Positions 1 through 63,309 are shown, counted from the whole stretch's first letter. The stretch: DNA of 63,309 bases, filler included, from Sanchytrium tribonematis (GCA_018985235.1; 20 parts of 20 records of this genome joined end to end with filler, not necessarily neighbours in it); one strand, 5' to 3'. Notes: generated by a model from the sequence alone, not told the origin. Numbers and translations: made by a program.

Positions 1-8
1 AGGCGAGT

Positions 9-2168
9 ATGTCAATTAATGAAATTTGGAACTCATTTTCGACCGAGATAGTACAAGCTGGTGCCAAAATACTCGGCACTAGAGATATAATCAATGACTC
101 ATTCATCACTGATGTCGATGCTCGTATTTCCTTAATTGGTGCTCAAAGAAGTAAACTGCGCAAACAAATGAATAAATCAACTACCAAGGAAGGGAAGAAA
201 ATACTCATAAGAAAGAAGATTAGAGAATTGGAATCTAAAATGAAGAAAATCAAGGTAAATGATGATAAATTGAAATTTAAGAAATATCTTGAAAATGTTG
301 ATGAGGGATCAAATAAGTGCTTTATTGAATTATGCCGTTTAAGGAGAGATACTAAAAGTAATAGCGGAATAAAATGCGACCTAGAATCGACACTCGCATA
401 CCAGAGAGAGCATTTTGCCAGTGATTCTATTCCAATCAATGAGTGGCCAACTCTGAAATATGAACATAATTCTGATATCTTAAGGACTGCACTACAGACA
501 TTCAACCTAGATACAATCAAATCAACATTTAAACATACAAATATAACAAAAATCTCTGGTGATCAAGTACCTGCCATTGTCTACAAAAAGCTGCCAGATA
601 TTGGTTATATTGTACTTCAGCATCTCTTGACACGATGTTATCTTGATAATTCACTGCCGGATTCCTGGCAAGTAAGTACAGTTGTGGAGCTATTCAAGAG
701 CGGCAATATCGAGGATCCCTCAAGATATCGCCCTATAAATTTGATTTCAGTGGCCTTTAAAGCATATCAACAAATTTTGTATCATGTAAGGTATAGATTT
801 CTCATCTTCCCCTCTCTTCGCCAGCATGGATTTGTTGGTAAAAGAAGCACATCTTCACAAATCCAATCCGTGTTACAAAAATTATCAAAATATAATTCTA
901 AAAGTAGCTTTGCATATGGCCTGGCTCTTGATTTGAGCTCTGCATTTGATTTAATGGTTCATCATGACATATTTCAGTATTTGCTTCCAATTCTTGACTC
1001 CCATGACATGAATGTGCTCAGAAATATTATTTGTGGGCAAAAATTTAAACTAAGACGAGATAACAGTAACATTATAATCAAGTATGGAAGAGGCACCCCT
1101 CAGGGTGGTACGCTTTCTCCCATGCTTTTCGCATTTATAATGGACAAGATTTTACAAACCATTCCAAACTCCCCAGATTATTCGATACACGTCTACGCAG
1201 ACGATATTTTGATCTTGAGTGGCTCAAATGATATTTTAATCAATATTGCCACCCAAGTGATTGATTTGCTACAATTACATGGATTTATTCCCAATCCTTC
1301 AAAATTTCAATTTATTTCAAATAATCCAGATATTTCTCAAATTTCTATTAATGATGATATATTAGTACATTCTAGCCCTAATATGAAGTATTTAGGCATA
1401 TTTATATCAGCTACAGGCATTGATTACGAGGCAGATGTCACAAGCAAATTGAAGAAAGTTGAATTTGCAATTAAGAAAATCGCGTGGACCAAGTCATATC
1501 TATGCTTTAAAAATGCATTCAAGCAATTTTATCAGTGTGTAGTATGTCCCATATACACCTATAATATTGAAAATTACAATAATGAAGGAATTGCCAGACT
1601 AGAAGAACATCGGATTAAAATCATCAAGCAGATTCACAGCAACAAATATAGATATTTTCAATACATTAATAATTATTTGACAATGGATAATATTCGTAGC
1701 TGCAAGCTGATTGCATTTAATAGACAACTGGAGAATCTTGGGATGGAATGCTTGCCGGTGCAGTTCAGTCGTAAAAAGGATATAATCGAGTCTAATTTAC
1801 ATGAAATGGGTAATATTTGGGATCAACAGCCATCAGATTTTCGTGCATCTCATTTTAAATCTAATTCTCGAATTCTCCAGATTGCAAGAAAAAAGAATAA
1901 TCCAAAGCATTTGCAAATACTTTACGATTCATTTCTATCAGGAACATTACCATTTAAACCAAATAAGAGAAATAAGGTTATCTGTGTGAAATGTAATAGG
2001 CCTTTTTCTAATTTGGACCACTTTGCGAATGAATGTGCAGATGAAGATGTGGAATTTATTACTAGAGAATGGATTTACAAGAATTTAAATAGCAACTCGA
2101 AGAGTAGAATAATCAAGACATTAAAACTTATTCGTGATAGTGCTCGTGTCATTAGATTGGCTGCCTAG
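9..2168 (+). mobile_element. Non-LTR retrotransposon ORF: reverse transcriptase plus C-terminal CCHC-type zinc knuckle; probably 5'-truncated by the window edge
   Basis: RT motifs YRPINL, QHGF, LDLSSAFD, GTPQGGTLSPMLF, YADD, KYLGI. C-terminal CVKC-x8-H-x4-C. No endonuclease visible in the window. Confidence 0.93.
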
Positions 2169-2279
2169 GTGGTTACTGGGGATGCCCTGGAATGCAAAAT
2201 TTTATTTGCTATTATTCTGTTGCAATCTTCTCAATAAATTATATTATTACTCCCAATATGATTATTTACTTCATCACTA

Positions 2280-2379
2280 NNNNNNNNNNNNNNNNNNNNN
2301 NNNNNNNNNNNNNNNNNNNNNNNTTAATTAATTAANNNNNNNNNNNNNNNNNNNNNNNNNNNNNNNNNNNNNNNNNNNN
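2280..2379. other. Artificial contig spacer, first of 19. Others start at 4651, 7019, 9375, 11730, 30734, 33088, 35441, 37790, 40135, 42468, 44796, 47120, 49439, 51756, 54071, 56382, 58693, 61003
   Basis: Identical 100-nt N44-TTAATTAATTAA-N44 blocks that place stops in all six frames. Confidence 0.99.
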
Positions 2380-2497
2380 TATGTGTTAATAAATCAATAT
2401 ACGCTTTTCCGATTATAACTTTGTGACACATTTTTGCTTCTTTTTGCTTGCAAAAATAAATTCATTTTATTCAACGTGTTGTGCATAACGTATTTAC

Positions 2498-2585
2498 TTG
2501 AATAGAAGGACTACACTATAACTTACAATAGAACAAAAATAGGTCCAAATATCGAAACAATAGAATAGGTAGTCCTTCTATTCAA
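2498..2585. repeat. 17-bp perfect inverted repeat with 54-bp spacer (MITE-like hairpin)
   Basis: TTGAATAGAAGGACTAC at 2498-2514 and its reverse complement GTAGTCCTTCTATTCAA at 2569-2585. Confidence 0.8.
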
Positions 2586-3027
2586 ATACAATGATTAGCT
2601 TTTTAAAACTAGGTAATAAAAAGGCAAAGTCAATATTATTTATTATAATACTTTGATTGGTACTGCAAGACTTTGTAATAAAACTAAAGCATGTGTCAGA
2701 CTTTGTATTTCTATTTAAGTGAACAGATTCTTTTAGTTTAACAATATTTATAAATTATATTAACAAAACCAACCAGAAAGAAGACAACAAATAGCAAAGA
2801 TTTCAGGATAATGACAATAATCGCATTAAATTAGGTTTGTGTTAGATATCTCAAATCTCAAGTGAAAATTATAGACCGTAATAGTCGCAGGTCATGGCGG
2901 ATGAGTGTTCAAATGCAGATCCTCAACGTATGTAGATACTCAATTTCGTGTTCCTTTTAAATTAATTGTTATGTTGTTCAATTTCAAACTTTATTTATTT
3001 ATTTTATTTGTTTCTTTCTTTTGTCAC

Positions 3028-3903
3028 TCATTGTCTATACTTTTGACAGTACTTATCATGATCTTCACCATAATCCAAACACAATCCATGACCTCTCACA
3101 CCACATCTACCACACTGGTGCCATTGTGTTGTTAACATTGGAGCGTTACATTCAATGCAAAGTATATCAACTTCCTTTACATCAACTGTAGCATGCTCAT
3201 ACATGCTTTTAAACATCTCAAAATGTTCATGAATTTCTATATTAAAACTAAGTTCCCAATTCCATCACCACTGATTCCACAACATCATCTGCTTCTAAAT
3301 CAACTACACAAGTTTCATAGCCCTCTTCTTCATTGTCATCAATATCATATTTAATATCAAAGTGTCTTGTTGGTACAATATTAGACCCGTCTACTGCCCA
3401 TGTAACTAAAAACAATTGACCAATTCTACCATGCTTTGAAATGAACCAGTCTTCAGCATCTAATCCAAAACCGCAAATATCCGCTGCTTTTTTTAACAAA
3501 TTGGTTGTAATCTTACTTTGAGCACTGTTAATCCACTGTGTGACTTCATCTTTACTTGGTGCTTTTGGAGTACCATATCTAGTGTATAATACACGATCAC
3601 TATTCTTCCATTCCTGGATATACGCAGACAAATGAGATTTAAGTGAACGAAACAAACAAACATCAGCTGCTTGACAGTAACTAGTTAAACCTCCTGGGAT
3701 GATAATTAAACGAATATTGCGCTTTAGACAATGTGTTTTTACCAATTTAGATCGATGAGATGGAGCAAAGTAGAGGTGGAGTACTTTCCTGGATATTTAA
3801 TTATGAACTCGTTGACTCCCTGATTTTTGGACAGTGTACCACTCTCATAAAAGTTAATAAAACGTATATTGTCTGCTAATGTGAACTGTGTTCTTCTTTT
3901 CAT
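3028..3903 (-). pseudogene. Internally deleted pogo/Tc5-like (DDE_1) transposase with a C-terminal PHD-like zinc finger
   Basis: MKRRTQFTLADNIRFI (CENP-B/psq HTH-like start) at 3903, then a frameshift into APSHRSKLVK...IIPGGLTSYCQAADV (DDE_1 motif). Downstream C-x2-C...W-x2-C-x2-C-x4-H-x2-C segment at 3028-3216. Confidence 0.8.
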
Positions 3904-3989
3904 TTCAAGGGGTTACTCCACTATATCGAATAAACTAGAATATTGAAATCATTTATTATAATAGAGTAGTCTATTGTATTTGAAGCCTA

Positions 3990-4385
3990 TATCACTCAAT
4001 TCAAAGTGTCAAGTTTTAAATCAATCAAGCAAATACATCTCAAATTGGGATTCTGAACCAGTTGTCACATCTGCTGGTACACCCTGGACACAAAATAATT
4101 CTCAAAGTTTCAGAAACTCTCCATTTTTGAACACTTGCTATTTATTGACCATTCTGGTGCAGTAAACCATATATTCCGTGTATTAAAGCATCATAGATTC
4201 ACGAATAAGAAATCTCAATGACAATCAAACTCACAAGAGTCTTCTGCTCAACATAATATTCTCGGACAATCTCAGTAATCTTTCTCCAAATTCCTCAACA
4301 GATTCTCCAATTTCCATCTTGGTAGGCCAAAAATCTTTCAACACTTGCTCAAAATTGTGTTGATCATTCTGTTTCCTCGTTCTGC
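3990..4385 (-). pseudogene. Highly decayed LTR-retrotransposon fragments (gag-like and integrase-like)
   Basis: Manual minus-strand translation gives KMEIGESVEEFGERLLRLSE (gag-like) and FCVQGVPADVTTGSESQF (resembles integrase GxPxxxxSDNGxQF), with stops. Confidence 0.45.
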
Positions 4386-4812
4386 ATGGAGGTTCTAATT
4401 ACTTTGTTTTAAATTTGGTATTACAAAGAATACAAACAAAAGTAACACAAAAAATGTAATGCAAATCATTTACAATTGTTAACCCAGTTTGTCCCACTCA
4501 AATTTGAAGTCAATAATGTTTATTAGTACTTAATCCACTGCCTATATCTTCTGTGTATCTCTCTTATTCTATCGGGCATACTTGCCAATAATTTATGGTG
4601 GTAATCATAATTTTTCTTTATCTTTTGGGAAGGGTTTTAAATACGGCAACNNNNNNNNNNNNNNNNNNNNNNNNNNNNNNNNNNNNNNNNNNNNTTAATT
4701 AATTAANNNNNNNNNNNNNNNNNNNNNNNNNNNNNNNNNNNNNNNNNNNNAGCGAGTTCAAACATGTTGGGTGTTTGAGGGAGCATTTGGCGAAGATACA
4801 ATTTTGATTTAT

Positions 4813-5232
4813 TTACCAGTAAGCTGGAGGTGGTGCATCGCCAGATTCATCTGCTGTAGGTGGAATGCCCTGTCCTCCCAAAGTATCAGTAGTCTCAGTG
4901 AGAGTGGCTGTGTCTCCTAAATTGGTCACTTCTGTTGATTGACCTCCATCTTCTGATCCAGTGTCAACTGTCCCTGCGTTAGATACGGTGTATGGTGTTA
5001 CTTCTTCAGTAGAAGTGTCTACTCCACCTTTTTTGCCTTTCTTGCTTTTCTTTCCTTTCCTTGACTTTTTGGCTTTTTTCTGTTTTTTGGGTTGTTTCGT
5101 TCCTTTGTTTCCAGAACCATGTGCCTTTATAGCTGATTTTCCATGTGATTTGCCAGTCGAAACTGTCCCTTTGGTGGACCCATAAGCATTTGTTGGGAAT
5201 GCAGCAACAAGAACAAGTAGAATCCAGATCAT
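4813..5232 (-). CDS. Secreted low-complexity protein (Lys-rich then Thr/Asp-rich)
   Basis: 139 aa; hydrophobic N-terminus MIWILLVLVAA; TATAAATAG 33 nt upstream; TAAATAAA at the stop. Confidence 0.75.
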   Translation of the reverse strand: MIWILLVLVAAFPTNAYGSTKGTVSTGKSHGKSAIKAHGSGNKGTKQPKKQKKAKKSRKGKKSKKGKKGGVDTSTEEVTPYTVSNAGTVDTGSEDGGQSTEVTNLGDTATLTETTDTLGGQGIPPTADESGDAPPPAYW

Positions 5233-5462
5233 GATATACCTAAATGGGAAATCAACCTATTTATAGTCCCTTACATAGCAAAGGCCACTTGTGATACCTT
5301 TGCAAATGAAATCCGACACCAATCAAATTCTTAAAAAGTCATTTACAAGCTGCAAGTCACATACAAGTGGCTGCAGCACCATTTACGGTTAAATAAATTG
5401 ATGCTTGATTGAATCAACTATGCCCATCTCTATCTTCTCTTCATGTCAAAATGGGATCAAAC

Positions 5463-6176
5463 ATGTCTCGATTCACTCCTCTTAATCAAGTGAAATTATC
5501 CAATGTCAGCATCGTGAGATTGAAAAAAGGCGGTAAACGATTCGAATTAGCCTGTTATAAGAACAAAATAACAGATTATAGAAATGGTCTAGATACCAAT
5601 TTAGATAATATTTTACAAATTGATCAAATATTCATGAATGTCAGCAAAGGATTAGTCGCAAATCAAAAAGATTTATCTATATTCAACAAACCACAAGATC
5701 AAATCATCATGGAGATATTAACAAAGGGAGATATCCAATTAGGCGAATTAGAAAGAAAAGATCAATATTCTCAAATAGAGAAAGAAATAGCCCATTGGAT
5801 CACTGAAAATACAGTCCATCCTTCCACCAATAAGCCATATTCATTAGGCATTATTGAGAAATCCATTAAACAAGTTCATTTTAGCATTAATATTCATAAA
5901 AATACAAAACAGCAAGCCATTGAAGTTTTGAAATTAATTCAAAATGAGAATGTATTAGAAATCACCAGAGTGCAATTAAAAGTGCGTGTCACACTACCAC
6001 ATAAATATAAGCAAATTTATACAGATATTAAAGCATTTATCCAAATTGAAGAAGAATCACTAGAAGATGAATTGGAAGTATTTGGGAGTATTGAGCCAAA
6101 TGCATATAAGCAAATACAAGATATGATGAAGCAGACTAAAGGAAAAGGGCGTGTTGAATTGGTAACTGTGAAATAA
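5463..6176 (+). CDS. SDO1: Ribosome maturation factor SBDS/Sdo1
   Basis: FTPLNQVKLSNVSIVRLKKGGKRFELACYKNK and IFMNVSKG signature; start placed at the conserved MSRFTP. Confidence 0.96.
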   Translation: MSRFTPLNQVKLSNVSIVRLKKGGKRFELACYKNKITDYRNGLDTNLDNILQIDQIFMNVSKGLVANQKDLSIFNKPQDQIIMEILTKGDIQLGELERKDQYSQIEKEIAHWITENTVHPSTNKPYSLGIIEKSIKQVHFSINIHKNTKQQAIEVLKLIQNENVLEITRVQLKVRVTLPHKYKQIYTDIKAFIQIEEESLEDELEVFGSIEPNAYKQIQDMMKQTKGKGRVELVTVK

Positions 6177-6189
6177 ACTAATGTTTCAT

Positions 6190-6837
6190 TTATTCAGTAG
6201 GTGGATTCTCAACATCTGTGGGACCATTTTCGGGATTAGTTCTGGGTTGAGCCATAAATTCTGCAATTGTGAGGGCACCAAAGAACAATCCAATCAAGTA
6301 CAAAGTAGCATCTATTAAACCTAAAAACAAGAGTTCATCTGAATTTGCCAATGATTCATTTAAATCACATCCAGGTGTATCCATGCATCTATCGTGTTTA
6401 GTTTCATGCGTTTTGGGAAATTCAACCGTATAACTTGTCAATGCACACCCAAAAGCAAGAAATGCCAAAGTGCCCAAAATATAAAATGTTTTATCATATT
6501 TAGCATCCCTCTTCTTTAATGGCACACTTGTAGGAGAAGAGCAAGAATCCGGTAGCTTCGTAGTTACTTGGCGTGCCATTTCCCTGTAACCTTTTAATTT
6601 AGAAGGTATCAAATGAGTTGTATCCCCGCCACTGGCATATACGTGATAAAAGTATCCCATCAATTCACTCACTCTTGATTTAATCACTGCAGTAATGGGC
6701 ATCTTTGAAAGAAGTCGAATATCTTGTCTTTTTTTAATACCTTGTATCAATTTCAAGAGTTCCATCTGCAAGTCATTCCGTTGTTGTTGTCCCAAGGTCA
6801 ATACGCCCAATGTCAATGTCAAAAGAATCAATTTCAT
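6190..6837 (-). CDS. Signal-peptide protein with an LKKR dibasic site followed by two hydrophobic segments
   Basis: MKLILLTLTLG start at 6837; PLKKRDAK; two TM-like stretches. Confidence 0.7.
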   Translation of the reverse strand: MKLILLTLTLGVLTLGQQQRNDLQMELLKLIQGIKKRQDIRLLSKMPITAVIKSRVSELMGYFYHVYASGGDTTHLIPSKLKGYREMARQVTTKLPDSCSSPTSVPLKKRDAKYDKTFYILGTLAFLAFGCALTSYTVEFPKTHETKHDRCMDTPGCDLNESLANSDELLFLGLIDATLYLIGLFFGALTIAEFMAQPRTNPENGPTDVENPPTE

Positions 6838-7118
6838 AGTGACCCCTTGCATGTTGTCATTGATGATGCCATAATGCCCCTTCTGCCAAACTTTTTTAAA
6901 CATACGGAGGCACGTGCAAATACTACAGAGCTGTAATAAATAGTCATTTGGCATTTTTATTGATTACATAAATTTGAAATCATTGGTTATTCAATACCCA
7001 AATTGAAACTTGCCCAAANNNNNNNNNNNNNNNNNNNNNNNNNNNNNNNNNNNNNNNNNNNNTTAATTAATTAANNNNNNNNNNNNNNNNNNNNNNNNNN
7101 NNNNNNNNNNNNNNNNNN

Positions 7119-7986
7119 AAAGCAAGTCCATGCAATAACTTGTAAATCACTTGTAAATCATTTTCAATTCATTTGAGTTTGATTGTTTTTATGGTGTGAG
7201 TTGACAAATGCAAGTGAAAAATTAATTTAATGGAATGGTTGATTGGTGAAATAGGATAAAGTTGTTTGTCAAGTAGATTGCCATGTAAATAACACCAATA
7301 AGTGATTCTGTGCAGTGCGAATTGAAAAATGACTTGAAATGGTCCCACAAATTAAAACCATGTTGCGATTAAAACCATAATTCCATTAATTATTGAAATC
7401 AATACATGTGCCATTGCGACAATTAGACAAGGCGAGTTCTTTTTCAATACCCAAAACATTTATTTACAATTTTGTATCAAATGATTTAAAACAGTCATAA
7501 GTCGCAGCAATACTACAATAAGGACCCTTTCGTTTCTTTTGTACACAAGCATACAATTTAGGTGCAAGACAATTTCCCAAATCTTCACGATCTTTTGCAG
7601 TCAGTCTTCCCGCTTTTGAATTGGGAGGATATTTTTGAGTACAAAGTTCAATAGTAAATGCTTCACATTTTACTTTGGGTGTCCAACCTTGTTTCTTAAT
7701 ACATTTCAGATGCTTGCTTTGGTTAACAATACAAATAGCCAAGTTTTGCAATCCAGTTTTCTTTAATTCAACAAGTGCTTTTGATTCACTTGCCAATACC
7801 ACATCTTTTGCAAATAAAATCATCATCATGAATACAACCATTGTTTTCAATGGAATTTCTCTCCTTTTATGTCACTGTTTAGCCCATACAAGCACGTCAT
7901 TAATTTATAATAGCAATTGATTCGTGTCAATCCACTGGATGTCACTGCTTGCAAGTGATTTACAAGTTATTGCATGGACTTGCTTT
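7119..7986. repeat. 35-bp perfect inverted repeat pair (7119-7153 and 7952-7986) bracketing a small secreted-protein gene
   Basis: AAAGCAAGTCCATGCAATAACTTGTAAATCACTTG and its exact reverse complement; the left copy starts at the contig end. Confidence 0.9.
7464..7841 (-). CDS. Small secreted Cys-rich protein with two 4-Cys repeats (paralog 1)
   Basis: Hydrophobic N-terminus MVVFMMMILFA; 8 Cys; CATAAAAG 30 nt upstream of the ATG. Confidence 0.8.
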   Translation of the reverse strand: MVVFMMMILFAKDVVLASESKALVELKKTGLQNLAICIVNQSKHLKCIKKQGWTPKVKCEAFTIELCTQKYPPNSKAGRLTAKDREDLGNCLAPKLYACVQKKRKGPYCSIAATYDCFKSFDTKL

Positions 7987-8081
7987 TAATTTAACTGATG
8001 GTTGATTTGAATACAAGAAATAGACCAAGGAAGCTGCAAAATGGATGTAAACTTGATGTAAACTTGATTTATTTTATCAAT

Positions 8082-8411
8082 TTAATTTGGATTCGTTTTC
8101 TCTTTGTTGTACACAATTAAAAAACAATCATAAGTCACATCAGATAAACAGTTGCTATTGTTACATTCTCTCGATTTTATGCTTTTTTCGATGCATGAAC
8201 TTACTGTACTTACATCTTTTAGTGTCATTTTAAGAGCCACTGGAGCTTTAAAACATGTGTTATAAGCTTTCACTTCACACTTTACTAAATTTATGTTGTA
8301 GCAACCCATTTTTTTACTGTACCTTTCCATGCAACTGGCTACAGCATCAAATGCGGTGGGTTGATCAGATGTTGGAACAGCAAGTATGGTCAATGCAGAT
8401 AGATACATCAT
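8082..8411 (-). CDS. Small secreted Cys-rich protein with two 4-Cys repeats (paralog 2)
   Basis: MMYLSALTILA; 8 Cys; TYDCF motif shared with paralog 1. Confidence 0.8.
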   Translation of the reverse strand: MMYLSALTILAVPTSDQPTAFDAVASCMERYSKKMGCYNINLVKCEVKAYNTCFKAPVALKMTLKDVSTVSSCIEKSIKSRECNNSNCLSDVTYDCFLIVYNKEKTNPN

Positions 8412-8814
8412 TGAATAGAGGGATGCTATCCCCTTTTATGTTGTAATTTAGTAGATGCAAACACCATTTTAATTTATTTACCCATTTGATTGGTCAAAAT
8501 GGCTTGCAAATTCATTAATATCCTTGTGATTTAATACCCAAGGATATTGAAATGAAATGAAATCTAGGAAAAGTAGTCATTACTAATTATTTTATTTCCA
8601 TCAAAGTCAGAAATAATACATTTGGATTGTTGTAAAATATTTATTGCAACCAATTATGACATATATTTAAGATAGCAATTAAAGACGACAGAGTCAATTC
8701 TCTATTTTCTATTTCTTGCAAGCAAATTCATTCAAGTCTGCCAATCAAATAAATTATTCATTAGAATATACCCAGTCAAATTGTCTGATTTTTAAGTATC
8801 TGCTTGTCCATTTA

Positions 8815-9138
8815 TTAATTTTGATATTTTGACAGACAATTATACGCTGTTGAAACCCAACAATCACGGGTAGTTTTGCCATTTTTTAAACATCTTTGAT
8901 AATTGCGATTGGATGTACTGGTGCATTGATTGACGATTTTCAATGCTTGAGGTGGTAATTTGATTTTTGATACTTTATTTGAGAAAAAGCAATTAGAAAT
9001 GGCATCTCCTTTGCATTGAGTTTGATCTTTATCACTATAACATTTGGATGCATGTCTTACCATGCAAGTGGCAATCATAGATAGGCCATTAGATTGATTG
9101 GGTTGAGTTGCAGCTGAAATTGAAAAAATGAAGATCAT
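8815..9138 (-). CDS. Small secreted Cys-rich protein with two 4-Cys repeats (paralog 3)
   Basis: MIFIFSISA; 8 Cys; repeats end SNCF and AYNCL. Confidence 0.8.
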   Translation of the reverse strand: MIFIFSISAATQPNQSNGLSMIATCMVRHASKCYSDKDQTQCKGDAISNCFFSNKVSKIKLPPQALKIVNQCTSTSNRNYQRCLKNGKTTRDCWVSTAYNCLSKYQN

Positions 9139-9474
9139 TTGAGAAGAAAGAGGCAATTTCTATTATGTCTATAGTAAGCTCATCAGGCCAATCAGATGGA
9201 CTGATAATTTATATTTACCAAGTCACAGTGTCTGATATTAATCCAAAATTCAAACTTTCTTGACAATCAGATTTTTGTGTCGTGATTTTGATTATCAAAT
9301 TGAATTTATTCGGAATATCCCCATTTCTGTTTAATATTATCTTGTAATTCATTTGAATATGCTTTCATTCGATGNNNNNNNNNNNNNNNNNNNNNNNNNN
9401 NNNNNNNNNNNNNNNNNNTTAATTAATTAANNNNNNNNNNNNNNNNNNNNNNNNNNNNNNNNNNNNNNNNNNNN

Positions 9475-11105
9475 TTAGTTTGGACATCTCGAACTTCTCT
9501 TTGCTTCATTGTGTCCTCGGAGCAGTTATCAGACATCCTCCTAATTGCTTCAACCTTTTCCAAAGTCCCATCTATAGCCAAAGGCAGATTATCCATTTGA
9601 AATGATAAAGGGAAAACAGGTGGCAAACAACTTAAATGAACTCCAAACCCATAAGCGATACCCAAAATTAATTTTTCCCCGACATCAATCTGCCAGGAGA
9701 GATTAAAAATAGCATTTTTACCAGACATTCTTAATTTGAGCAGCAATTGCTGATGTAAATCGTACTCCAAAAATGGGATTAAGTCAGATATTATTCCAGC
9801 ATGAATTTCGCCTTCTCTTTCTTTCTTTTGTCGGACAACAACTGCCCAAATAAATTTCGGTGTCCCAATCATAGAATCCTGGCACGGTAAGTCTGAGGTG
9901 CTTAATATTATATCAGGAACCTCTTCAAGGCCACAAACGTAACATTTACAGAATTGCGAAGGCCAAAGGGTGTTTTTGAAAGTAGAATGATAAACTGAAC
10001 AATCAACTAGCTCGGTTTCATCTACAATGCAAGCTGTACCAGTGGCCTGAAGCAAACAAACATCATCAACAACCGAAACGAATTCCTGATATCCAGTGAC
10101 TATATTACACCTTAATGTCATCATGTGCTCTTTTACTTCTTCTCGCAGCTCCACCCACCATTGATCTCTTTCATCATCGTTGCTGAATAATTTCACTGAT
10201 TTTACAGTGATAAATCCTCCAATTTTAGCAACTTTTAAATTTGTCAAAGTTGCAAAAGGATACCTCTTTTTTGCCCCAATATCGAATGGTGACGTATTTA
10301 TAGTTGGAGAAGCTGGTACCGTATCCTCAGTCTTTATACCAGAATGTTTTGAAAGAATTTCGGAATTGAGTGACTCATCATCACTAGAAATGGTTTTTCT
10401 CCTTCTGGTCATTCTTCTAGACATTGGATCAATTATTTTGGTTAGAGTCCCAATGCCTCTTGCTGTGACAGATTGATTGTCTGGCTCAAAATCAAAGCTA
10501 AAACGGTATCCCAAAACCAGATCCGCTCCACTTTGTGATGCATATTCCCTAATCTTTTCTCTTAAGGTTGCTTCTAGTTTGTACATGTTACGCCGCCTAC
10601 TTTCATTAGATGCTCTTTGAGTTCGAAAACTGTCCGACCAATGATATTCGGAATCTTTCAAACTAACTACGAAATCTACAAGCCCTAAAACATCATAATT
10701 TATAAACGTTGGCCTAGTTAAAGATTGTATTGGTATATTGGAGATGTTCATGTCAAAAGAATTGATTTGAACATTGACCAGTATTTCACCTCTACTGCCT
10801 TCAAGACTATCCATTAAAGGAAACCATCCATTCGAATTGCAAGTAGGTACAATTGCTGTTCCTATTAAGTTGTCAGTTGTAATGGCATCCCGATCCCACA
10901 CACTTATATCAATAAAAGGAACTAGATCCTGGCTTTCCCAACGACACGCGAAATTCCATTTGGGCTCCAACGAGTGGATTGTTTGCGTTCGTTGTTCTGT
11001 ATTGTCAAATTTGACCACGCAGTAAGCATCTGAGCAATCTGTAGCTTTATCCATGATAGGCAAGTTCCGACCTTCTATGATTTTTAGTTTAAGAATCGAA
11101 GGCAT
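9475..11105 (-). CDS. C2CD5: C2 domain-containing protein 5-like, 3' end truncated by gap
   Basis: N-terminal C2 domain (LKLKIIEGRNLPIMDK..SDAYCVVKF), YHWSDSFRTQRASNESR, ERDQWWVELREEVK, ISDLIPFLEYDLHQQL. Confidence 0.88.
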
Positions 11106-11310
11106 TTTTTAAAGTACTTCAAAGAAATTGTATCAAAAAATAAATTGGCTTGTATTATAATCATCATTACATCCAAACAATTTTTGGTAATTTTGTATTC
11201 AAAGTATTTGTCTTTGGGCTTACACAATTTTCAATAAGGAACGATATCAGATAACATGATTGGATCATAGGTTTTAAAATCGACAAAACTCCTTATTTCA
11301 CCTTGCAAAG

Positions 11311-11729
11311 ATGGCTAGCTTAAAAGCATTTACCGCAATATTTCAAGTAATGGATGAACTAATTCAATCCGTCGACAGAGTCAAAGATAATACGGTACAG
11401 ATAGACCGAACAATTGAATATGGTTATCAAATACTTGATTTGATCTGTAATGAATTGGAAAAGACTCGAGTGACCCAGAACGAAGAGTTAGCTCTTCAAG
11501 ACAGTAGAGAATATCCATTTCAAAAATTACCGTCACCAATAGGGGAATATGCAAAAGAATTACACGCGACTTTATTAAATATTCAAAATTATAAAGACAT
11601 TTATGAGACAAAAAACATTCATCATAAGTTGGTTAAATCTCTAAAGCATACGCGGAAGCTGGAGGACTACGAGAATAAATTGAAGCACCTGATTCAATTA
11701 ATTAAAGGATATTATCAAATGAAACATCA
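11311..11729 (+). CDS. Protein with an N-terminal MLKL-like/HeLo-like four-helix bundle, truncated by gap
   Basis: Pattern I..V.RVKDN..QI ... L..TL..I..Y ... KL..Y...L..LI resembles the MLKL N-terminal domain (recognised by eye). Confidence 0.55.
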
Positions 11730-12506
11730 NNNNNNNNNNNNNNNNNNNNNNNNNNNNNNNNNNNNNNNNNNNNTTAATTAATTAANNNNNNNNNNNNNNN
11801 NNNNNNNNNNNNNNNNNNNNNNNNNNNNNTCCGATGAAAAGGTCCTTGGATGATTCATTGCATCTGGTAAATCCTTTACCATTGACACTTCCAATATCAC
11901 AGTCACCTAAGAAGAAAGGCGTTTAAATAAAAGCAATAAAAGTATTTACTATGATTTCTTAGAATGCATTGGCCTTGAGGATATAATTGTAATGTTCCTG
12001 ACGTGCTCATCACTGTGATTCAGTCTCTTTTTAAAGAAAAAAACATTCTTTAAGCGTGTCAAACTGCTCTCTGAAGAGTTTCTCTCAATTTGCAAAAATC
12101 TAGGCTTGAATTGGGCAATTTTTTCTTTTAGTGATTTTGCATTAACTTCTGCTGCACTCACATCGGGCAAAGATTTTAGAATAGGCTCATTTGGCAATGC
12201 TATGCTCTCAAAATTGTTCTTGGAGTCTACATTTATTTCCTTTCAAAAAGGTGTATAAGTTTTGCCAAATCTTCTTATCTTTCTTGAAAGTGGTCCATTA
12301 TAGTCATCCTCCTTAATTCTTTCCTCCCAAATAGCTATCAATATCTTCACTTTATGAGGTACTGTCATTTGCATGATTTCATTAAATTTCTCAACTGAGT
12401 AAATTTCGGCCATGTTGACCTACTTGACCTACTGGTTCCACAAATAACAACAAAGATTCTAACTTGCTAATTAATACCAAAATAAAATTAAAGAAGAAAA
12501 AATATA

Positions 12507-12577
12507 TGCGCCGACGGGGAATCGAACCCCGCTCGCCACCTTGGAAGGGTAGAATCATACCACTAGAACATCGGCGC
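12507..12577 (-). tRNA. tRNA-Gly (anticodon UCC), intronless
   Basis: GCGCCGA/TCGGCGC acceptor stem, CTACC-CTTCCAA-GGTGG anticodon arm, GGTTCGATTCC T-loop, downstream T-run (Pol III terminator). Confidence 0.96.
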
Positions 12578-12750
12578 TTGTGAGAATCGCTATATCGAGA
12601 TATATATAATGTCTTTAAATTCATTTATTATGATAATTCCTTGAATTTTATAATTGGTTCTTCAGATTTATCATCAGGGATTGATGAAGTTTTCGATTCT
12701 AAATTGATTGCTTTTTTATGGCAAAAGCAGTATTTTTTTGAAACATCTTT

Positions 12751-15307
12751 ATGCTTTTATTGAACTTGGCAATGTGTGTAAAGCATTCTGATTTTAGAAC
12801 ATTTGATAACCAATTCTCACATCTTCGAGATTACAAGGCTACTATTACGAAAGTGACTTGCAATAATCCTGTTCAAGTTCATTACACGAGATATAATCCT
12901 ACAGCGCCTGATACTCCAATTTCGCAAATACTTAATATTCATATTCTTGGAAACGACAAGTACATCCACTTCAAGACCACCAGTCTTACCGATAATTACA
13001 GATATGTTCATCCACTTTTGCAAGAGCCTGAAAAAAATCTTAAACAAGAAGGGTGCCAATATTCCAATGGCAAATTCAATGTCAAGATACAAGACAACAT
13101 ACTTCATGTACAACATATTTCTATTCCTTTAGATAGAATCATTTATCAAGATAATATTGTCAAATATGAGTATGAAAATTCCTTTGGCAATTATGCAGAA
13201 ACATTGCAGGATGAGGCACTTGGCCTTCAAATCAATTACAACTATGAACAAATTTATGGATTTCCAGAACATGCAGCCCATCTAGATCACAAAAAGTATT
13301 TTGAGACTAATCCACAAGGACATGACGAGTTTATCAGATTGTATAATTTAGATGTCTTCGAATTTGAATTAAACACTAATATGGCACTGTATGGTAGCAT
13401 ACCTTTCTTTTTGGGTACTCAAAATGGGGAATGGAGTGGTGGGTTTTGGAATAATCCAAGTGATACCTTTGTTAAATTGAATACAGCAGAACAATCAATG
13501 AATATTGTGAGTGAGTCAAGTGCTTTCGAATTCTATTATTTCCAAGGAACTCCATATGAAATTTTAAAAGCATACCATGATTTGACTGGAATCCCGCAAT
13601 TACCACAATTGTTCTCAGTTGCATTTCATCAATGTAGATGGAATTATAATAATGTCGATGATGTTTTACGTGTCAATAGTAAATTTACAGAACACTCCAT
13701 GCCTGTGGATGTCATTTGGCTAGATATTGAACATACAAATGGTAAAAGATACTTCACTTGGGATGAGCACCAATTTGCTGACCCAGTTCATATGCTGGAT
13801 ACTCTGAAATCTGTTGGAAGAAATATGGTCACAATTGTAGATCCGCACATTAAGATTGATGATGAATTCTCAGTTTATCAAATGGGAAAAGAAAATGACT
13901 ATTTCGTTTGGAACAAAGATAAAGAAACTTTTACTGGAGACTGCTGGCCTGGTAGATCTGCGTGGTTTGATTTTTTGAATACCAAAATACAAGATGTTTG
14001 GGCATCTTTATTTGAATATTCGCACTATCTAAAAAGCACTCCAAGTTTATTTACTTGGAACGATATGAATGAACCAAGTGTTTTTAACAATCCAGAAATT
14101 ACAATGAATAAGGATAACATACATCGTATTTACGAAGGGAATGATGTCAAAGAAGTGCAGCATCGTCAAGTTCATAATATTTATGGCCAGATGATGCAAA
14201 AAGCTACCGCCATGGGTCAGATTAAAAGAGATGAAATCAGCAAAAGACCATTTGTATTGAGTAGAGCTTTTTATGCTGGTACCCAGCAATTTGGACCAAT
14301 TTGGACTGGAGACAACATGGCTAACTGGGAACATTTGGCCAGTACAATACCGATGCTTTTAGGATTGCAGACAAGTGGTTTGCCTTTTGTTGGTGCTGAC
14401 ATTGGTGGATTCTTTGGAAATCCAGATGGTGAGTTGATGAGCAGATGGATGCAATTAGGTGCTTTTCAGCCGTTTATGAGAGCACATGCTCATATTGAGA
14501 CTAAAAGAAGAGAGCCTTGGCTATTTGAAGAGGAATATTTCCAAAGTATGAAAAAGAGTATTCGAACAAGATACACTTTATTACCCTATATTTACACTTT
14601 GTTTTTTGAAAATATGATTGAGAGTATACCGATCATGATTCCATTATTTTTCGAGTACCCAGGATTACAAAGCGAAGATAGGTACTTGTTCGGAAAACAC
14701 ATTTGGGTACAGGGTATCCACGAGCCTAATAAGAGAGAAATTGAGGTTGATTTTCCTGAGAGATATTATTCTTTCGAAACTTCTCAGATATATGGTAAAA
14801 CAAACTGATTTAGAAGCAGGCAAGCATAACATTCCATGTGATTTGATGACATTGCCGGTTTTTGTGAGACAAGGCAGCATCATACCATTTTGGCTCAGAA
14901 ATAGAAGAAGCTCTGAATTACAAAGGAGAGATCCTATTACTCTAAAAATATATTTGAAAAATGATTATGCGAAGGGAACACTTTATATGGATGACTACGA
15001 ATCTTTCGGATACATCAATGGAGAATATATTTATAGAGAATTCGAATTTAACAAAAATATTTTATCGAACAAAAAGAAGCCCGCAATTATTAGAAAACAA
15101 GCATTACATGAGCATGCAAAAGGAAAAAATATCAAAGTTGAAAGAGTGAATAGAGTAGAAAGATTAATTATTTATGGCAAGCAATCAGCTACTACTAAAG
15201 TTAAAGTCAATGGAAATAATCTACATTTTGACATTTTAGATGGCGTTTTGACTGTAAAAGACCCTAAAATGTTAGTTAAAGATGACTGGGAAATTCATTT
15301 TGAATAA
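12751..15307 (+). CDS. ROT2: Glucosidase II alpha subunit (GH31); exons 12751-14794 and 14814-15307
   Basis: RLYNLDVFE, WLDIEH, WNDMNEPSVF (nucleophile), WTGDN, FMRAHAHIETKRREPW. The two ORFs are joined by a 19-nt intron. Confidence 0.95.
14795..14813 (+). other. 19-nt spliceosomal intron GTAAAACAAACTGATTTAG (phase 1)
   Basis: Removal joins TAT G|AA GCA and fuses the 685-aa and 188-aa ORFs in frame. Confidence 0.88.
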
Positions 15308-15323
15308 ATTGAATAAATTTAAG

Positions 15324-15941
15324 TTAGTCTTTTGTATTTTTATTGCTCCAATACGTCCACGGTGCGATCCATGAAGTCTTTTTAACAAAAAAGTCCATCA
15401 TAGAATTGAATAAGCATCCAAATCTTTCAAAAAATTCTTTGGAAACTATAAAGCGACTCTCTATAATGGCCGAGGCAAAAAATGCAAACGCGGCGTAGAC
15501 CAAGCCTAATGTGATGTACACAAGCCAATGAATGAATTGTAGCGAATAGTATAACAGCATTGATATGTTTCTCCATGCAACTTTGATTCCATTCATAAAT
15601 CCTCTTTTATTCAAAGTACACCTGTCGCGATTAAATTCTCCAACTTTTTGATCAATTTCTGCTGGGGTCAGGACTGGTTCACTTTTAAGAAAAAACGAAT
15701 CATTGTCAACTGGAATTTTCTCGGATACGAACTTTTCAGTCGAGTTTGCTACTTGATTTAGATACTTTTGATAATCGTCATAACACTCTCTGGTGGTAGA
15801 ATTTGTCAGACCAGTCGACATGCAAATTGCGAGTTGTTGTGTGCTATTCTGCCCTAAACATTTCTCATTGTGTTTTGTAACAAGGAAACTACAACTTGAT
15901 GGAAACAACTTATCTGCGAAGAGAAGAACAAAGAGAATCAT
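15324..15941 (-). CDS. Secreted or membrane protein with Cys-containing N-domain, LNKR site and hydrophobic segment
   Basis: MILFVLLFA; TLNKRGF; long hydrophobic stretch. Confidence 0.7.
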   Translation of the reverse strand: MILFVLLFADKLFPSSCSFLVTKHNEKCLGQNSTQQLAICMSTGLTNSTTRECYDDYQKYLNQVANSTEKFVSEKIPVDNDSFFLKSEPVLTPAEIDQKVGEFNRDRCTLNKRGFMNGIKVAWRNISMLLYYSLQFIHWLVYITLGLVYAAFAFFASAIIESRFIVSKEFFERFGCLFNSMMDFFVKKTSWIAPWTYWSNKNTKD

Positions 15942-16159
15942 AATTATTTCAAGGATCGCAGATGTATGGTATTAATTATGCCATATGACACCATTTTAAA
16001 CAAACTTTATTTTTTCTTTGTGTAACAGAGGTTTTATACTGGATTTTGATCGTGTTTGTAATCAAGTACATCAACCTTTATTTAGTTGTCGCTAAAATAA
16101 TGGCGCTATTTAATATTCTCACGATTTTATTAGTGGAAGGGATAGTTCGATTTCTCATT

Positions 16160-16561
16160 TTATGACACCCAATATTTGGGACATAAGTCCATTGCGCAAT
16201 TATTGCATTCTTGGTCCGTATGACCGCAACCACAGCCACATCTTCCGACGCAATTTTTGCACTGAACGCCTTCAGCATCTGAACAACATTTTTTGCCACA
16301 ACAACTTTCACATTTCGTACATTGTGATGGTTTCTCTAGTGCTTCAACCGCAAAATTGCAGCATTCCTTCGGGGTGGTATAAGAGTGTATTAGTTTGCCG
16401 TGTATTTTATACTCATTTATAATAAATTGTTGACCTCTTTTTGGTCGACCTTTTGGCTTTAATTCATACAATTCGTACTCATCAATATGATCGCAATATG
16501 AAGTTCTATGACCACTAATGCATTTGTGACAGCTCAGTTTTATGTTCCCTAAGGTAATCAT
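16160..16561 (-). CDS. Copper-fist (Ace1/Mac1-type) transcription factor with a Cys-rich C-terminus
   Basis: IKLSCHKCISGHRTSYCDH...LKPKGRP copper-fist motif; C-terminal CC/CxC clusters. Confidence 0.88.
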   Translation of the reverse strand: MITLGNIKLSCHKCISGHRTSYCDHIDEYELYELKPKGRPKRGQQFIINEYKIHGKLIHSYTTPKECCNFAVEALEKPSQCTKCESCCGKKCCSDAEGVQCKNCVGRCGCGCGHTDQECNNCAMDLCPKYWVS

Positions 16562-16686
16562 GTTAAGTTAAAAAACAATGTTTGAGGAGAATTCTTAAAT
16601 TAATTGGAACATGAGCCAATCAACTTTTGAAAATAAATTAGCCAAGAAAAATCTTTTTCAATATAAATTTTACTAAAAGACCACAC

Positions 16687-17727
16687 TTATTCTTCTTCTA
16701 CAGATGAAGTATCATCAGAATCTTCATCGTCTACAAACGATTTCTTACCAGGTGCATTTCCAAGTCCCAAGGCATCAGAACTGTCGATGTGCTTTTCCAA
16801 TGTCTTATCACGTCCAAGTTTTTTAAAGAAATTTTTCGTGTATCCCCATAAAGATTGTTTTGTGCCAAATAACTCATCAGAAAAGTCCTTCAATGAATTA
16901 TCATGAAAGTGGCTGATCAAAAAGTTGGAAATGTGTTGAACATTAATAATAATCCTTCTTCGGGATGACGCAAATGCTACTCGAGCTAATCTTGCAGTAA
17001 TATAAGATTTGAACTGAGTTAATCTGCCTTTGTACTGCTCTAAAAGGTGCTTTTCGTATTCTTCCATTTTCAGATACAATTTCTCAAAAGTCAATTTAGG
17101 AATCTCTACAGTGAATGGAGCCACATAAAATGAAAAGCTTTTGGATTCGTGAACTTCTATTCCAGTTTGAAGAAGATGTGTTTTGGCGTTGAAATATTTG
17201 TACATTTCAATGGACTTTGCTACATTTTTCATGTAAAACGAAATAGATGGATCAGCTTTAAAAAAGTTGGTTACATTTTCCATAAATTGTTCTGAATGCT
17301 CGTTTGTAAATCTTTTGTACCAATCTCTAAGACTGTCCAAATATTGTTCAAATTTCACTACACTGCCACTCTCGTAGGCTTTTTCTCCAGCGCCGATAAC
17401 AACAGGAAACAAACTATGAATGTTATCTACTTCCTCTTCCAAGTTTAATCTTAAATCATCATCGAGCTTTTTTGCCAAATCTTTAAATGATTGAGTAAAT
17501 TCGGCATCAAAATGTTCCTCTTTCGTTTCGTCTGGGTAGGCCGGGACTGGAGTCCAATGGATATCGGTGTCAATATCCGTATTTAATATAACCGCAAGCA
17601 GAGGCGAAAATGTTTGATTTCCAGGAGGAATTTCCATTTTGATTTCATTGTTGACTTGACTCTTATCTAACTCTACTTCTGGTGCTTGACGGGTTGACCT
17701 AGCAGTAATCAAATTAATCCAAAGCAT
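16687..17727 (-). CDS. Hypothetical secreted helical protein
   Basis: 346-aa ORF; short hydrophobic N-terminus; AATAAAAGGG 29 nt upstream. Confidence 0.7.
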   Translation of the reverse strand: MLWINLITARSTRQAPEVELDKSQVNNEIKMEIPPGNQTFSPLLAVILNTDIDTDIHWTPVPAYPDETKEEHFDAEFTQSFKDLAKKLDDDLRLNLEEEVDNIHSLFPVVIGAGEKAYESGSVVKFEQYLDSLRDWYKRFTNEHSEQFMENVTNFFKADPSISFYMKNVAKSIEMYKYFNAKTHLLQTGIEVHESKSFSFYVAPFTVEIPKLTFEKLYLKMEEYEKHLLEQYKGRLTQFKSYITARLARVAFASSRRRIIINVQHISNFLISHFHDNSLKDFSDELFGTKQSLWGYTKNFFKKLGRDKTLEKHIDSSDALGLGNAPGKKSFVDDEDSDDTSSVEEE

Positions 17728-18142
17728 GATCAGAATAGTCGTTTTACCCTTTTATTCAAAATTATGTTACACCAAACAAATGGGCAAATGAAATTCAGTC
17801 CCTGATTGTACAATATGTTTCAAAAAAATTGTTGTTCAGTGCAGAAAATTCGAATGATCCTCGAGTCTTATTTGTTTAAGATTTCGAGGCTGAAATCAGT
17901 AGACTATTGACTCTACATAGCGGTGAAGTCAACGCCCATTTATTAGCCCTGATAATTAGAAGTCATCTGTTACAGTATGATTACGGTATTCAAGATAGAG
18001 CATATATCCCTTTGTTTGATTTTTGTAGAACTTTTTGCTTCAAAGGTGAACATAAAGGAATGGGTGGTTATAAGCAGCTGGGAGAATTTGTTCCAGATTT
18101 CGAGCAGAAAGACCTAGTAGAAATTAAACAATATTCAACATT

Positions 18143-19045
18143 TTATTTATTATATAACTTGTGATACTTTGCTATGGTCCACAGCTCATTCAACGTATCC
18201 ATTTTGTCTTGATCTTCTTCAATTATCTTTGCAATGTTTCTGAGTATACTATTTTCCAGTTTATTGAAAATATCAAGAGCATCTTTAATGCTGTCATCCA
18301 GCTTTAAATGCAAATCTAAGTTTCTTTCTTTTTTCAATACTAAACCATCGATTAAAACTTTTCTAAATGGAATATCTTCTTGCTCACTATGCTTCTTAAT
18401 TATGTCAAGAAGTAGAATCTGATATGATCCAATTGAATCCATATTATCTTTGGAATAGTTACTGAAATCTACCTGTGCCTTTTTCAAACAATCGTAACCG
18501 TAAAGAATACTCCATTGAACATCTATCTCTTTTGATTTAAGTGTCTTTGGTATATTAAACTTCGAATTGTTATTTTTGTAAAACTCGGCTAATTTATCTG
18601 GTAAATGCTTTATGATATCACTTATACAAACCACATATATCAGATCTGATATAGCGAGCTTCAGCTTGGCCGCCTCTGATTGCCATTCCTTGACTTCTTC
18701 TTGAGATTTCTTCGCTTCCTGTTCTAATTTGATTCTTTCTAATTTGTCCTCTTCTAGCATTGCTTTGATACCTCTAATTTCTTTCCTTAAGGCTCGCGTA
18801 CTGGATAAGTTTGTGCTTTGTAAGCTAATTAGGACTTGCATTGAAGGATCTCTCTTTAGTGTTATATCATAAATATCCGCTAATCTTTTCTCTGAGATGC
18901 CTTCAAATTCCATCTTAATGATACTTAACAAATGTTCTTTTAACTCATCTTTAGATATTACCTCTTTAATATTGGATATCTCCTCTACAAACTTTGATGA
19001 AGCCTTTTCAATTTTTTCCATTTCTTGAATTGACAAAGTTGACAT
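18143..19045 (-). CDS. Hypothetical coiled-coil protein
   Basis: 300-aa ORF, K/E-rich helical; no family recognised. Confidence 0.7.
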   Translation of the reverse strand: MSTLSIQEMEKIEKASSKFVEEISNIKEVISKDELKEHLLSIIKMEFEGISEKRLADIYDITLKRDPSMQVLISLQSTNLSSTRALRKEIRGIKAMLEEDKLERIKLEQEAKKSQEEVKEWQSEAAKLKLAISDLIYVVCISDIIKHLPDKLAEFYKNNNSKFNIPKTLKSKEIDVQWSILYGYDCLKKAQVDFSNYSKDNMDSIGSYQILLLDIIKKHSEQEDIPFRKVLIDGLVLKKERNLDLHLKLDDSIKDALDIFNKLENSILRNIAKIIEEDQDKMDTLNELWTIAKYHKLYNK

Positions 19046-19139
19046 GTATCAAATTCAAGGTTTTATTTTCAGGTGACCAATCAACAATTACCAAATTAGA
19101 AAAGTTATTCTATAAGTAGACGTAGAAAATAAATTCAAA

Positions 19140-21058
19140 ATGTTTTGGTAAAACTGATTAGTCATGGTTATGTACCTGTTGCAGGCCATTTGCAACACAT
19201 TTTGAGCCATATGATACAATTTCATGATCCTTTGAATACTTACCAAGCAGTTGACTCTCCTAAATTAGATGAAAAAACCGGGGAATTGAAATTAGCATGT
19301 CAAGTTCGTGGAAAGTCAACTTATTTGCCAGCTTTAAAAACGCCGATTAGCTTGTTTAACAAATACATCATATATTCAATCTTAGAGTACGATCCACTTT
19401 TAGATTCTAGTAATTTGAGCATGCAAAATTGGTGTGAGATAGCCGAAGATTTGGCTGCAAATTACCACTTATTTGACGCATTTATTATTCTGCACGGTAC
19501 GGACACTATGGCATATACAGCCTCTGCATTGTCTTTCATGTTTGAAAATCTTGGCAAGACTGTTATTCTAACCGGATCACAAATTCCACTCTCAGAAGTA
19601 AGAAACGACGCCGTAGATAATTTGCTAGGCGCACTTACTATTGCTGGTCATTACGTGATACCTGAGGTCTGCCTGTATTTTGATAACAAACTCTTTCGTG
19701 GCAATAGAAGCTCCAAAATCGATACCATGGATTTTGATGCTTTTGACTCTCCCAATTGTGCTCCGCTTTTAACAGTAGGAATGAAAATTAATGTTAATTG
19801 GTCCCTTGTATGGAAGCCATTACAATTGCAACCCTTCAAAGTTCACACTCAAATGTCTCGTGACGTAGCTTGTCTTCGTATTTTTCCTGGGATTGCTGGT
19901 AAAACAATTGAAGCATTTATTAAGTCTGGAATCAAGGGAATTGTTTTAGAATCATTTGGCAGTGGGAATATACCAAGCAACAGACCTGACATCCTCAAGG
20001 CTCTGATGGATGCTTCCCATGAAAATGTCATTATTATAAATTGTACTCAATGCCAAAAAGGATCCGTCTTGGATATATATGAAACTGGTAAGCAATTAAA
20101 TAGGATTAATGTGATAGCAGGACATGATATGACACCTGAATGTGCATTAACAAAATTGAGCTATTTGTTGGGTAAAAATTTACCACTAGACACCATTCGA
20201 CATTTGCTAAAAACAAGCATGCGTGGAGAACTCAGTTTGCCTCCCGTTGATAAATTCAGCCAAAAATCTATAGCAGTAACTGATGTCATAGATTCTCTGA
20301 TGAATATTAACAAGAGAAATTCAAATCAGGACACCATTAAAAAAGCGCTATATCCGACTTTGTTTATGTCGGCCTGTAGTCTGAACAATACATCAGCTAT
20401 TCATGAAATCCTAGATGAAATACAACCTGATACGAATTGGCTCATTAATTCTAGTGATTATGATGGGAGAACACCTTTACACGTGACTTGTACCAAAGGA
20501 AATTTGGAAGTCGTCAAAATTCTTTTAGAAAATGGTGCATTAGTTCATTTAAAAGACATATTTGGACACACTCCATTATTTTATGCCATTAGATACCAGC
20601 ATTACAAAATTGTGGAAGCACTGGCCTTGACTGGTGCAAAATTGGCACTCCCTGCTGTTGTAGATGTGAAAACATTAAATAAGAAGATTATAAAGCAGCA
20701 AACTGAAATGGATATTGTAGATTATAAAGTGATTCAAATGGTACACGAATCCGTCATTAAGAATGATTTGAAGTTTTTAAAATTAATCATGGAGAATGGA
20801 GCACAAATCAATCAAGGTAATGTTGAAGGAAAAACTGCCTTGCACATTGCTGCAGCATTGGGAAAATTAGAGATTGTTAAATATTTACTTGATGAAAATG
20901 CAGATCATACGCTCGTGGATATATATGGAGAAACTGCATTGCAATTAGCAGAAAAGCACCACAAATTACTTGCAAAAGTACAATCTCACGGAGATTTGCA
21001 TTTACTTCACAATTTAGGGGAGGTTGTTGAACTGTTGAAATCTTGTAAACACAATTAA
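19140..21058 (+). CDS. Type I asparaginase / 60-kDa lysophospholipase (ASPG-like) with ankyrin repeats; 5' end uncertain
   Basis: LDSSN, HGTDTMAY, TGSQIP, FRGNR, DMTPECALTKL; C-terminal ankyrin repeats (DYDGRTPLH, GKTALH). The N-terminal TGGTI motif was not found. Confidence 0.9.
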
Positions 21059-21138
21059 TTGTATATCTCTCTTTTGATAACTCAAGTTCAAATGACAGAT
21101 GACAAATCAGTAAATTATCTTTGGCTGGTAAATTCATT

Positions 21139-22116
21139 CTATTTTTTCAAATGATCCAAATGTTTAACAACTTCGTTCAGCGTGTAAGTTAATTGCATTA
21201 GTTTCTTATTAATTTGTTCAACATCATACTCGCATTGACTGAGCAATGAAATTGACAATGAATGCTCATCCATATTGACAACATGATGATTATTCACTTT
21301 CTTTAATTTTTTATGCTTCTTGGCAGTCATATACACCTCTGTTAAATGAGAACTGATAATAGTAATTGGAAAAGTAAACATAATCACAGCTAACAACATG
21401 ACCATGGCAGCAATAGTTCTACCTTGAGGTGTTTGTGGAATCGTATCTCCGTATCCAACAGTGGTGATTGTACAAATTGCCCACCAAAACGCATCAAATA
21501 ATGTTTGAAAAGAGCATAATTCACCTTGTTTATGTCCTGAAGTGTAATAACGAGTTCCGTCTTTTAATTCACAACTTAATGTTTCTGTATAAAACATGAC
21601 ATTTGATAAAAATACAATGGAAATAAGACATAATAAAACCATCATGAGCAATCCATCCATGGATTTTTTAACGGCTTTGAAAGCCAACTGTAGTTGAAAT
21701 GAATGCCAATATAATCTACAAAGTCGTAAACAGCGCACAGTACATAAAAGTGGGATGTAACCAACAATCCAGATTTGATTTGAGGATAATAAATAACCGA
21801 TATCGCAAATTATAACTAAATTGGCCAATAACTCCAAAATTACAATACTTGAAGATAAAAAGTCAAATTTCGAGGGCGCGGCTAAAAACCTTATCGCCCA
21901 TTCTATTGAAAAATATATATTAGTCATTAAATCTATAGAAACTAGAGTTCTTCTATCTATTTGATCATCGACAATATCGGCTACCGTGGATATGGTGGTG
22001 TTTACCATTGATATGAGAAGCACAAAAGCGCTGATGGAAAACATAAATATACCATGACGAGATTGGAACGGTTCATTAAATAAATCATGAAGAGACATGG
22101 TCGAAATGTGTTTCAT
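21139..22116 (-). CDS. Voltage-gated potassium channel (6TM Kv-like, no T1 domain)
   Basis: FWWAICTITTVGYGD pore; S4-like VRCLRLCRL; FPITII in S6. Confidence 0.93.
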   Translation of the reverse strand: MKHISTMSLHDLFNEPFQSRHGIFMFSISAFVLLISMVNTTISTVADIVDDQIDRRTLVSIDLMTNIYFSIEWAIRFLAAPSKFDFLSSSIVILELLANLVIICDIGYLLSSNQIWIVGYIPLLCTVRCLRLCRLYWHSFQLQLAFKAVKKSMDGLLMMVLLCLISIVFLSNVMFYTETLSCELKDGTRYYTSGHKQGELCSFQTLFDAFWWAICTITTVGYGDTIPQTPQGRTIAAMVMLLAVIMFTFPITIISSHLTEVYMTAKKHKKLKKVNNHHVVNMDEHSLSISLLSQCEYDVEQINKKLMQLTYTLNEVVKHLDHLKK

Positions 22117-22391
22117 TTTAAACTTGCAAATTTGTGCGCTTTTGCATGCGAATTTTTAGGGTTGATTGGATTAAAAAATGTCACATGAATCCCTTTGATC
22201 GCCATTTATTTTCAGATGATTTTAGCTGGTCCAGGAATGGCAAATAGAAATAATGCAAGAAAATGTATTATTATTTATATTAAGAAAATTTACTAGAAAC
22301 GACAAGGCTAAAATGCAAATTTAAAATATGGGACTCATTCGCGTATGCCTCTGTTGAGTAAATAATGAGAATAAAATTTATATGGAATGAT

Positions 22392-23820
22392 TTAATCACT
22401 TGGACCGATCATTTCTTCTGGTCTTACCCATTTGTCAAAATCCTCACTAGTTAGCAGTTTCAAAGCAATTGCAGCTTCTTTCAAAGTTGTTCCCTCCTTG
22501 TGCGCTTTCTTTGCAGCCTTTGCAGCATTATCATAACCTATATAAATGCAAATTACCAATATATGGATTTAATGCCGTGACTAACATCAATGATTCATTC
22601 ATTATACTGTTGATTTTCTCTTTATTCGCAACTGTACCAGAAACACAATGCTCTGCAAAAGAGCGACTTCCATCTGCCAACAATCGAATACTTTGCAATA
22701 AATTTCGAATCATTACAGGTTTAAAAACATTTAATTCGAAATGTCCATTTGATCCACCAACTGAAATGGAAACATGATTTCCCATGACCTGTGCACAAAT
22801 CATAGTCATTGATTCACATTGAGTCGGATTCACTTTTCCAGGCATAATACTACTACCTGGTTCATTTTCTGGCAAACTTAGCTCACCTAAACCGCATCGA
22901 GGTCCACTGCCCAATAATCTAAAGTCATTTGCTATTTTCATCAAAGAACAAGCTAGTGTATTCAAAGCTCCACTTGCAAATACAATGGCATCTTTCGAAG
23001 CCAAAGCTTCAAATTTATTTGGCGCTGTTTCGAAAGGCAAGTCAGTCAATTCTGCAATCTGCTTGGCAACAGTAATATCATACCCTTTTTTTGTATTCAA
23101 ACCAGTGCCGACAGCTGTTCCACCCAATGCCAGATAGTAAAGATGAGGCAATGCATATTCGACTCTTTGAATTCCTAAATTGATCTGTTGAACATATCCG
23201 CTAAACTCTTGTCCCAATGTTAAGGGAGTTGCATCTTGTAAATGAGTTCGCCCAATTTTAATAATATCTTTAAATTCATCTGATTTTTTTTGCAGCTCAT
23301 CTTTTAGAGCGTGAAGTGCGGGTATTAAGTCATTCTTAATTGCCATCGCAGCTGCAATATGCATTGCTGTTGGAAAAGTATCATTAGAAGACTGTCCCAT
23401 ATTGATGTGATCATTTGGGTGTACTGGTTTTTTGCTTCCTAGTTCGCCACCTAGTATTTCAATTGCTCTATTGCTAATGACCTCGTTGCAATTCATGTTG
23501 CTTTGTGTGCCGCTTCCAGTTTGATAAGTGACTAGTGGGAAATGTTCGTCCAATTTTCCTGTTATAACTTCGTCACAGGCTTGAACGATCGCAGGAAATT
23601 TATCACTTAGTTTGTCTTTGTTAATGATGGCACAAGCCTTTTTAATGACGCCGAATGCGTGAATAACTTTAATTGGCATCTTATCCGTAGAGTCTCCAAT
23701 CTTAAAATTCATTAAACTTCTTTGTGTTTGTGCTCCATAATATTTATCTGACGGAACTTGAAGCTCTCCAAATGTATCTCTTTCTGTACGTGTTGCCATT
23801 CGTCTGAGGGCGCGCAACAT
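22392..23820 (-). CDS. FUM1: Fumarate hydratase class II; exons 23820-22557 and 22537-22392
   Basis: [38 protein letters not shown]. The spliced C-terminus reads [26 protein letters not shown]...[12 protein letters not shown]. Confidence 0.97.
22538..22556 (-). other. 19-nt spliceosomal intron GTAATTTGCATTTATATAG (phase 1)
   Basis: Removal restores the conserved fumarase IG-YD motif and C-terminus. Confidence 0.93.
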
Positions 23821-23869
23821 AAAACTCCGTCTAGAAAAATTTCCGATTTAATTGTGCGGCATACTTGAT

Positions 23870-24880
23870 TTATTTCCAGAAAAAGTCTTGATCTGCATCT
23901 ACCTCAATTTCTTCAGTGTGCTCATTCTTTTTCTTCAAAACTACCCTCACCTTTTTCTTTTGATGACTTCTTTTAGATTTTTGTTCAACTTTTGATTTTT
24001 GTTTGAAAATGAGTTCTTCTTGTTCATATTCCCTCATTTTCTTGTCAAGTGCTTTCCTTATTTTAATTTGCTGTTCAGCCGGTAATCGATCAAATTTTTC
24101 CATAATGTTGTTCACCTTAGTCTCAATTTCACCAAGCATTTGAAAAGGAGTTAAGGATTGCTCTGGACCGATGCAGAATTTATAGACTCTTTGAATTATC
24201 AATGCAAGATTATCTGTATTAAGCAAATCAGATTTGTCAAAGGAAACCGAGTGCTTTAATACAGCCTTAGAGACGTCTTCCTTTTCAACATCAATTTTGG
24301 CTACTTCCAATGGTTCCGTAAGGCTTCTCAACAAGTCTTTTTGCTGTATTTGTTGATATTTGAACAATAAATCCAAATTATCCTGTTCGAGACTGCTCAT
24401 GTACTGAGCTAATTCTTGAGGGGTCCAATCCTTTTTCCCTAGCTTGTCAAAGAACTTTTGATATTCTTCAAGTTCTCGTAGAACGTCATGCTTTTTGGCT
24501 ATCTCGTTTTTTAGAACTTGTGATTGTGTAAGAAGTTGTTCATATTCATTTGCTTTTTCTTGCTTTAGTTTTGATTCTAATTCTGCCCTTTTGATGGCAT
24601 CTATGCAAACTTTATCACTCTGCTTAAGAAACTCATTAAATTTTAAAGCATCCTCTTTTAGTGTTTGTTCATCTTCCTCAATCTGTTTTCTTTCACTCTC
24701 CATTTGTGCTGTTAACTTATCAATCTCTTGCTTCTTAAGTTCAATATCATGCTGCAAATAATGAATTTCCCTTTTTCTATCCTTATATTCATCAATATAC
24801 TCTTTACAAAATTTATAATTTTTAACAATAGACTGGTTCAGCATATTATTAGCAGCACCAACATAATCCTGAATCGACAT
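23870..24880 (-). CDS. CFAP100: CFAP100/CCDC37-like flagellar coiled-coil protein (DUF4200)
   Basis: KREIHYLQHDIELKKQEI...LKEDALKFNEFLK...AIKRAELESKLKQEK; LEQDNL. Confidence 0.75.
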   Translation of the reverse strand: MSIQDYVGAANNMLNQSIVKNYKFCKEYIDEYKDRKREIHYLQHDIELKKQEIDKLTAQMESERKQIEEDEQTLKEDALKFNEFLKQSDKVCIDAIKRAELESKLKQEKANEYEQLLTQSQVLKNEIAKKHDVLRELEEYQKFFDKLGKKDWTPQELAQYMSSLEQDNLDLLFKYQQIQQKDLLRSLTEPLEVAKIDVEKEDVSKAVLKHSVSFDKSDLLNTDNLALIIQRVYKFCIGPEQSLTPFQMLGEIETKVNNIMEKFDRLPAEQQIKIRKALDKKMREYEQEELIFKQKSKVEQKSKRSHQKKKVRVVLKKKNEHTEEIEVDADQDFFWK

Positions 24881-25033
24881 AATAATTCTGACTGTTTTAT
24901 ATTTTTTGGCAGACTGAACTGTGAATTTTCAAGGCTTTTAAATAATCCAAAATCTTAATCGACTTTTTTCATGATAATAAAAACGTAATCATCAATATAT
25001 CCGAAGCCAAATTCAATTGTTTGAAACAACTCC

Positions 25034-25522
25034 ATGAAAATTTTTAAGCAACAACAATTCGTTCAAGCAAGTCCTGTGGCGGTTTACAACGTTATTAGCA
25101 ACATTAACAACTATCACAAATTTATACCGTTTTGTTCGAGTAGTAATATTTTAAAAACGAAAGCAGATTTAATGTTGGATGCACCTCTTCATAGGCAGAT
25201 TTTACTTGACGCCGAATTGGGTATATCGTTTTACAAGTTTAAAGAGTCATATATATCCCAGGTCACATGTATCCCTTTCAATTACGTTAAGGCAACAAGC
25301 CAATCTAAACTATTCAAGGACTTGACAACTATTTGGAAGATTAATGGCAATTACACTGATAATGAGTGTAAAGTCGAGTACACCTTAAAGTATGAGTTCA
25401 ACATGCTTTTATATGAAAAGCTTAGTCGCCTCGTTTTTGATTCAATGAGTTCGAAGATGATGGATGCATTCATTCAAGAAATTAAGCGTCAGAGCCAAAA
25501 TGAAACTCAATTATTGATTTGA
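25034..25522 (+). CDS. COQ10: Coenzyme Q-binding START-domain protein
   Basis: VYNVISNINNYHKFIPFC, AELGISF..FKESYISQVT, LFKDLTTIW, MMDAF. Confidence 0.88.
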   Translation: MKIFKQQQFVQASPVAVYNVISNINNYHKFIPFCSSSNILKTKADLMLDAPLHRQILLDAELGISFYKFKESYISQVTCIPFNYVKATSQSKLFKDLTTIWKINGNYTDNECKVEYTLKYEFNMLLYEKLSRLVFDSMSSKMMDAFIQEIKRQSQNETQLLI

Positions 25523-25893
25523 GTCCTAGGATCGAGGTTCGCCCATATACTTTTGTAATTGCTGAAATTCGATTAATCCATTTACCCGCATTTTTGGCGA
25601 AATTGGAATTTCAGTTTGTGGATTCTATCGCTGAGCCACTCTTATTGTCCCATCACTTTTAAATAACTTTTTACTTAAAGCACCTGGCTTATAAGTATTA
25701 AAATAAACAAAAACAGTTATTTAAAAATACAATTTACTCAGCAACAGTAACTTCGGAGCGATAATTTATCTTGCAAGTACAGGTATTCTACAATTAGATG
25801 GCAGAATTTGATTGCAATCCAATGCTTTACTGTAGCTCATTTCAGAAATCAAGACTTTGGTCGTTATGATTTGACCGCTTTGTTTTTTCTCGA

Positions 25894-27213
25894 ATGTCTG
25901 AAATTATGGCCACAAAAGTTTCATATTTGGCGGATATTTCAAATAATAAAATTGTGTTGGACATCATTGGCAACTCAAAATACCTCAACATTAACTTGGA
26001 GTCACTTCCTGATGAGCCATTAATAGGTTTGAGTAGTTATTTGGCCTATGGTAGTGGAAATTTGGAAAATCCATTGAAAAGAAAACCACACCCAAATTAC
26101 ATTTTGCAGTATCAAACAGAGAAATACCTCTTTAAAGCAAGAAAGATATTGATTTTACACTGTGGGTTATTGCTGGATGTATTGGAACCGCTTTTGGTGC
26201 ATTCTTGGAAAAATATGGCTGGCTTGGAATTTAATGATTCTATTATTCCTCTCATAAGCAAATCATTCTTGATGAAAACTATAGAAACTTCTGTAGTGGA
26301 CACAAGTGAATATCGCTTATTATTTGAAGGTGCGACATCCTTAAAGTCATTATTCGAAGATTGGAACTCTCAGTTTTGTAAAGTTGAGGCCATTCCCGAA
26401 ATGTCAAGTATTTACTCGAAGTACATTCAAATCAGCGACTTGACTGCTTGCAATAGTGGATTTGAAGAATCTAACGTTCAAGGATGCAAGGATATCTTCA
26501 ACGACTTTGTGTCTCAATGTAGAATCAAATATGGAATGTTTAAACGGCAAATTATGGTAATTGGAACTTCAGAAAGTGGTAAGACTGTTCTTTCTAATAG
26601 GTTGAGTCAGTATTATGAGTTGGATATGGTGACAGATACTCCCTCGGCTAATCCACATGGGAGCGTGCTAGATTGTAATTTGTTTGATGTGACAAGTGTT
26701 TCTAGTGCAATCGAGAATTTTAAACCGAATTTAATTATTATTCTAGGTAAAGACAAGAATGATCATTTGATATCAATAATTGAATTTGTAAATACATTAG
26801 ACGTGGAATTGGTTTTTATTGGTAATGAATTTTATGAATTTGAAAAGTCTCCAGCTGACCTGAAAAACATAGTATGGCCAAGGGATGACTTTCTATTTAA
26901 AGATACCCGATTTTCTTTATGGAAACACATAATTAAACAGCTTAAGCCGTCATTCTGCTATGACATCCCGATTGAATACAAAAAGTCAGAAATGGACAGA
27001 ATCAAAGTTCATTTGGAAACCATCAAGTCAATTGAGAATTCACCCATACAAGAATTAAAGTATGAAATTCCAGAAACAGAATATTCCAAGGATGCCGCTA
27101 GAACATTAGAAAAAGTGATTCCTCATATAATCACAGGGTTAAAAACAATAGATCTAAAAGATAGCAAAACAGTGATTCAAGATCTCGGTAATTATTTGCT
27201 AGCAATCAAATAA
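25894..27213 (+). CDS. Divergent adenylate kinase 7-like protein
   Basis: RKPHPNY...EK motif, P-loop GTSESGKT, C-terminal Dpy-30-like VIPHIITGL...LGNYL. Confidence 0.6.
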   Translation: MSEIMATKVSYLADISNNKIVLDIIGNSKYLNINLESLPDEPLIGLSSYLAYGSGNLENPLKRKPHPNYILQYQTEKYLFKARKILILHCGLLLDVLEPLLVHSWKNMAGLEFNDSIIPLISKSFLMKTIETSVVDTSEYRLLFEGATSLKSLFEDWNSQFCKVEAIPEMSSIYSKYIQISDLTACNSGFEESNVQGCKDIFNDFVSQCRIKYGMFKRQIMVIGTSESGKTVLSNRLSQYYELDMVTDTPSANPHGSVLDCNLFDVTSVSSAIENFKPNLIIILGKDKNDHLISIIEFVNTLDVELVFIGNEFYEFEKSPADLKNIVWPRDDFLFKDTRFSLWKHIIKQLKPSFCYDIPIEYKKSEMDRIKVHLETIKSIENSPIQELKYEIPETEYSKDAARTLEKVIPHIITGLKTIDLKDSKTVIQDLGNYLLAIK

Positions 27214-27263
27214 AGGATTGTTTAATTACTGGTTTATTTGAAGCGCTTCCCCTTGGAGTAGTT

Positions 27264-28661
27264 ATGAATTTTTTCCGTACTTTTGCCATTGACCCTATCA
27301 AATCACTTTTGGGTTTCGACGATGAAAACTCTACGCAGCCAAAAGTGAAAGCGACAGAAAATATTCGGACATTAAAAAAGAATCCACTTATCAAATCCAT
27401 AAGAAAATCATTAGATGAAAATCAGTTTCAAAATGTCATTGACCTGTTGATTGAGTTTGCATCTAACTTTCAATTTGAAGCAGATTTGATTTATGCAGAA
27501 ATTCGGTTAAGAAATAATGGACAATGGAAAATCATGTTTGAAAAATACAAGGACGACGACAATTTACCAAATAGGAATTTAGCTATGGGATTACTTTACT
27601 ATTTTGGGTTCGGAATTTATAAGAACAAAACTTACTCGTTGGCTGAATTTGAAAAGATATCAACAAGTAGTGCAGTTGCCCTATATTTTATGGGATGTAT
27701 TCACTATGAATTTAAGAGGTACGAAAAGGCATTTGAATGTCATAGCAAATCCATGGATATGAATTACAATCCTGCATTCAGTTCTTTAGGTTGGTTGTAT
27801 AAAATTGGAGCAGGTGTCGAAAAAGATATTGCTATCGCAAAAGAGCATTTTGAAAAATCACCAAAAAATCCTTCTTCATTGTTTTCACTTGGAAAAATTT
27901 ACTATGAGAGTGATGATATTGCCAAATCCATTGATTATTTTTCAAGATCCTCTGAATTTGGATGTTGTCTTGGTCTGCACTTTCTTGGAGTGATTTATTG
28001 GGCGGGAAAAAGTGTTGAAAGAGATGAAGACACTGCTTGGCAATATTTTAATCAGGCATTTGAGTTGGGTAGTATGGATTCTCTTCTATTTTTAGGTACT
28101 TATTTCAAGAACAAGAATGATTTTGAAAAGGCTATTTCATACTTCAAGCTTGCTATCACCAAAGATATTTACCAGTCAAATTACCGATTGGGGAAGTTAT
28201 ATCTCAAAAATACAAAACAATTTGATCTTGCCATTGAACAATTAAAGGCTGGTGCCCAGAAAAACGATCCTAAAGCCATATTTCTTTTAGGAGATTGTTA
28301 CTTTAAAGGTCATGGGGTTGAGAAAGACATTGAGACTGCCATAATCAAATATGAATTGGCTGGATCACTGGGGTTTGCCGACAGCTATTACAAATTATCA
28401 AGTCTTTACAAAGGAAAATATGGCATGCCAGTTGACCTTGCTTACCACTTTAAGTTTTTGGAAAAAGCTGCTGCATTGAACATGCCTCTGGCGTGTCGTA
28501 AGCTCGCACTTTGTTATCAAACTGGAAGTGGTGTAGCTATATCAGATGATGCTGCCATAGAATGTTTCGAGAAAGCGATACAGCTTGGAGATAAAGAGTC
28601 GAAATTACTGTTGGAAAGATTAAATCAGAAGCGGTACAAAAGGCAACGACGTAGCATGTAG
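27264..28661 (+). CDS. SEL1-repeat protein
   Basis: Multiple LG..Y..G.GV.KD...A repeats. Confidence 0.9.
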   Translation: MNFFRTFAIDPIKSLLGFDDENSTQPKVKATENIRTLKKNPLIKSIRKSLDENQFQNVIDLLIEFASNFQFEADLIYAEIRLRNNGQWKIMFEKYKDDDNLPNRNLAMGLLYYFGFGIYKNKTYSLAEFEKISTSSAVALYFMGCIHYEFKRYEKAFECHSKSMDMNYNPAFSSLGWLYKIGAGVEKDIAIAKEHFEKSPKNPSSLFSLGKIYYESDDIAKSIDYFSRSSEFGCCLGLHFLGVIYWAGKSVERDEDTAWQYFNQAFELGSMDSLLFLGTYFKNKNDFEKAISYFKLAITKDIYQSNYRLGKLYLKNTKQFDLAIEQLKAGAQKNDPKAIFLLGDCYFKGHGVEKDIETAIIKYELAGSLGFADSYYKLSSLYKGKYGMPVDLAYHFKFLEKAAALNMPLACRKLALCYQTGSGVAISDDAAIECFEKAIQLGDKESKLLLERLNQKRYKRQRRSM

Positions 28662-28890
28662 TCAAATTTATGTAGCATAAGTGTATCAATAAAATCAATT
28701 GAATTTATTTCATGGACAAATTACCTTAACATGTTTTGTTTTTCTCTAATTCTAATTTCGCAGTTAAATGGTTGTTACAGATTTGTTGCATTTGCTTTAA
28801 AGACTTTTCAAATGTGCTTTCATTGCTTGACTCTTTAAATCCATCAATTTCAACGGTGATTAAATGGGGATTCCCTTGTGACATTCGACA

Positions 28891-30072
28891 ATGATTACAG
28901 GAGAAATAGCACGAAAAGTAACTGCAACCACCCGCCAAATTAGAGATACTGCACTGCTAGAATTATTCCAATCGATGGATCATTCTAAAAAATACTCAGA
29001 GGAAGAATGGATGAATTTTTTCAAAACAATTTTTTATCATTTTTGGCTGACTGACAAACAATATGTTCAACATCACATTGCAGATGTTGTGAGCGAACAA
29101 CTCTTGACTGATAAGAAGTATTCTCTGTGTTTTTTGGAGTATTTTTGGAAATATATGAGCAAAGAATGGCACAATTTAGATATGTACCGACTTGACAAAT
29201 ATTATGATTTATTTAGAAGATTTTACATGAACACATTCAAGTGTTTGCATTATCATGACTATGATTTAAGTGTTTTTCAGAATATTATGCAAATACTCCG
29301 CAAAGACCAGTGTCCATTAAGCGATGACAGTTTAAACACTCCTAATGGCCTAAGATATCATTGTATTGAAGTGATTTTAGATGAATTCTGTCGAGCTTGT
29401 AGTGACAAAGAGGATCTGGATATTTTCCCACAGATTTTACTTAAAGAAGAATTTTTAATGTGTCTTATTAAACCTATACTACATTTGTTCCAAAACACTA
29501 GAGATATTGGATTGCTTAATCGCTTAAGAGAAGAATTTTTGCAAAAGATATTAAATTTACTTGACCAAGTAGACGAAAAAGCTTTGCAATATGCTGTTGA
29601 TATATTTTACTCGTTCCCATCTTCTTTTACTTTATCAGAAGATAAACGTAAAACTCTATTTGATATTATTCAAACATTTGGCCACGTTACTCCTCAGTTC
29701 ATCAAATTAGATGACATTCCAGATCTTGTTCATATTGATGATGCCGATATGGTGGAAGTAGAGTTTGACCCCAACATGCAGCCAGCGTCAGAATTATCAC
29801 TACGAGAATTAGAGGGCGAGAAATTGGAAAAATTGAAAGAAGTTAGACAGCTTTGGATAATGGCACCAAAAGCACATGCGAAACCAGAATCCGATATGTG
29901 TTATCCAATTGAAGCATTATTTGGAGTTATCCCAAAAGTGAATTTAAATATTCCAAAACTAAACAAACTGAACAAATGCAGTCATTCCAAAAATGTTCAC
30001 TTTCGATTAAAGCATAACAAAATTAAACATTTTCACAAAAGGCAACCTCCAAGCTTTATTGGAACACAATAA
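28891..30072 (+). CDS. RRP1: rRNA processing protein Rrp1/Nop52
   Basis: FYHFWLTDK..VQ, EWHNLDMYRLDKYY.L.RR, PNGLRYH. Confidence 0.88.
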   Translation: MITGEIARKVTATTRQIRDTALLELFQSMDHSKKYSEEEWMNFFKTIFYHFWLTDKQYVQHHIADVVSEQLLTDKKYSLCFLEYFWKYMSKEWHNLDMYRLDKYYDLFRRFYMNTFKCLHYHDYDLSVFQNIMQILRKDQCPLSDDSLNTPNGLRYHCIEVILDEFCRACSDKEDLDIFPQILLKEEFLMCLIKPILHLFQNTRDIGLLNRLREEFLQKILNLLDQVDEKALQYAVDIFYSFPSSFTLSEDKRKTLFDIIQTFGHVTPQFIKLDDIPDLVHIDDADMVEVEFDPNMQPASELSLRELEGEKLEKLKEVRQLWIMAPKAHAKPESDMCYPIEALFGVIPKVNLNIPKLNKLNKCSHSKNVHFRLKHNKIKHFHKRQPPSFIGTQ

Positions 30073-30116
30073 ATAATCTGTGACTGTAATTGTGCAACTG
30101 CCCCCTTCAAATTTTA

Positions 30117-30733
30117 ATGAAAGTCTTTTCATTTATTTTGCTGGCACTTGTAATAGCAGTGCCTAAAAAGCAGGTTAAATTGGAAGATAAAACAGCATCG
30201 ATTGCTGATGATTTTCAAATATTAAGAAGCAACCATTCCGGTCTTTATTACAGCTCAAACATATCCAATATCACATTTAATGACTTCATATATAGTGAAG
30301 GGCTATGGGCGCCATTTAACGCTGTTCAAAATATTTCGACTGTAATGAGTATCTTCAATTCCCCCGGAATAGTTGGCAAATTGACAGATTTTGAGTCTTG
30401 GTTCGAATTTCTTGCAACTCGTGTGAGCTACTACAACTTGCCATTGGGTATTATTGTAGACTGCAAAGTAAATGGATCAAGTACAGTTCCAGAATTTACA
30501 CGATTTCGCCTTGCACCCCAATATATCTTGGACACCAAAGTCATACATAGAAAATCAAGCTACGTGAGCTATATATTCAAGCCATACGGTGTGAAGGATT
30601 CTAAATTATACAAAATAATTCATTTAACAAAAGCTGTGAATGAAACTGCAGATTTTTCTAATTTTAATTCTACAATTAACAAAAATGTATTTATGAAGGA
30701 TTCTAAAGGAGTAGGTCTACTATTTTCAAAATG
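30117..30733 (+). CDS. Hypothetical secreted protein, truncated by gap
   Basis: MKVFSFILLALVIA signal; frame open to the gap. Confidence 0.65.
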
Positions 30734-30833
30734 NNNNNNNNNNNNNNNNNNNNNNNNNNNNNNNNNNNNNNNNNNNNTTAATTAATTAANNNNNNNNNNN
30801 NNNNNNNNNNNNNNNNNNNNNNNNNNNNNNNNN

Positions 30834-32229
30834 TTTGAATCAGAATATGCCAAACAAATACCAGGAAATTGTAAATAATTGCTGTTACGTGAGTAGTGTT
30901 GGTTCAAAGTATAGCAGTGCGCCATTATTAATCATAGAATGCAGTGGGGATGTCGTGACTGGTATTTTTATGGAAAATCTCAATTTAGATGGATATTTGA
31001 ATGGGACAGCTATTCCACGTAGACTGGGTAGTTTATTACTTGGTAATAATCTCATTACTGGTACTATCCCATCTCTACCTCCGAATTTAGTCCAATTGAG
31101 TCTGTCTAAAAATCCGATGAAATCCGTGCTTCCCCCTTTGCCAGCTTCATTGCAACTCATCCATTTAAATAATTGCCCCAATTTATATGGATCTGTTGTT
31201 ATTAGTGGTACTCCAAATGATGTCCAATTAGCATCTAGCTATTTCACATCCATTTCCATTTCAAATCCATCCCAATTAACAACTTCAAGCTGTGATATCT
31301 CAAATAACCCATTGATACCCTCACAAGTCTCTTATTTGGCAAACAAATGCACTATCAGCAATCTTTACTCTCCAGATTGTCCAATCTTGACTAAAATGAC
31401 TGAAAAGATTCAAAATGCAAATGTCCTTCAAATCTCAAATACATGCTGCTCATCCCCACAAATCACTTGCATCGACAATCAAATCACCGAATTAGATTGG
31501 AGTCAGTCTCAATTATCAGGATATCTCAATCTATCATCCATCCCTCCTCAATTAAGTTCCATCAATTTATCCAACAATCAATTAAATGGTATTTCCACCA
31601 TTCCATCACAAATTAAAGAGGTTATTTTATCCAATAATCAATTGAGTGGCAATATTACACTTGATAATCCCACTCAAGTCTATTTAGATGGCAATTTATT
31701 CACTCAAATCGTCATTAAAAATTTAACCAATTTATTAAATTGTGATGTATCGTATAATCCATTAAAGAATTATACTGCAATACGCGGTACTTGTGCATTT
31801 CTAGTGCCATCAAGTTCATTAGAAACTACGCAATCTGTAAAATTGGCTTCAACGACCAGTTTGAAAAATTCTCCTGAAACTAACGAAGTCTCTTTCAAAT
31901 CCAATGCTGCCATCTCTGCAGCGAAATCAGATTCTGAAATATCAACCATTAAAATTAGACCTATTGTAACCAAAGGAACCACTTTTCTCTCCCTCACTCA
32001 ATCTACAGCAACTAACGCATCAATATTGGGAGAATTATCCAATTCCTCAATCTTGACTAGTCATGTAGTCAATATATTTAATGCAAAATCCAAATCAATT
32101 GATTTATCATGGAAAAATGTTGTAAAATTGATGATTTCTTGTGCATTATTCTCAATCGTATTTTATAATTTGATTATTTTGATATTCAGAAGACCAACCA
32201 ACTTTAAAATGCACGTGGTATCTCATTAA
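30834..32229 (+). CDS. Cell-surface LRR protein (repeated Cys-cap + LRR modules, S/T stalk, C-terminal TM); 5'-truncated
   Basis: LxLxxNxLxG repeats, DC...CC caps, CDISNNP; C-terminal hydrophobic helix followed by RR. Confidence 0.88.
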
Positions 32230-32297
32230 GGTTCAATAAATGTAAACTTACTATTTGTTATAATTTATCAACTAGGCCAATCGTGTTTTACTTCAAA

Positions 32298-33087
32298 ATG
32301 ACTCGAGAAATCAAATTTATTCTGTTGCTTTATTTGGCATTGATGACGCGTTTATATTGTATTTCATCAGATTGCCCCAATACCATGTCATTTTTACGTG
32401 GTTTAAACCTTCATTTGACGGATCCATCGCTTTATCAATCTATTCCAACAGATTGCTGTGATTATTCACTTTATAGTGATACTGGGACTATTGCAATTTA
32501 CTGCTTTGGTAGAGGATCCACTCGACATGTAGATGTAATCTCTATTGCGTTTGTGAAGATCAATGGGACGATTCAAAGTCAATTTATCCCTCAAAATCTA
32601 AGTTCTTTAGAATTATTCAGCACGAGTTTAAATACGACAATCCCAAATGATTTACCAGATGGTATGACGTATTTACGACTATCTATAAATGGCATGTATG
32701 GAAACATTCATGATACTTTACCATCTCAATTGACCTATTTGGACGTTTCAAGTTCAAAAATATCTGGATTGCCTGCATCATTTCCAATTGGCATCATTAC
32801 TCTGTATTTATACGACAATATGTTTACTAAAATTCCATTAATTCCGCCAAATGTACGCGATTTGGAATTTGATCAAAATAGAATAGCAGAGCCTTTGCCT
32901 TATTTATTGCCAGATTCATTGACCAGTTTCAGTGCATCTTACAATTTGATAAATGGATCTATTCCAACTACTTTACCAAGTAATATACTAAACTTACAAC
33001 TCAGTCATAATAGATTACAAGGCGCCATTCCAGATCCACTTCCAAATTTCTTAATGTATTTATTCGTTTCTTTTAATCAATTAGATA
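32298..33087 (+). CDS. Secreted LRR protein of the same family; 3'-truncated
   Basis: SDCP..GLN...DCC cap; LP..L..L.LS.N.L.G.IP repeats. Confidence 0.88.
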
Positions 33088-33187
33088 NNNNNNNNNNNNN
33101 NNNNNNNNNNNNNNNNNNNNNNNNNNNNNNNTTAATTAATTAANNNNNNNNNNNNNNNNNNNNNNNNNNNNNNNNNNNNNNNNNNNN

Positions 33188-35440
33188 CCATCAATCTAGA
33201 CATTATTTGGCAATATATGCGAATTACCTTAAACAGGTAAACGGTGTACCGGTGTTTCTAGGGTTTGACTGAATTCGAGAATAAGGAATGTTTTGATGCT
33301 AATGAGCATATTCATGCTATTGAAAAAGTATTGCAATCATATCACAGACATTGGATTTGGACTAAAGCAGCTTTAGTCGAAAGTCACAAAAAGAATTGAA
33401 AGATCAATTGCAACGGAATATACAAGAGACAGAATTAAGACTGTCAGAGATGCATATGAACTAGCAATTACTCTTGAATCAGATTTTGAACCCTCTCATG
33501 ATCATAAGAAAAAGCGAGATCATCGAAATGAAAAACCATTTAAACCATTCAAGAAGTATAAGCATGATTCAAAGAATGAAAAACTAGAGTTTAAGAAACC
33601 ATTTGGAAAACCAAAATTTCCTTTTCCTAAGAAACCGTGCAAAGGAGATCATCCTAAGGCGGAAGAAATCAGTAAAGAATTCTGAATCTTATCTACCTTC
33701 TTGCATCTTAAAAGGGAAAATTAGGAATAATCTATTCCCGTTTTTATTTGACACTGGTGCTAGCCATAGCTTTATGCCGATTAAGACTGCCCAAGATTTA
33801 AAACTCCCAATATCCAAATCAAGCCACACAAGCGCGACTTAAGTTAATGGTCATGGAATTAAAATCTTAGGAGAAGTTTCCGCGAATGTATGCTTTGATT
33901 TGATTCCGTTACGAATTAAATTCTTAGTAATAGATACCGGAAACGAGAAATCAGTTATAATTGGTAGAGATAGCATGTTTGAATTTCAAATTCGAATCGA
34001 TTTTGATTCCGAATTCGTATGGGTAAAAGGACATCGGCATTGTCAAGGAAGAAGTACAAAAGATGTTGGAAAACGGAATTATCGAACCATCAAATTCAGA
34101 TTGGAGAGCAGCAGTGGTGCTGATTCCAAAACCTAATGGTCAAGTGAGATTCTGTGTCAATTACAAGCCACTTAATAAGCATACAAAATTTGATGCTTGT
34201 CCACTTCCTAACTTACAAGCTTTATTGCACAGTCCGAATGGCGCTAGATACTTTATTGTACTAGACCTTAAGTTTGGATATTGGCAATTAAAAGTGGAAG
34301 AGGAAGACAAAGAAAAGACAGCTTTCGTGACACCATTTGGACTTTATCAATTTACGGTAATGCCTTTTGAATTGTCTACAGCTCCAGCTACTTTTCAACG
34401 ACTTATTGACTCAATTTTTGCAGACAACATGAATAAAAATTATGTTGGTCTATCTAGATGACCTACTAATTTATACATCGTCATTTGAAGAACTATTAGA
34501 AAGGTTCCAGAAGGTCCTAAAGAAATTGGCCTTACATGGACTGACATTGAGTGCCAAGAAATGCTATTTGGGAATGACAGAAGTAGATTTCTTAGGATTC
34601 AAAGTATCAAATAATGGAATCCAACCAACTGAAGCAAAAATTGAAGCAGTAAAAGCGTTCAAACCCCCTCGGAATTAAACTGAAATAAGACAATTTGTAA
34701 GATTTACGAGCTTTTATAGATGCTTTATCCACAAATATGCCACACTTAGTCAACCACTGTATGAATTAACTAAAAAAAATGCGGAGTTCCTGTGGACTCA
34801 AAAGCAACAGCAAGCTTTTGAAACCTTGAAAAGTGCAATACTGTCACCTCAAGTACTACTTGCACATCCTCAATATGATCTCCCATTTTATGTGGAGCAG
34901 TATTAGTTCAGTTTGGATGAAATCTAGCACAGAATAGTGCTATTTTAGGACATGCAGGATCACAGCAGGTATCTATATACTTATATGATTACTAAACAAC
35001 CTAGAATCAAAAATTTACTACAACACCAATTTGAAGCTAGAATCCCTGCAAATATTTTAGAACGAATATATATCGATTTCAAGGACCACTACCTATTCAT
35101 CCAGATCACCATACTGATGAAAAATACATAGTAAGTATACTTGACGATTGCTCAAGATTCTTAAATGCTATACCAACAAATTCCACAAAAGTCGATAATG
35201 CAATTGATGCAATTCAGAGACATTGGATACAAATCTTTGGTCCACCAAAAGAAATTGTTGTGGATATGGCATTATATAAAAGCAAAAAGTTTATCGCTTT
35301 TGCTAAATCAATAGGTGCTAAATTACAACAAACTGCACCATATGCTCATTTTCAGAATCCTGTAGAAAGACTTCACAGAGAACTGGATAATAAAGCTAGA
35401 GCATACAAGCATTCACATAATGCACATTGGACAGAGGCTT
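33188..35440 (+). mobile_element. Decayed Ty3/Gypsy LTR retrotransposon (gag remnant, protease, RT, partial RNase H, integrase) with frameshifts and stops
   Basis: FLFDTGASHSF protease; RFCVNY, LDLKFGYWQ, KTAFVTPFGLYQF, YLDD; integrase-like IFGPPKEIVVD and NPVERLHREL. Confidence 0.93.
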
Positions 35441-35540
35441 NNNNNNNNNNNNNNNNNNNNNNNNNNNNNNNNNNNNNNNNNNNNTTAATTAATTAANNNN
35501 NNNNNNNNNNNNNNNNNNNNNNNNNNNNNNNNNNNNNNNN

Positions 35541-36245
35541 TTCATTCGCGACAAATTAGTAGAAGAATTTCAAATTGATCCAAAAGCCATTTACACGCTA
35601 CACGCCAGTCAATTTTACAAATCTTTATCCCCGGAACAAGTAGAATTAGCTAAAAATGGTAATTACAACTTTGATCATCCATTTGCATTTGATTGTGAAT
35701 TATTATTTCAGACTTTAAATAAAATCCTCAAAGGCGATTCTGTGAATATCTACAAATATGACTATACAACTTACCAACAAAGACAAATAGGCACATTAAA
35801 TCATACGCCATCCATTATTCTAGTCCAGGGCATTTTAATTCTTTATTTTGAGCAAATTCGCAATTTATTGAGCATGCGATTATTTCTAGATGTGGATTCT
35901 GACACCCGTCTCAGCAACACTGTCATAAGAGATTCCACTAACTCTAATAGACCCAATAAAGACATCAACCAAGTTCTAGATCAATGGCTGAGCTATGTCA
36001 AACCATCTTTTGAAGATTTCGTATTTCCCTCTAAAAAGCACGCAGACATTATCGTGCCTCGTGGAATTGATAATTTAGTGGCATTAGACTTAATTATCCA
36101 ACATATTTATGATTTATTCAAATCAGGCCATTTAAAATTCCCTCAAAGATTAGAAAAGATTTGCGAAGAATCTCCCACATCTCCACGAATTGACACGTTT
36201 TTATTTGATGATGGCATCAGTATTTACAAACCAGTACCAGAATAA
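35541..36245 (+). CDS. URK1: Uridine kinase, 5'-truncated
   Basis: YNFDHPFAFD upstream of the listed ORF; FLDVDSDTRL; YVKPSFEDFVFPSKKHADIIVPRGIDNLVA. Confidence 0.88.
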   Translation, partial: FIRDKLVEEFQIDPKAIYTLHASQFYKSLSPEQVELAKNGNYNFDHPFAFDCELLFQTLNKILKGDSVNIYKYDYTTYQQRQIGTLNHTPSIILVQGILILYFEQIRNLLSMRLFLDVDSDTRLSNTVIRDSTNSNRPNKDINQVLDQWLSYVKPSFEDFVFPSKKHADIIVPRGIDNLVALDLIIQHIYDLFKSGHLKFPQRLEKICEESPTSPRIDTFLFDDGISIYKPVPE

Positions 36246-36254
36246 TAAATGAGT

Positions 36255-36548
36255 TTATTGTAATGTAATTTTAAATGGGTATTTCTCCTGCAAAATCTGA
36301 TTCACTTTCTGCCTCAAATCTGCTTTATTCATTTTGACTGACTCTGTGATGATTTCATCTTCTAGTTCTTCCATTATATCAATTAAATCATTGTTATCAT
36401 CGTCATTCAATCCATTAAAGAAATCATTCAAATCATAAATATATTTCAATAAAGATGCCTTCTCTTCAAATGAAGTGGCTATTTGATACTTTCGAATGAT
36501 TTGGGGAGGTGCTATAATGGCTATTGCGTATATTAATGGAAAGATCAT
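36255..36548 (-). CDS. Small hypothetical protein with a hydrophobic N-terminus
   Basis: 97 aa; TATTTAAAG 30 nt upstream; CAATAAA at the stop. Confidence 0.6.
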   Translation of the reverse strand: MIFPLIYAIAIIAPPQIIRKYQIATSFEEKASLLKYIYDLNDFFNGLNDDDNNDLIDIMEELEDEIITESVKMNKADLRQKVNQILQEKYPFKITLQ

Positions 36549-36776
36549 TTAAAATTGAGATACGTCTATCTTTAAATATGAAATCTCTAAAACCAACGAA
36601 TCAACGCGCATCAAATGACTGCCAAATTTGCAATTTTAAAACATTTGGATTCTATATTTGACGTGCATCTCACCCCATCACTTCCAACATTCCGAATCAA
36701 ACAAAGATGCCATTTCGAGAATGATCGAAATCCATTTACCCAAGTTTGACCCGCGAAACGATAAATATTTTCAGAT

Positions 36777-37789
36777 ATGAGCGTATTAACGTCAGATTCT
36801 TCTTATTTAATCTACAATTTATTAGATCCTGTAGATATAAGATCTCTATCTTGTATTAACAAATCATTTTATCAACACATGCAGTCTTTTATCCATCAAT
36901 ATTTTAACATATCCCCAGATAATCTGAATGCCCTCTTAAATACCACTCACACCATTCCAAACCATTTAAATACCATCGTAATCAATGGATCATTTGATAA
37001 CATTCAATTATTATCCAATTTATTAAAAAACAAGACTTGCACGACCCTGTATTTAAATTCAAACGTCGTTGACAAACCCTCTTTTTTTAAATTAAAATCA
37101 TTTTTCACGCAAGTCAAGATATTACATGTATATGATGATGCATTATCATGGATTAATCTCAAATTATTCCCAATTTGCCACACTTTACACATTTATAATC
37201 ACGCTGATGGATCCCAAGTCAGTAAAATCATAAATACATCCATAAATGCACTTTACACACATGAATGTGATTTCCAAATTCATACGGAATTAGAAGATTA
37301 TGTATTTGGTGATTCTACAGCCATCCAACGCGTAGAGCAACAAAATCAAATTCAACAAATGCAATATTTGCATGTTTTCAACAGTAAAATGCAATTTAAT
37401 GGCATCGTATTTGAATTATTAAATATGACAGCCTTGTGGTACCCCAATTTAGTCATTTTACAACTTTGTAATATCCCTCCATTCCAAAAAATGGATTCTA
37501 TTGCCAAATTACCCAAATTGCAAATTTTAGTATTTGAATTCAAATATTTGCATTTAAAATCCATCCACGTTCCTCCTAAATTAAAATATATGCAATTTAA
37601 TGTCAAAGAATTCATTTTAGAGTGTGATTTACCCAATATCAATGAAATTCATCTAAATTGTCACATCATCAAATCCAAATTATCGATTCCGAGTTGCAAT
37701 CATTTTTATTTATCCAGTCAACATGGTAAAATAGAATATATGAATGGTCAATGGTATTATTATAAAAAGAAATGGGATAAAATTGAAAA
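36777..37789 (+). CDS. F-box-like / degenerate LRR protein, 3'-truncated
   Basis: N-terminal L..D...LIYNLLDPVDIRSLSCINKSF (F-box-like); LxxLxL repeats. Confidence 0.6.
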
Positions 37790-38094
37790 NNNNNNNNNNN
37801 NNNNNNNNNNNNNNNNNNNNNNNNNNNNNNNNNTTAATTAATTAANNNNNNNNNNNNNNNNNNNNNNNNNNNNNNNNNNNNNNNNNNNNTTTCTTGTTGC
37901 TGTTTAGATTGCTGTTTTTGTGTCATTGTTTAAAGGAGGGGGAACATATGTTTGTACCTCACCCTACTTAAGAGAAACAAGCTCTTAAATCTTGTAAAAT
38001 TATGGGATATAGCGACACCGTTGTCGATTAAAAGATAGTTTACTGATTTAAAATTTAACATGCTGAATTTTTTGAAAGGTGGATTCTTTTCTTT

Positions 38095-39361
38095 CTAAGT
38101 TCTGTTTGTATAAACTGTGCGGGCAAAAGAAATTGTGAGTTGCTCCAATTTCGATATCTTTTCCTCTGAAAGTACAATATCTTCATCATTTTCGTTATTG
38201 GGAATTGCAAGCAAGATTTTCATTTCTTGTCCTATTAATACTCGTGCATGTCGATGCAGTACCAAAGCTGACTCTCTTGAGAGGGCAGTCGACTTTTTTC
38301 TGGTTGTGTTAAAACTTTTAAAATCATGAAAACCGTTGTATGCATTCCACATTGCTCTTCTAGGAAAAATATTGATTTTAAGGTCGCGAACATTTTTAAT
38401 GTGCGAAGAGCTTAGAGGCTTTGATTCATCAGAATCATCATTTTCTAGCATATTTAACTTTTTTGTGCTACGAGAAACTGCCGATGATGAGAAAGGAATT
38501 TTGTTTTGGGGTTCCAAATTTGCAGATTCTTTACAAAACATTCCAGTTCCTATTTTGCTTATATCGGAGCATTTGATTTGACCTGAGTCTGTACCACTGG
38601 CTACCTTGGAAGTTTCCTTGGCGCTGTTGCTACCGAAAATTAGTTTTCGCAATCCATTTTTTAGCAATGAAACTTTTCCATAGGTTTCTACTATTGGGAC
38701 CTCCGTATTGTTTTTAAGAGCTTCTTTTCTTTTTTGATATGCTACATATTCTTTCAATACTCCCTCTTCTACTGGAACTCCATGTACTGTTCTCAATAAC
38801 TTTGATGGCAACAATGCATTAAGCAGCTTGTTTTTTCCAACCAATTTTCCGAGTTTAGTTGGTGTTGGAGGCTTTCCTAAATTAAAACAAAGTACTAACT
38901 TCATCCCATTCTTTCAAAAATGCATTCATGTCTACTGAATGAAGTATTTTGCTCTCTTCCTCAGACACTTTGCGTTGTGAAGCATATTTCAATAAATCTC
39001 GATCTCTTTTCTCTCTCCTCTTTCTAGATTCATCCAGTTGGGCATGCAAAGCTGAAAATGGAGACTCTTCAAAATATGGAAACCCATTTGGATTAGACAA
39101 ATTGCTAGTCACTGCACTACTCAAATAGTTGGTGACATTTTGTTCATCTGCAAAATTGGACTTTTCAAAGTTCTTTGGTCTCTTTTCTCTGAAATTTTTG
39201 ACTTCAGGTAATTCACGAGATTCAAATGCTTCTCCTCCATGTGAAATACTTTTTCTTGGAATGGCACTTTGTGAGTTCTGACTTGGCTTGACCCTGATGC
39301 TGTTGCTTGAATTTTTACAAGAGTTGACTAAAACTGAGCTAATTGAAGATAAATTTTTCAT
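38095..39361 (-). CDS. Hypothetical protein; exons 39361-38896 and 38876-38095
   Basis: The 159-aa and 269-aa ORFs are joined in frame by a 19-nt GT-AG intron. Confidence 0.7.
38877..38895 (-). other. 19-nt spliceosomal intron GTACTTTGTTTTAATTTAG (phase 1)
   Basis: GTT A|GA AAG joins the two ORFs; the alternative upstream GT (23 nt) leads to an early stop. Confidence 0.78.
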
Positions 39362-39508
39362 GGCCTTTTGGAAATTTTGGTCAATATTTTATGTACAAAT
39401 GGCATTACTGATGCGAAGGAATTTATATTTGATAAATCATCAATGATATTTAACATGATACCTCATTCAGCTATAGACTTTTGATTTATTTTTCAAACTT
39501 TTGGAGAT

Positions 39509-40134
39509 ATGGCAAATACTGTCAAAAGGAAGCTCTTGCTTTTAGGGAAAAGTGGTGCGGGAAAGACATCCATGAGATCTATTATTTTTAGCAATTATTT
39601 AGCAAAAGACACCCGCAGATTAGGTGCAACAATTGATGTAGAGCATTCTAATGTCAGATTATTAGGAAATTTAGTGCTTAATTTGTTCGATTGTGCCGGT
39701 CAGACTAATTTTCAGAAGAATTTTTTAACCTCGCAAAGAGATCAGATATTTAGAAATGTCCAAGTACTTGTTTACGTTTTTGATGTATCTAGTGAACTTC
39801 AAGAAGATTTAGATTTTTACGTCAAATGTCTCCAAGCTTTAAATGAATACTCAAAACATGCCAAAGTCGTCTGCTTGGTTCATAAAATGGATTTACTGCC
39901 TGCAGATACTAGAGAAGCACAATATCAGCATTATGAACAGACCCTAAAACACGTCAGCTCAGAATACCACATGACGGTAGATTTATTCGCAACTTCTATA
40001 TGGGATGAATCTTTGTATCATGCATGGTCAAATATCGTTATCAGTCTCATTCCAAACATACATCAACTCGAAACTCATTTAGAATCTTTTTACAATTTAT
40101 TAAAAGCTCATGAAATTATAGTGTTTGAAAAGAC
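39509..40134 (+). CDS. GTR1: Rag GTPase RagA/Gtr1, 3'-truncated
   Basis: GKSGAGKTSMRSIIF, LGATIDVEHS, HKMD, TSIWDESLY.AWS. Confidence 0.96.
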
Positions 40135-40234
40135 NNNNNNNNNNNNNNNNNNNNNNNNNNNNNNNNNNNNNNNNNNNNTTAATTAATTAANNNNNNNNNN
40201 NNNNNNNNNNNNNNNNNNNNNNNNNNNNNNNNNN

Positions 40235-42467
40235 CATGATGTACAATATTCATTATATCAGATTGATTTTGTGCTGGTGCTTCTAATATGCCTTGAAACA
40301 CATTGCTTAATTCTCTCATATTGAAAATATAGTGAAATTTAACAGCAGTGGGTAAAAATTGGATACAGGCTCTTTTATGGATATTCAAGACACTATTCAG
40401 TACTTGAGTGGTATTAGATTGACAAAAAGGATTGCCTTGCTTTAAAATAGTGCCATAAATATGATTTAAATCTGCATCATTTGGTGAATTTAACACTAAA
40501 ATGCTAAAATGTCGTTGTAATCTCTTGCTGATAGTGAAATTACCACTAGTAGGATTCATTGCACAGATATATTGACAGTTAATCACATCTTTTAATTGCA
40601 TTTTAGATTTATCATACCAATGCGAATAATCCAAGTGCTGTCTCAATAGAGTGTGACAGCTGACTGTACCATATTTATCTACTTCTGGCATGTTTAAATC
40701 ATCTATAAAATATATTAATTTCTTATTTCCAACTGGTCCAAAAGTTTTACCTACTTTCTTTTCCAATGGTTTCTCTAATATTGGCTGTAATAATGAACTA
40801 GTGGTGTAATAATTGAATGGGATATTAATAAATGAGTGTGTATCACTAAATTGTTGCAATTTCTGCTTGATCAAACATGTTTTACCTACTCCAGCCATTC
40901 CAACCAATAAAGTGGGATGACCATGTTTTATTAAAATATCCAATAAATAATACTGTCTAATGGTTTCTGTGATGGGTACTAGAGTATCAAATATAACATC
41001 ATTCAAATCTACTTGTAATTGTTTCGTATTCCAATTTAAAAAGGATTTAGACTCAAAATCATAATAAACGTCAAATACACTCAAATCAACTGGAAATAGA
41101 TTGAATTCATTCTTAAATGCTTTAGAAAACTCTAATCTATAGTCACATGCTATATCTTGCATGATACACCCACCAAATGCCCAAACAGCACTAAATGCAA
41201 AATATCCTTCAATAATCTCCTTTTCAAATATTTTGATTAAAAAGTGATCAAGGAATCTAAATAGAGTGTTTATCATGTTATATGGTAATATATCACAATG
41301 TTTTACCTTTTTAATCAGCTCTAAACAGAATGGAACATATCTTTCAAATAATTGACTTAAAATAGCTCTTTCATTTGCATCTTCTCTCTTTTGAATCCAA
41401 CTATTTATAATCGCATTATAACTCACATCATTCTGTGAAATATATAAAATACCTGCTCGTGACACTGTTGCAGGTGTGGCATATTTTAAATCCCCAATTT
41501 CAAATACCAATCTCATATTATTTTTAAGTGGAATTCTCTCATTACTGGCCAATGTCAACACTTTATTATCGTCCATAACAGTATTTAGTGATTCTATCCA
41601 CATAGGATCAATATCCCCATCTAATAATATCCATTTTGGATCATTATTTCCATTTGCAAAATCACGCATGACGGTGCTAAATAATCCATCTCTCCATTCT
41701 CTAGTAGATGGATTCATATATCCAAATAATTCATCATTTGTCACTGCTTTAGGATCCAAATCCACAAATTGACATTTCCTATTTAATTTGTGGTAGGCGC
41801 GTGCCAAAGTTTTCCATACTTTAGATTTACCAGTTGCAGCATCACCAAGAATAAAAACACAGTGTCTGACTTGTAATAATTCTTCTAATTGTACACATTT
41901 TAAGATAAAATTGTCTTCTGGCTGTAAATTCAATTCCAAACATGAATTTACAATTTCTTGTTCCAATAAAACATCCCTTTTCCTAGCAACTTCTAATTTA
42001 GGAAATAAATCAGCAATTAGACCCAGAAAGATTGGAACATCTTCTAATACAATTTTAGGGATATTAAAATCTCTTAAAGCACGCATTAAAACTTGATCTT
42101 CTGGAACATTTGCTGTTTCACTCCGCTTCAAACTACCAGCAACTACCAATACGCTCTTGATGGCTCTTAATCCCCAGTCATAATGATCTTGTTTACTCAA
42201 CAACTCTCTATTTAATTTATATAATGTATTAAATTTACGGGCTAGAATATTTGCATTTGTAAAACCTTCTGCCATCAACATGATTTCCATAATTAACTCC
42301 AAATTAGGCACCACCATACTACATGGTCTGAAGAGTGCTTTCAAATTATCAGGTAATTCTGCCCTTCCAGCATATCCAGGATTCATTGTGATCCAAATAC
42401 CAACAGTTGATTTTAATTTGATTTCTTCCCCTAAAAAGTTGAATTTATTCTTCTTTGCTCTCAAAGC
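40235..42467 (-). CDS. Axonemal dynein heavy chain, internal fragment (end of AAA1 to AAA3), outer-arm beta/DNAH9-11-17-like
   Basis: ITMNPGYAGRAELP, LSKQDHYDWGLRAIKSVL, P-loops GDAATGKS and GMAGVGKT, DGDIDPMWIESLNTVMDDNK. Confidence 0.93.
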
Positions 42468-42942
42468 NNNNNNNNNNNNNNNNNNNNNNNNNNNNNNNNN
42501 NNNNNNNNNNNTTAATTAATTAANNNNNNNNNNNNNNNNNNNNNNNNNNNNNNNNNNNNNNNNNNNNTCTAGATAATATTGTTGAAAATTCCGACTCGGA
42601 ATATGTACAATCAATTCCTTCCGATGAACTCTGCAGCTTTGAAGGTACAGAAAGTGGTTCTGAATCTGACAGTGAGTATGGCGAACAAATTACCCGCTTA
42701 CAATGATATTGAACTGAAAATTCAGTGATCAATTCTAAATTCGATCAACAGAGCACATATTGCTAGAATATTCGCAGAACTCTTCCCTTATTCTGTTCAA
42801 GCTTCAAACTATAACCTGAAACAAGCACATGTTAATGTTAGGTCTTTTTAATTTGGCCTGATGATATCTAAGAGCCTATCATTGTTGTCACGTCACATCA
42901 TCTTGTTTATAGCTGAGTTGTATATCCCGACTTTGGGCTTTC

Positions 42943-44795
42943 ATGATTTTGTTTCTCGTGCTTTCAATTATTCACGGTATCTCAGACTGTGATCTACTGA
43001 TCCAGCTTGGCCAGCAAATGATTATTGATGATTACTTTATATCAGACATATTACCTGACTGTTGTAACACTGGCTATGTGGTCTGTGATTCTAATCAGCA
43101 AATCGTGCTAGAAGTAAATTTTCAAGGAGTTTCTAGTAATGGTGGAGGTCACGTTGACCCATCTTTTATCCCTGTAAATGTGACTCATTTGGATCTGTCG
43201 TACAACGGTTTAATTGGAGAAATTCCATCATTTGAATTGCCTTATCTCAAAAGTATTACACTTTCATACAATTCATTTGATAGTATTCATACGGGTGCGT
43301 TTAGTTCATCATCAATACTGAATGAAGTACACCTGAATCACAATATGATTGCGGGTGAATTAGTTCTACCTGATTCTGTTGAGACAATTGATGTATCTTT
43401 CAACAAATTAGCTGCGATTAATTCGCCTGTAAATCTAATTCATTTAACAGCTAATGATAATTTATTAATAGATTTCCCAACATTTCCTGAGAACCTCGTT
43501 GATATAGATGTTGGTAATAATGCGTTCAAGGCAGGCCCACTCCCTGAATTCTCAAGCAGTTTAATTACAGTAATAATTCCAAATTGCAATAGAAATGGTT
43601 CTTTATATGATTTAAAGTCGATCCAGACTTTTCTGGCCAACAACAATCATTTTGAATCGTACCCTTCTGTTTCCAATAACATGTATAATATTAATTTGGA
43701 CTTCAATCAAATGAAAGGCTCAATACCAAATTTTGGTGGTGCTGTCATTGTACGTGCAAAAAACAATCAATTATCTGGTAGTATTCCAGCGTTTAGTGGC
43801 TCTATCACAGACTGTGTTCTCTCAAATAATCAGTTGACTGGATCTATCCCACAAATTCCAGGTCAAATGCGCATGTTAGATGTAGGTAATAATCTACTGA
43901 CAGGAAATATACCGACTGGTGCAACGGCGTTATACAGGCTTATAGTTTCCAATAATTACATGAGTGGAGACATCTCAGGACATTATGTTAGAATGTTGGC
44001 ATTAGTTTTGAATTCACCTTCGACAACTGTCAACTCAGAATCATACACCGCTTTGCCAAATTTTGATCCCTATGTAAATAATTACAAGATTAATGATTTC
44101 ACAGGAGATGTAACAGTTTGGCAGTCATATTACATTGGAATATCAAATACTCGATTGAATTCATTCACGATTCAGATACCAAGCAATCCTGCTTTTTGTA
44201 ATATGGCGAATAATGAACTCACCAATGATATTTCTAATTACAACTGTTTAAAAACGCCCACTTATACAGCAGCTGTTAAACCTGATTGCGATTTATTGAG
44301 CTTGTTTTTACTTAATTTACAGCTCAACAGCACCAATCCGACCAAATTTAACGAAATAGCAACACTTTGCTGTGCTTCTCCTCACATTTCTTGTCAGAGC
44401 GATCATATTATTTCAATTACTCTAACAAATCTAGGTTTAAAAGGAACTTTGGATGCCAATTTGTTGCCAGCAAATTTGAAAACTCTCGACCTTCAGTTGA
44501 ATTATTTGCATGGCTCTATTCCAAACAACTTTCCATCAACCTTGGAAACTTTAAGACTGGACAATAATATGTTTGAAGGAAGTATTCCTCAATTTCCTAT
44601 GAATTTAATTGAGCTCTCCGTCATAGGAAATTATCTATCCGGAACTGTCCCATATTTGTCGTCTCTCAAGATTTTGAAGATATCTGCGCAGCCAAATTCC
44701 GTAAGTCACCCCCAGCTAAATAGATTCACAACCAATAGACTTTCTGGCACACTCGTTTTAAATCAACCAAATGTACTGTTTGCCACACGTAATTC
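42943..44795 (+). CDS. Secreted LRR protein with two Cys-cap/LRR modules, 3'-truncated
   Basis: MILFLVLSIIHG; SDC...DCC cap; many LxLxxNxLxGxIP repeats. Confidence 0.9.
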
Positions 44796-44895
44796 NNNNN
44801 NNNNNNNNNNNNNNNNNNNNNNNNNNNNNNNNNNNNNNNTTAATTAATTAANNNNNNNNNNNNNNNNNNNNNNNNNNNNNNNNNNNNNNNNNNNN

Positions 44896-45410
44896 ACTTC
44901 TTTTTGCTTTTGCTCTAGCCATCTTTCAATTAAATCTTTATTTTCTTTTTTTAATTCAGCACATTTCTCATCTAATTTTGCAAGTTCTAAGTTTAACAAG
45001 GATATTTCGTCGTGAAGCAATTCAATACCTTTATCTTTTTCCATTATCACCTCTTTTAAAGTTTGTATTTCTGCTAATTGTTTTTCTACTACAATCGATG
45101 TTTTATCTAAGCTTGATTTTGACTTTAAGAAATCTTGTTGTTGCGAGACATTTTGAGTAAGCAGTTTTTCACACCGCTTCTTCAATCTTTCATTTTCAAG
45201 TGATATTGCGTGGTTGTCGGCTTCCGACTGATGATACAATCTCATAAATGTAGATTCTTCCTCTGATTCATTTTTCATTACAATTTGATTTAACTTTCGC
45301 AATCTTTCTATTTCATCCTGGAGATAAACGATATGGTGGTACGGTTCCAAGTTGAGCTGGTCTCTTTGATTAATTTTATTCTTGAGGTATTCCTGCATGT
45401 CGATGGACAT
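44896..45410 (-). CDS. ATG16: Autophagy protein Atg16-like coiled coil, 3'-truncated
   Basis: N-terminal ..RD.. helix and LHDEISLLNLEL...LKKENKDLIERWL. Confidence 0.75.
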
Positions 45411-45559
45411 TGTATGAAAAAATATATAATATTTGATTATCATTGTACCCAAGATTCATTCACTTTATGATGTGTATAATAATTGGTAATATAGCGTTAA
45501 ATTGAAATTTTAAGGAAGCTCAGGTGGGGGTTATTTTCAAAACGAAGTGCGAAATTTTG

Positions 45560-47119
45560 ATGGCCTTGGAAGCAGAATTGAATCCACTATTGAACCCTAG
45601 AGAACTACATCCACGGCAGTCGAAGTTTCTTATATTACTGCCGTTATCATTGCTCATTATTATCATTGCTGGAATCAGTTATAGTTTCTCAATAATCAAT
45701 GAAAGATTTTATTTAAATGGAGCTTGTGCCACTGATAATAAGATCTGTTCTCGGATGTGTGTTAAGATATTGAAAGATAAAGGAAACGCAGTTGACGCTG
45801 GAATTGCAGCAGCAATCTGTTTGGGAACTGTAAATTCTTTTGCCAGTGGAATTGGAGGCGGCGGTTTTGCAATAGTAGGTGGTAATACTGAGACTCCTCA
45901 ATTTTTTAATTTTAGAGAGAAAGCACCAGCTGCTTCATATCCCGAAATGTTTGTAAATAATCCTATAGAAGCTCAAATAGGAGCTAAATCTGTAGGAGTT
46001 CCTGGAGAACTTCTTGGGTTATGGAAACTACACATTAAGTATGGCGACCTTGAGTGGAAAGATTTAATTTCTCCGAGCATAAAGCTTGCTGAAAAAGGTT
46101 TTCCAGCACATGAATTACTTATCAGACGACTTAGCAGTGCTAAAGATGGAATTGTTAACGACCAGGGTCTTTCTAAAGTGTACACCAAAGTTAAAGACGG
46201 TGTCAAGATTTTAATCGAGGAAGGTGATTTGGTTTATCGACAAAATTACGCAGAAACTTTAAAAGATATTTCTAAAAATGGCATCAAAAATTTTTATTTC
46301 GGCGAGACAGCGCAGATTCTTGTTGACTTTTTGAAAAGCAACGGAGGCGTCTTAACTTTGGAAGATTTTGGAAATTTTACCGTTACGCAACATGCAACAT
46401 TGCATCTTAACTATAATGGGTACGATATTCACACATCTAATCTACCGAGTGGAGGGCCGGTACTAGGACTGATGCTGAAAATTATGGAACATTTTCAATA
46501 TCCTTCTGGAAAAGCCGAGGATATAGACTATCAAAGATTAATTGAATCAATGAAATGGGGATACGCGCAAAGGTCTTATTTTGGAGATCCCGAGTTCGTG
46601 AAGAATGCGAGCGAGATTGTAAGCAAAATCTTAGATGCGAATTTTATTGACCAGATACCACAAAAAATTAATGATTATGTAACCTTTGAACCTAAATACT
46701 GTATTCTTAATTAAATTAGATGGATCGGATTACGAAACTATAGAAGATCATGGCACAACGCACTTGTCTGTTGTAGATAAGAACGGGCTGAGTATTGCAT
46801 TAACAAGTACTATCAACTTAAATTTTGGCAGTTTTTTGATGGAGCCTAAAACCGGAATAATTTTGAATGATCAACTGGACGACTTTTCCATTCCCGGGAA
46901 AAGTAATTACTTTGGTTTAAAGCCATCAACCTCAAACTACATATACCCGGGTAAGCGTCCACAAAGCTCCACTTGCCCGGCTTTAATCTTTAAAGGAAAT
47001 GACTTGGTCTTAAGTATAGGAGGAAGCGGCGGTAGCAGAATTGGTACTGCTGTATTCCAAACAATACTAAGGGTGCTTGAGCAACACATAGGCGTTAATC
47101 ATGCAATCCAACTTCCACG
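45560..47119 (+). CDS. Gamma-glutamyltranspeptidase; exons 45560-46700 and 46720 to beyond 47119 (3'-truncated)
   Basis: GNAVDA, SGIGGGGF, FREKAP, VGVPGEL, DHGTTHLSV (catalytic Thr), LNDQLDDFS, PGKRPQSS, GGSGGSRI. Confidence 0.95.
46701..46719 (+). other. 19-nt spliceosomal intron GTATTCTTAATTAAATTAG (phase 1)
   Basis: TAC T|AT GGA gives PKYYGSDYETIEDHGTTH and fuses the GGT large- and small-subunit ORFs. Confidence 0.9.
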
Positions 47120-47493
47120 NNNNNNNNNNNNNNNNNNNNNNNNNNNNNNNNNNNNNNNNNNNNTTAATTAATTAANNNNNNNNNNNNNNNNNNNNNNNNN
47201 NNNNNNNNNNNNNNNNNNNAGTCTGTCGCTTTTTAACTCATTTCAAATTGAATCCAATTTGTTTGCAGTTCTGTGATTTGTTGGTAGACCAAAGGTGATA
47301 TTCTGTGATTGGATCTGCAAACAAAGGAAAAGACTGTGATTGGTTTTGTGTTTATTAACAGATATTTTCTAAAACAGCGTGATCACCCACCCAAATCCAA
47401 AGTTTTTATTGCAAACTGGGGCCCCATTTTGATGACCATTTTACAGCAATGTGAAAATTTGATTTTTTTGACCATTATGAAACATCCTGAAAA

Positions 47494-48606
47494 ATGAAAT
47501 GTTTGATCACATCCCTTCCAGTCTCTGAATCCTCTATTAAATCATTCAGATCGCTTAAAAAAGCTTTAAAATCAAACATTGTTGACCCAACAAGCAAAGA
47601 ATACGTTGATTTATATCTTGAATTCAAAAATCCAAATAATAATGCCAAATGCATCTCATATATCATTGAAAAATCAAATAAAACAACTCATTCTACCCAT
47701 TCTAATGAATTAGTGCTATTTCTCGTTAATCCAGTCAGTGGAAAACGACAAGGTACCAAAATCATGAAGAAAATGAAGAAATATGTCAAATTACTTAAAA
47801 TAAACCATGAAATTATTTATACCAAACATTCCAAGCATATTCAAGAAATCAATTTCTCAAAATACTCCAAAATCATTTTCATTTCTGGAGATGGTCTCAT
47901 TTTCGATTACATTCAACTCGCTGTAACCAAAAATCATTTGAATATTCCAATTGCCATTGTCAAAGGAGGTACTGGCAATGCATTAGCAACATCTGTTGAC
48001 TGTTTAGATCCATTTATCGCATTATTGACTGCTTTATATGGAAATCCTTTTAAAATGACATTGACGCATTATCAATTCAAATCTGCATCATATTATTCAT
48101 TTTTGGGTCTATTTTGGGGATTAATAGCAGATATTGATTTAAAAAGTGAAAGATTTCGATTTGCAGGTGCTTTAAGAACAGAATTGGGTGCTGTTTATTT
48201 CATGCTCAAACGCACTCAATATCACGGTAAATTGACCTATTTAAATTTAAATAATAACCAGCAAGAAACGACAGAAGTAGATGCAACTTGTTTTTTAGCC
48301 ATGACATTGCCATTTTTAGATGAGGAACATTTTGGATGTCCTGTTGCCAAATTACAAGATCCGTTTATTCATATTGTTTATAAGAATATGAAATTAAAAG
48401 ATGGATTGGTTTTATTGTTAAATGGTCGAGATTTGAAGCAATTTAATCAAATTGGCATGACGTATTTAAAAACAACTGAATTTGCACTGGAGCCATTAAA
48501 TGATGGTGTATTTGATTTGGATGGTGAACATGTGCCATGGGAACCATTTCATGCTAAAATGACTGATTTAACAGTGCCAGTCATGTGCCCACCGTGGTTT
48601 GAATAA
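47494..48606 (+). CDS. Sphingosine / long-chain-base kinase (DAGK family)
   Basis: VNPVSG, SGDG, GGTGNALA, WGLIADIDLKSE.FRF.G, DLDGE. Confidence 0.9.
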   Translation: MKCLITSLPVSESSIKSFRSLKKALKSNIVDPTSKEYVDLYLEFKNPNNNAKCISYIIEKSNKTTHSTHSNELVLFLVNPVSGKRQGTKIMKKMKKYVKLLKINHEIIYTKHSKHIQEINFSKYSKIIFISGDGLIFDYIQLAVTKNHLNIPIAIVKGGTGNALATSVDCLDPFIALLTALYGNPFKMTLTHYQFKSASYYSFLGLFWGLIADIDLKSERFRFAGALRTELGAVYFMLKRTQYHGKLTYLNLNNNQQETTEVDATCFLAMTLPFLDEEHFGCPVAKLQDPFIHIVYKNMKLKDGLVLLLNGRDLKQFNQIGMTYLKTTEFALEPLNDGVFDLDGEHVPWEPFHAKMTDLTVPVMCPPWFE

Positions 48607-48613
48607 AATCCAT

Positions 48614-49104
48614 TTATTGCTTTTTCAAACACTGCTTCATATAATACAGTTTCCAATAATTTGCATAACCACTTGGCTTTGATTTACCAGTCTTGTAATC
48701 GATAATAGTCTTTGAAGACTTTTTAAACAAATAAGACATGTTTTGTGGTCCATTTAATAAGAAATCAGCATAATAAACGTGACATGGATTGTTACAGTCG
48801 AAATCACCTTCGAAGTCATTCACGGGCTTATTGCAGTAAAGGTTTCCCACCTTGTAACAAACTTTGTCGTAAAAAATGACATTGAAATTCTTTTCTCTGA
48901 TTTCAGGAGCGCATGCAGATTGATAATCTTTGTAATCGCTTTTAACTTGAGGTTGTGTGCATATCTCTTGATCAGATGCTTCTGGTTTTATCAAAGAGTA
49001 ATCGTTTAATGAAACTGTAAAATTGCCAATTGCGTTTATGCATTTTTCTGAAATGTCATACTTGTTAGGGTTTGTTGGTAGTCTTAATGCTAGAATTGGA
49101 TCAT
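48614..49104 (-). CDS. Cys-containing hypothetical protein; 5' end apparently frameshifted
   Basis: The frame is open from about 49128 to 48614 but the nearest upstream ATG (49104) is out of frame; CATAAAG lies 30 nt upstream of that ATG. Confidence 0.5.
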
Positions 49105-49538
49105 GTGCGTTAGAAGGTCGTTTATCACTTTATGACAAATGTGATGACTTGTACCAATTAAAGTATTTCTTGCACAATTAAATTTAAAAAATTGATTTGA
49201 CCAGATGTTTGCAAGAAGATTCCTGCACGGTTGCATTTAACAGAAAATTCAATTTCACAATTTATTGAAATGTCTACAACATCAACAATCCCAACAATCC
49301 CAAAATCATTCCAGTGACACCAGAAGAAGCACATTTTTGGAAAGAAGTGCTGTTGTATCCTGATTCTGCATATTTGGCAACGGCATCCCCTTTGATAGTC
49401 AAATCTTTCAAGTATGACGTATACAAGTACTCATCACANNNNNNNNNNNNNNNNNNNNNNNNNNNNNNNNNNNNNNNNNNNNTTAATTAATTAANNNNNN
49501 NNNNNNNNNNNNNNNNNNNNNNNNNNNNNNNNNNNNNN

Positions 49539-49956
49539 GAGATATGTTGGCAAATTGGGTAATTTGTACCCTCAAGATGCTCTTCAAGCTGCATTTGTAG
49601 ATCAGATCATTCATCAAATTGCTGATATTGGTGATGGATTAGTTACATCATTCCAAGAAAAAGATGAGGTGAAGAAAATGCAAATGAGAGAGAAATTGGC
49701 AAATGAAACATGGCCATTAAAATTCAAGGCATTAGAAGCCGTATTGGTCAAATTTGGAAATGGATATGCTGTAGGAAATCAAATGAGTATTGCAGATGTA
49801 TTAATTTACACATTTACTTGGTGGATCACTTCTGGTGGGTTGGATGGTATCCCTAAAACTATTTTGGATCAATATCCCACCATCTTAAAAGTAAGATCTC
49901 AAGTACACGAACATCCTAAAGTGTCTGAATGGAATGCAAAAGTAAACAAGAAATAA
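49539..49956 (+). CDS. Glutathione S-transferase (sigma-like), tandem copy 1, 5'-truncated
   Basis: RYVGKLGNLYP...SIADV; clear paralog of 50031-50657. Confidence 0.92.
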
Positions 49957-50030
49957 ATTGGTTTCAAATTTCAAATTTGAGAATCTTCTAGACGCGTCTT
50001 ATTACCACATTCCACACATCTCCATCAAAC

Positions 50031-50657
50031 ATGTCCCCAAAGTTAAAATTAACTTATTTTGATATTCGTGGTAGAGCAGAACCCATTCGATTGGCATTAC
50101 AAGTTGCAAATATCCCATTTGAAGATCACAGAATCAAAAAGGAAGAATGGCCCACTTTAAAACCCAATATGCCATTTGGACAAGTACCCGTATTAACCAT
50201 TGATGACAAGACAGTATTAGCACAATCATTGGCTATTCTACGATATATTGGCAAATTAGGCAATTTGTATCCACAAGATCCATTACAAGCTGCATTCGTT
50301 GATCAAGTCATTGATCAAATTAAAGATATTGGAGATGGTTTAAATGCAACATTTCAAGAAAAAGATGAAGAAAAGAAGATGAAAATGAGAGAGAAATTGG
50401 CAAATGAAACATGGCCAATGAAATTTAAAGCATTAGAAGCTGTTTTAGTAAAACATGGCAATGGATATGCAGTAGGCAATCAAATCTCAATTGCAGATAT
50501 TCTACTTTACACTTTTGTATGGGCCATTACATCTGGTGTTTTAGATGGCATCCCTAAATCTCTTTTAGATGGATATCCCACCATTTTAAAAGTCAATCAA
50601 CAAGTACATGACCATCCCAAAGTAGCAGAATGGAATGCCAAAGTCAATCAGAAATAA
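50031..50657 (+). CDS. Glutathione S-transferase (sigma-like), tandem copy 2
   Basis: LTYFDIRGRAEPIRL, PFGQVPVL, AQSLAILRY. Confidence 0.95.
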   Translation: MSPKLKLTYFDIRGRAEPIRLALQVANIPFEDHRIKKEEWPTLKPNMPFGQVPVLTIDDKTVLAQSLAILRYIGKLGNLYPQDPLQAAFVDQVIDQIKDIGDGLNATFQEKDEEKKMKMREKLANETWPMKFKALEAVLVKHGNGYAVGNQISIADILLYTFVWAITSGVLDGIPKSLLDGYPTILKVNQQVHDHPKVAEWNAKVNQK

Positions 50658-50683
50658 ATAAATAAATAAATAAATAAATAAAT
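50652..50683 (+). repeat. (AAAT)8 microsatellite beginning in the last codon and stop of the GST gene
   Basis: Read directly from the sequence. Confidence 0.95.
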
Positions 50684-50686
50684 GAT

Positions 50687-51445
50687 TTATTTGCGAGTTA
50701 CTAAAATATGAGCACAATTTGGTAAAATAATGGGTGTTTGATCACCTACATATTCAAATACTTTTAATTTTAATGCATTTAAATCAGATTCACTCATTTT
50801 TGATAATGGAATAGTCAAGTTTGGAGAAGTTTGTTTAAAAAATTGCCATAATGCCTCATGATTCTTAAATACTATACTGTGCCATGATTCATAAATTTGA
50901 GTATCCTTGAATCCAGCTTGTTCTACATCTTTAATAAAATTGTCTTTAATGCCCAAATCTACAAAATTAGATTGCAAATCACGTGGCATTTCTGAGAATA
51001 TCATTTTCATCAATCCACTCATTGATTTCATAGTAGTGGTGGCCCATGAGGTTGTAATCAAATATCCACCTGGTTTTAAGACTCTATAAGCTGATGAATA
51101 CCCATTTAATCGATTATCAAATAGAAATAATCCAAACATGGAATAAATGGTGTCAAATTCATGATCCATTAATCCATCTAGTGTCATACCATCCATGACC
51201 ATGCATTTAAATGGATAACGTTGTTTGTAAATATCTACCATGGTTTGGGAGTAATCTATGGCTAATAAATCACATTCTAAATTTGCATTTATGATGGATT
51301 TTGCCAATGCACCTGTTCCACAAGCTATATCTAATGTTTTACCAGTTGGAGGATGTATTTCAATGGCATCTGATGCATATAATGTGGTGTGATGGGTGAA
51401 ATTGTAGTCGTATGTGTATGCTTGTGAATCCCAATCTTTGCTCAT
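50687..51445 (-). CDS. Class I SAM-dependent methyltransferase
   Basis: LDIACGTG, AIDYS..M, FD...SMFGL, RVLKPGG. Confidence 0.92.
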   Translation of the reverse strand: MSKDWDSQAYTYDYNFTHHTTLYASDAIEIHPPTGKTLDIACGTGALAKSIINANLECDLLAIDYSQTMVDIYKQRYPFKCMVMDGMTLDGLMDHEFDTIYSMFGLFLFDNRLNGYSSAYRVLKPGGYLITTSWATTTMKSMSGLMKMIFSEMPRDLQSNFVDLGIKDNFIKDVEQAGFKDTQIYESWHSIVFKNHEALWQFFKQTSPNLTIPLSKMSESDLNALKLKVFEYVGDQTPIILPNCAHILVTRK

Positions 51446-51607
51446 TTTTAAAATGTGTATCAAAAAATATTGAAAGTAGAATTATTTAGCAAATCAATGG
51501 CACATTGGAATATACCATTGACGCGAATATTGAAATCAATTCATGACGACCAATCAAATCATCTGAATAAAAGCCATTTCTTGTTTAAAAATCTCATGAA
51601 CCCTTGA

Positions 51608-51755
51608 ATGCCAATGTTGATCATTTCATTACTTCATGGTATTTCAATAGATTGCCCAGATATTATTAATTTGGCAATTGGATTGAATATGAGTATGATT
51701 AAACCTGTTAAATTTGCAGCAATTGTTTCAGATTGTTGTGGACTCAATACTGGTA
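51608..51755 (+). CDS. N-terminus of a secreted LRR-family protein, truncated
   Basis: MLIISLLHG-ISIDCPDIINLAIGLNM...SDCC cap matches the other LRR genes. Confidence 0.75.
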
Positions 51756-51910
51756 NNNNNNNNNNNNNNNNNNNNNNNNNNNNNNNNNNNNNNNNNNNNT
51801 TAATTAATTAANNNNNNNNNNNNNNNNNNNNNNNNNNNNNNNNNNNNNNNNNNNNGTAGCGATATTTTTTTGTATTCGTTTCCATATCACTCTCCTCGAA
51901 TCTCCTGCAA

Positions 51911-52525
51911 ATGTGGTCGCCAATCGAGTCGGACCCTGAAATTTTGTTTAATTATTGCAAGGCAATTAATGGTGCGGATGTTCCTTTTTCTATTCATGAA
52001 GTCGTTGGGATAGAATCAGATTGTTTGTCTAATTTACCATGTAGAATAGTAGCAATATTAGCAGTACTTCCTATTAATAGAAATGAAATGATACCAAGGA
52101 AATATTTTGAAGAGACTTGTTTCTTCTTAAAACAGACCGTTCCCAATTCCTGTGGAACCATAGCACTTATTCATATCTTAGCCAATCTATTTTTAGCTAA
52201 TGGACCATTGCAGCAATTTGTGGAGCGAGTCTATGACAAATCCCCCTTTGAGAAAGCTTTGGCATTTGAGAAATGGAGCTTTATTGAAGAGGCTCATAGA
52301 AAAGCCGCCCAAAAGGGGTCAATTATGGGTGACCAAATGACGAATCTACACTACGTTGCGATGATCAATTTAAATGGTAATCTGGTAGAATTGGATGGCA
52401 GATTAGATGGGCCAATCGTTCATGGGAAATGTGAAAATTTGCTCCTTGACTCCATCAACGTTTTTCAATGCAAATATCTTCCAACTAATTCAATTGAAAT
52501 GTCCTTACTGACATTTTGTATTTGA
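51911..52525 (+). CDS. YUH1: Ubiquitin C-terminal hydrolase (UCH-L1/L3, peptidase C12)
   Basis: W.PIESDPE, KQTVPNSCGTIALIH, LHYVA, ELDGR. Confidence 0.92.
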   Translation: MWSPIESDPEILFNYCKAINGADVPFSIHEVVGIESDCLSNLPCRIVAILAVLPINRNEMIPRKYFEETCFFLKQTVPNSCGTIALIHILANLFLANGPLQQFVERVYDKSPFEKALAFEKWSFIEEAHRKAAQKGSIMGDQMTNLHYVAMINLNGNLVELDGRLDGPIVHGKCENLLLDSINVFQCKYLPTNSIEMSLLTFCI

Positions 52526-52539
52526 ATAACTTTAATTTT

Positions 52540-52908
52540 TTATTTAAGTCTTGTTGCGAACAGCGCAATTGCTATACAGAAAGCACTTACTATGACAATT
52601 TTAATTGTAAAAATAGAATTTGTGCCGGAGGTTACTCCAATAAATCCCCATCTGTCATACAATTGCTCTTCTATCTTTGTAACAGCTATCTGTATAGCAA
52701 AGGATAAATTAAACAAAAAGTAAAGCGCACTCAAAATTCGGATCGTCTTGAGGTCTTTTGAATGAATATTGTCGCCAAATTGAATCAGACTGGTCACTAC
52801 ATAAAAGCTTAATGTAAATCCAACTGCACTCCAAATGTAATTTCCAAATGCAAATCCAATTGCATCAAGTATGCCTCCCACAAAACAAATTATAGAAATT
52901 GGTTTCAT
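52540..52908 (-). CDS. Small multi-pass membrane protein
   Basis: 122 aa with about four hydrophobic segments; TATAAGAA 30 nt upstream. Confidence 0.65.
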   Translation of the reverse strand: MKPISIICFVGGILDAIGFAFGNYIWSAVGFTLSFYVVTSLIQFGDNIHSKDLKTIRILSALYFLFNLSFAIQIAVTKIEEQLYDRWGFIGVTSGTNSIFTIKIVIVSAFCIAIALFATRLK

Positions 52909-53015
52909 TAGGGTAAATCAGGAGGTTTCTTTCTTATAACTTTATCATTTACGCGTATATCCTGAAGATCGTACATGTATTTTACTAGAGGAAAAAAACT
53001 TAGTTAAAATTAAAA

Positions 53016-54070
53016 GTGAAACGAATGTTTTCCGGATTAGTTGATAAACTATATGAGGACACATCTACAAAAATCTCTGCATCTAAAAGCTTAATTAATA
53101 ATCTGATAAATATTGAGCAAAACATACAAAAGGCAATTTTAGACCCTGGGCTTATGAGCGCTTTATTAAGGGTAATCAGAGATGAATACAAATCTGAGCC
53201 TGATCTTTGCTATAACATATTAACCATTTTCAAAATATTTAGTCAATACTCTGGGTTGCATTTAATTTTGCTCGAAAATAGAATTGGGGATATTATTTTT
53301 AAGATTTTGTCTCAAGAAAAAGAAATTTTAGCTAATTCTAGTGATCGTAAACCTAAAATGCTTCATTCGAATACAATCGAAATTTGTCTAAAAATACTTT
53401 TGGATCTCTCAACAAATTTAAATATCGAAGTAAAAATTCTAAACAGAGACTTTATGGATTTGCTTTTATTTTTAAATTCATTCGAAGAATTCGATGGCAT
53501 AATATTAAAATGGGCATTGAAGCTTATTCCGATTGAAAATAATTATCGGATTCAAAATTTGCAAGTTGCAAGAATGCTACAAAAGAATGACGATGAAATA
53601 CTCATTGACTTAATTTTGCTTCTGAGTGGTTTGACATTAAGAGGTGGTTACAATTGTATCGATCATACAGGCGTGCTGATAGAATTATACTCAAAAAATT
53701 CCAGCAAAATTGTAGAGCCATTGAATTTGTTCTTTTATAATTCTTTAATTTTACAGCATTATACTTTGCTACAGCCATTTAAAAATCTAATAATTTCTAA
53801 GTCCTTGTCATTCCAAGTAGGAAACAAGAGTTTTCCAGGTTCAAGACTTGTTGCTATGAGTATCGAGCAATCGAATAATGAATTTTTTCAGAATAACGAT
53901 GAAATTTTGCCGGATTCTGAATTGATGGGCAATTACTTTACAAAAACCTTACAAGGTAAAAATTATCAGCAGTGGAAATTATTGGGGGAACTAAGTGTTA
54001 AAAAGAATATAGCTAATGAAGTAATTTTCATAATTCCCACCTTACTCTCAAAACTATCTCAGAGTAATGA
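53016..54070 (+). CDS. Divergent kinesin-associated protein 3 (KAP3)-like, 3'-truncated
   Basis: LYED...K, ALLRVIRDEYK...LCYNILTIF..FSQYS.LH......IG resemble the KIFAP3 N-terminal region. Confidence 0.7.
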
Positions 54071-54170
54071 NNNNNNNNNNNNNNNNNNNNNNNNNNNNNN
54101 NNNNNNNNNNNNNNTTAATTAATTAANNNNNNNNNNNNNNNNNNNNNNNNNNNNNNNNNNNNNNNNNNNN

Positions 54171-56381
54171 CATAAAAGTTTCTGTCTTGAGGATGACAAA
54201 ATGGTGAATCACTTCATCATTGACACTTGCTCAAGCCCTTGAGGTGCCAGAGTCTATGTAATTTAGAGAAATGATGAAGAATCTCAACCAGGAATGTATT
54301 GCATACGCCATGGGCGTCATGCATGGATTGGCCAGTAATGAGGGATTTGTTAAAGCTTTAACTGCCAGATAAATGATAGCAGGGTAAAATTTGTGTCGAG
54401 GAGTATGCAGATCACTTAGCTAGTGAGTTTGGCACTTGGAATGCAGCACGTTGAGCTGCTTTAGAAATAGAGAAAAGGTTAGGTAATTCCAAAACTGCTG
54501 CAACATCTCCTGGAACTAACACTGAGTTTTGCTATTTTTGTAAAAAGGTTGGTCATATTGCAAAGCATTGCTCAGAGAAATCATCTCCTGTTTGTCAGAA
54601 TTGTGGGTTGAAAGGGCATTTAGAGCATAATAGGGAGGTTGCGAAATGCATTTACATTTACATTTACAATGTAAAATATAAAATAAATATAATTTTTAAA
54701 ACTCGATTGCGACTCCATGAAATTGCTACTTTATTTACAATTAGCAAAGATGAATGCCAAAGCACTAAAGTATAAGTCAACAGTGCCCGAAATTCCGGAT
54801 ACTATATCACTCCCCAACGGATCCAAATGTACTGGACAACTGCTTTTTGTGTATTATTGAGACGATTTAGTTATCCTAATCGACATTGTGATTTGGTTTT
54901 GATTTTTGGCATTAAAGAAAGCAAATTTTCACGAATTATATCTTTTACGGTTCAATTTTTAGTTGATAAATGGATATATTTACTTCATTACCTATCCCAC
55001 CTAGTAACTCAGTCGTACATCAATGAAGTAAAGCAATAATTACCACTAAATGTTGTTTTTATAGGATTTATTGATGGAACAGTTAGATTCATTGCAAGAC
55101 CGTCAAGAGACCAAAAAACTACTTATAATGGTCATAAAAGACATCATGCTTTGAAATATAAGTCGTTCATTTTGTGGAATGGAATAATTGCGCATTTGTC
55201 GGATTGTTTTGAGGGAAAGAGACAAGACTCTTTCATTTTAAGATTATCAGCATTGCTCGATGTTTTACAGCAACTTGATGATCAATTCGTGGGTTTAAAT
55301 CGAAATTGCTTTGATCCTGGAGCGGCATTTTCATTGGTTACTGGTGAGACAGATTGATTTGAAGTGGACAATTGAGTTTGTAAATGCCGTTTACAATTTC
55401 AGGGGGATTTTGAAGAAATTTTCAAAAAATTTATTTTTTTTAAAGGGGAAATTTACAAACAAAAAGTAAATGTAAATGTAAATGCATTTCGCAACCTCCC
55501 TAATATAGTTGATGAATTGAAATTTGAATGTAATCAAGAAGAAACACGGAGTAGAAAGAAAGCGATAGTGGAAGAAGACATGATGACAGAAGAGACTCCT
55601 TTACTAGCAATTATTCATGCCAATGTTGATGGGGTGCCTGACATGTCTAGTGGACCCGATATCATTCAGAACCCGCATGGGAATGGATCTCAAATTCGAT
55701 GCCATTGTCGTTCGGTGAAAGAGGGTGAAGTCTTAGAATGTATGAATTGTGGTCTATACACTCACATGGAATGTGTTGTCTGGATCACTAGAGAGAATGA
55801 GTTTCATTGTAAATTATGTCATGAAATTGGCAAACTTGGAGGAAACATTATTAGCAGAAATGAACAAGTCAAATTACTGCGAGATGCAGACGTCAGCCAT
55901 CCAGGAATAGCTGGAATGCGTGTTTTACTGAGAAATGTGCATTGGACAAACAAGGACAAAGATATCAAGGATTTTGTCGGTAGTTGTGTTTTCTGTGTAA
56001 AATAGCAGAGTCCAAGAACAGCCAAGTATGTTTTGAGAATGCCAAAGTATATCAATCAGTACTGTGGTATTGATCTCATGGAAGTGAGAATCGATTTGGT
56101 GGATTATAATTATATTGTTGTTTTGCGCGAGTATGTGACAGGTGCCGTGGTTTTACACCCAATTATATCCAAGAACCCATCTATGTACTAGACGTATTGT
56201 TGAAATACATCAGTAGTTATGGGAAGATGCATATATTAGTTCAAAATAATGGGTCTAAATTTTAAGGAGATTTTGCCAAATTTTGTGAAGATGTAGGTAT
56301 TACAGTGGAACAGTCGACAGCACGTGTATCACATGAAAATGGCTATTCAGAATCTGCAGTTGCCTATGCTAAATCCATGAT
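54171..56381 (+). mobile_element. Decayed Gypsy-like retroelement: gag zinc knuckles, PHD finger, integrase; interrupted by a DNA transposon
   Basis: CYFCKKVGHIAKHC and CQNCGLKGHLEH knuckles; PHD IRCHC...LECMNCGLYTHMEC...FHCKLC; HPG...W....DIKDFVGSCVFC; degenerate core GIDLM, NNGSKF, HENGYSE. Confidence 0.82.
54632..55501 (+). mobile_element. PIF/Harbinger-superfamily DNA transposon derivative, 870 bp, 36-bp perfect TIRs, AAT direct repeats on both flanks
   Basis: TIR AGGGAGGTTGCGAAATGCATTTACATTTACATTTAC at 54632-54667 and 55466-55501; AAT at 54629-31 and 55502-04. Internal DDE_Tnp_4-like fragments LRRFSYPNR..DL..IFG and GFIDGT..IARP...YNGHKRHHALKY...EGKRQD. Confidence 0.92.
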
Positions 56382-57332
56382 NNNNNNNNNNNNNNNNNNN
56401 NNNNNNNNNNNNNNNNNNNNNNNNNTTAATTAATTAANNNNNNNNNNNNNNNNNNNNNNNNNNNNNNNNNNNNNNNNNNNNATTTCATTGATTTGCATTA
56501 GAGACAGAGTCTTTCAGAATTGATAAGTGATCACTATCAGCAATAGATCTCTCATGTGTAATATCTATGGCATATGGAATTCAAAATGTAATAAATTAAA
56601 CTCAATTTGACATTGATTAGCTAAGATGGAAGAATAATGCGTAATTTAGACATTAATTGGGACACGAATAGAAGAAAAGCAGACATTAAAAGTTCAAACA
56701 CGAAAATAGTTTGCACGCTCTGAAAAATACCAAAAATATTAAAATAGAAACCACATCAGCAGTTGATCGCAATGAAAACGATTAAATTATTATTTTGGAC
56801 CGAAAATGACAGCTTCTAGCCGGATCTATCGAACTTCTACTAAAATAGGATCATTATGTTAAGAACAAATGAGCCATTTACTGCTTTATTGTATAAATAA
56901 CCTTAAATTAAGGTAGATTATACCCTCAAGTATCACAATATTACTGTTTGTGGTCCATTCAAAACAATTTGAAAGTAGTAAGCTCGCCTGATGATTTCTC
57001 CAATCAATCAAATGTCCCCATCTTCGCCCCATCGATCCAGCAGCCAAAGTCTAATTAGATATTCAGTCTAGCCTATCTACCAGCTAAGCAATCTATTTAA
57101 ATATTATCCATCTCGATTTCGATTTGACTATCAAAAATCATCTGCTAACAAATCTGTCGCTCAAACACGGATTCATTTGTTACTTTACATTGCCAGTCAT
57201 TATCCGAGTCACTAAATACTTGCTGTATTACATTCAAACTCTACAAATCTACCAGCATCTACCAACTCTGAACATGGATGCTCTCCGCGAATCACAAAAA
57301 TATCAAATATCATAAATATCCCATTTATTGCA

Positions 57333-58241
57333 TCAAATCATGTGAATTAGCATTAAAATCACCAATAAGCTCCCAATAATCTCAATCCCAGCCCCACTTT
57401 TCACTGCAAATGGTCTGATATTCGCATATGTCTTTGTAAATAGCATATCTGTTGTTTTGCCATCTAAAATGGTCTGTGATTCTGTGACTGACAAGTAATA
57501 TTCCACTGTTTTGGATTGTGTATCTGAAACATCTTTTGCTTCCACATTGGTGCCCGTTGCTGGGGGTGTTTTGAGTTGAAGATCAGTAGGATTTGCCATG
57601 CTAGTCATATCCATTTGTGTTCCGATAATTGGAATTGTTTTACTAATGATTTGACTTGGTGTTTCATTTAAAATTGGTAGATTTTTAGGCGGATTAATAT
57701 TATCATTTTGTTGCAAAGGTGGTTGATTTGCATTATTTGCATTTGAATCAGTTGTTGTAGTTGGTGGATTGCCATTTGAGGGATTATTTGATGCAGCATT
57801 GGCATTATTGTTGGAGGGTGTGACAGATGTTGGTGCTTTTGATTGATCAATTGGTGGATTGCTGCTTTGATCAGTATTGCTTTGTGGTGGATTATTTGAA
57901 GGTATTTTTGGAGTATCAGATTGTGAATTGCTATTTGCTTTGTTATCTGGTTGATTATTTGGTTGATTTTCAGCAGTATTTGGTTGATTATCTGTTTGTA
58001 CTTTTGTGGGATCATTTGATGCAGCCAATGGCAAGAAAAATGGCTGTTTAGGAGTATTCAAATCTGGTGATGTTGTTGATTTATCATTAGATTGGGTTGA
58101 TGGTTGATTGGAATTCTCTGGTGGATTGTTATTGGTTGGTGGGGTGGACTTGTCAGTGGACGAATCAGTAGATGGATAATTAGATGGATTGAATGTATCA
58201 GATGATGGTTTGTTAGTTTGTGAAGATGCAGAGTCACTCAT
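57333..58241 (-). CDS. N/P/Q/S/T-rich low-complexity protein with a C-terminal GPI-signal-like hydrophobic tail
   Basis: 302 aa; ends SGAGIEIIGSLLVILMLIHMI; no obvious N-terminal signal peptide. Confidence 0.75.
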   Translation of the reverse strand: MSDSASSQTNKPSSDTFNPSNYPSTDSSTDKSTPPTNNNPPENSNQPSTQSNDKSTTSPDLNTPKQPFFLPLAASNDPTKVQTDNQPNTAENQPNNQPDNKANSNSQSDTPKIPSNNPPQSNTDQSSNPPIDQSKAPTSVTPSNNNANAASNNPSNGNPPTTTTDSNANNANQPPLQQNDNINPPKNLPILNETPSQIISKTIPIIGTQMDMTSMANPTDLQLKTPPATGTNVEAKDVSDTQSKTVEYYLSVTESQTILDGKTTDMLFTKTYANIRPFAVKSGAGIEIIGSLLVILMLIHMI

Positions 58242-58353
58242 TTTGTAATACGGGTGATTTGGAGTATGAAATTGTTATATTTTAGAGTGGACCAATCAAA
58301 ATAAATAGGGGTGGCGATGTCTTTTTTAGTCGAGAATGTTAGATTACATGTAT

Positions 58354-58692
58354 TTATTTGTCATTCATTTTATGTACATAACTAATGTATTTAGCACACA
58401 TATTCTGCATTTCCACTATCATTTGAGTATATTTATGAATTTCATGTGGATTTAATCGAGTCAAATCTATTTTGGTGCCTTTAAAATTGATTCTGGAGTG
58501 CTTAAATTGATTTAATTCCTTCAATAGCCTCAGTCTTTTGTGATTGATGTGTCTCTTATATTTAGCATGTCTATTAAAGAACCAGGATCGCAAATAAATG
58601 ATGGAAGGGATGGTTGGATGTTGTACGATTAATTGGTTCAATATTTTAGTAGGTGGATTTCCATCTCTGATTCGTAGATAGACTTCTTCTAA
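58354..58692 (-). CDS. C-terminal fragment of a hypothetical protein
   Basis: Open frame of about 95+ aa ending AAA TAA A. Confidence 0.45.
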   Translation of the reverse strand, partial: LEEVYLRIRDGNPPTKILNQLIVQHPTIPSIIYLRSWFFNRHAKYKRHINHKRLRLLKELNQFKHSRINFKGTKIDLTRLNPHEIHKYTQMIVEMQNMCAKYISYVHKMNDK

Positions 58693-59104
58693 NNNNNNNN
58701 NNNNNNNNNNNNNNNNNNNNNNNNNNNNNNNNNNNNTTAATTAATTAANNNNNNNNNNNNNNNNNNNNNNNNNNNNNNNNNNNNNNNNNNNNGCCTTGTC
58801 TTTATAATCTACCACGGCATATTCAAACAAACCTAGGGTTTTGGCTTGGCTTTTTGAACCATTTATGTTTAGGATCTTTTTGACACTGTTTGTTCACATT
58901 ATCAGCGAATTTTTTTCACTTTTGCAACTTCACTACCAAACAGACTTGCTTAAAATAATATTTAAATTCATTTTGCCATCTTTGTTTACATCCTTCACTC
59001 AATTTACCAATATCTGCATTTGATAATCATTAATCCATCATATTCAAATATTGTGGGATAATTGAGTATAATTTGGACGAGATCAGATGGGGGTTGGTTA
59101 ATTT

Positions 59105-59290
59105 TCATTCTATATTAATAGTATTAAGAAGAGCTTGACACAGTATACGCGCATTGTTAAAGCAAGCAGACAACTCTTTTGGGTTGTCTTGGCATGATTC
59201 GTAGCCTCTTCTATAGCAAGCGCCTTCTTCAGGAGTTTTTGGAACCAACGTTGGTGCTGCGAAAACGGATAATGCAATCAAGTAAATCAT
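59105..59290 (-). CDS. Small secreted protein with a single C-x7-C-x9-C-x7-C repeat
   Basis: MIYLIALSVFA; TATAAAAGG 29 nt upstream; same Cys spacing as the 7464-9138 cluster. Confidence 0.78.
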   Translation of the reverse strand: MIYLIALSVFAAPTLVPKTPEEGACYRRGYESCQDNPKELSACFNNARILCQALLNTINIE

Positions 59291-59644
59291 TGTAAAGTGG
59301 GATCCTGTCTCCTTTTATAGCCATTTGGGGTAAATTTTGAAATGACACAGTCTTTGGTCATTTCAAATGGACCATCTGACTGGTTGCAATGACTTGCACG
59401 GTTATTAAACAGACTTGCATCAAAATGACACAGATATTTCTGCAAAATAGTTTAACAATTAATTTTGCAGCATTAGACCACCCCCGAATGACTATTGAGT
59501 GGATTGAATTTCCTATGATTGACCAGATGAGTCTCACTCATAGTAGTCACGACTTGAACTTTGCCATTTGGCAACGTGCATCTGTCTAGTGGTCCCACGT
59601 GATTCTTTTTCAAACAAAATCAAAGTCTCTCCCATTTCTCTTTG

Positions 59645-60490
59645 ATGACCTATTCAACTGTTGCAGTCGTCGGTGGATCAGGTGGATTAGGATTCCATGT
59701 CACAAGTGCCCTCGTTCATTTGAATTTCAAAGTAAAAGTATTGACTAGAAATGAAAAAGATGCCAAATCTAAATTACAGGGATTAAAAGTAGAATATGCC
59801 GTGGTAGATTATAAAGACAAGGCATCCTTGACCCAAGCATTGCGGCATGTAGAAGTGGTTATTTCTACTTTGGGAGGAACCGCATTGGGTGAGCAATTTT
59901 TATTAATTGAAGCTGCTAAAGAGGCACATGTTAAGCGTTTCTATACCAGCGAATTTGGTGTAGATAGATCATTAACCAAAGACTTGCCAATGTTTGATTT
60001 AAAAGAAAAAGCCATTTCTGCAGTAAAAGCATCTGGAATGGAATGGACGGGTGTTTACACTGGATTATTCTCTGAGTATTTATTCAGTCCATTTTTAGGT
60101 GTTCATCAAGATACTAAATCCATTCAATTTGTGGGATCACCAAATACAAAGATTTCTACGACGCCAATGAAGAATATTGGTGAATATGTGGCTGCTTCCA
60201 TTAATTCACCATCTAGTAAGAATGCATATGTGCGTGTGGCTGCTGATACTTTAAAATACTCTGAAATTGCAGTGATTATCAACAAATCACATGGAAATGA
60301 CTGGAAAATCAGGTATGAATCAATGGACAAATTAAAAGCCAAAATTGACGGAAATCCAAATAAGTGGGAAACCATTGGTGAGCAATTAGTAGTTGTATTT
60401 GGTAGTTCACAGGGTGTGATCAACCATCCACAAAATAGTGAATTTGACGTGACTCCAATGAAATTTGCTGATTTTGTCAAAAATAAATAA
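59645..60490 (+). CDS. NmrA-like / isoflavone reductase-family NAD(P)-binding protein
   Basis: VAVVGGSGGLG, VDY.DK.SL..AL, AAKEAHVKRFYTSEFG, TGLFSEY. Confidence 0.92.
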   Translation: MTYSTVAVVGGSGGLGFHVTSALVHLNFKVKVLTRNEKDAKSKLQGLKVEYAVVDYKDKASLTQALRHVEVVISTLGGTALGEQFLLIEAAKEAHVKRFYTSEFGVDRSLTKDLPMFDLKEKAISAVKASGMEWTGVYTGLFSEYLFSPFLGVHQDTKSIQFVGSPNTKISTTPMKNIGEYVAASINSPSSKNAYVRVAADTLKYSEIAVIINKSHGNDWKIRYESMDKLKAKIDGNPNKWETIGEQLVVVFGSSQGVINHPQNSEFDVTPMKFADFVKNK

Positions 60491-60502
60491 GTGATTTTTA
60501 TT

Positions 60503-60709
60503 CTAATCTGTCCACCACATCCACACGAAAATGACTGATATGATTGCACCAATAATTAATAATCCAGAACATCCCATAAATATCATTTTAGTAGTTTGAT
60601 TTCTAAAATGTGAATTAATTGTTTCTACTGGGATTTCCTTGTATAATTCAGAATCAAATGTCATGTCTGATAAATTAGAATATGATGGATTGGGTGATTT
60701 CATGTGCAT
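60503..60709 (-). CDS. Small tail-anchored membrane protein
   Basis: C-terminal TM helix; TATAAAA 29 nt upstream of the ATG at 60703. Confidence 0.55.
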   Translation of the reverse strand: MHMKSPNPSYSNLSDMTFDSELYKEIPVETINSHFRNQTTKMIFMGCSGLLIIGAIISVIFVWMWWTD

Positions 60710-61102
60710 CAAGTGGGAACTGACATTTTATAGTGTTTTGCAGCCAATCAATTGCAAATTTTAAATTGTTTTAGAGGGGATGATTCGTAAACATGATTTG
60801 TATTCTACTAGCACTGTTAAATTTGATTTGAATGACTCAATTCGAGTGAATCAACTCTATTTATCTCAATATCCTGTGATTTGTGCAAATTTTGGCAAGT
60901 TCTGCCATTCCAATCAATATCAAATCAATAAGCTGTTAAATATATCCGAATCCCATAATATCCAATCTATTATGATATTCCACCTACTCGTATCAGCATG
61001 GGNNNNNNNNNNNNNNNNNNNNNNNNNNNNNNNNNNNNNNNNNNNNTTAATTAATTAANNNNNNNNNNNNNNNNNNNNNNNNNNNNNNNNNNNNNNNNNN
61101 NN

Positions 61103-61447
61103 CCCGAATCTTGTCCAAGTGGCAGGGTCATGTACACTCAGAATAGACATTCTGAATCTAAAATCGCCCAAACTTTCTGTAGTCACGAAATGCAATAACC
61201 ATCCAAATTTTTGAATGACTCGTTCTCTTTCTTGTTCCAAGTTCAAATGTGGAATATGGCTCATTTTAAATTTAGGGTCTCTTTCGATTTCCAGCATTAT
61301 TTTTAGCTTTAAGAGCCACTTCTTTTTTCCATCATTGAGGTAATACAGCAATGAGTCGTCTTTAATACTTGAGTGTTCTCTTTCGTAATCCAAAAGATTT
61401 TTACTAGTGCGACTGAACTCTGTTTTGTTGGTGTCGACTGCACTCAT
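61103..61447 (-). CDS. Acyl-CoA oxidase N-terminus, truncated
   Basis: LDYERE.SS, IERDPKF, RER, DPATWTRFG. Confidence 0.8.
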
Positions 61448-61516
61448 CTCGTGTGTTTGAAAAATTTATAAAATGTGCCAATATAAAACTAAAATTCAGG
61501 TCATGATCCGATTTAT

Positions 61517-62359
61517 TTAATAAGTAAAAGCGGAGCCCACTAGCTTTTCGTAGCATTCAATATATTTTTGAGAAGTCAATTCAATAATTTCCCGAGGAAG
61601 AGCTACGTCCGCCTTTCCTTTGAGATTATTATTTGTGAGATAATCACGTACAATTTGCTTGTCATAACTAGGTGGGGATATTCCGAGTTTGTAATCTTCT
61701 AAATTCCAATACCTAGAAGAATCCGGTGTCAAGACCTCATCAATTAAGTACAATTCGCCATCCAATAATCCAAATTCAAATTTTGTATCGCATAAAACCA
61801 TGCCTTTTGTAAAAGCATATGCGCTTGCTTCATTATATAGTTCTATGCTGAATTCCTTAATTCTGTTAGACAACTCTTCCCCACAAATTGATGACATATC
61901 ACTGAAAGAAATATTTATATCATGAAGGCCGACTTCCGCCTTGGTGCTTGGTGTGAAGATAGGCTTCAACAGTTTTGATGCCAACTGTAGATCCTTTGAC
62001 AAAGTCTCATCACCGACCGATCCAACTTTTATGTAGTCATTGAAAGCGGAACCGAATAAATATCCTCGCACAATAGCTTCAATTTGTAAAGGCTTGCATT
62101 TTTTAGCAATAATGGCCCTGCCAGAATAAATTTTTGGAGGAACTTTGTCAATTACTGCAGATTTGATATTGTATTTTAATAAAGTAGACTCAAATTTTTG
62201 CAAAAAAAACAAAGTTATTTGAGTCAAAATTATTCCCTTTTTAGGAATCTCGGAATTCAATATCTCATCATATGCGCTGATTCTATCTGATGCTACCATT
62301 AACAAATCACCCTCGAAAATATACAAGTCCCTGACCTTCCCTTTGTGAATCAATTCCAT
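61517..62359 (-). CDS. ADE1: SAICAR synthetase
   Basis: GKVRDLY, ASDRISAYD, EAIVRGYLFGS, PIFTPSTKA, DTKFEFG, DEVLTPDSSRYW, SYDKQ.VRD. Confidence 0.96.
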   Translation of the reverse strand: MELIHKGKVRDLYIFEGDLLMVASDRISAYDEILNSEIPKKGIILTQITLFFLQKFESTLLKYNIKSAVIDKVPPKIYSGRAIIAKKCKPLQIEAIVRGYLFGSAFNDYIKVGSVGDETLSKDLQLASKLLKPIFTPSTKAEVGLHDINISFSDMSSICGEELSNRIKEFSIELYNEASAYAFTKGMVLCDTKFEFGLLDGELYLIDEVLTPDSSRYWNLEDYKLGISPPSYDKQIVRDYLTNNNLKGKADVALPREIIELTSQKYIECYEKLVGSAFTY

Positions 62360-62370
62360 TTCAGTTTCAA

Positions 62371-62610
62371 ATGAACTCCACATCCTTTGAATCTGCGAGT
62401 GTTGAAGTTTTGCAGATTCAAAAAGATATCAACCAATTAAAAACCTTATTCACACCACAGTCAGATCTAAAAATATTAATTGAGCAATTAGAAACTGAAT
62501 TTAGAACCAATTCAATAGGACTCGAAGAAAAGCAAAAAAAGCTAACAATATTGAAGCAAGAAAAGAAAAGAGTTCTTCACATTTTGGGTCATATTAAAGA
62601 AGCAAGTTAA
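62371..62610 (+). CDS. Small coiled-coil hypothetical protein
   Basis: 79 aa with a heptad pattern; AATAAA just after the stop; fills the space between ADE1 and the lipase. Confidence 0.5.
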   Translation: MNSTSFESASVEVLQIQKDINQLKTLFTPQSDLKILIEQLETEFRTNSIGLEEKQKKLTILKQEKKRVLHILGHIKEAS

Positions 62611-62628
62611 GTAAATAAATTTAATTCA

Positions 62629-63309
62629 TCAGCACATATAAAATACCATATCATACATTTTAACATGTTTTTGAGAATCGAAAAATGGAGTATAAGATGC
62701 ACTACAATCATCGACCTCGCCTTCACTGGCAAAGCAGCCATAAGTTTCATTCTTATGAACCCAATATTCAGCATTGAAATGAACATAATCAAATAAAGAT
62801 GGTGGTAGATGTGGTATCAAGTCATTTTCATAAATTAGACGGTATATAGTGACTTTATCTTTAATCTGCAAGTTGTTGACAAAATTGCTAAACTCTTCAT
62901 CGCCAATTCTAGGCTGTCCATAAGTAAAAGAAATAATTTTGGGTGCGTTGAACAATTTTATACTAAAATCGACAGCAGCTAAAGCAGCGAGTGCGGCGCC
63001 CATACTATGCCCAACAGTGACAATACCAAATTTTGGTAGAAACCATCTGAGTCGCTGTAAAATCGGAATTATGTCACTCCTAATGCTTAAATACGTCTCG
63101 GTGAAACCTTTGTGAATTTTACCTCCATTATCAATAGATTGCGGCCAAGATAGAGCAGTAGAAGTATTCAAAAAATCTGTCTTCAAATCGTAATACCAGT
63201 TTTTTGCAGAAATAGTACCACGAAACCCAACCACAATTGATTTGTGTAAATAATCCACGGCTACATAAGCTCTTCCCTCTGTAGTTTCGTTGTAGAATTC
63301 TTTGACAAA
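62629..63309 (-). CDS. Class 3 lipase, 5'-truncated
   Basis: VVGFRGT, IHKGF, GHSMGAA, TYGQPRIGD, DLIPHLPP, YVH. Confidence 0.93.
   Translation of the reverse strand, partial: FVKEFYNETTEGRAYVAVDYLHKSIVVGFRGTISAKNWYYDLKTDFLNTSTALSWPQSIDNGGKIHKGFTETYLSIRSDIIPILQRLRWFLPKFGIVTVGHSMGAALAALAAVDFSIKLFNAPKIISFTYGQPRIGDEEFSNFVNNLQIKDKVTIYRLIYENDLIPHLPPSLFDYVHFNAEYWVHKNETYGCFASEGEVDDCSASYTPFFDSQKHVKMYDMVFYMC

What the first reader, a model, noticed from the sequence alone, without database searches (positions are those of the whole stretch)
14795..46719. Uniform 19-nt spliceosomal introns with a fixed branch-point position
Seen: four split host genes on three contigs are each repaired by removing exactly 19 nt. 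They are GH31 14795-14813 GTAAAACAAACTGATTTAG, FUM1 22538-22556 GTAATTTGCATTTATATAG, a hypothetical gene 38877-38895 GTACTTTGTTTTAATTTAG, and GGT 46701-46719 GTATTCTTAATTAAATTAG. Aligned without gaps, all have GTA at 1-3, T at 12, A at 14 (6 nt from the 3' end) and TAG at the end. All are phase 1 and have no polypyrimidine tract. Three lie in conserved enzymes, so the joined reading frames are well supported. Known: introns this small occur in heterotrich ciliates (Stentor, 15-16 nt, also with an A about 6 nt from the 3' end) and chlorarachniophyte nucleomorphs (about 18-21 nt); typical fungal introns are far longer. Inference: this lineage uses a ruler-like, probably reduced spliceosome forming a lariat loop of about 14 nt. 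Gene predictors with a minimum intron of 20 nt or more would mis-annotate these genes.
Basis: partly seen in the sequence, partly recalled or inferred. Interest (0 to 1): 0.92.

Follow-up and report, generated by a model that had tools for sequence, protein, structure and literature searches.

The report
Nineteen-base introns in sanchytrid fungi
In a little-studied fungal parasite of algae, four genes are interrupted by 19-base inserts that are very likely introns cut out by the ordinary splicing machinery, which would make them shorter than any fungal or animal introns I found described, and published gene sets for this group cut such genes short.

Summary
All four 19-nt GTA…TAG segments are at the stated coordinates (FUM1 and the hypothetical gene on the minus strand), all phase 1, with T12 and A14. 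The window is a sanchytrid fungus, Sanchytrium tribonematis or close kin. Three are well supported as introns. For FUM1 and GGT the 19-nt GT-AG removal scores best, or joint best, among about 1,500 possible deletions. Orthologues from other sanchytrid assemblies break at the same codon. The FUM1 site matches a human FH intron in codon and phase. An uninterrupted GH31 relative aligns without a gap across the junction. The fourth fits the motif only. What is fixed seems to be the branch A six bases from the 3' end rather than total length: relatives imply 19, possibly 20, and one 30-nt version. The sister genus keeps most core spliceosome proteins; Slu7, Prp18 and U1C are not annotated. No RNA evidence was obtainable. 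Similar tiny introns are known in ciliates, nucleomorphs and mikrocytids; I found no report for sanchytrids, and none of the eight earlier scan notes shown concerns sanchytrids.

The parts
14795..14813 (+). 19-nt phase-1 GT-AG intron in the GH31 (glucosidase II alpha-like) gene; predicted branch A at 14808
   Evidence: Pfam GH31 C-terminal domain is cut at the break; best of the 3 GT/GC-AG options; spliced product aligns without a gap to the uninterrupted relative P0244; rank only 103 of 1086 among all deletions against a distant-homologue profile
12751..15307 (+). GH31 gene: exon 1 12751-14794, exon 2 14814-15307
22538..22556 (-). 19-nt phase-1 GT-AG intron in FUM1 (class II fumarase); predicted branch A at 22543
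   Evidence: joint top of 1565 deletions and the only GT-AG among the tied ones; relatives break at the same Gly codon; same codon and phase as human FH c.1390+1
22392..23820 (-). FUM1 gene: exon 1 23820-22557, exon 2 22537-22392
38877..38895 (-). 19-nt phase-1 GT-AG candidate intron in a sanchytrid-specific hypothetical gene; predicted branch A at 38882; supported by motif only
   Evidence: joins 164 and 259 open codons, but the downstream ORF has its own ATG at 38904, and the only homologue found (94% identical, S. tribonematis) is uninformative
38095..39361 (-). Hypothetical gene: predicted exon 1 39361-38896, exon 2 38876-38095
46701..46719 (+). 19-nt phase-1 GT-AG intron in the gamma-glutamyltranspeptidase gene; predicted branch A at 46714
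   Evidence: single best of 1429 deletions; two relatives stop and one reads through at the same codon
45560..47119 (+). GGT gene: exon 1 45560-46700, exon 2 from 46720, cut by the contig end

Best explanation
The four 19-base GT-AG segments interrupt genes of a sanchytrid fungus and are very likely major-class (U2-type) spliceosomal introns, at least one of them an old intron shrunk close to the working minimum, with the predicted branch adenosine held six bases from the 3' end. Shown by sequence: the boundaries, the frame repair, the shared positions in relatives, and the match of the FUM1 site to a human intron position. Inferred mechanism: U1 and then U6 read a minimal GTA donor; U2 pairs with a degenerate (C/T)T(R/T)A(T/A) branch region; branching makes a lariat loop of about 14 nt; and the acceptor is simply the TAG that begins three bases after the branch A, so no polypyrimidine tract or scanning is needed. 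That short branch-to-AG distance would make the second-step factors Slu7 and Prp18 dispensable, as in yeast extracts, which fits their absence from the sister genus's annotation. The 5' part can vary (a relative's 30-nt version), so 19 nt is probably a floor and a mode reached by genome compaction, not an absolute ruler.
For: Boundaries and frames. Unbiased deletion scan with profiles built from non-sanchytrid homologues: FUM1 19 nt scores 903.2 bits against 893.2 for 1 nt, 897.8 for 16 nt and 894.3 for 22 nt; GGT 554.2 against 547.1, 550.3 and 549.1. Orthologues break at the same codon: FUM1 in P0001, P0002 and P0003 (A. gromovi); GGT in P0124 and P0126 (A. gromovi), with in-frame read-through in P0125. 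P0002's tail fits exactly 19 nt followed by the conserved Gly-Tyr-Asp codons. Three tails have their stop at intron positions 12-14, where the window's branch TRA sits (about 7% chance each; the two GGT tails are not independent). Human FH has a donor variant c.1390+1G>T (PMC12282009) and Gly464 is the Gly of NPHIG-YD: same codon and phase. GH31 relative P0244 is one uninterrupted ORF, collinear with the 19-nt removal. Indel control 0 of 3000. Spliceosome and Dbr1 annotated in A. gromovi. Slu7/Prp18 not needed at short branch-to-3'SS distance in yeast (PMC3392075; bioRxiv 10.1101/212811).
Against: Only four introns, one of them motif-only. For GH31 a distant-homologue profile prefers non-canonical 10-13 nt deletions by about 2.4 bits. 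Branch motifs are degenerate (only 2 of 4 are TRAY). Relatives' intron sequences are inferred from peptide tails, not read from DNA. The absence of Slu7, Prp18 and U1C comes from an eggNOG table that annotates only about half of the predicted proteins, for the sister genus and not this organism. Splicing itself is not shown by any RNA data.
Confidence: 0.85

Rival explanations
1. Strict length ruler, the reader's version: the spliceosome of this species accepts essentially only 19-nt introns, as heterotrich ciliates and mikrocytids do with 15-17 nt, and is heavily reduced.
For: 4 of 4 window introns are 19 nt. P0002's FUM1 intron is 19 nt, and three relatives' tails are compatible with 19 nt. 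No break in the 47 host genes or fragments needed another length (parts of the outputs of 19 and 43 were cut).
Against: P0125 implies 30 nt and P0001 20 nt or more, although these are other species. Most core spliceosomal proteins I looked up are annotated in A. gromovi, unlike the 17-19 proteins reported for Mikrocytos.
Confidence: 0.3
2. The introns are real but poorly spliced relics, as in microsporidia, so most transcripts keep them and are degraded or give truncated proteins.
For: Short E. cuniculi introns are spliced at under 20% (PMC6349667). Three of the four carry an in-frame stop at positions 12-14, and all shift the frame if retained.
Against: The exons after the introns are well conserved (FUM1 C-terminal domain, GGT second half), so enough spliced mRNA must be made. 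This reading is compatible with the best explanation and differs only in efficiency.
Confidence: 0.25
3. The breaks are assembly indels or pseudogenising frameshifts, and the GT-AG pattern is coincidence.
For: The contigs are short, and 844 of 3000 simulated single-base insertions can be 'repaired' by some short GT-AG segment.
Against: Homology needs 19 extra bases, not 1. Other assemblies break at the same codons. The FUM1 site matches a human intron. 0 of 3000 simulated breaks fit the specific motif.
Confidence: 0.02
4. The segments are removed or bypassed without the spliceosome: Ire1/HAC1-type or tRNA-type cleavage and ligation, or ribosomal frameshifting or hopping.
For: Recalled, no call: Ire1-cut hacA introns of filamentous fungi are about 20 nt long.
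Against: All four have GT-AG ends and an A at -6. No inverted repeats of 8 nt or more were found around any of them. One site is an ancestral spliceosomal position. A spliceosome is annotated in the sister genus.
Confidence: 0.03
5. For the hypothetical gene only: there is no intron, and two overlapping ORFs are made, the second starting at ATG 38904.
For: An in-frame ATG lies 9 nt upstream of the GT, and the S. tribonematis homologue P0243 was called from the same ATG with the intron-spanning peptide unchanged.
Against: The segment matches all the fixed positions of the three validated introns and the same phase; 0 of 3000 simulated breaks did so. P0243 is an ORF-caller product of genomic DNA, and at 94% identity an unchanged six-residue stretch is expected anyway.
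Confidence: 0.15

Closest known systems
Heterotrich ciliate 15-16 nt introns (Stentor, Blepharisma; PMC9505925 and PMC13685798, passages read)
   Same: GTA start, TAG end, A+T-rich, degenerate branch region, branch A six bases from the 3' end (A10 of 15, A11 of 16), low density (under 0.10 per CDS kb there; about 0.09 here), largely conserved spliceosome core
   Different: Four nt longer in the 5'-to-branch loop; length is not a multiple of three; all phase 1 here against a phase-0 bias there; a fungal parasite rather than a free-living ciliate; one 30-nt variant in a relative
Chlorarachniophyte nucleomorph introns, 18-21 nt with mode 19 and rare 27-32 nt outliers (PMC4035089 and PMC10245619, passages read)
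   Same: Same modal length and occasional longer outliers
   Different: Those are dense (hundreds in a few hundred genes) in a relic endosymbiont nucleus; here they are sparse (4 in 47 genes or fragments) in the main nucleus of a fungus
Mikrocytid 16-17 nt introns (PMC10245619, passages read)
   Same: Tiny, uniform, in a parasite
   Different: Mikrocytos has a spliceosome of only 17-19 identified proteins and no introns in metabolic enzyme genes; here three of four are in metabolic enzymes and the sister genus keeps most core factors looked up
Yarrowia lipolytica branch-anchored 3' ends, BP-AG distance 2 nt (PMC2483917, passages read)
   Same: No polypyrimidine tract, and the branch A falls at -6 (ACTAAC-NN-AG), the geometry seen here and in the 30-nt relative
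   Different: Yarrowia introns are long with a strong ACTAAC motif; here the motif is degenerate and the whole intron is 19 nt
Microsporidian (about 25 nt) and Rozella (about 30 nt) introns; myxozoan introns with median 22 nt (PMC6349667 introduction and passages; PMC13644364 part 1 of 3)
   Same: Short introns in reduced opisthokont parasites
   Different: The sanchytrid introns are shorter, have no strong branch motif, and three of four lie in the 3' half of the gene rather than next to the start codon; sanchytrids are a separate lineage, so the shrinkage is presumably independent (inference)

Membership tests
U2-type (major) spliceosomal intron | GT...YAG termini | tested here: met
   GTA...TAG in 4 of 4
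U2-type (major) spliceosomal intron | Removal restores a conserved reading frame at a unique junction | tested here: met
   met for FUM1 and GGT by profile scan and for GH31 by collinearity with P0244; not testable for the hypothetical gene
U2-type (major) spliceosomal intron | Position shared with orthologous introns | tested here: met
   FUM1 with other sanchytrids and human FH; GGT with three relatives; GH31 absent in P0244
U2-type (major) spliceosomal intron | Branch adenosine in a YTRAY-like context | tested here: inconclusive
   T at -8 and A at -6 in 4 of 4, but TRAY in only 2 of 4; branching not observed
U2-type (major) spliceosomal intron | Excision from RNA through a 2'-5' lariat | not testable with these tools
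   No RNA run was listed
U2-type (major) spliceosomal intron | Host encodes a major spliceosome | tested here: inconclusive
   Core proteins and Dbr1 are annotated in the sister genus A. gromovi; for S. tribonematis only Prp5 was seen before the table was cut; no snRNA lies in the window; no genome held
U12-type (minor) intron | Conserved RTATCCTT donor and TTCCTTRAY branch (consensus recalled) | tested here: not met
   Three of four do not resemble it. The GGT donor GTATTCTT matches at 7 of 8 positions, but relatives' orthologous donors do not keep it
Length-constrained tiny introns (heterotrich, mikrocytid or nucleomorph kind) | Genome-wide narrow length peak under about 22 nt | tested here: inconclusive
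   4 of 4 at 19 nt in the window; relatives imply 19, 20 or more, and 30 nt; no genome-wide census possible
Length-constrained tiny introns (heterotrich, mikrocytid or nucleomorph kind) | Fixed branch-to-3' splice site distance | tested here: met
   A at -6 in 4 of 4 window introns and in the inferred 30-nt and 20-nt versions; the branch role itself is inferred
Introner or transposon-derived introns | Sequence similarity among copies, terminal inverted repeats or target-site duplications | tested here: not met
   Interiors differ; no flanking repeat of 8 nt or more at the junctions; one site is ancestral

The most novel reading that the evidence does not exclude
Sanchytrids have the shortest spliceosomal introns among fungi and animals, with a genome-wide mode of 19 nt reached independently of microsporidia. 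They are spliced by a nearly complete fungal spliceosome that has dropped just the 3'-site-docking factors Slu7 and Prp18, because every acceptor AG sits right behind the branch point. That would be a natural test of the yeast rule that these factors matter only for distant 3' sites, and of how small a lariat a standard spliceosome can close.
Probability: 0.4. Interest if true: 0.8.

Novelty: new variant of a known kind. Interest (0 to 1): 0.63.

Why it matters
Introns under about 22 nt are described from only a few lineages (heterotrich ciliates, mikrocytids, chlorarachniophyte nucleomorphs). A case in true fungi adds an independent origin close to yeast, where spliceosome structure and genetics are best understood, so sanchytrid spliceosome proteins can be mapped onto yeast structures to ask what allows a 14-nt lariat. 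The FUM1 intron is shared in position with humans, so an ancient intron appears to have shrunk rather than a new one arisen. In practice, the published sanchytrid proteomes were called as plain ORFs on genomic contigs, and at least FUM1 and GGT of A. gromovi are truncated at these introns, which affects gene-loss and domain-loss claims for this phylum.

Tried and rejected
No genome is held for the window, so no genome-wide census or snRNA search was possible. The look-up of sequencing runs: no RNA holder listed; this is not evidence either way. A DNA pattern for a 14-44 nt intron at the FUM1 site found 0 matches in JGI metagenomes. The sanchytrid GGT alignment found no sanchytrid DNA: 2 unrelated loci in metagenomes (L001 and L002 are 62% and 53% GC with 28-42% identity in the matched pieces), none in viral contigs, and 80 prokaryotic loci in GTDB. 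So relatives' introns could be read only through their proteins. Rfam found one tRNA and no snRNA. An unconstrained GT/GC-AG scan was too noisy to use and its output was cut. In-frame motif matches in dynein (42113-42136, 40953-40979, 40863-40889) were rejected: the protein aligns to DNAH17 with no such inserts. 28658-28675, 32242-32275, 5240-5274, 11315-11333 and 45263-45281 were rejected because the genes are complete without them or nothing is joined. P0102 (FUM1, ENA) ends three codons later and falls outside the sanchytrid clade, so it was left out. The Atlas search on the asparaginase gave only family-level hits. [quoted passage not shown]
Full report
Window and organism. The window is 20 contigs joined by N44-TTAATTAATTAA-N44 spacers, about 31-36% GC, gene-dense and almost intron-free. 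It encodes fungal and flagellar markers (copper fist, axonemal dynein, DUF4200). The closest named FUM1 is Amoeboradix gromovi at 85-86% identity, with two unnamed ENA proteins at 86-87%. These four form a 100/99 clade in a 27-sequence tree chosen from the 120 listed hits, with the window as sister to the other three. The hypothetical gene's only homologue is a Sanchytrium tribonematis protein at 94% identity. Gene neighbourhoods also match A. gromovi: asparaginase, FUM1 and CCDC37 share a contig, and ATG16 shares one with GGT. The organism is therefore a sanchytrid, S. tribonematis or close kin.

The observation. All four segments are present as quoted; two are on the minus strand. All are phase 1, start GTA, end TAG, and have T12 and A14. 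The motif by itself is common: 6 matches at 19 nt against 3.1 expected from 20 Markov simulations. What is not chance is that the motif sits exactly at gene breaks: none of 3000 simulated single-base insertions could be repaired by it, while 844 could be repaired by some GT-AG segment of 13-31 nt.

Junction tests. I scored every frame-restoring deletion of length 3n+1 up to 70 nt around the break against profiles of non-sanchytrid homologues (116 FUM1 proteins; up to 70 GGT proteins longer than 520 aa). For FUM1 (1565 deletions) the best length was 19 nt (903.2 bits; 893.2 for 1 nt, 897.8 for 16, 894.3 for 22). Eleven register-shifted 19-nt deletions tie, and only one of them is GT-AG. For GGT (1429 deletions) the GT-AG 19-mer was the single best (554.2; 547.1 for 1 nt). 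For GH31 (1086 deletions up to 58 nt, 60 homologues) it was the best of three canonical options but ranked 103rd overall, 2.4 bits below non-canonical 10-13 nt deletions. However, the closest relative P0244, an uninterrupted 839-aa ORF from ENA, aligns without a gap across the 19-nt junction. The hypothetical gene cannot be tested by homology, and its second ORF has its own ATG at 38904, so it rests on the motif.

Relatives. No sanchytrid DNA could be fetched, but ORF-caller proteins read into the introns and record them. FUM1 of P0001, P0002 and A. gromovi all end just after the Gly of NPYIG/NPFIG; GGT of P0124 and A. gromovi end just after the matching codon. Back-translation shows that P0002's tail fits exactly 19 nt followed by the conserved Gly-Tyr-Asp codons. 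Three tails have their stop at intron positions 12-14, where three of the window's introns have TRA (about 0.07 chance each; not independent). P0001 cannot be 19 nt; if its stop is the acceptor TAG it is 20 nt, with T at -8 and A at -6. P0125 reads through a 10-residue insert absent from the full-length GGTs aligned, implying a 30-nt intron ending Y-A-C-N-A-A-Y-A-T-H-G: A at -6 in a context compatible with the yeast TACTAAC box. These are inferences from peptides. They suggest that the branch-to-acceptor distance is what is fixed and that 19 nt is the usual, near-minimal length.

Age. Human FH has a donor-site variant c.1390+1G>T (PMC12282009, passage). Base 1390 is the first base of codon 464, and residue 464 of the full-length human protein is the Gly of NPHIG-YD. 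The FUM1 intron is thus at the same codon and phase as a human intron; shared ancestry is the simplest reading, though parallel gain is not excluded. This argues against an assembly error or a recent insertion. No transposon-like repeats flank the introns.

Density and position. Four introns in 47 host genes or fragments (43.6 kb) give about 0.09 per kb (my gene list, transposons left out). A scan for 5' introns that join a short ATG exon found nothing convincing, and 2.2 kb of dynein has no in-frame inserts. Three of the four lie in the 3' half of the gene (about 81%, 90% and 66% of the length; the fourth at about 37%), opposite to the 5' bias expected from reverse-transcriptase-mediated loss (PMC6349667 introduction). 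All four are phase 1. With n = 4, both patterns are leads only.

Spliceosome. In Supplementary Data 1 of PMC8371127 (eggNOG table; the A. gromovi sheet is held up to the start of the second sheet, the S. tribonematis sheet is cut early) I found rows for Prp8, Brr2, SF3B1, U2AF small subunit; Snu114, U2AF large subunit, SF1, U1-70K, Syf1, a Prp16/Prp22-like helicase; Prp17, Prp40, Isy1; and Prp5, a Prp2-like helicase, Yju2/CCDC94, Cwc25 and Dbr1. Slu7, Prp18 and U1C gave no hit by recalled KEGG or KOG number, and Slu7 and Prp18 none by name. The table annotates only about half of the proteins, so these absences are soft. In yeast, Slu7, Prp18 and Prp22 are not needed for exon ligation when the branch-to-3' site distance is under 7-9 nt (PMC3392075 and bioRxiv 10.1101/212811, passages), which fits the geometry here.

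Mechanism. Shown: boundaries, frame repair, shared positions. Inferred: U2-type splicing with a minimal GTA donor, branching at A14 to give a loop of about 14 nt, and use of the TAG immediately downstream without a polypyrimidine tract. Untested: the RNA product, the lariat, splicing efficiency, the snRNAs and the genome-wide length distribution.

Comparison and novelty. Introns this small are described in heterotrich ciliates (15-16 nt, branch A also at -6), mikrocytids (16-17 nt) and chlorarachniophyte nucleomorphs (mode 19 nt with rare longer ones). The -6 geometry matches Yarrowia. The shortest opisthokont figures I saw were about 25 nt in Encephalitozoon, about 30 nt in Rozella and a median of 22 nt in myxozoans. 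The sanchytrid genome paper predicted proteins with TransDecoder on contigs; in its main text 'intron' occurs once, in a reference title, and 'splic' not at all. Its Supplementary Information PDF and one data file were too large to read and could mention introns. Searches for sanchytrid and introns gave 0 papers; Sanchytri and intron gave 9, of which I read passages of two and saw the rest only as listings, none about sanchytrid nuclear introns by title or abstract start. Searches added nothing on this by their listings. The library lacks most subscription journals. The scan's own index met none of the words sanchytrid, Amoeboradix or Sanchytrium and holds nothing for this genome.

Verdict. 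A real feature, very likely tiny U2-type introns, apparently unreported for this phylum and shorter than other fungal or animal introns I found described. It is a new, independent variant of a known phenomenon, not a new kind of splicing, and it rests on three firm cases and one probable case without RNA data. Interest 0.63.

Noticed in passing
window 19133-19215 (+), asparaginase/ASPG gene: The ORF has no in-frame ATG before residue 27, although an HGYVP stretch that looks conserved lies upstream of it, and no TGGT catalytic motif (motif recalled) is visible. An out-of-frame ATG at 19140 could be joined by removing 19148-19161 (GTAAAACTGATTAG, 14 nt, resembling the GH31 intron but with A at -5). 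A 14-nt intron would be below any length I found described; a non-AUG start or a decayed N-terminus is more likely.
   Followed up: partly
window 22529-22567 (-), FUM1 junction: The exon end and the intron end are similar enough (TATATTG-GT against TATATAG-GT) that a 19-nt deletion can slide from -8 to +2 with the same profile score; only one register is GT-AG.
   Followed up: partly
window 40236-42467 (-): Well-conserved outer-arm dynein beta-type heavy chain fragment (best match DNAH17/DNAH9) in a lineage whose flagellum is described as non-motile (PMC10459994, abstract start).
   Followed up: no
window 11949-12410 (-): Two ORF pieces in the same frame are separated by a single TGA at about 12243-12245; the downstream piece has no early ATG. 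A pseudogene, a sequencing error or stop read-through; no Pfam match.
   Followed up: no
window 33377-35439 (+), 54455-56005 (+), 3-2168 (+), 3248-3796 (-): Transposon pieces: a broken LTR retrotransposon (protease, RT, integrase), DDE transposase fragments, an integrase zinc-binding fragment and an RT ORF.
   Followed up: no
window 7464-9159 (-): Three short cysteine-rich ORFs in a row with signal-peptide-like starts and no Pfam match; they look like a secreted protein family.
   Followed up: no
window 49540-50657 (+): Two tandem, closely similar glutathione S-transferase genes, followed by a TAAA tetranucleotide repeat in the short gap to the convergent gene.
   Followed up: no
whole window: Very short intergenic spaces; several convergent gene pairs are separated by under 30 nt, and ORFs 25870-27213 and 27192-28661 overlap in their stop-to-stop extents.
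   Followed up: partly
window 12507-12577 (-): One tRNA gene (Rfam RF00005).
   Followed up: no
proteins P0001, P0002, P0121, P0124, P0125, P0244: Unnamed ENA metagenome proteins group with, or most resemble, the sanchytrids, some on contigs of 26-58 kb: undescribed sanchytrid genomes that could widen the intron census.
   Followed up: partly
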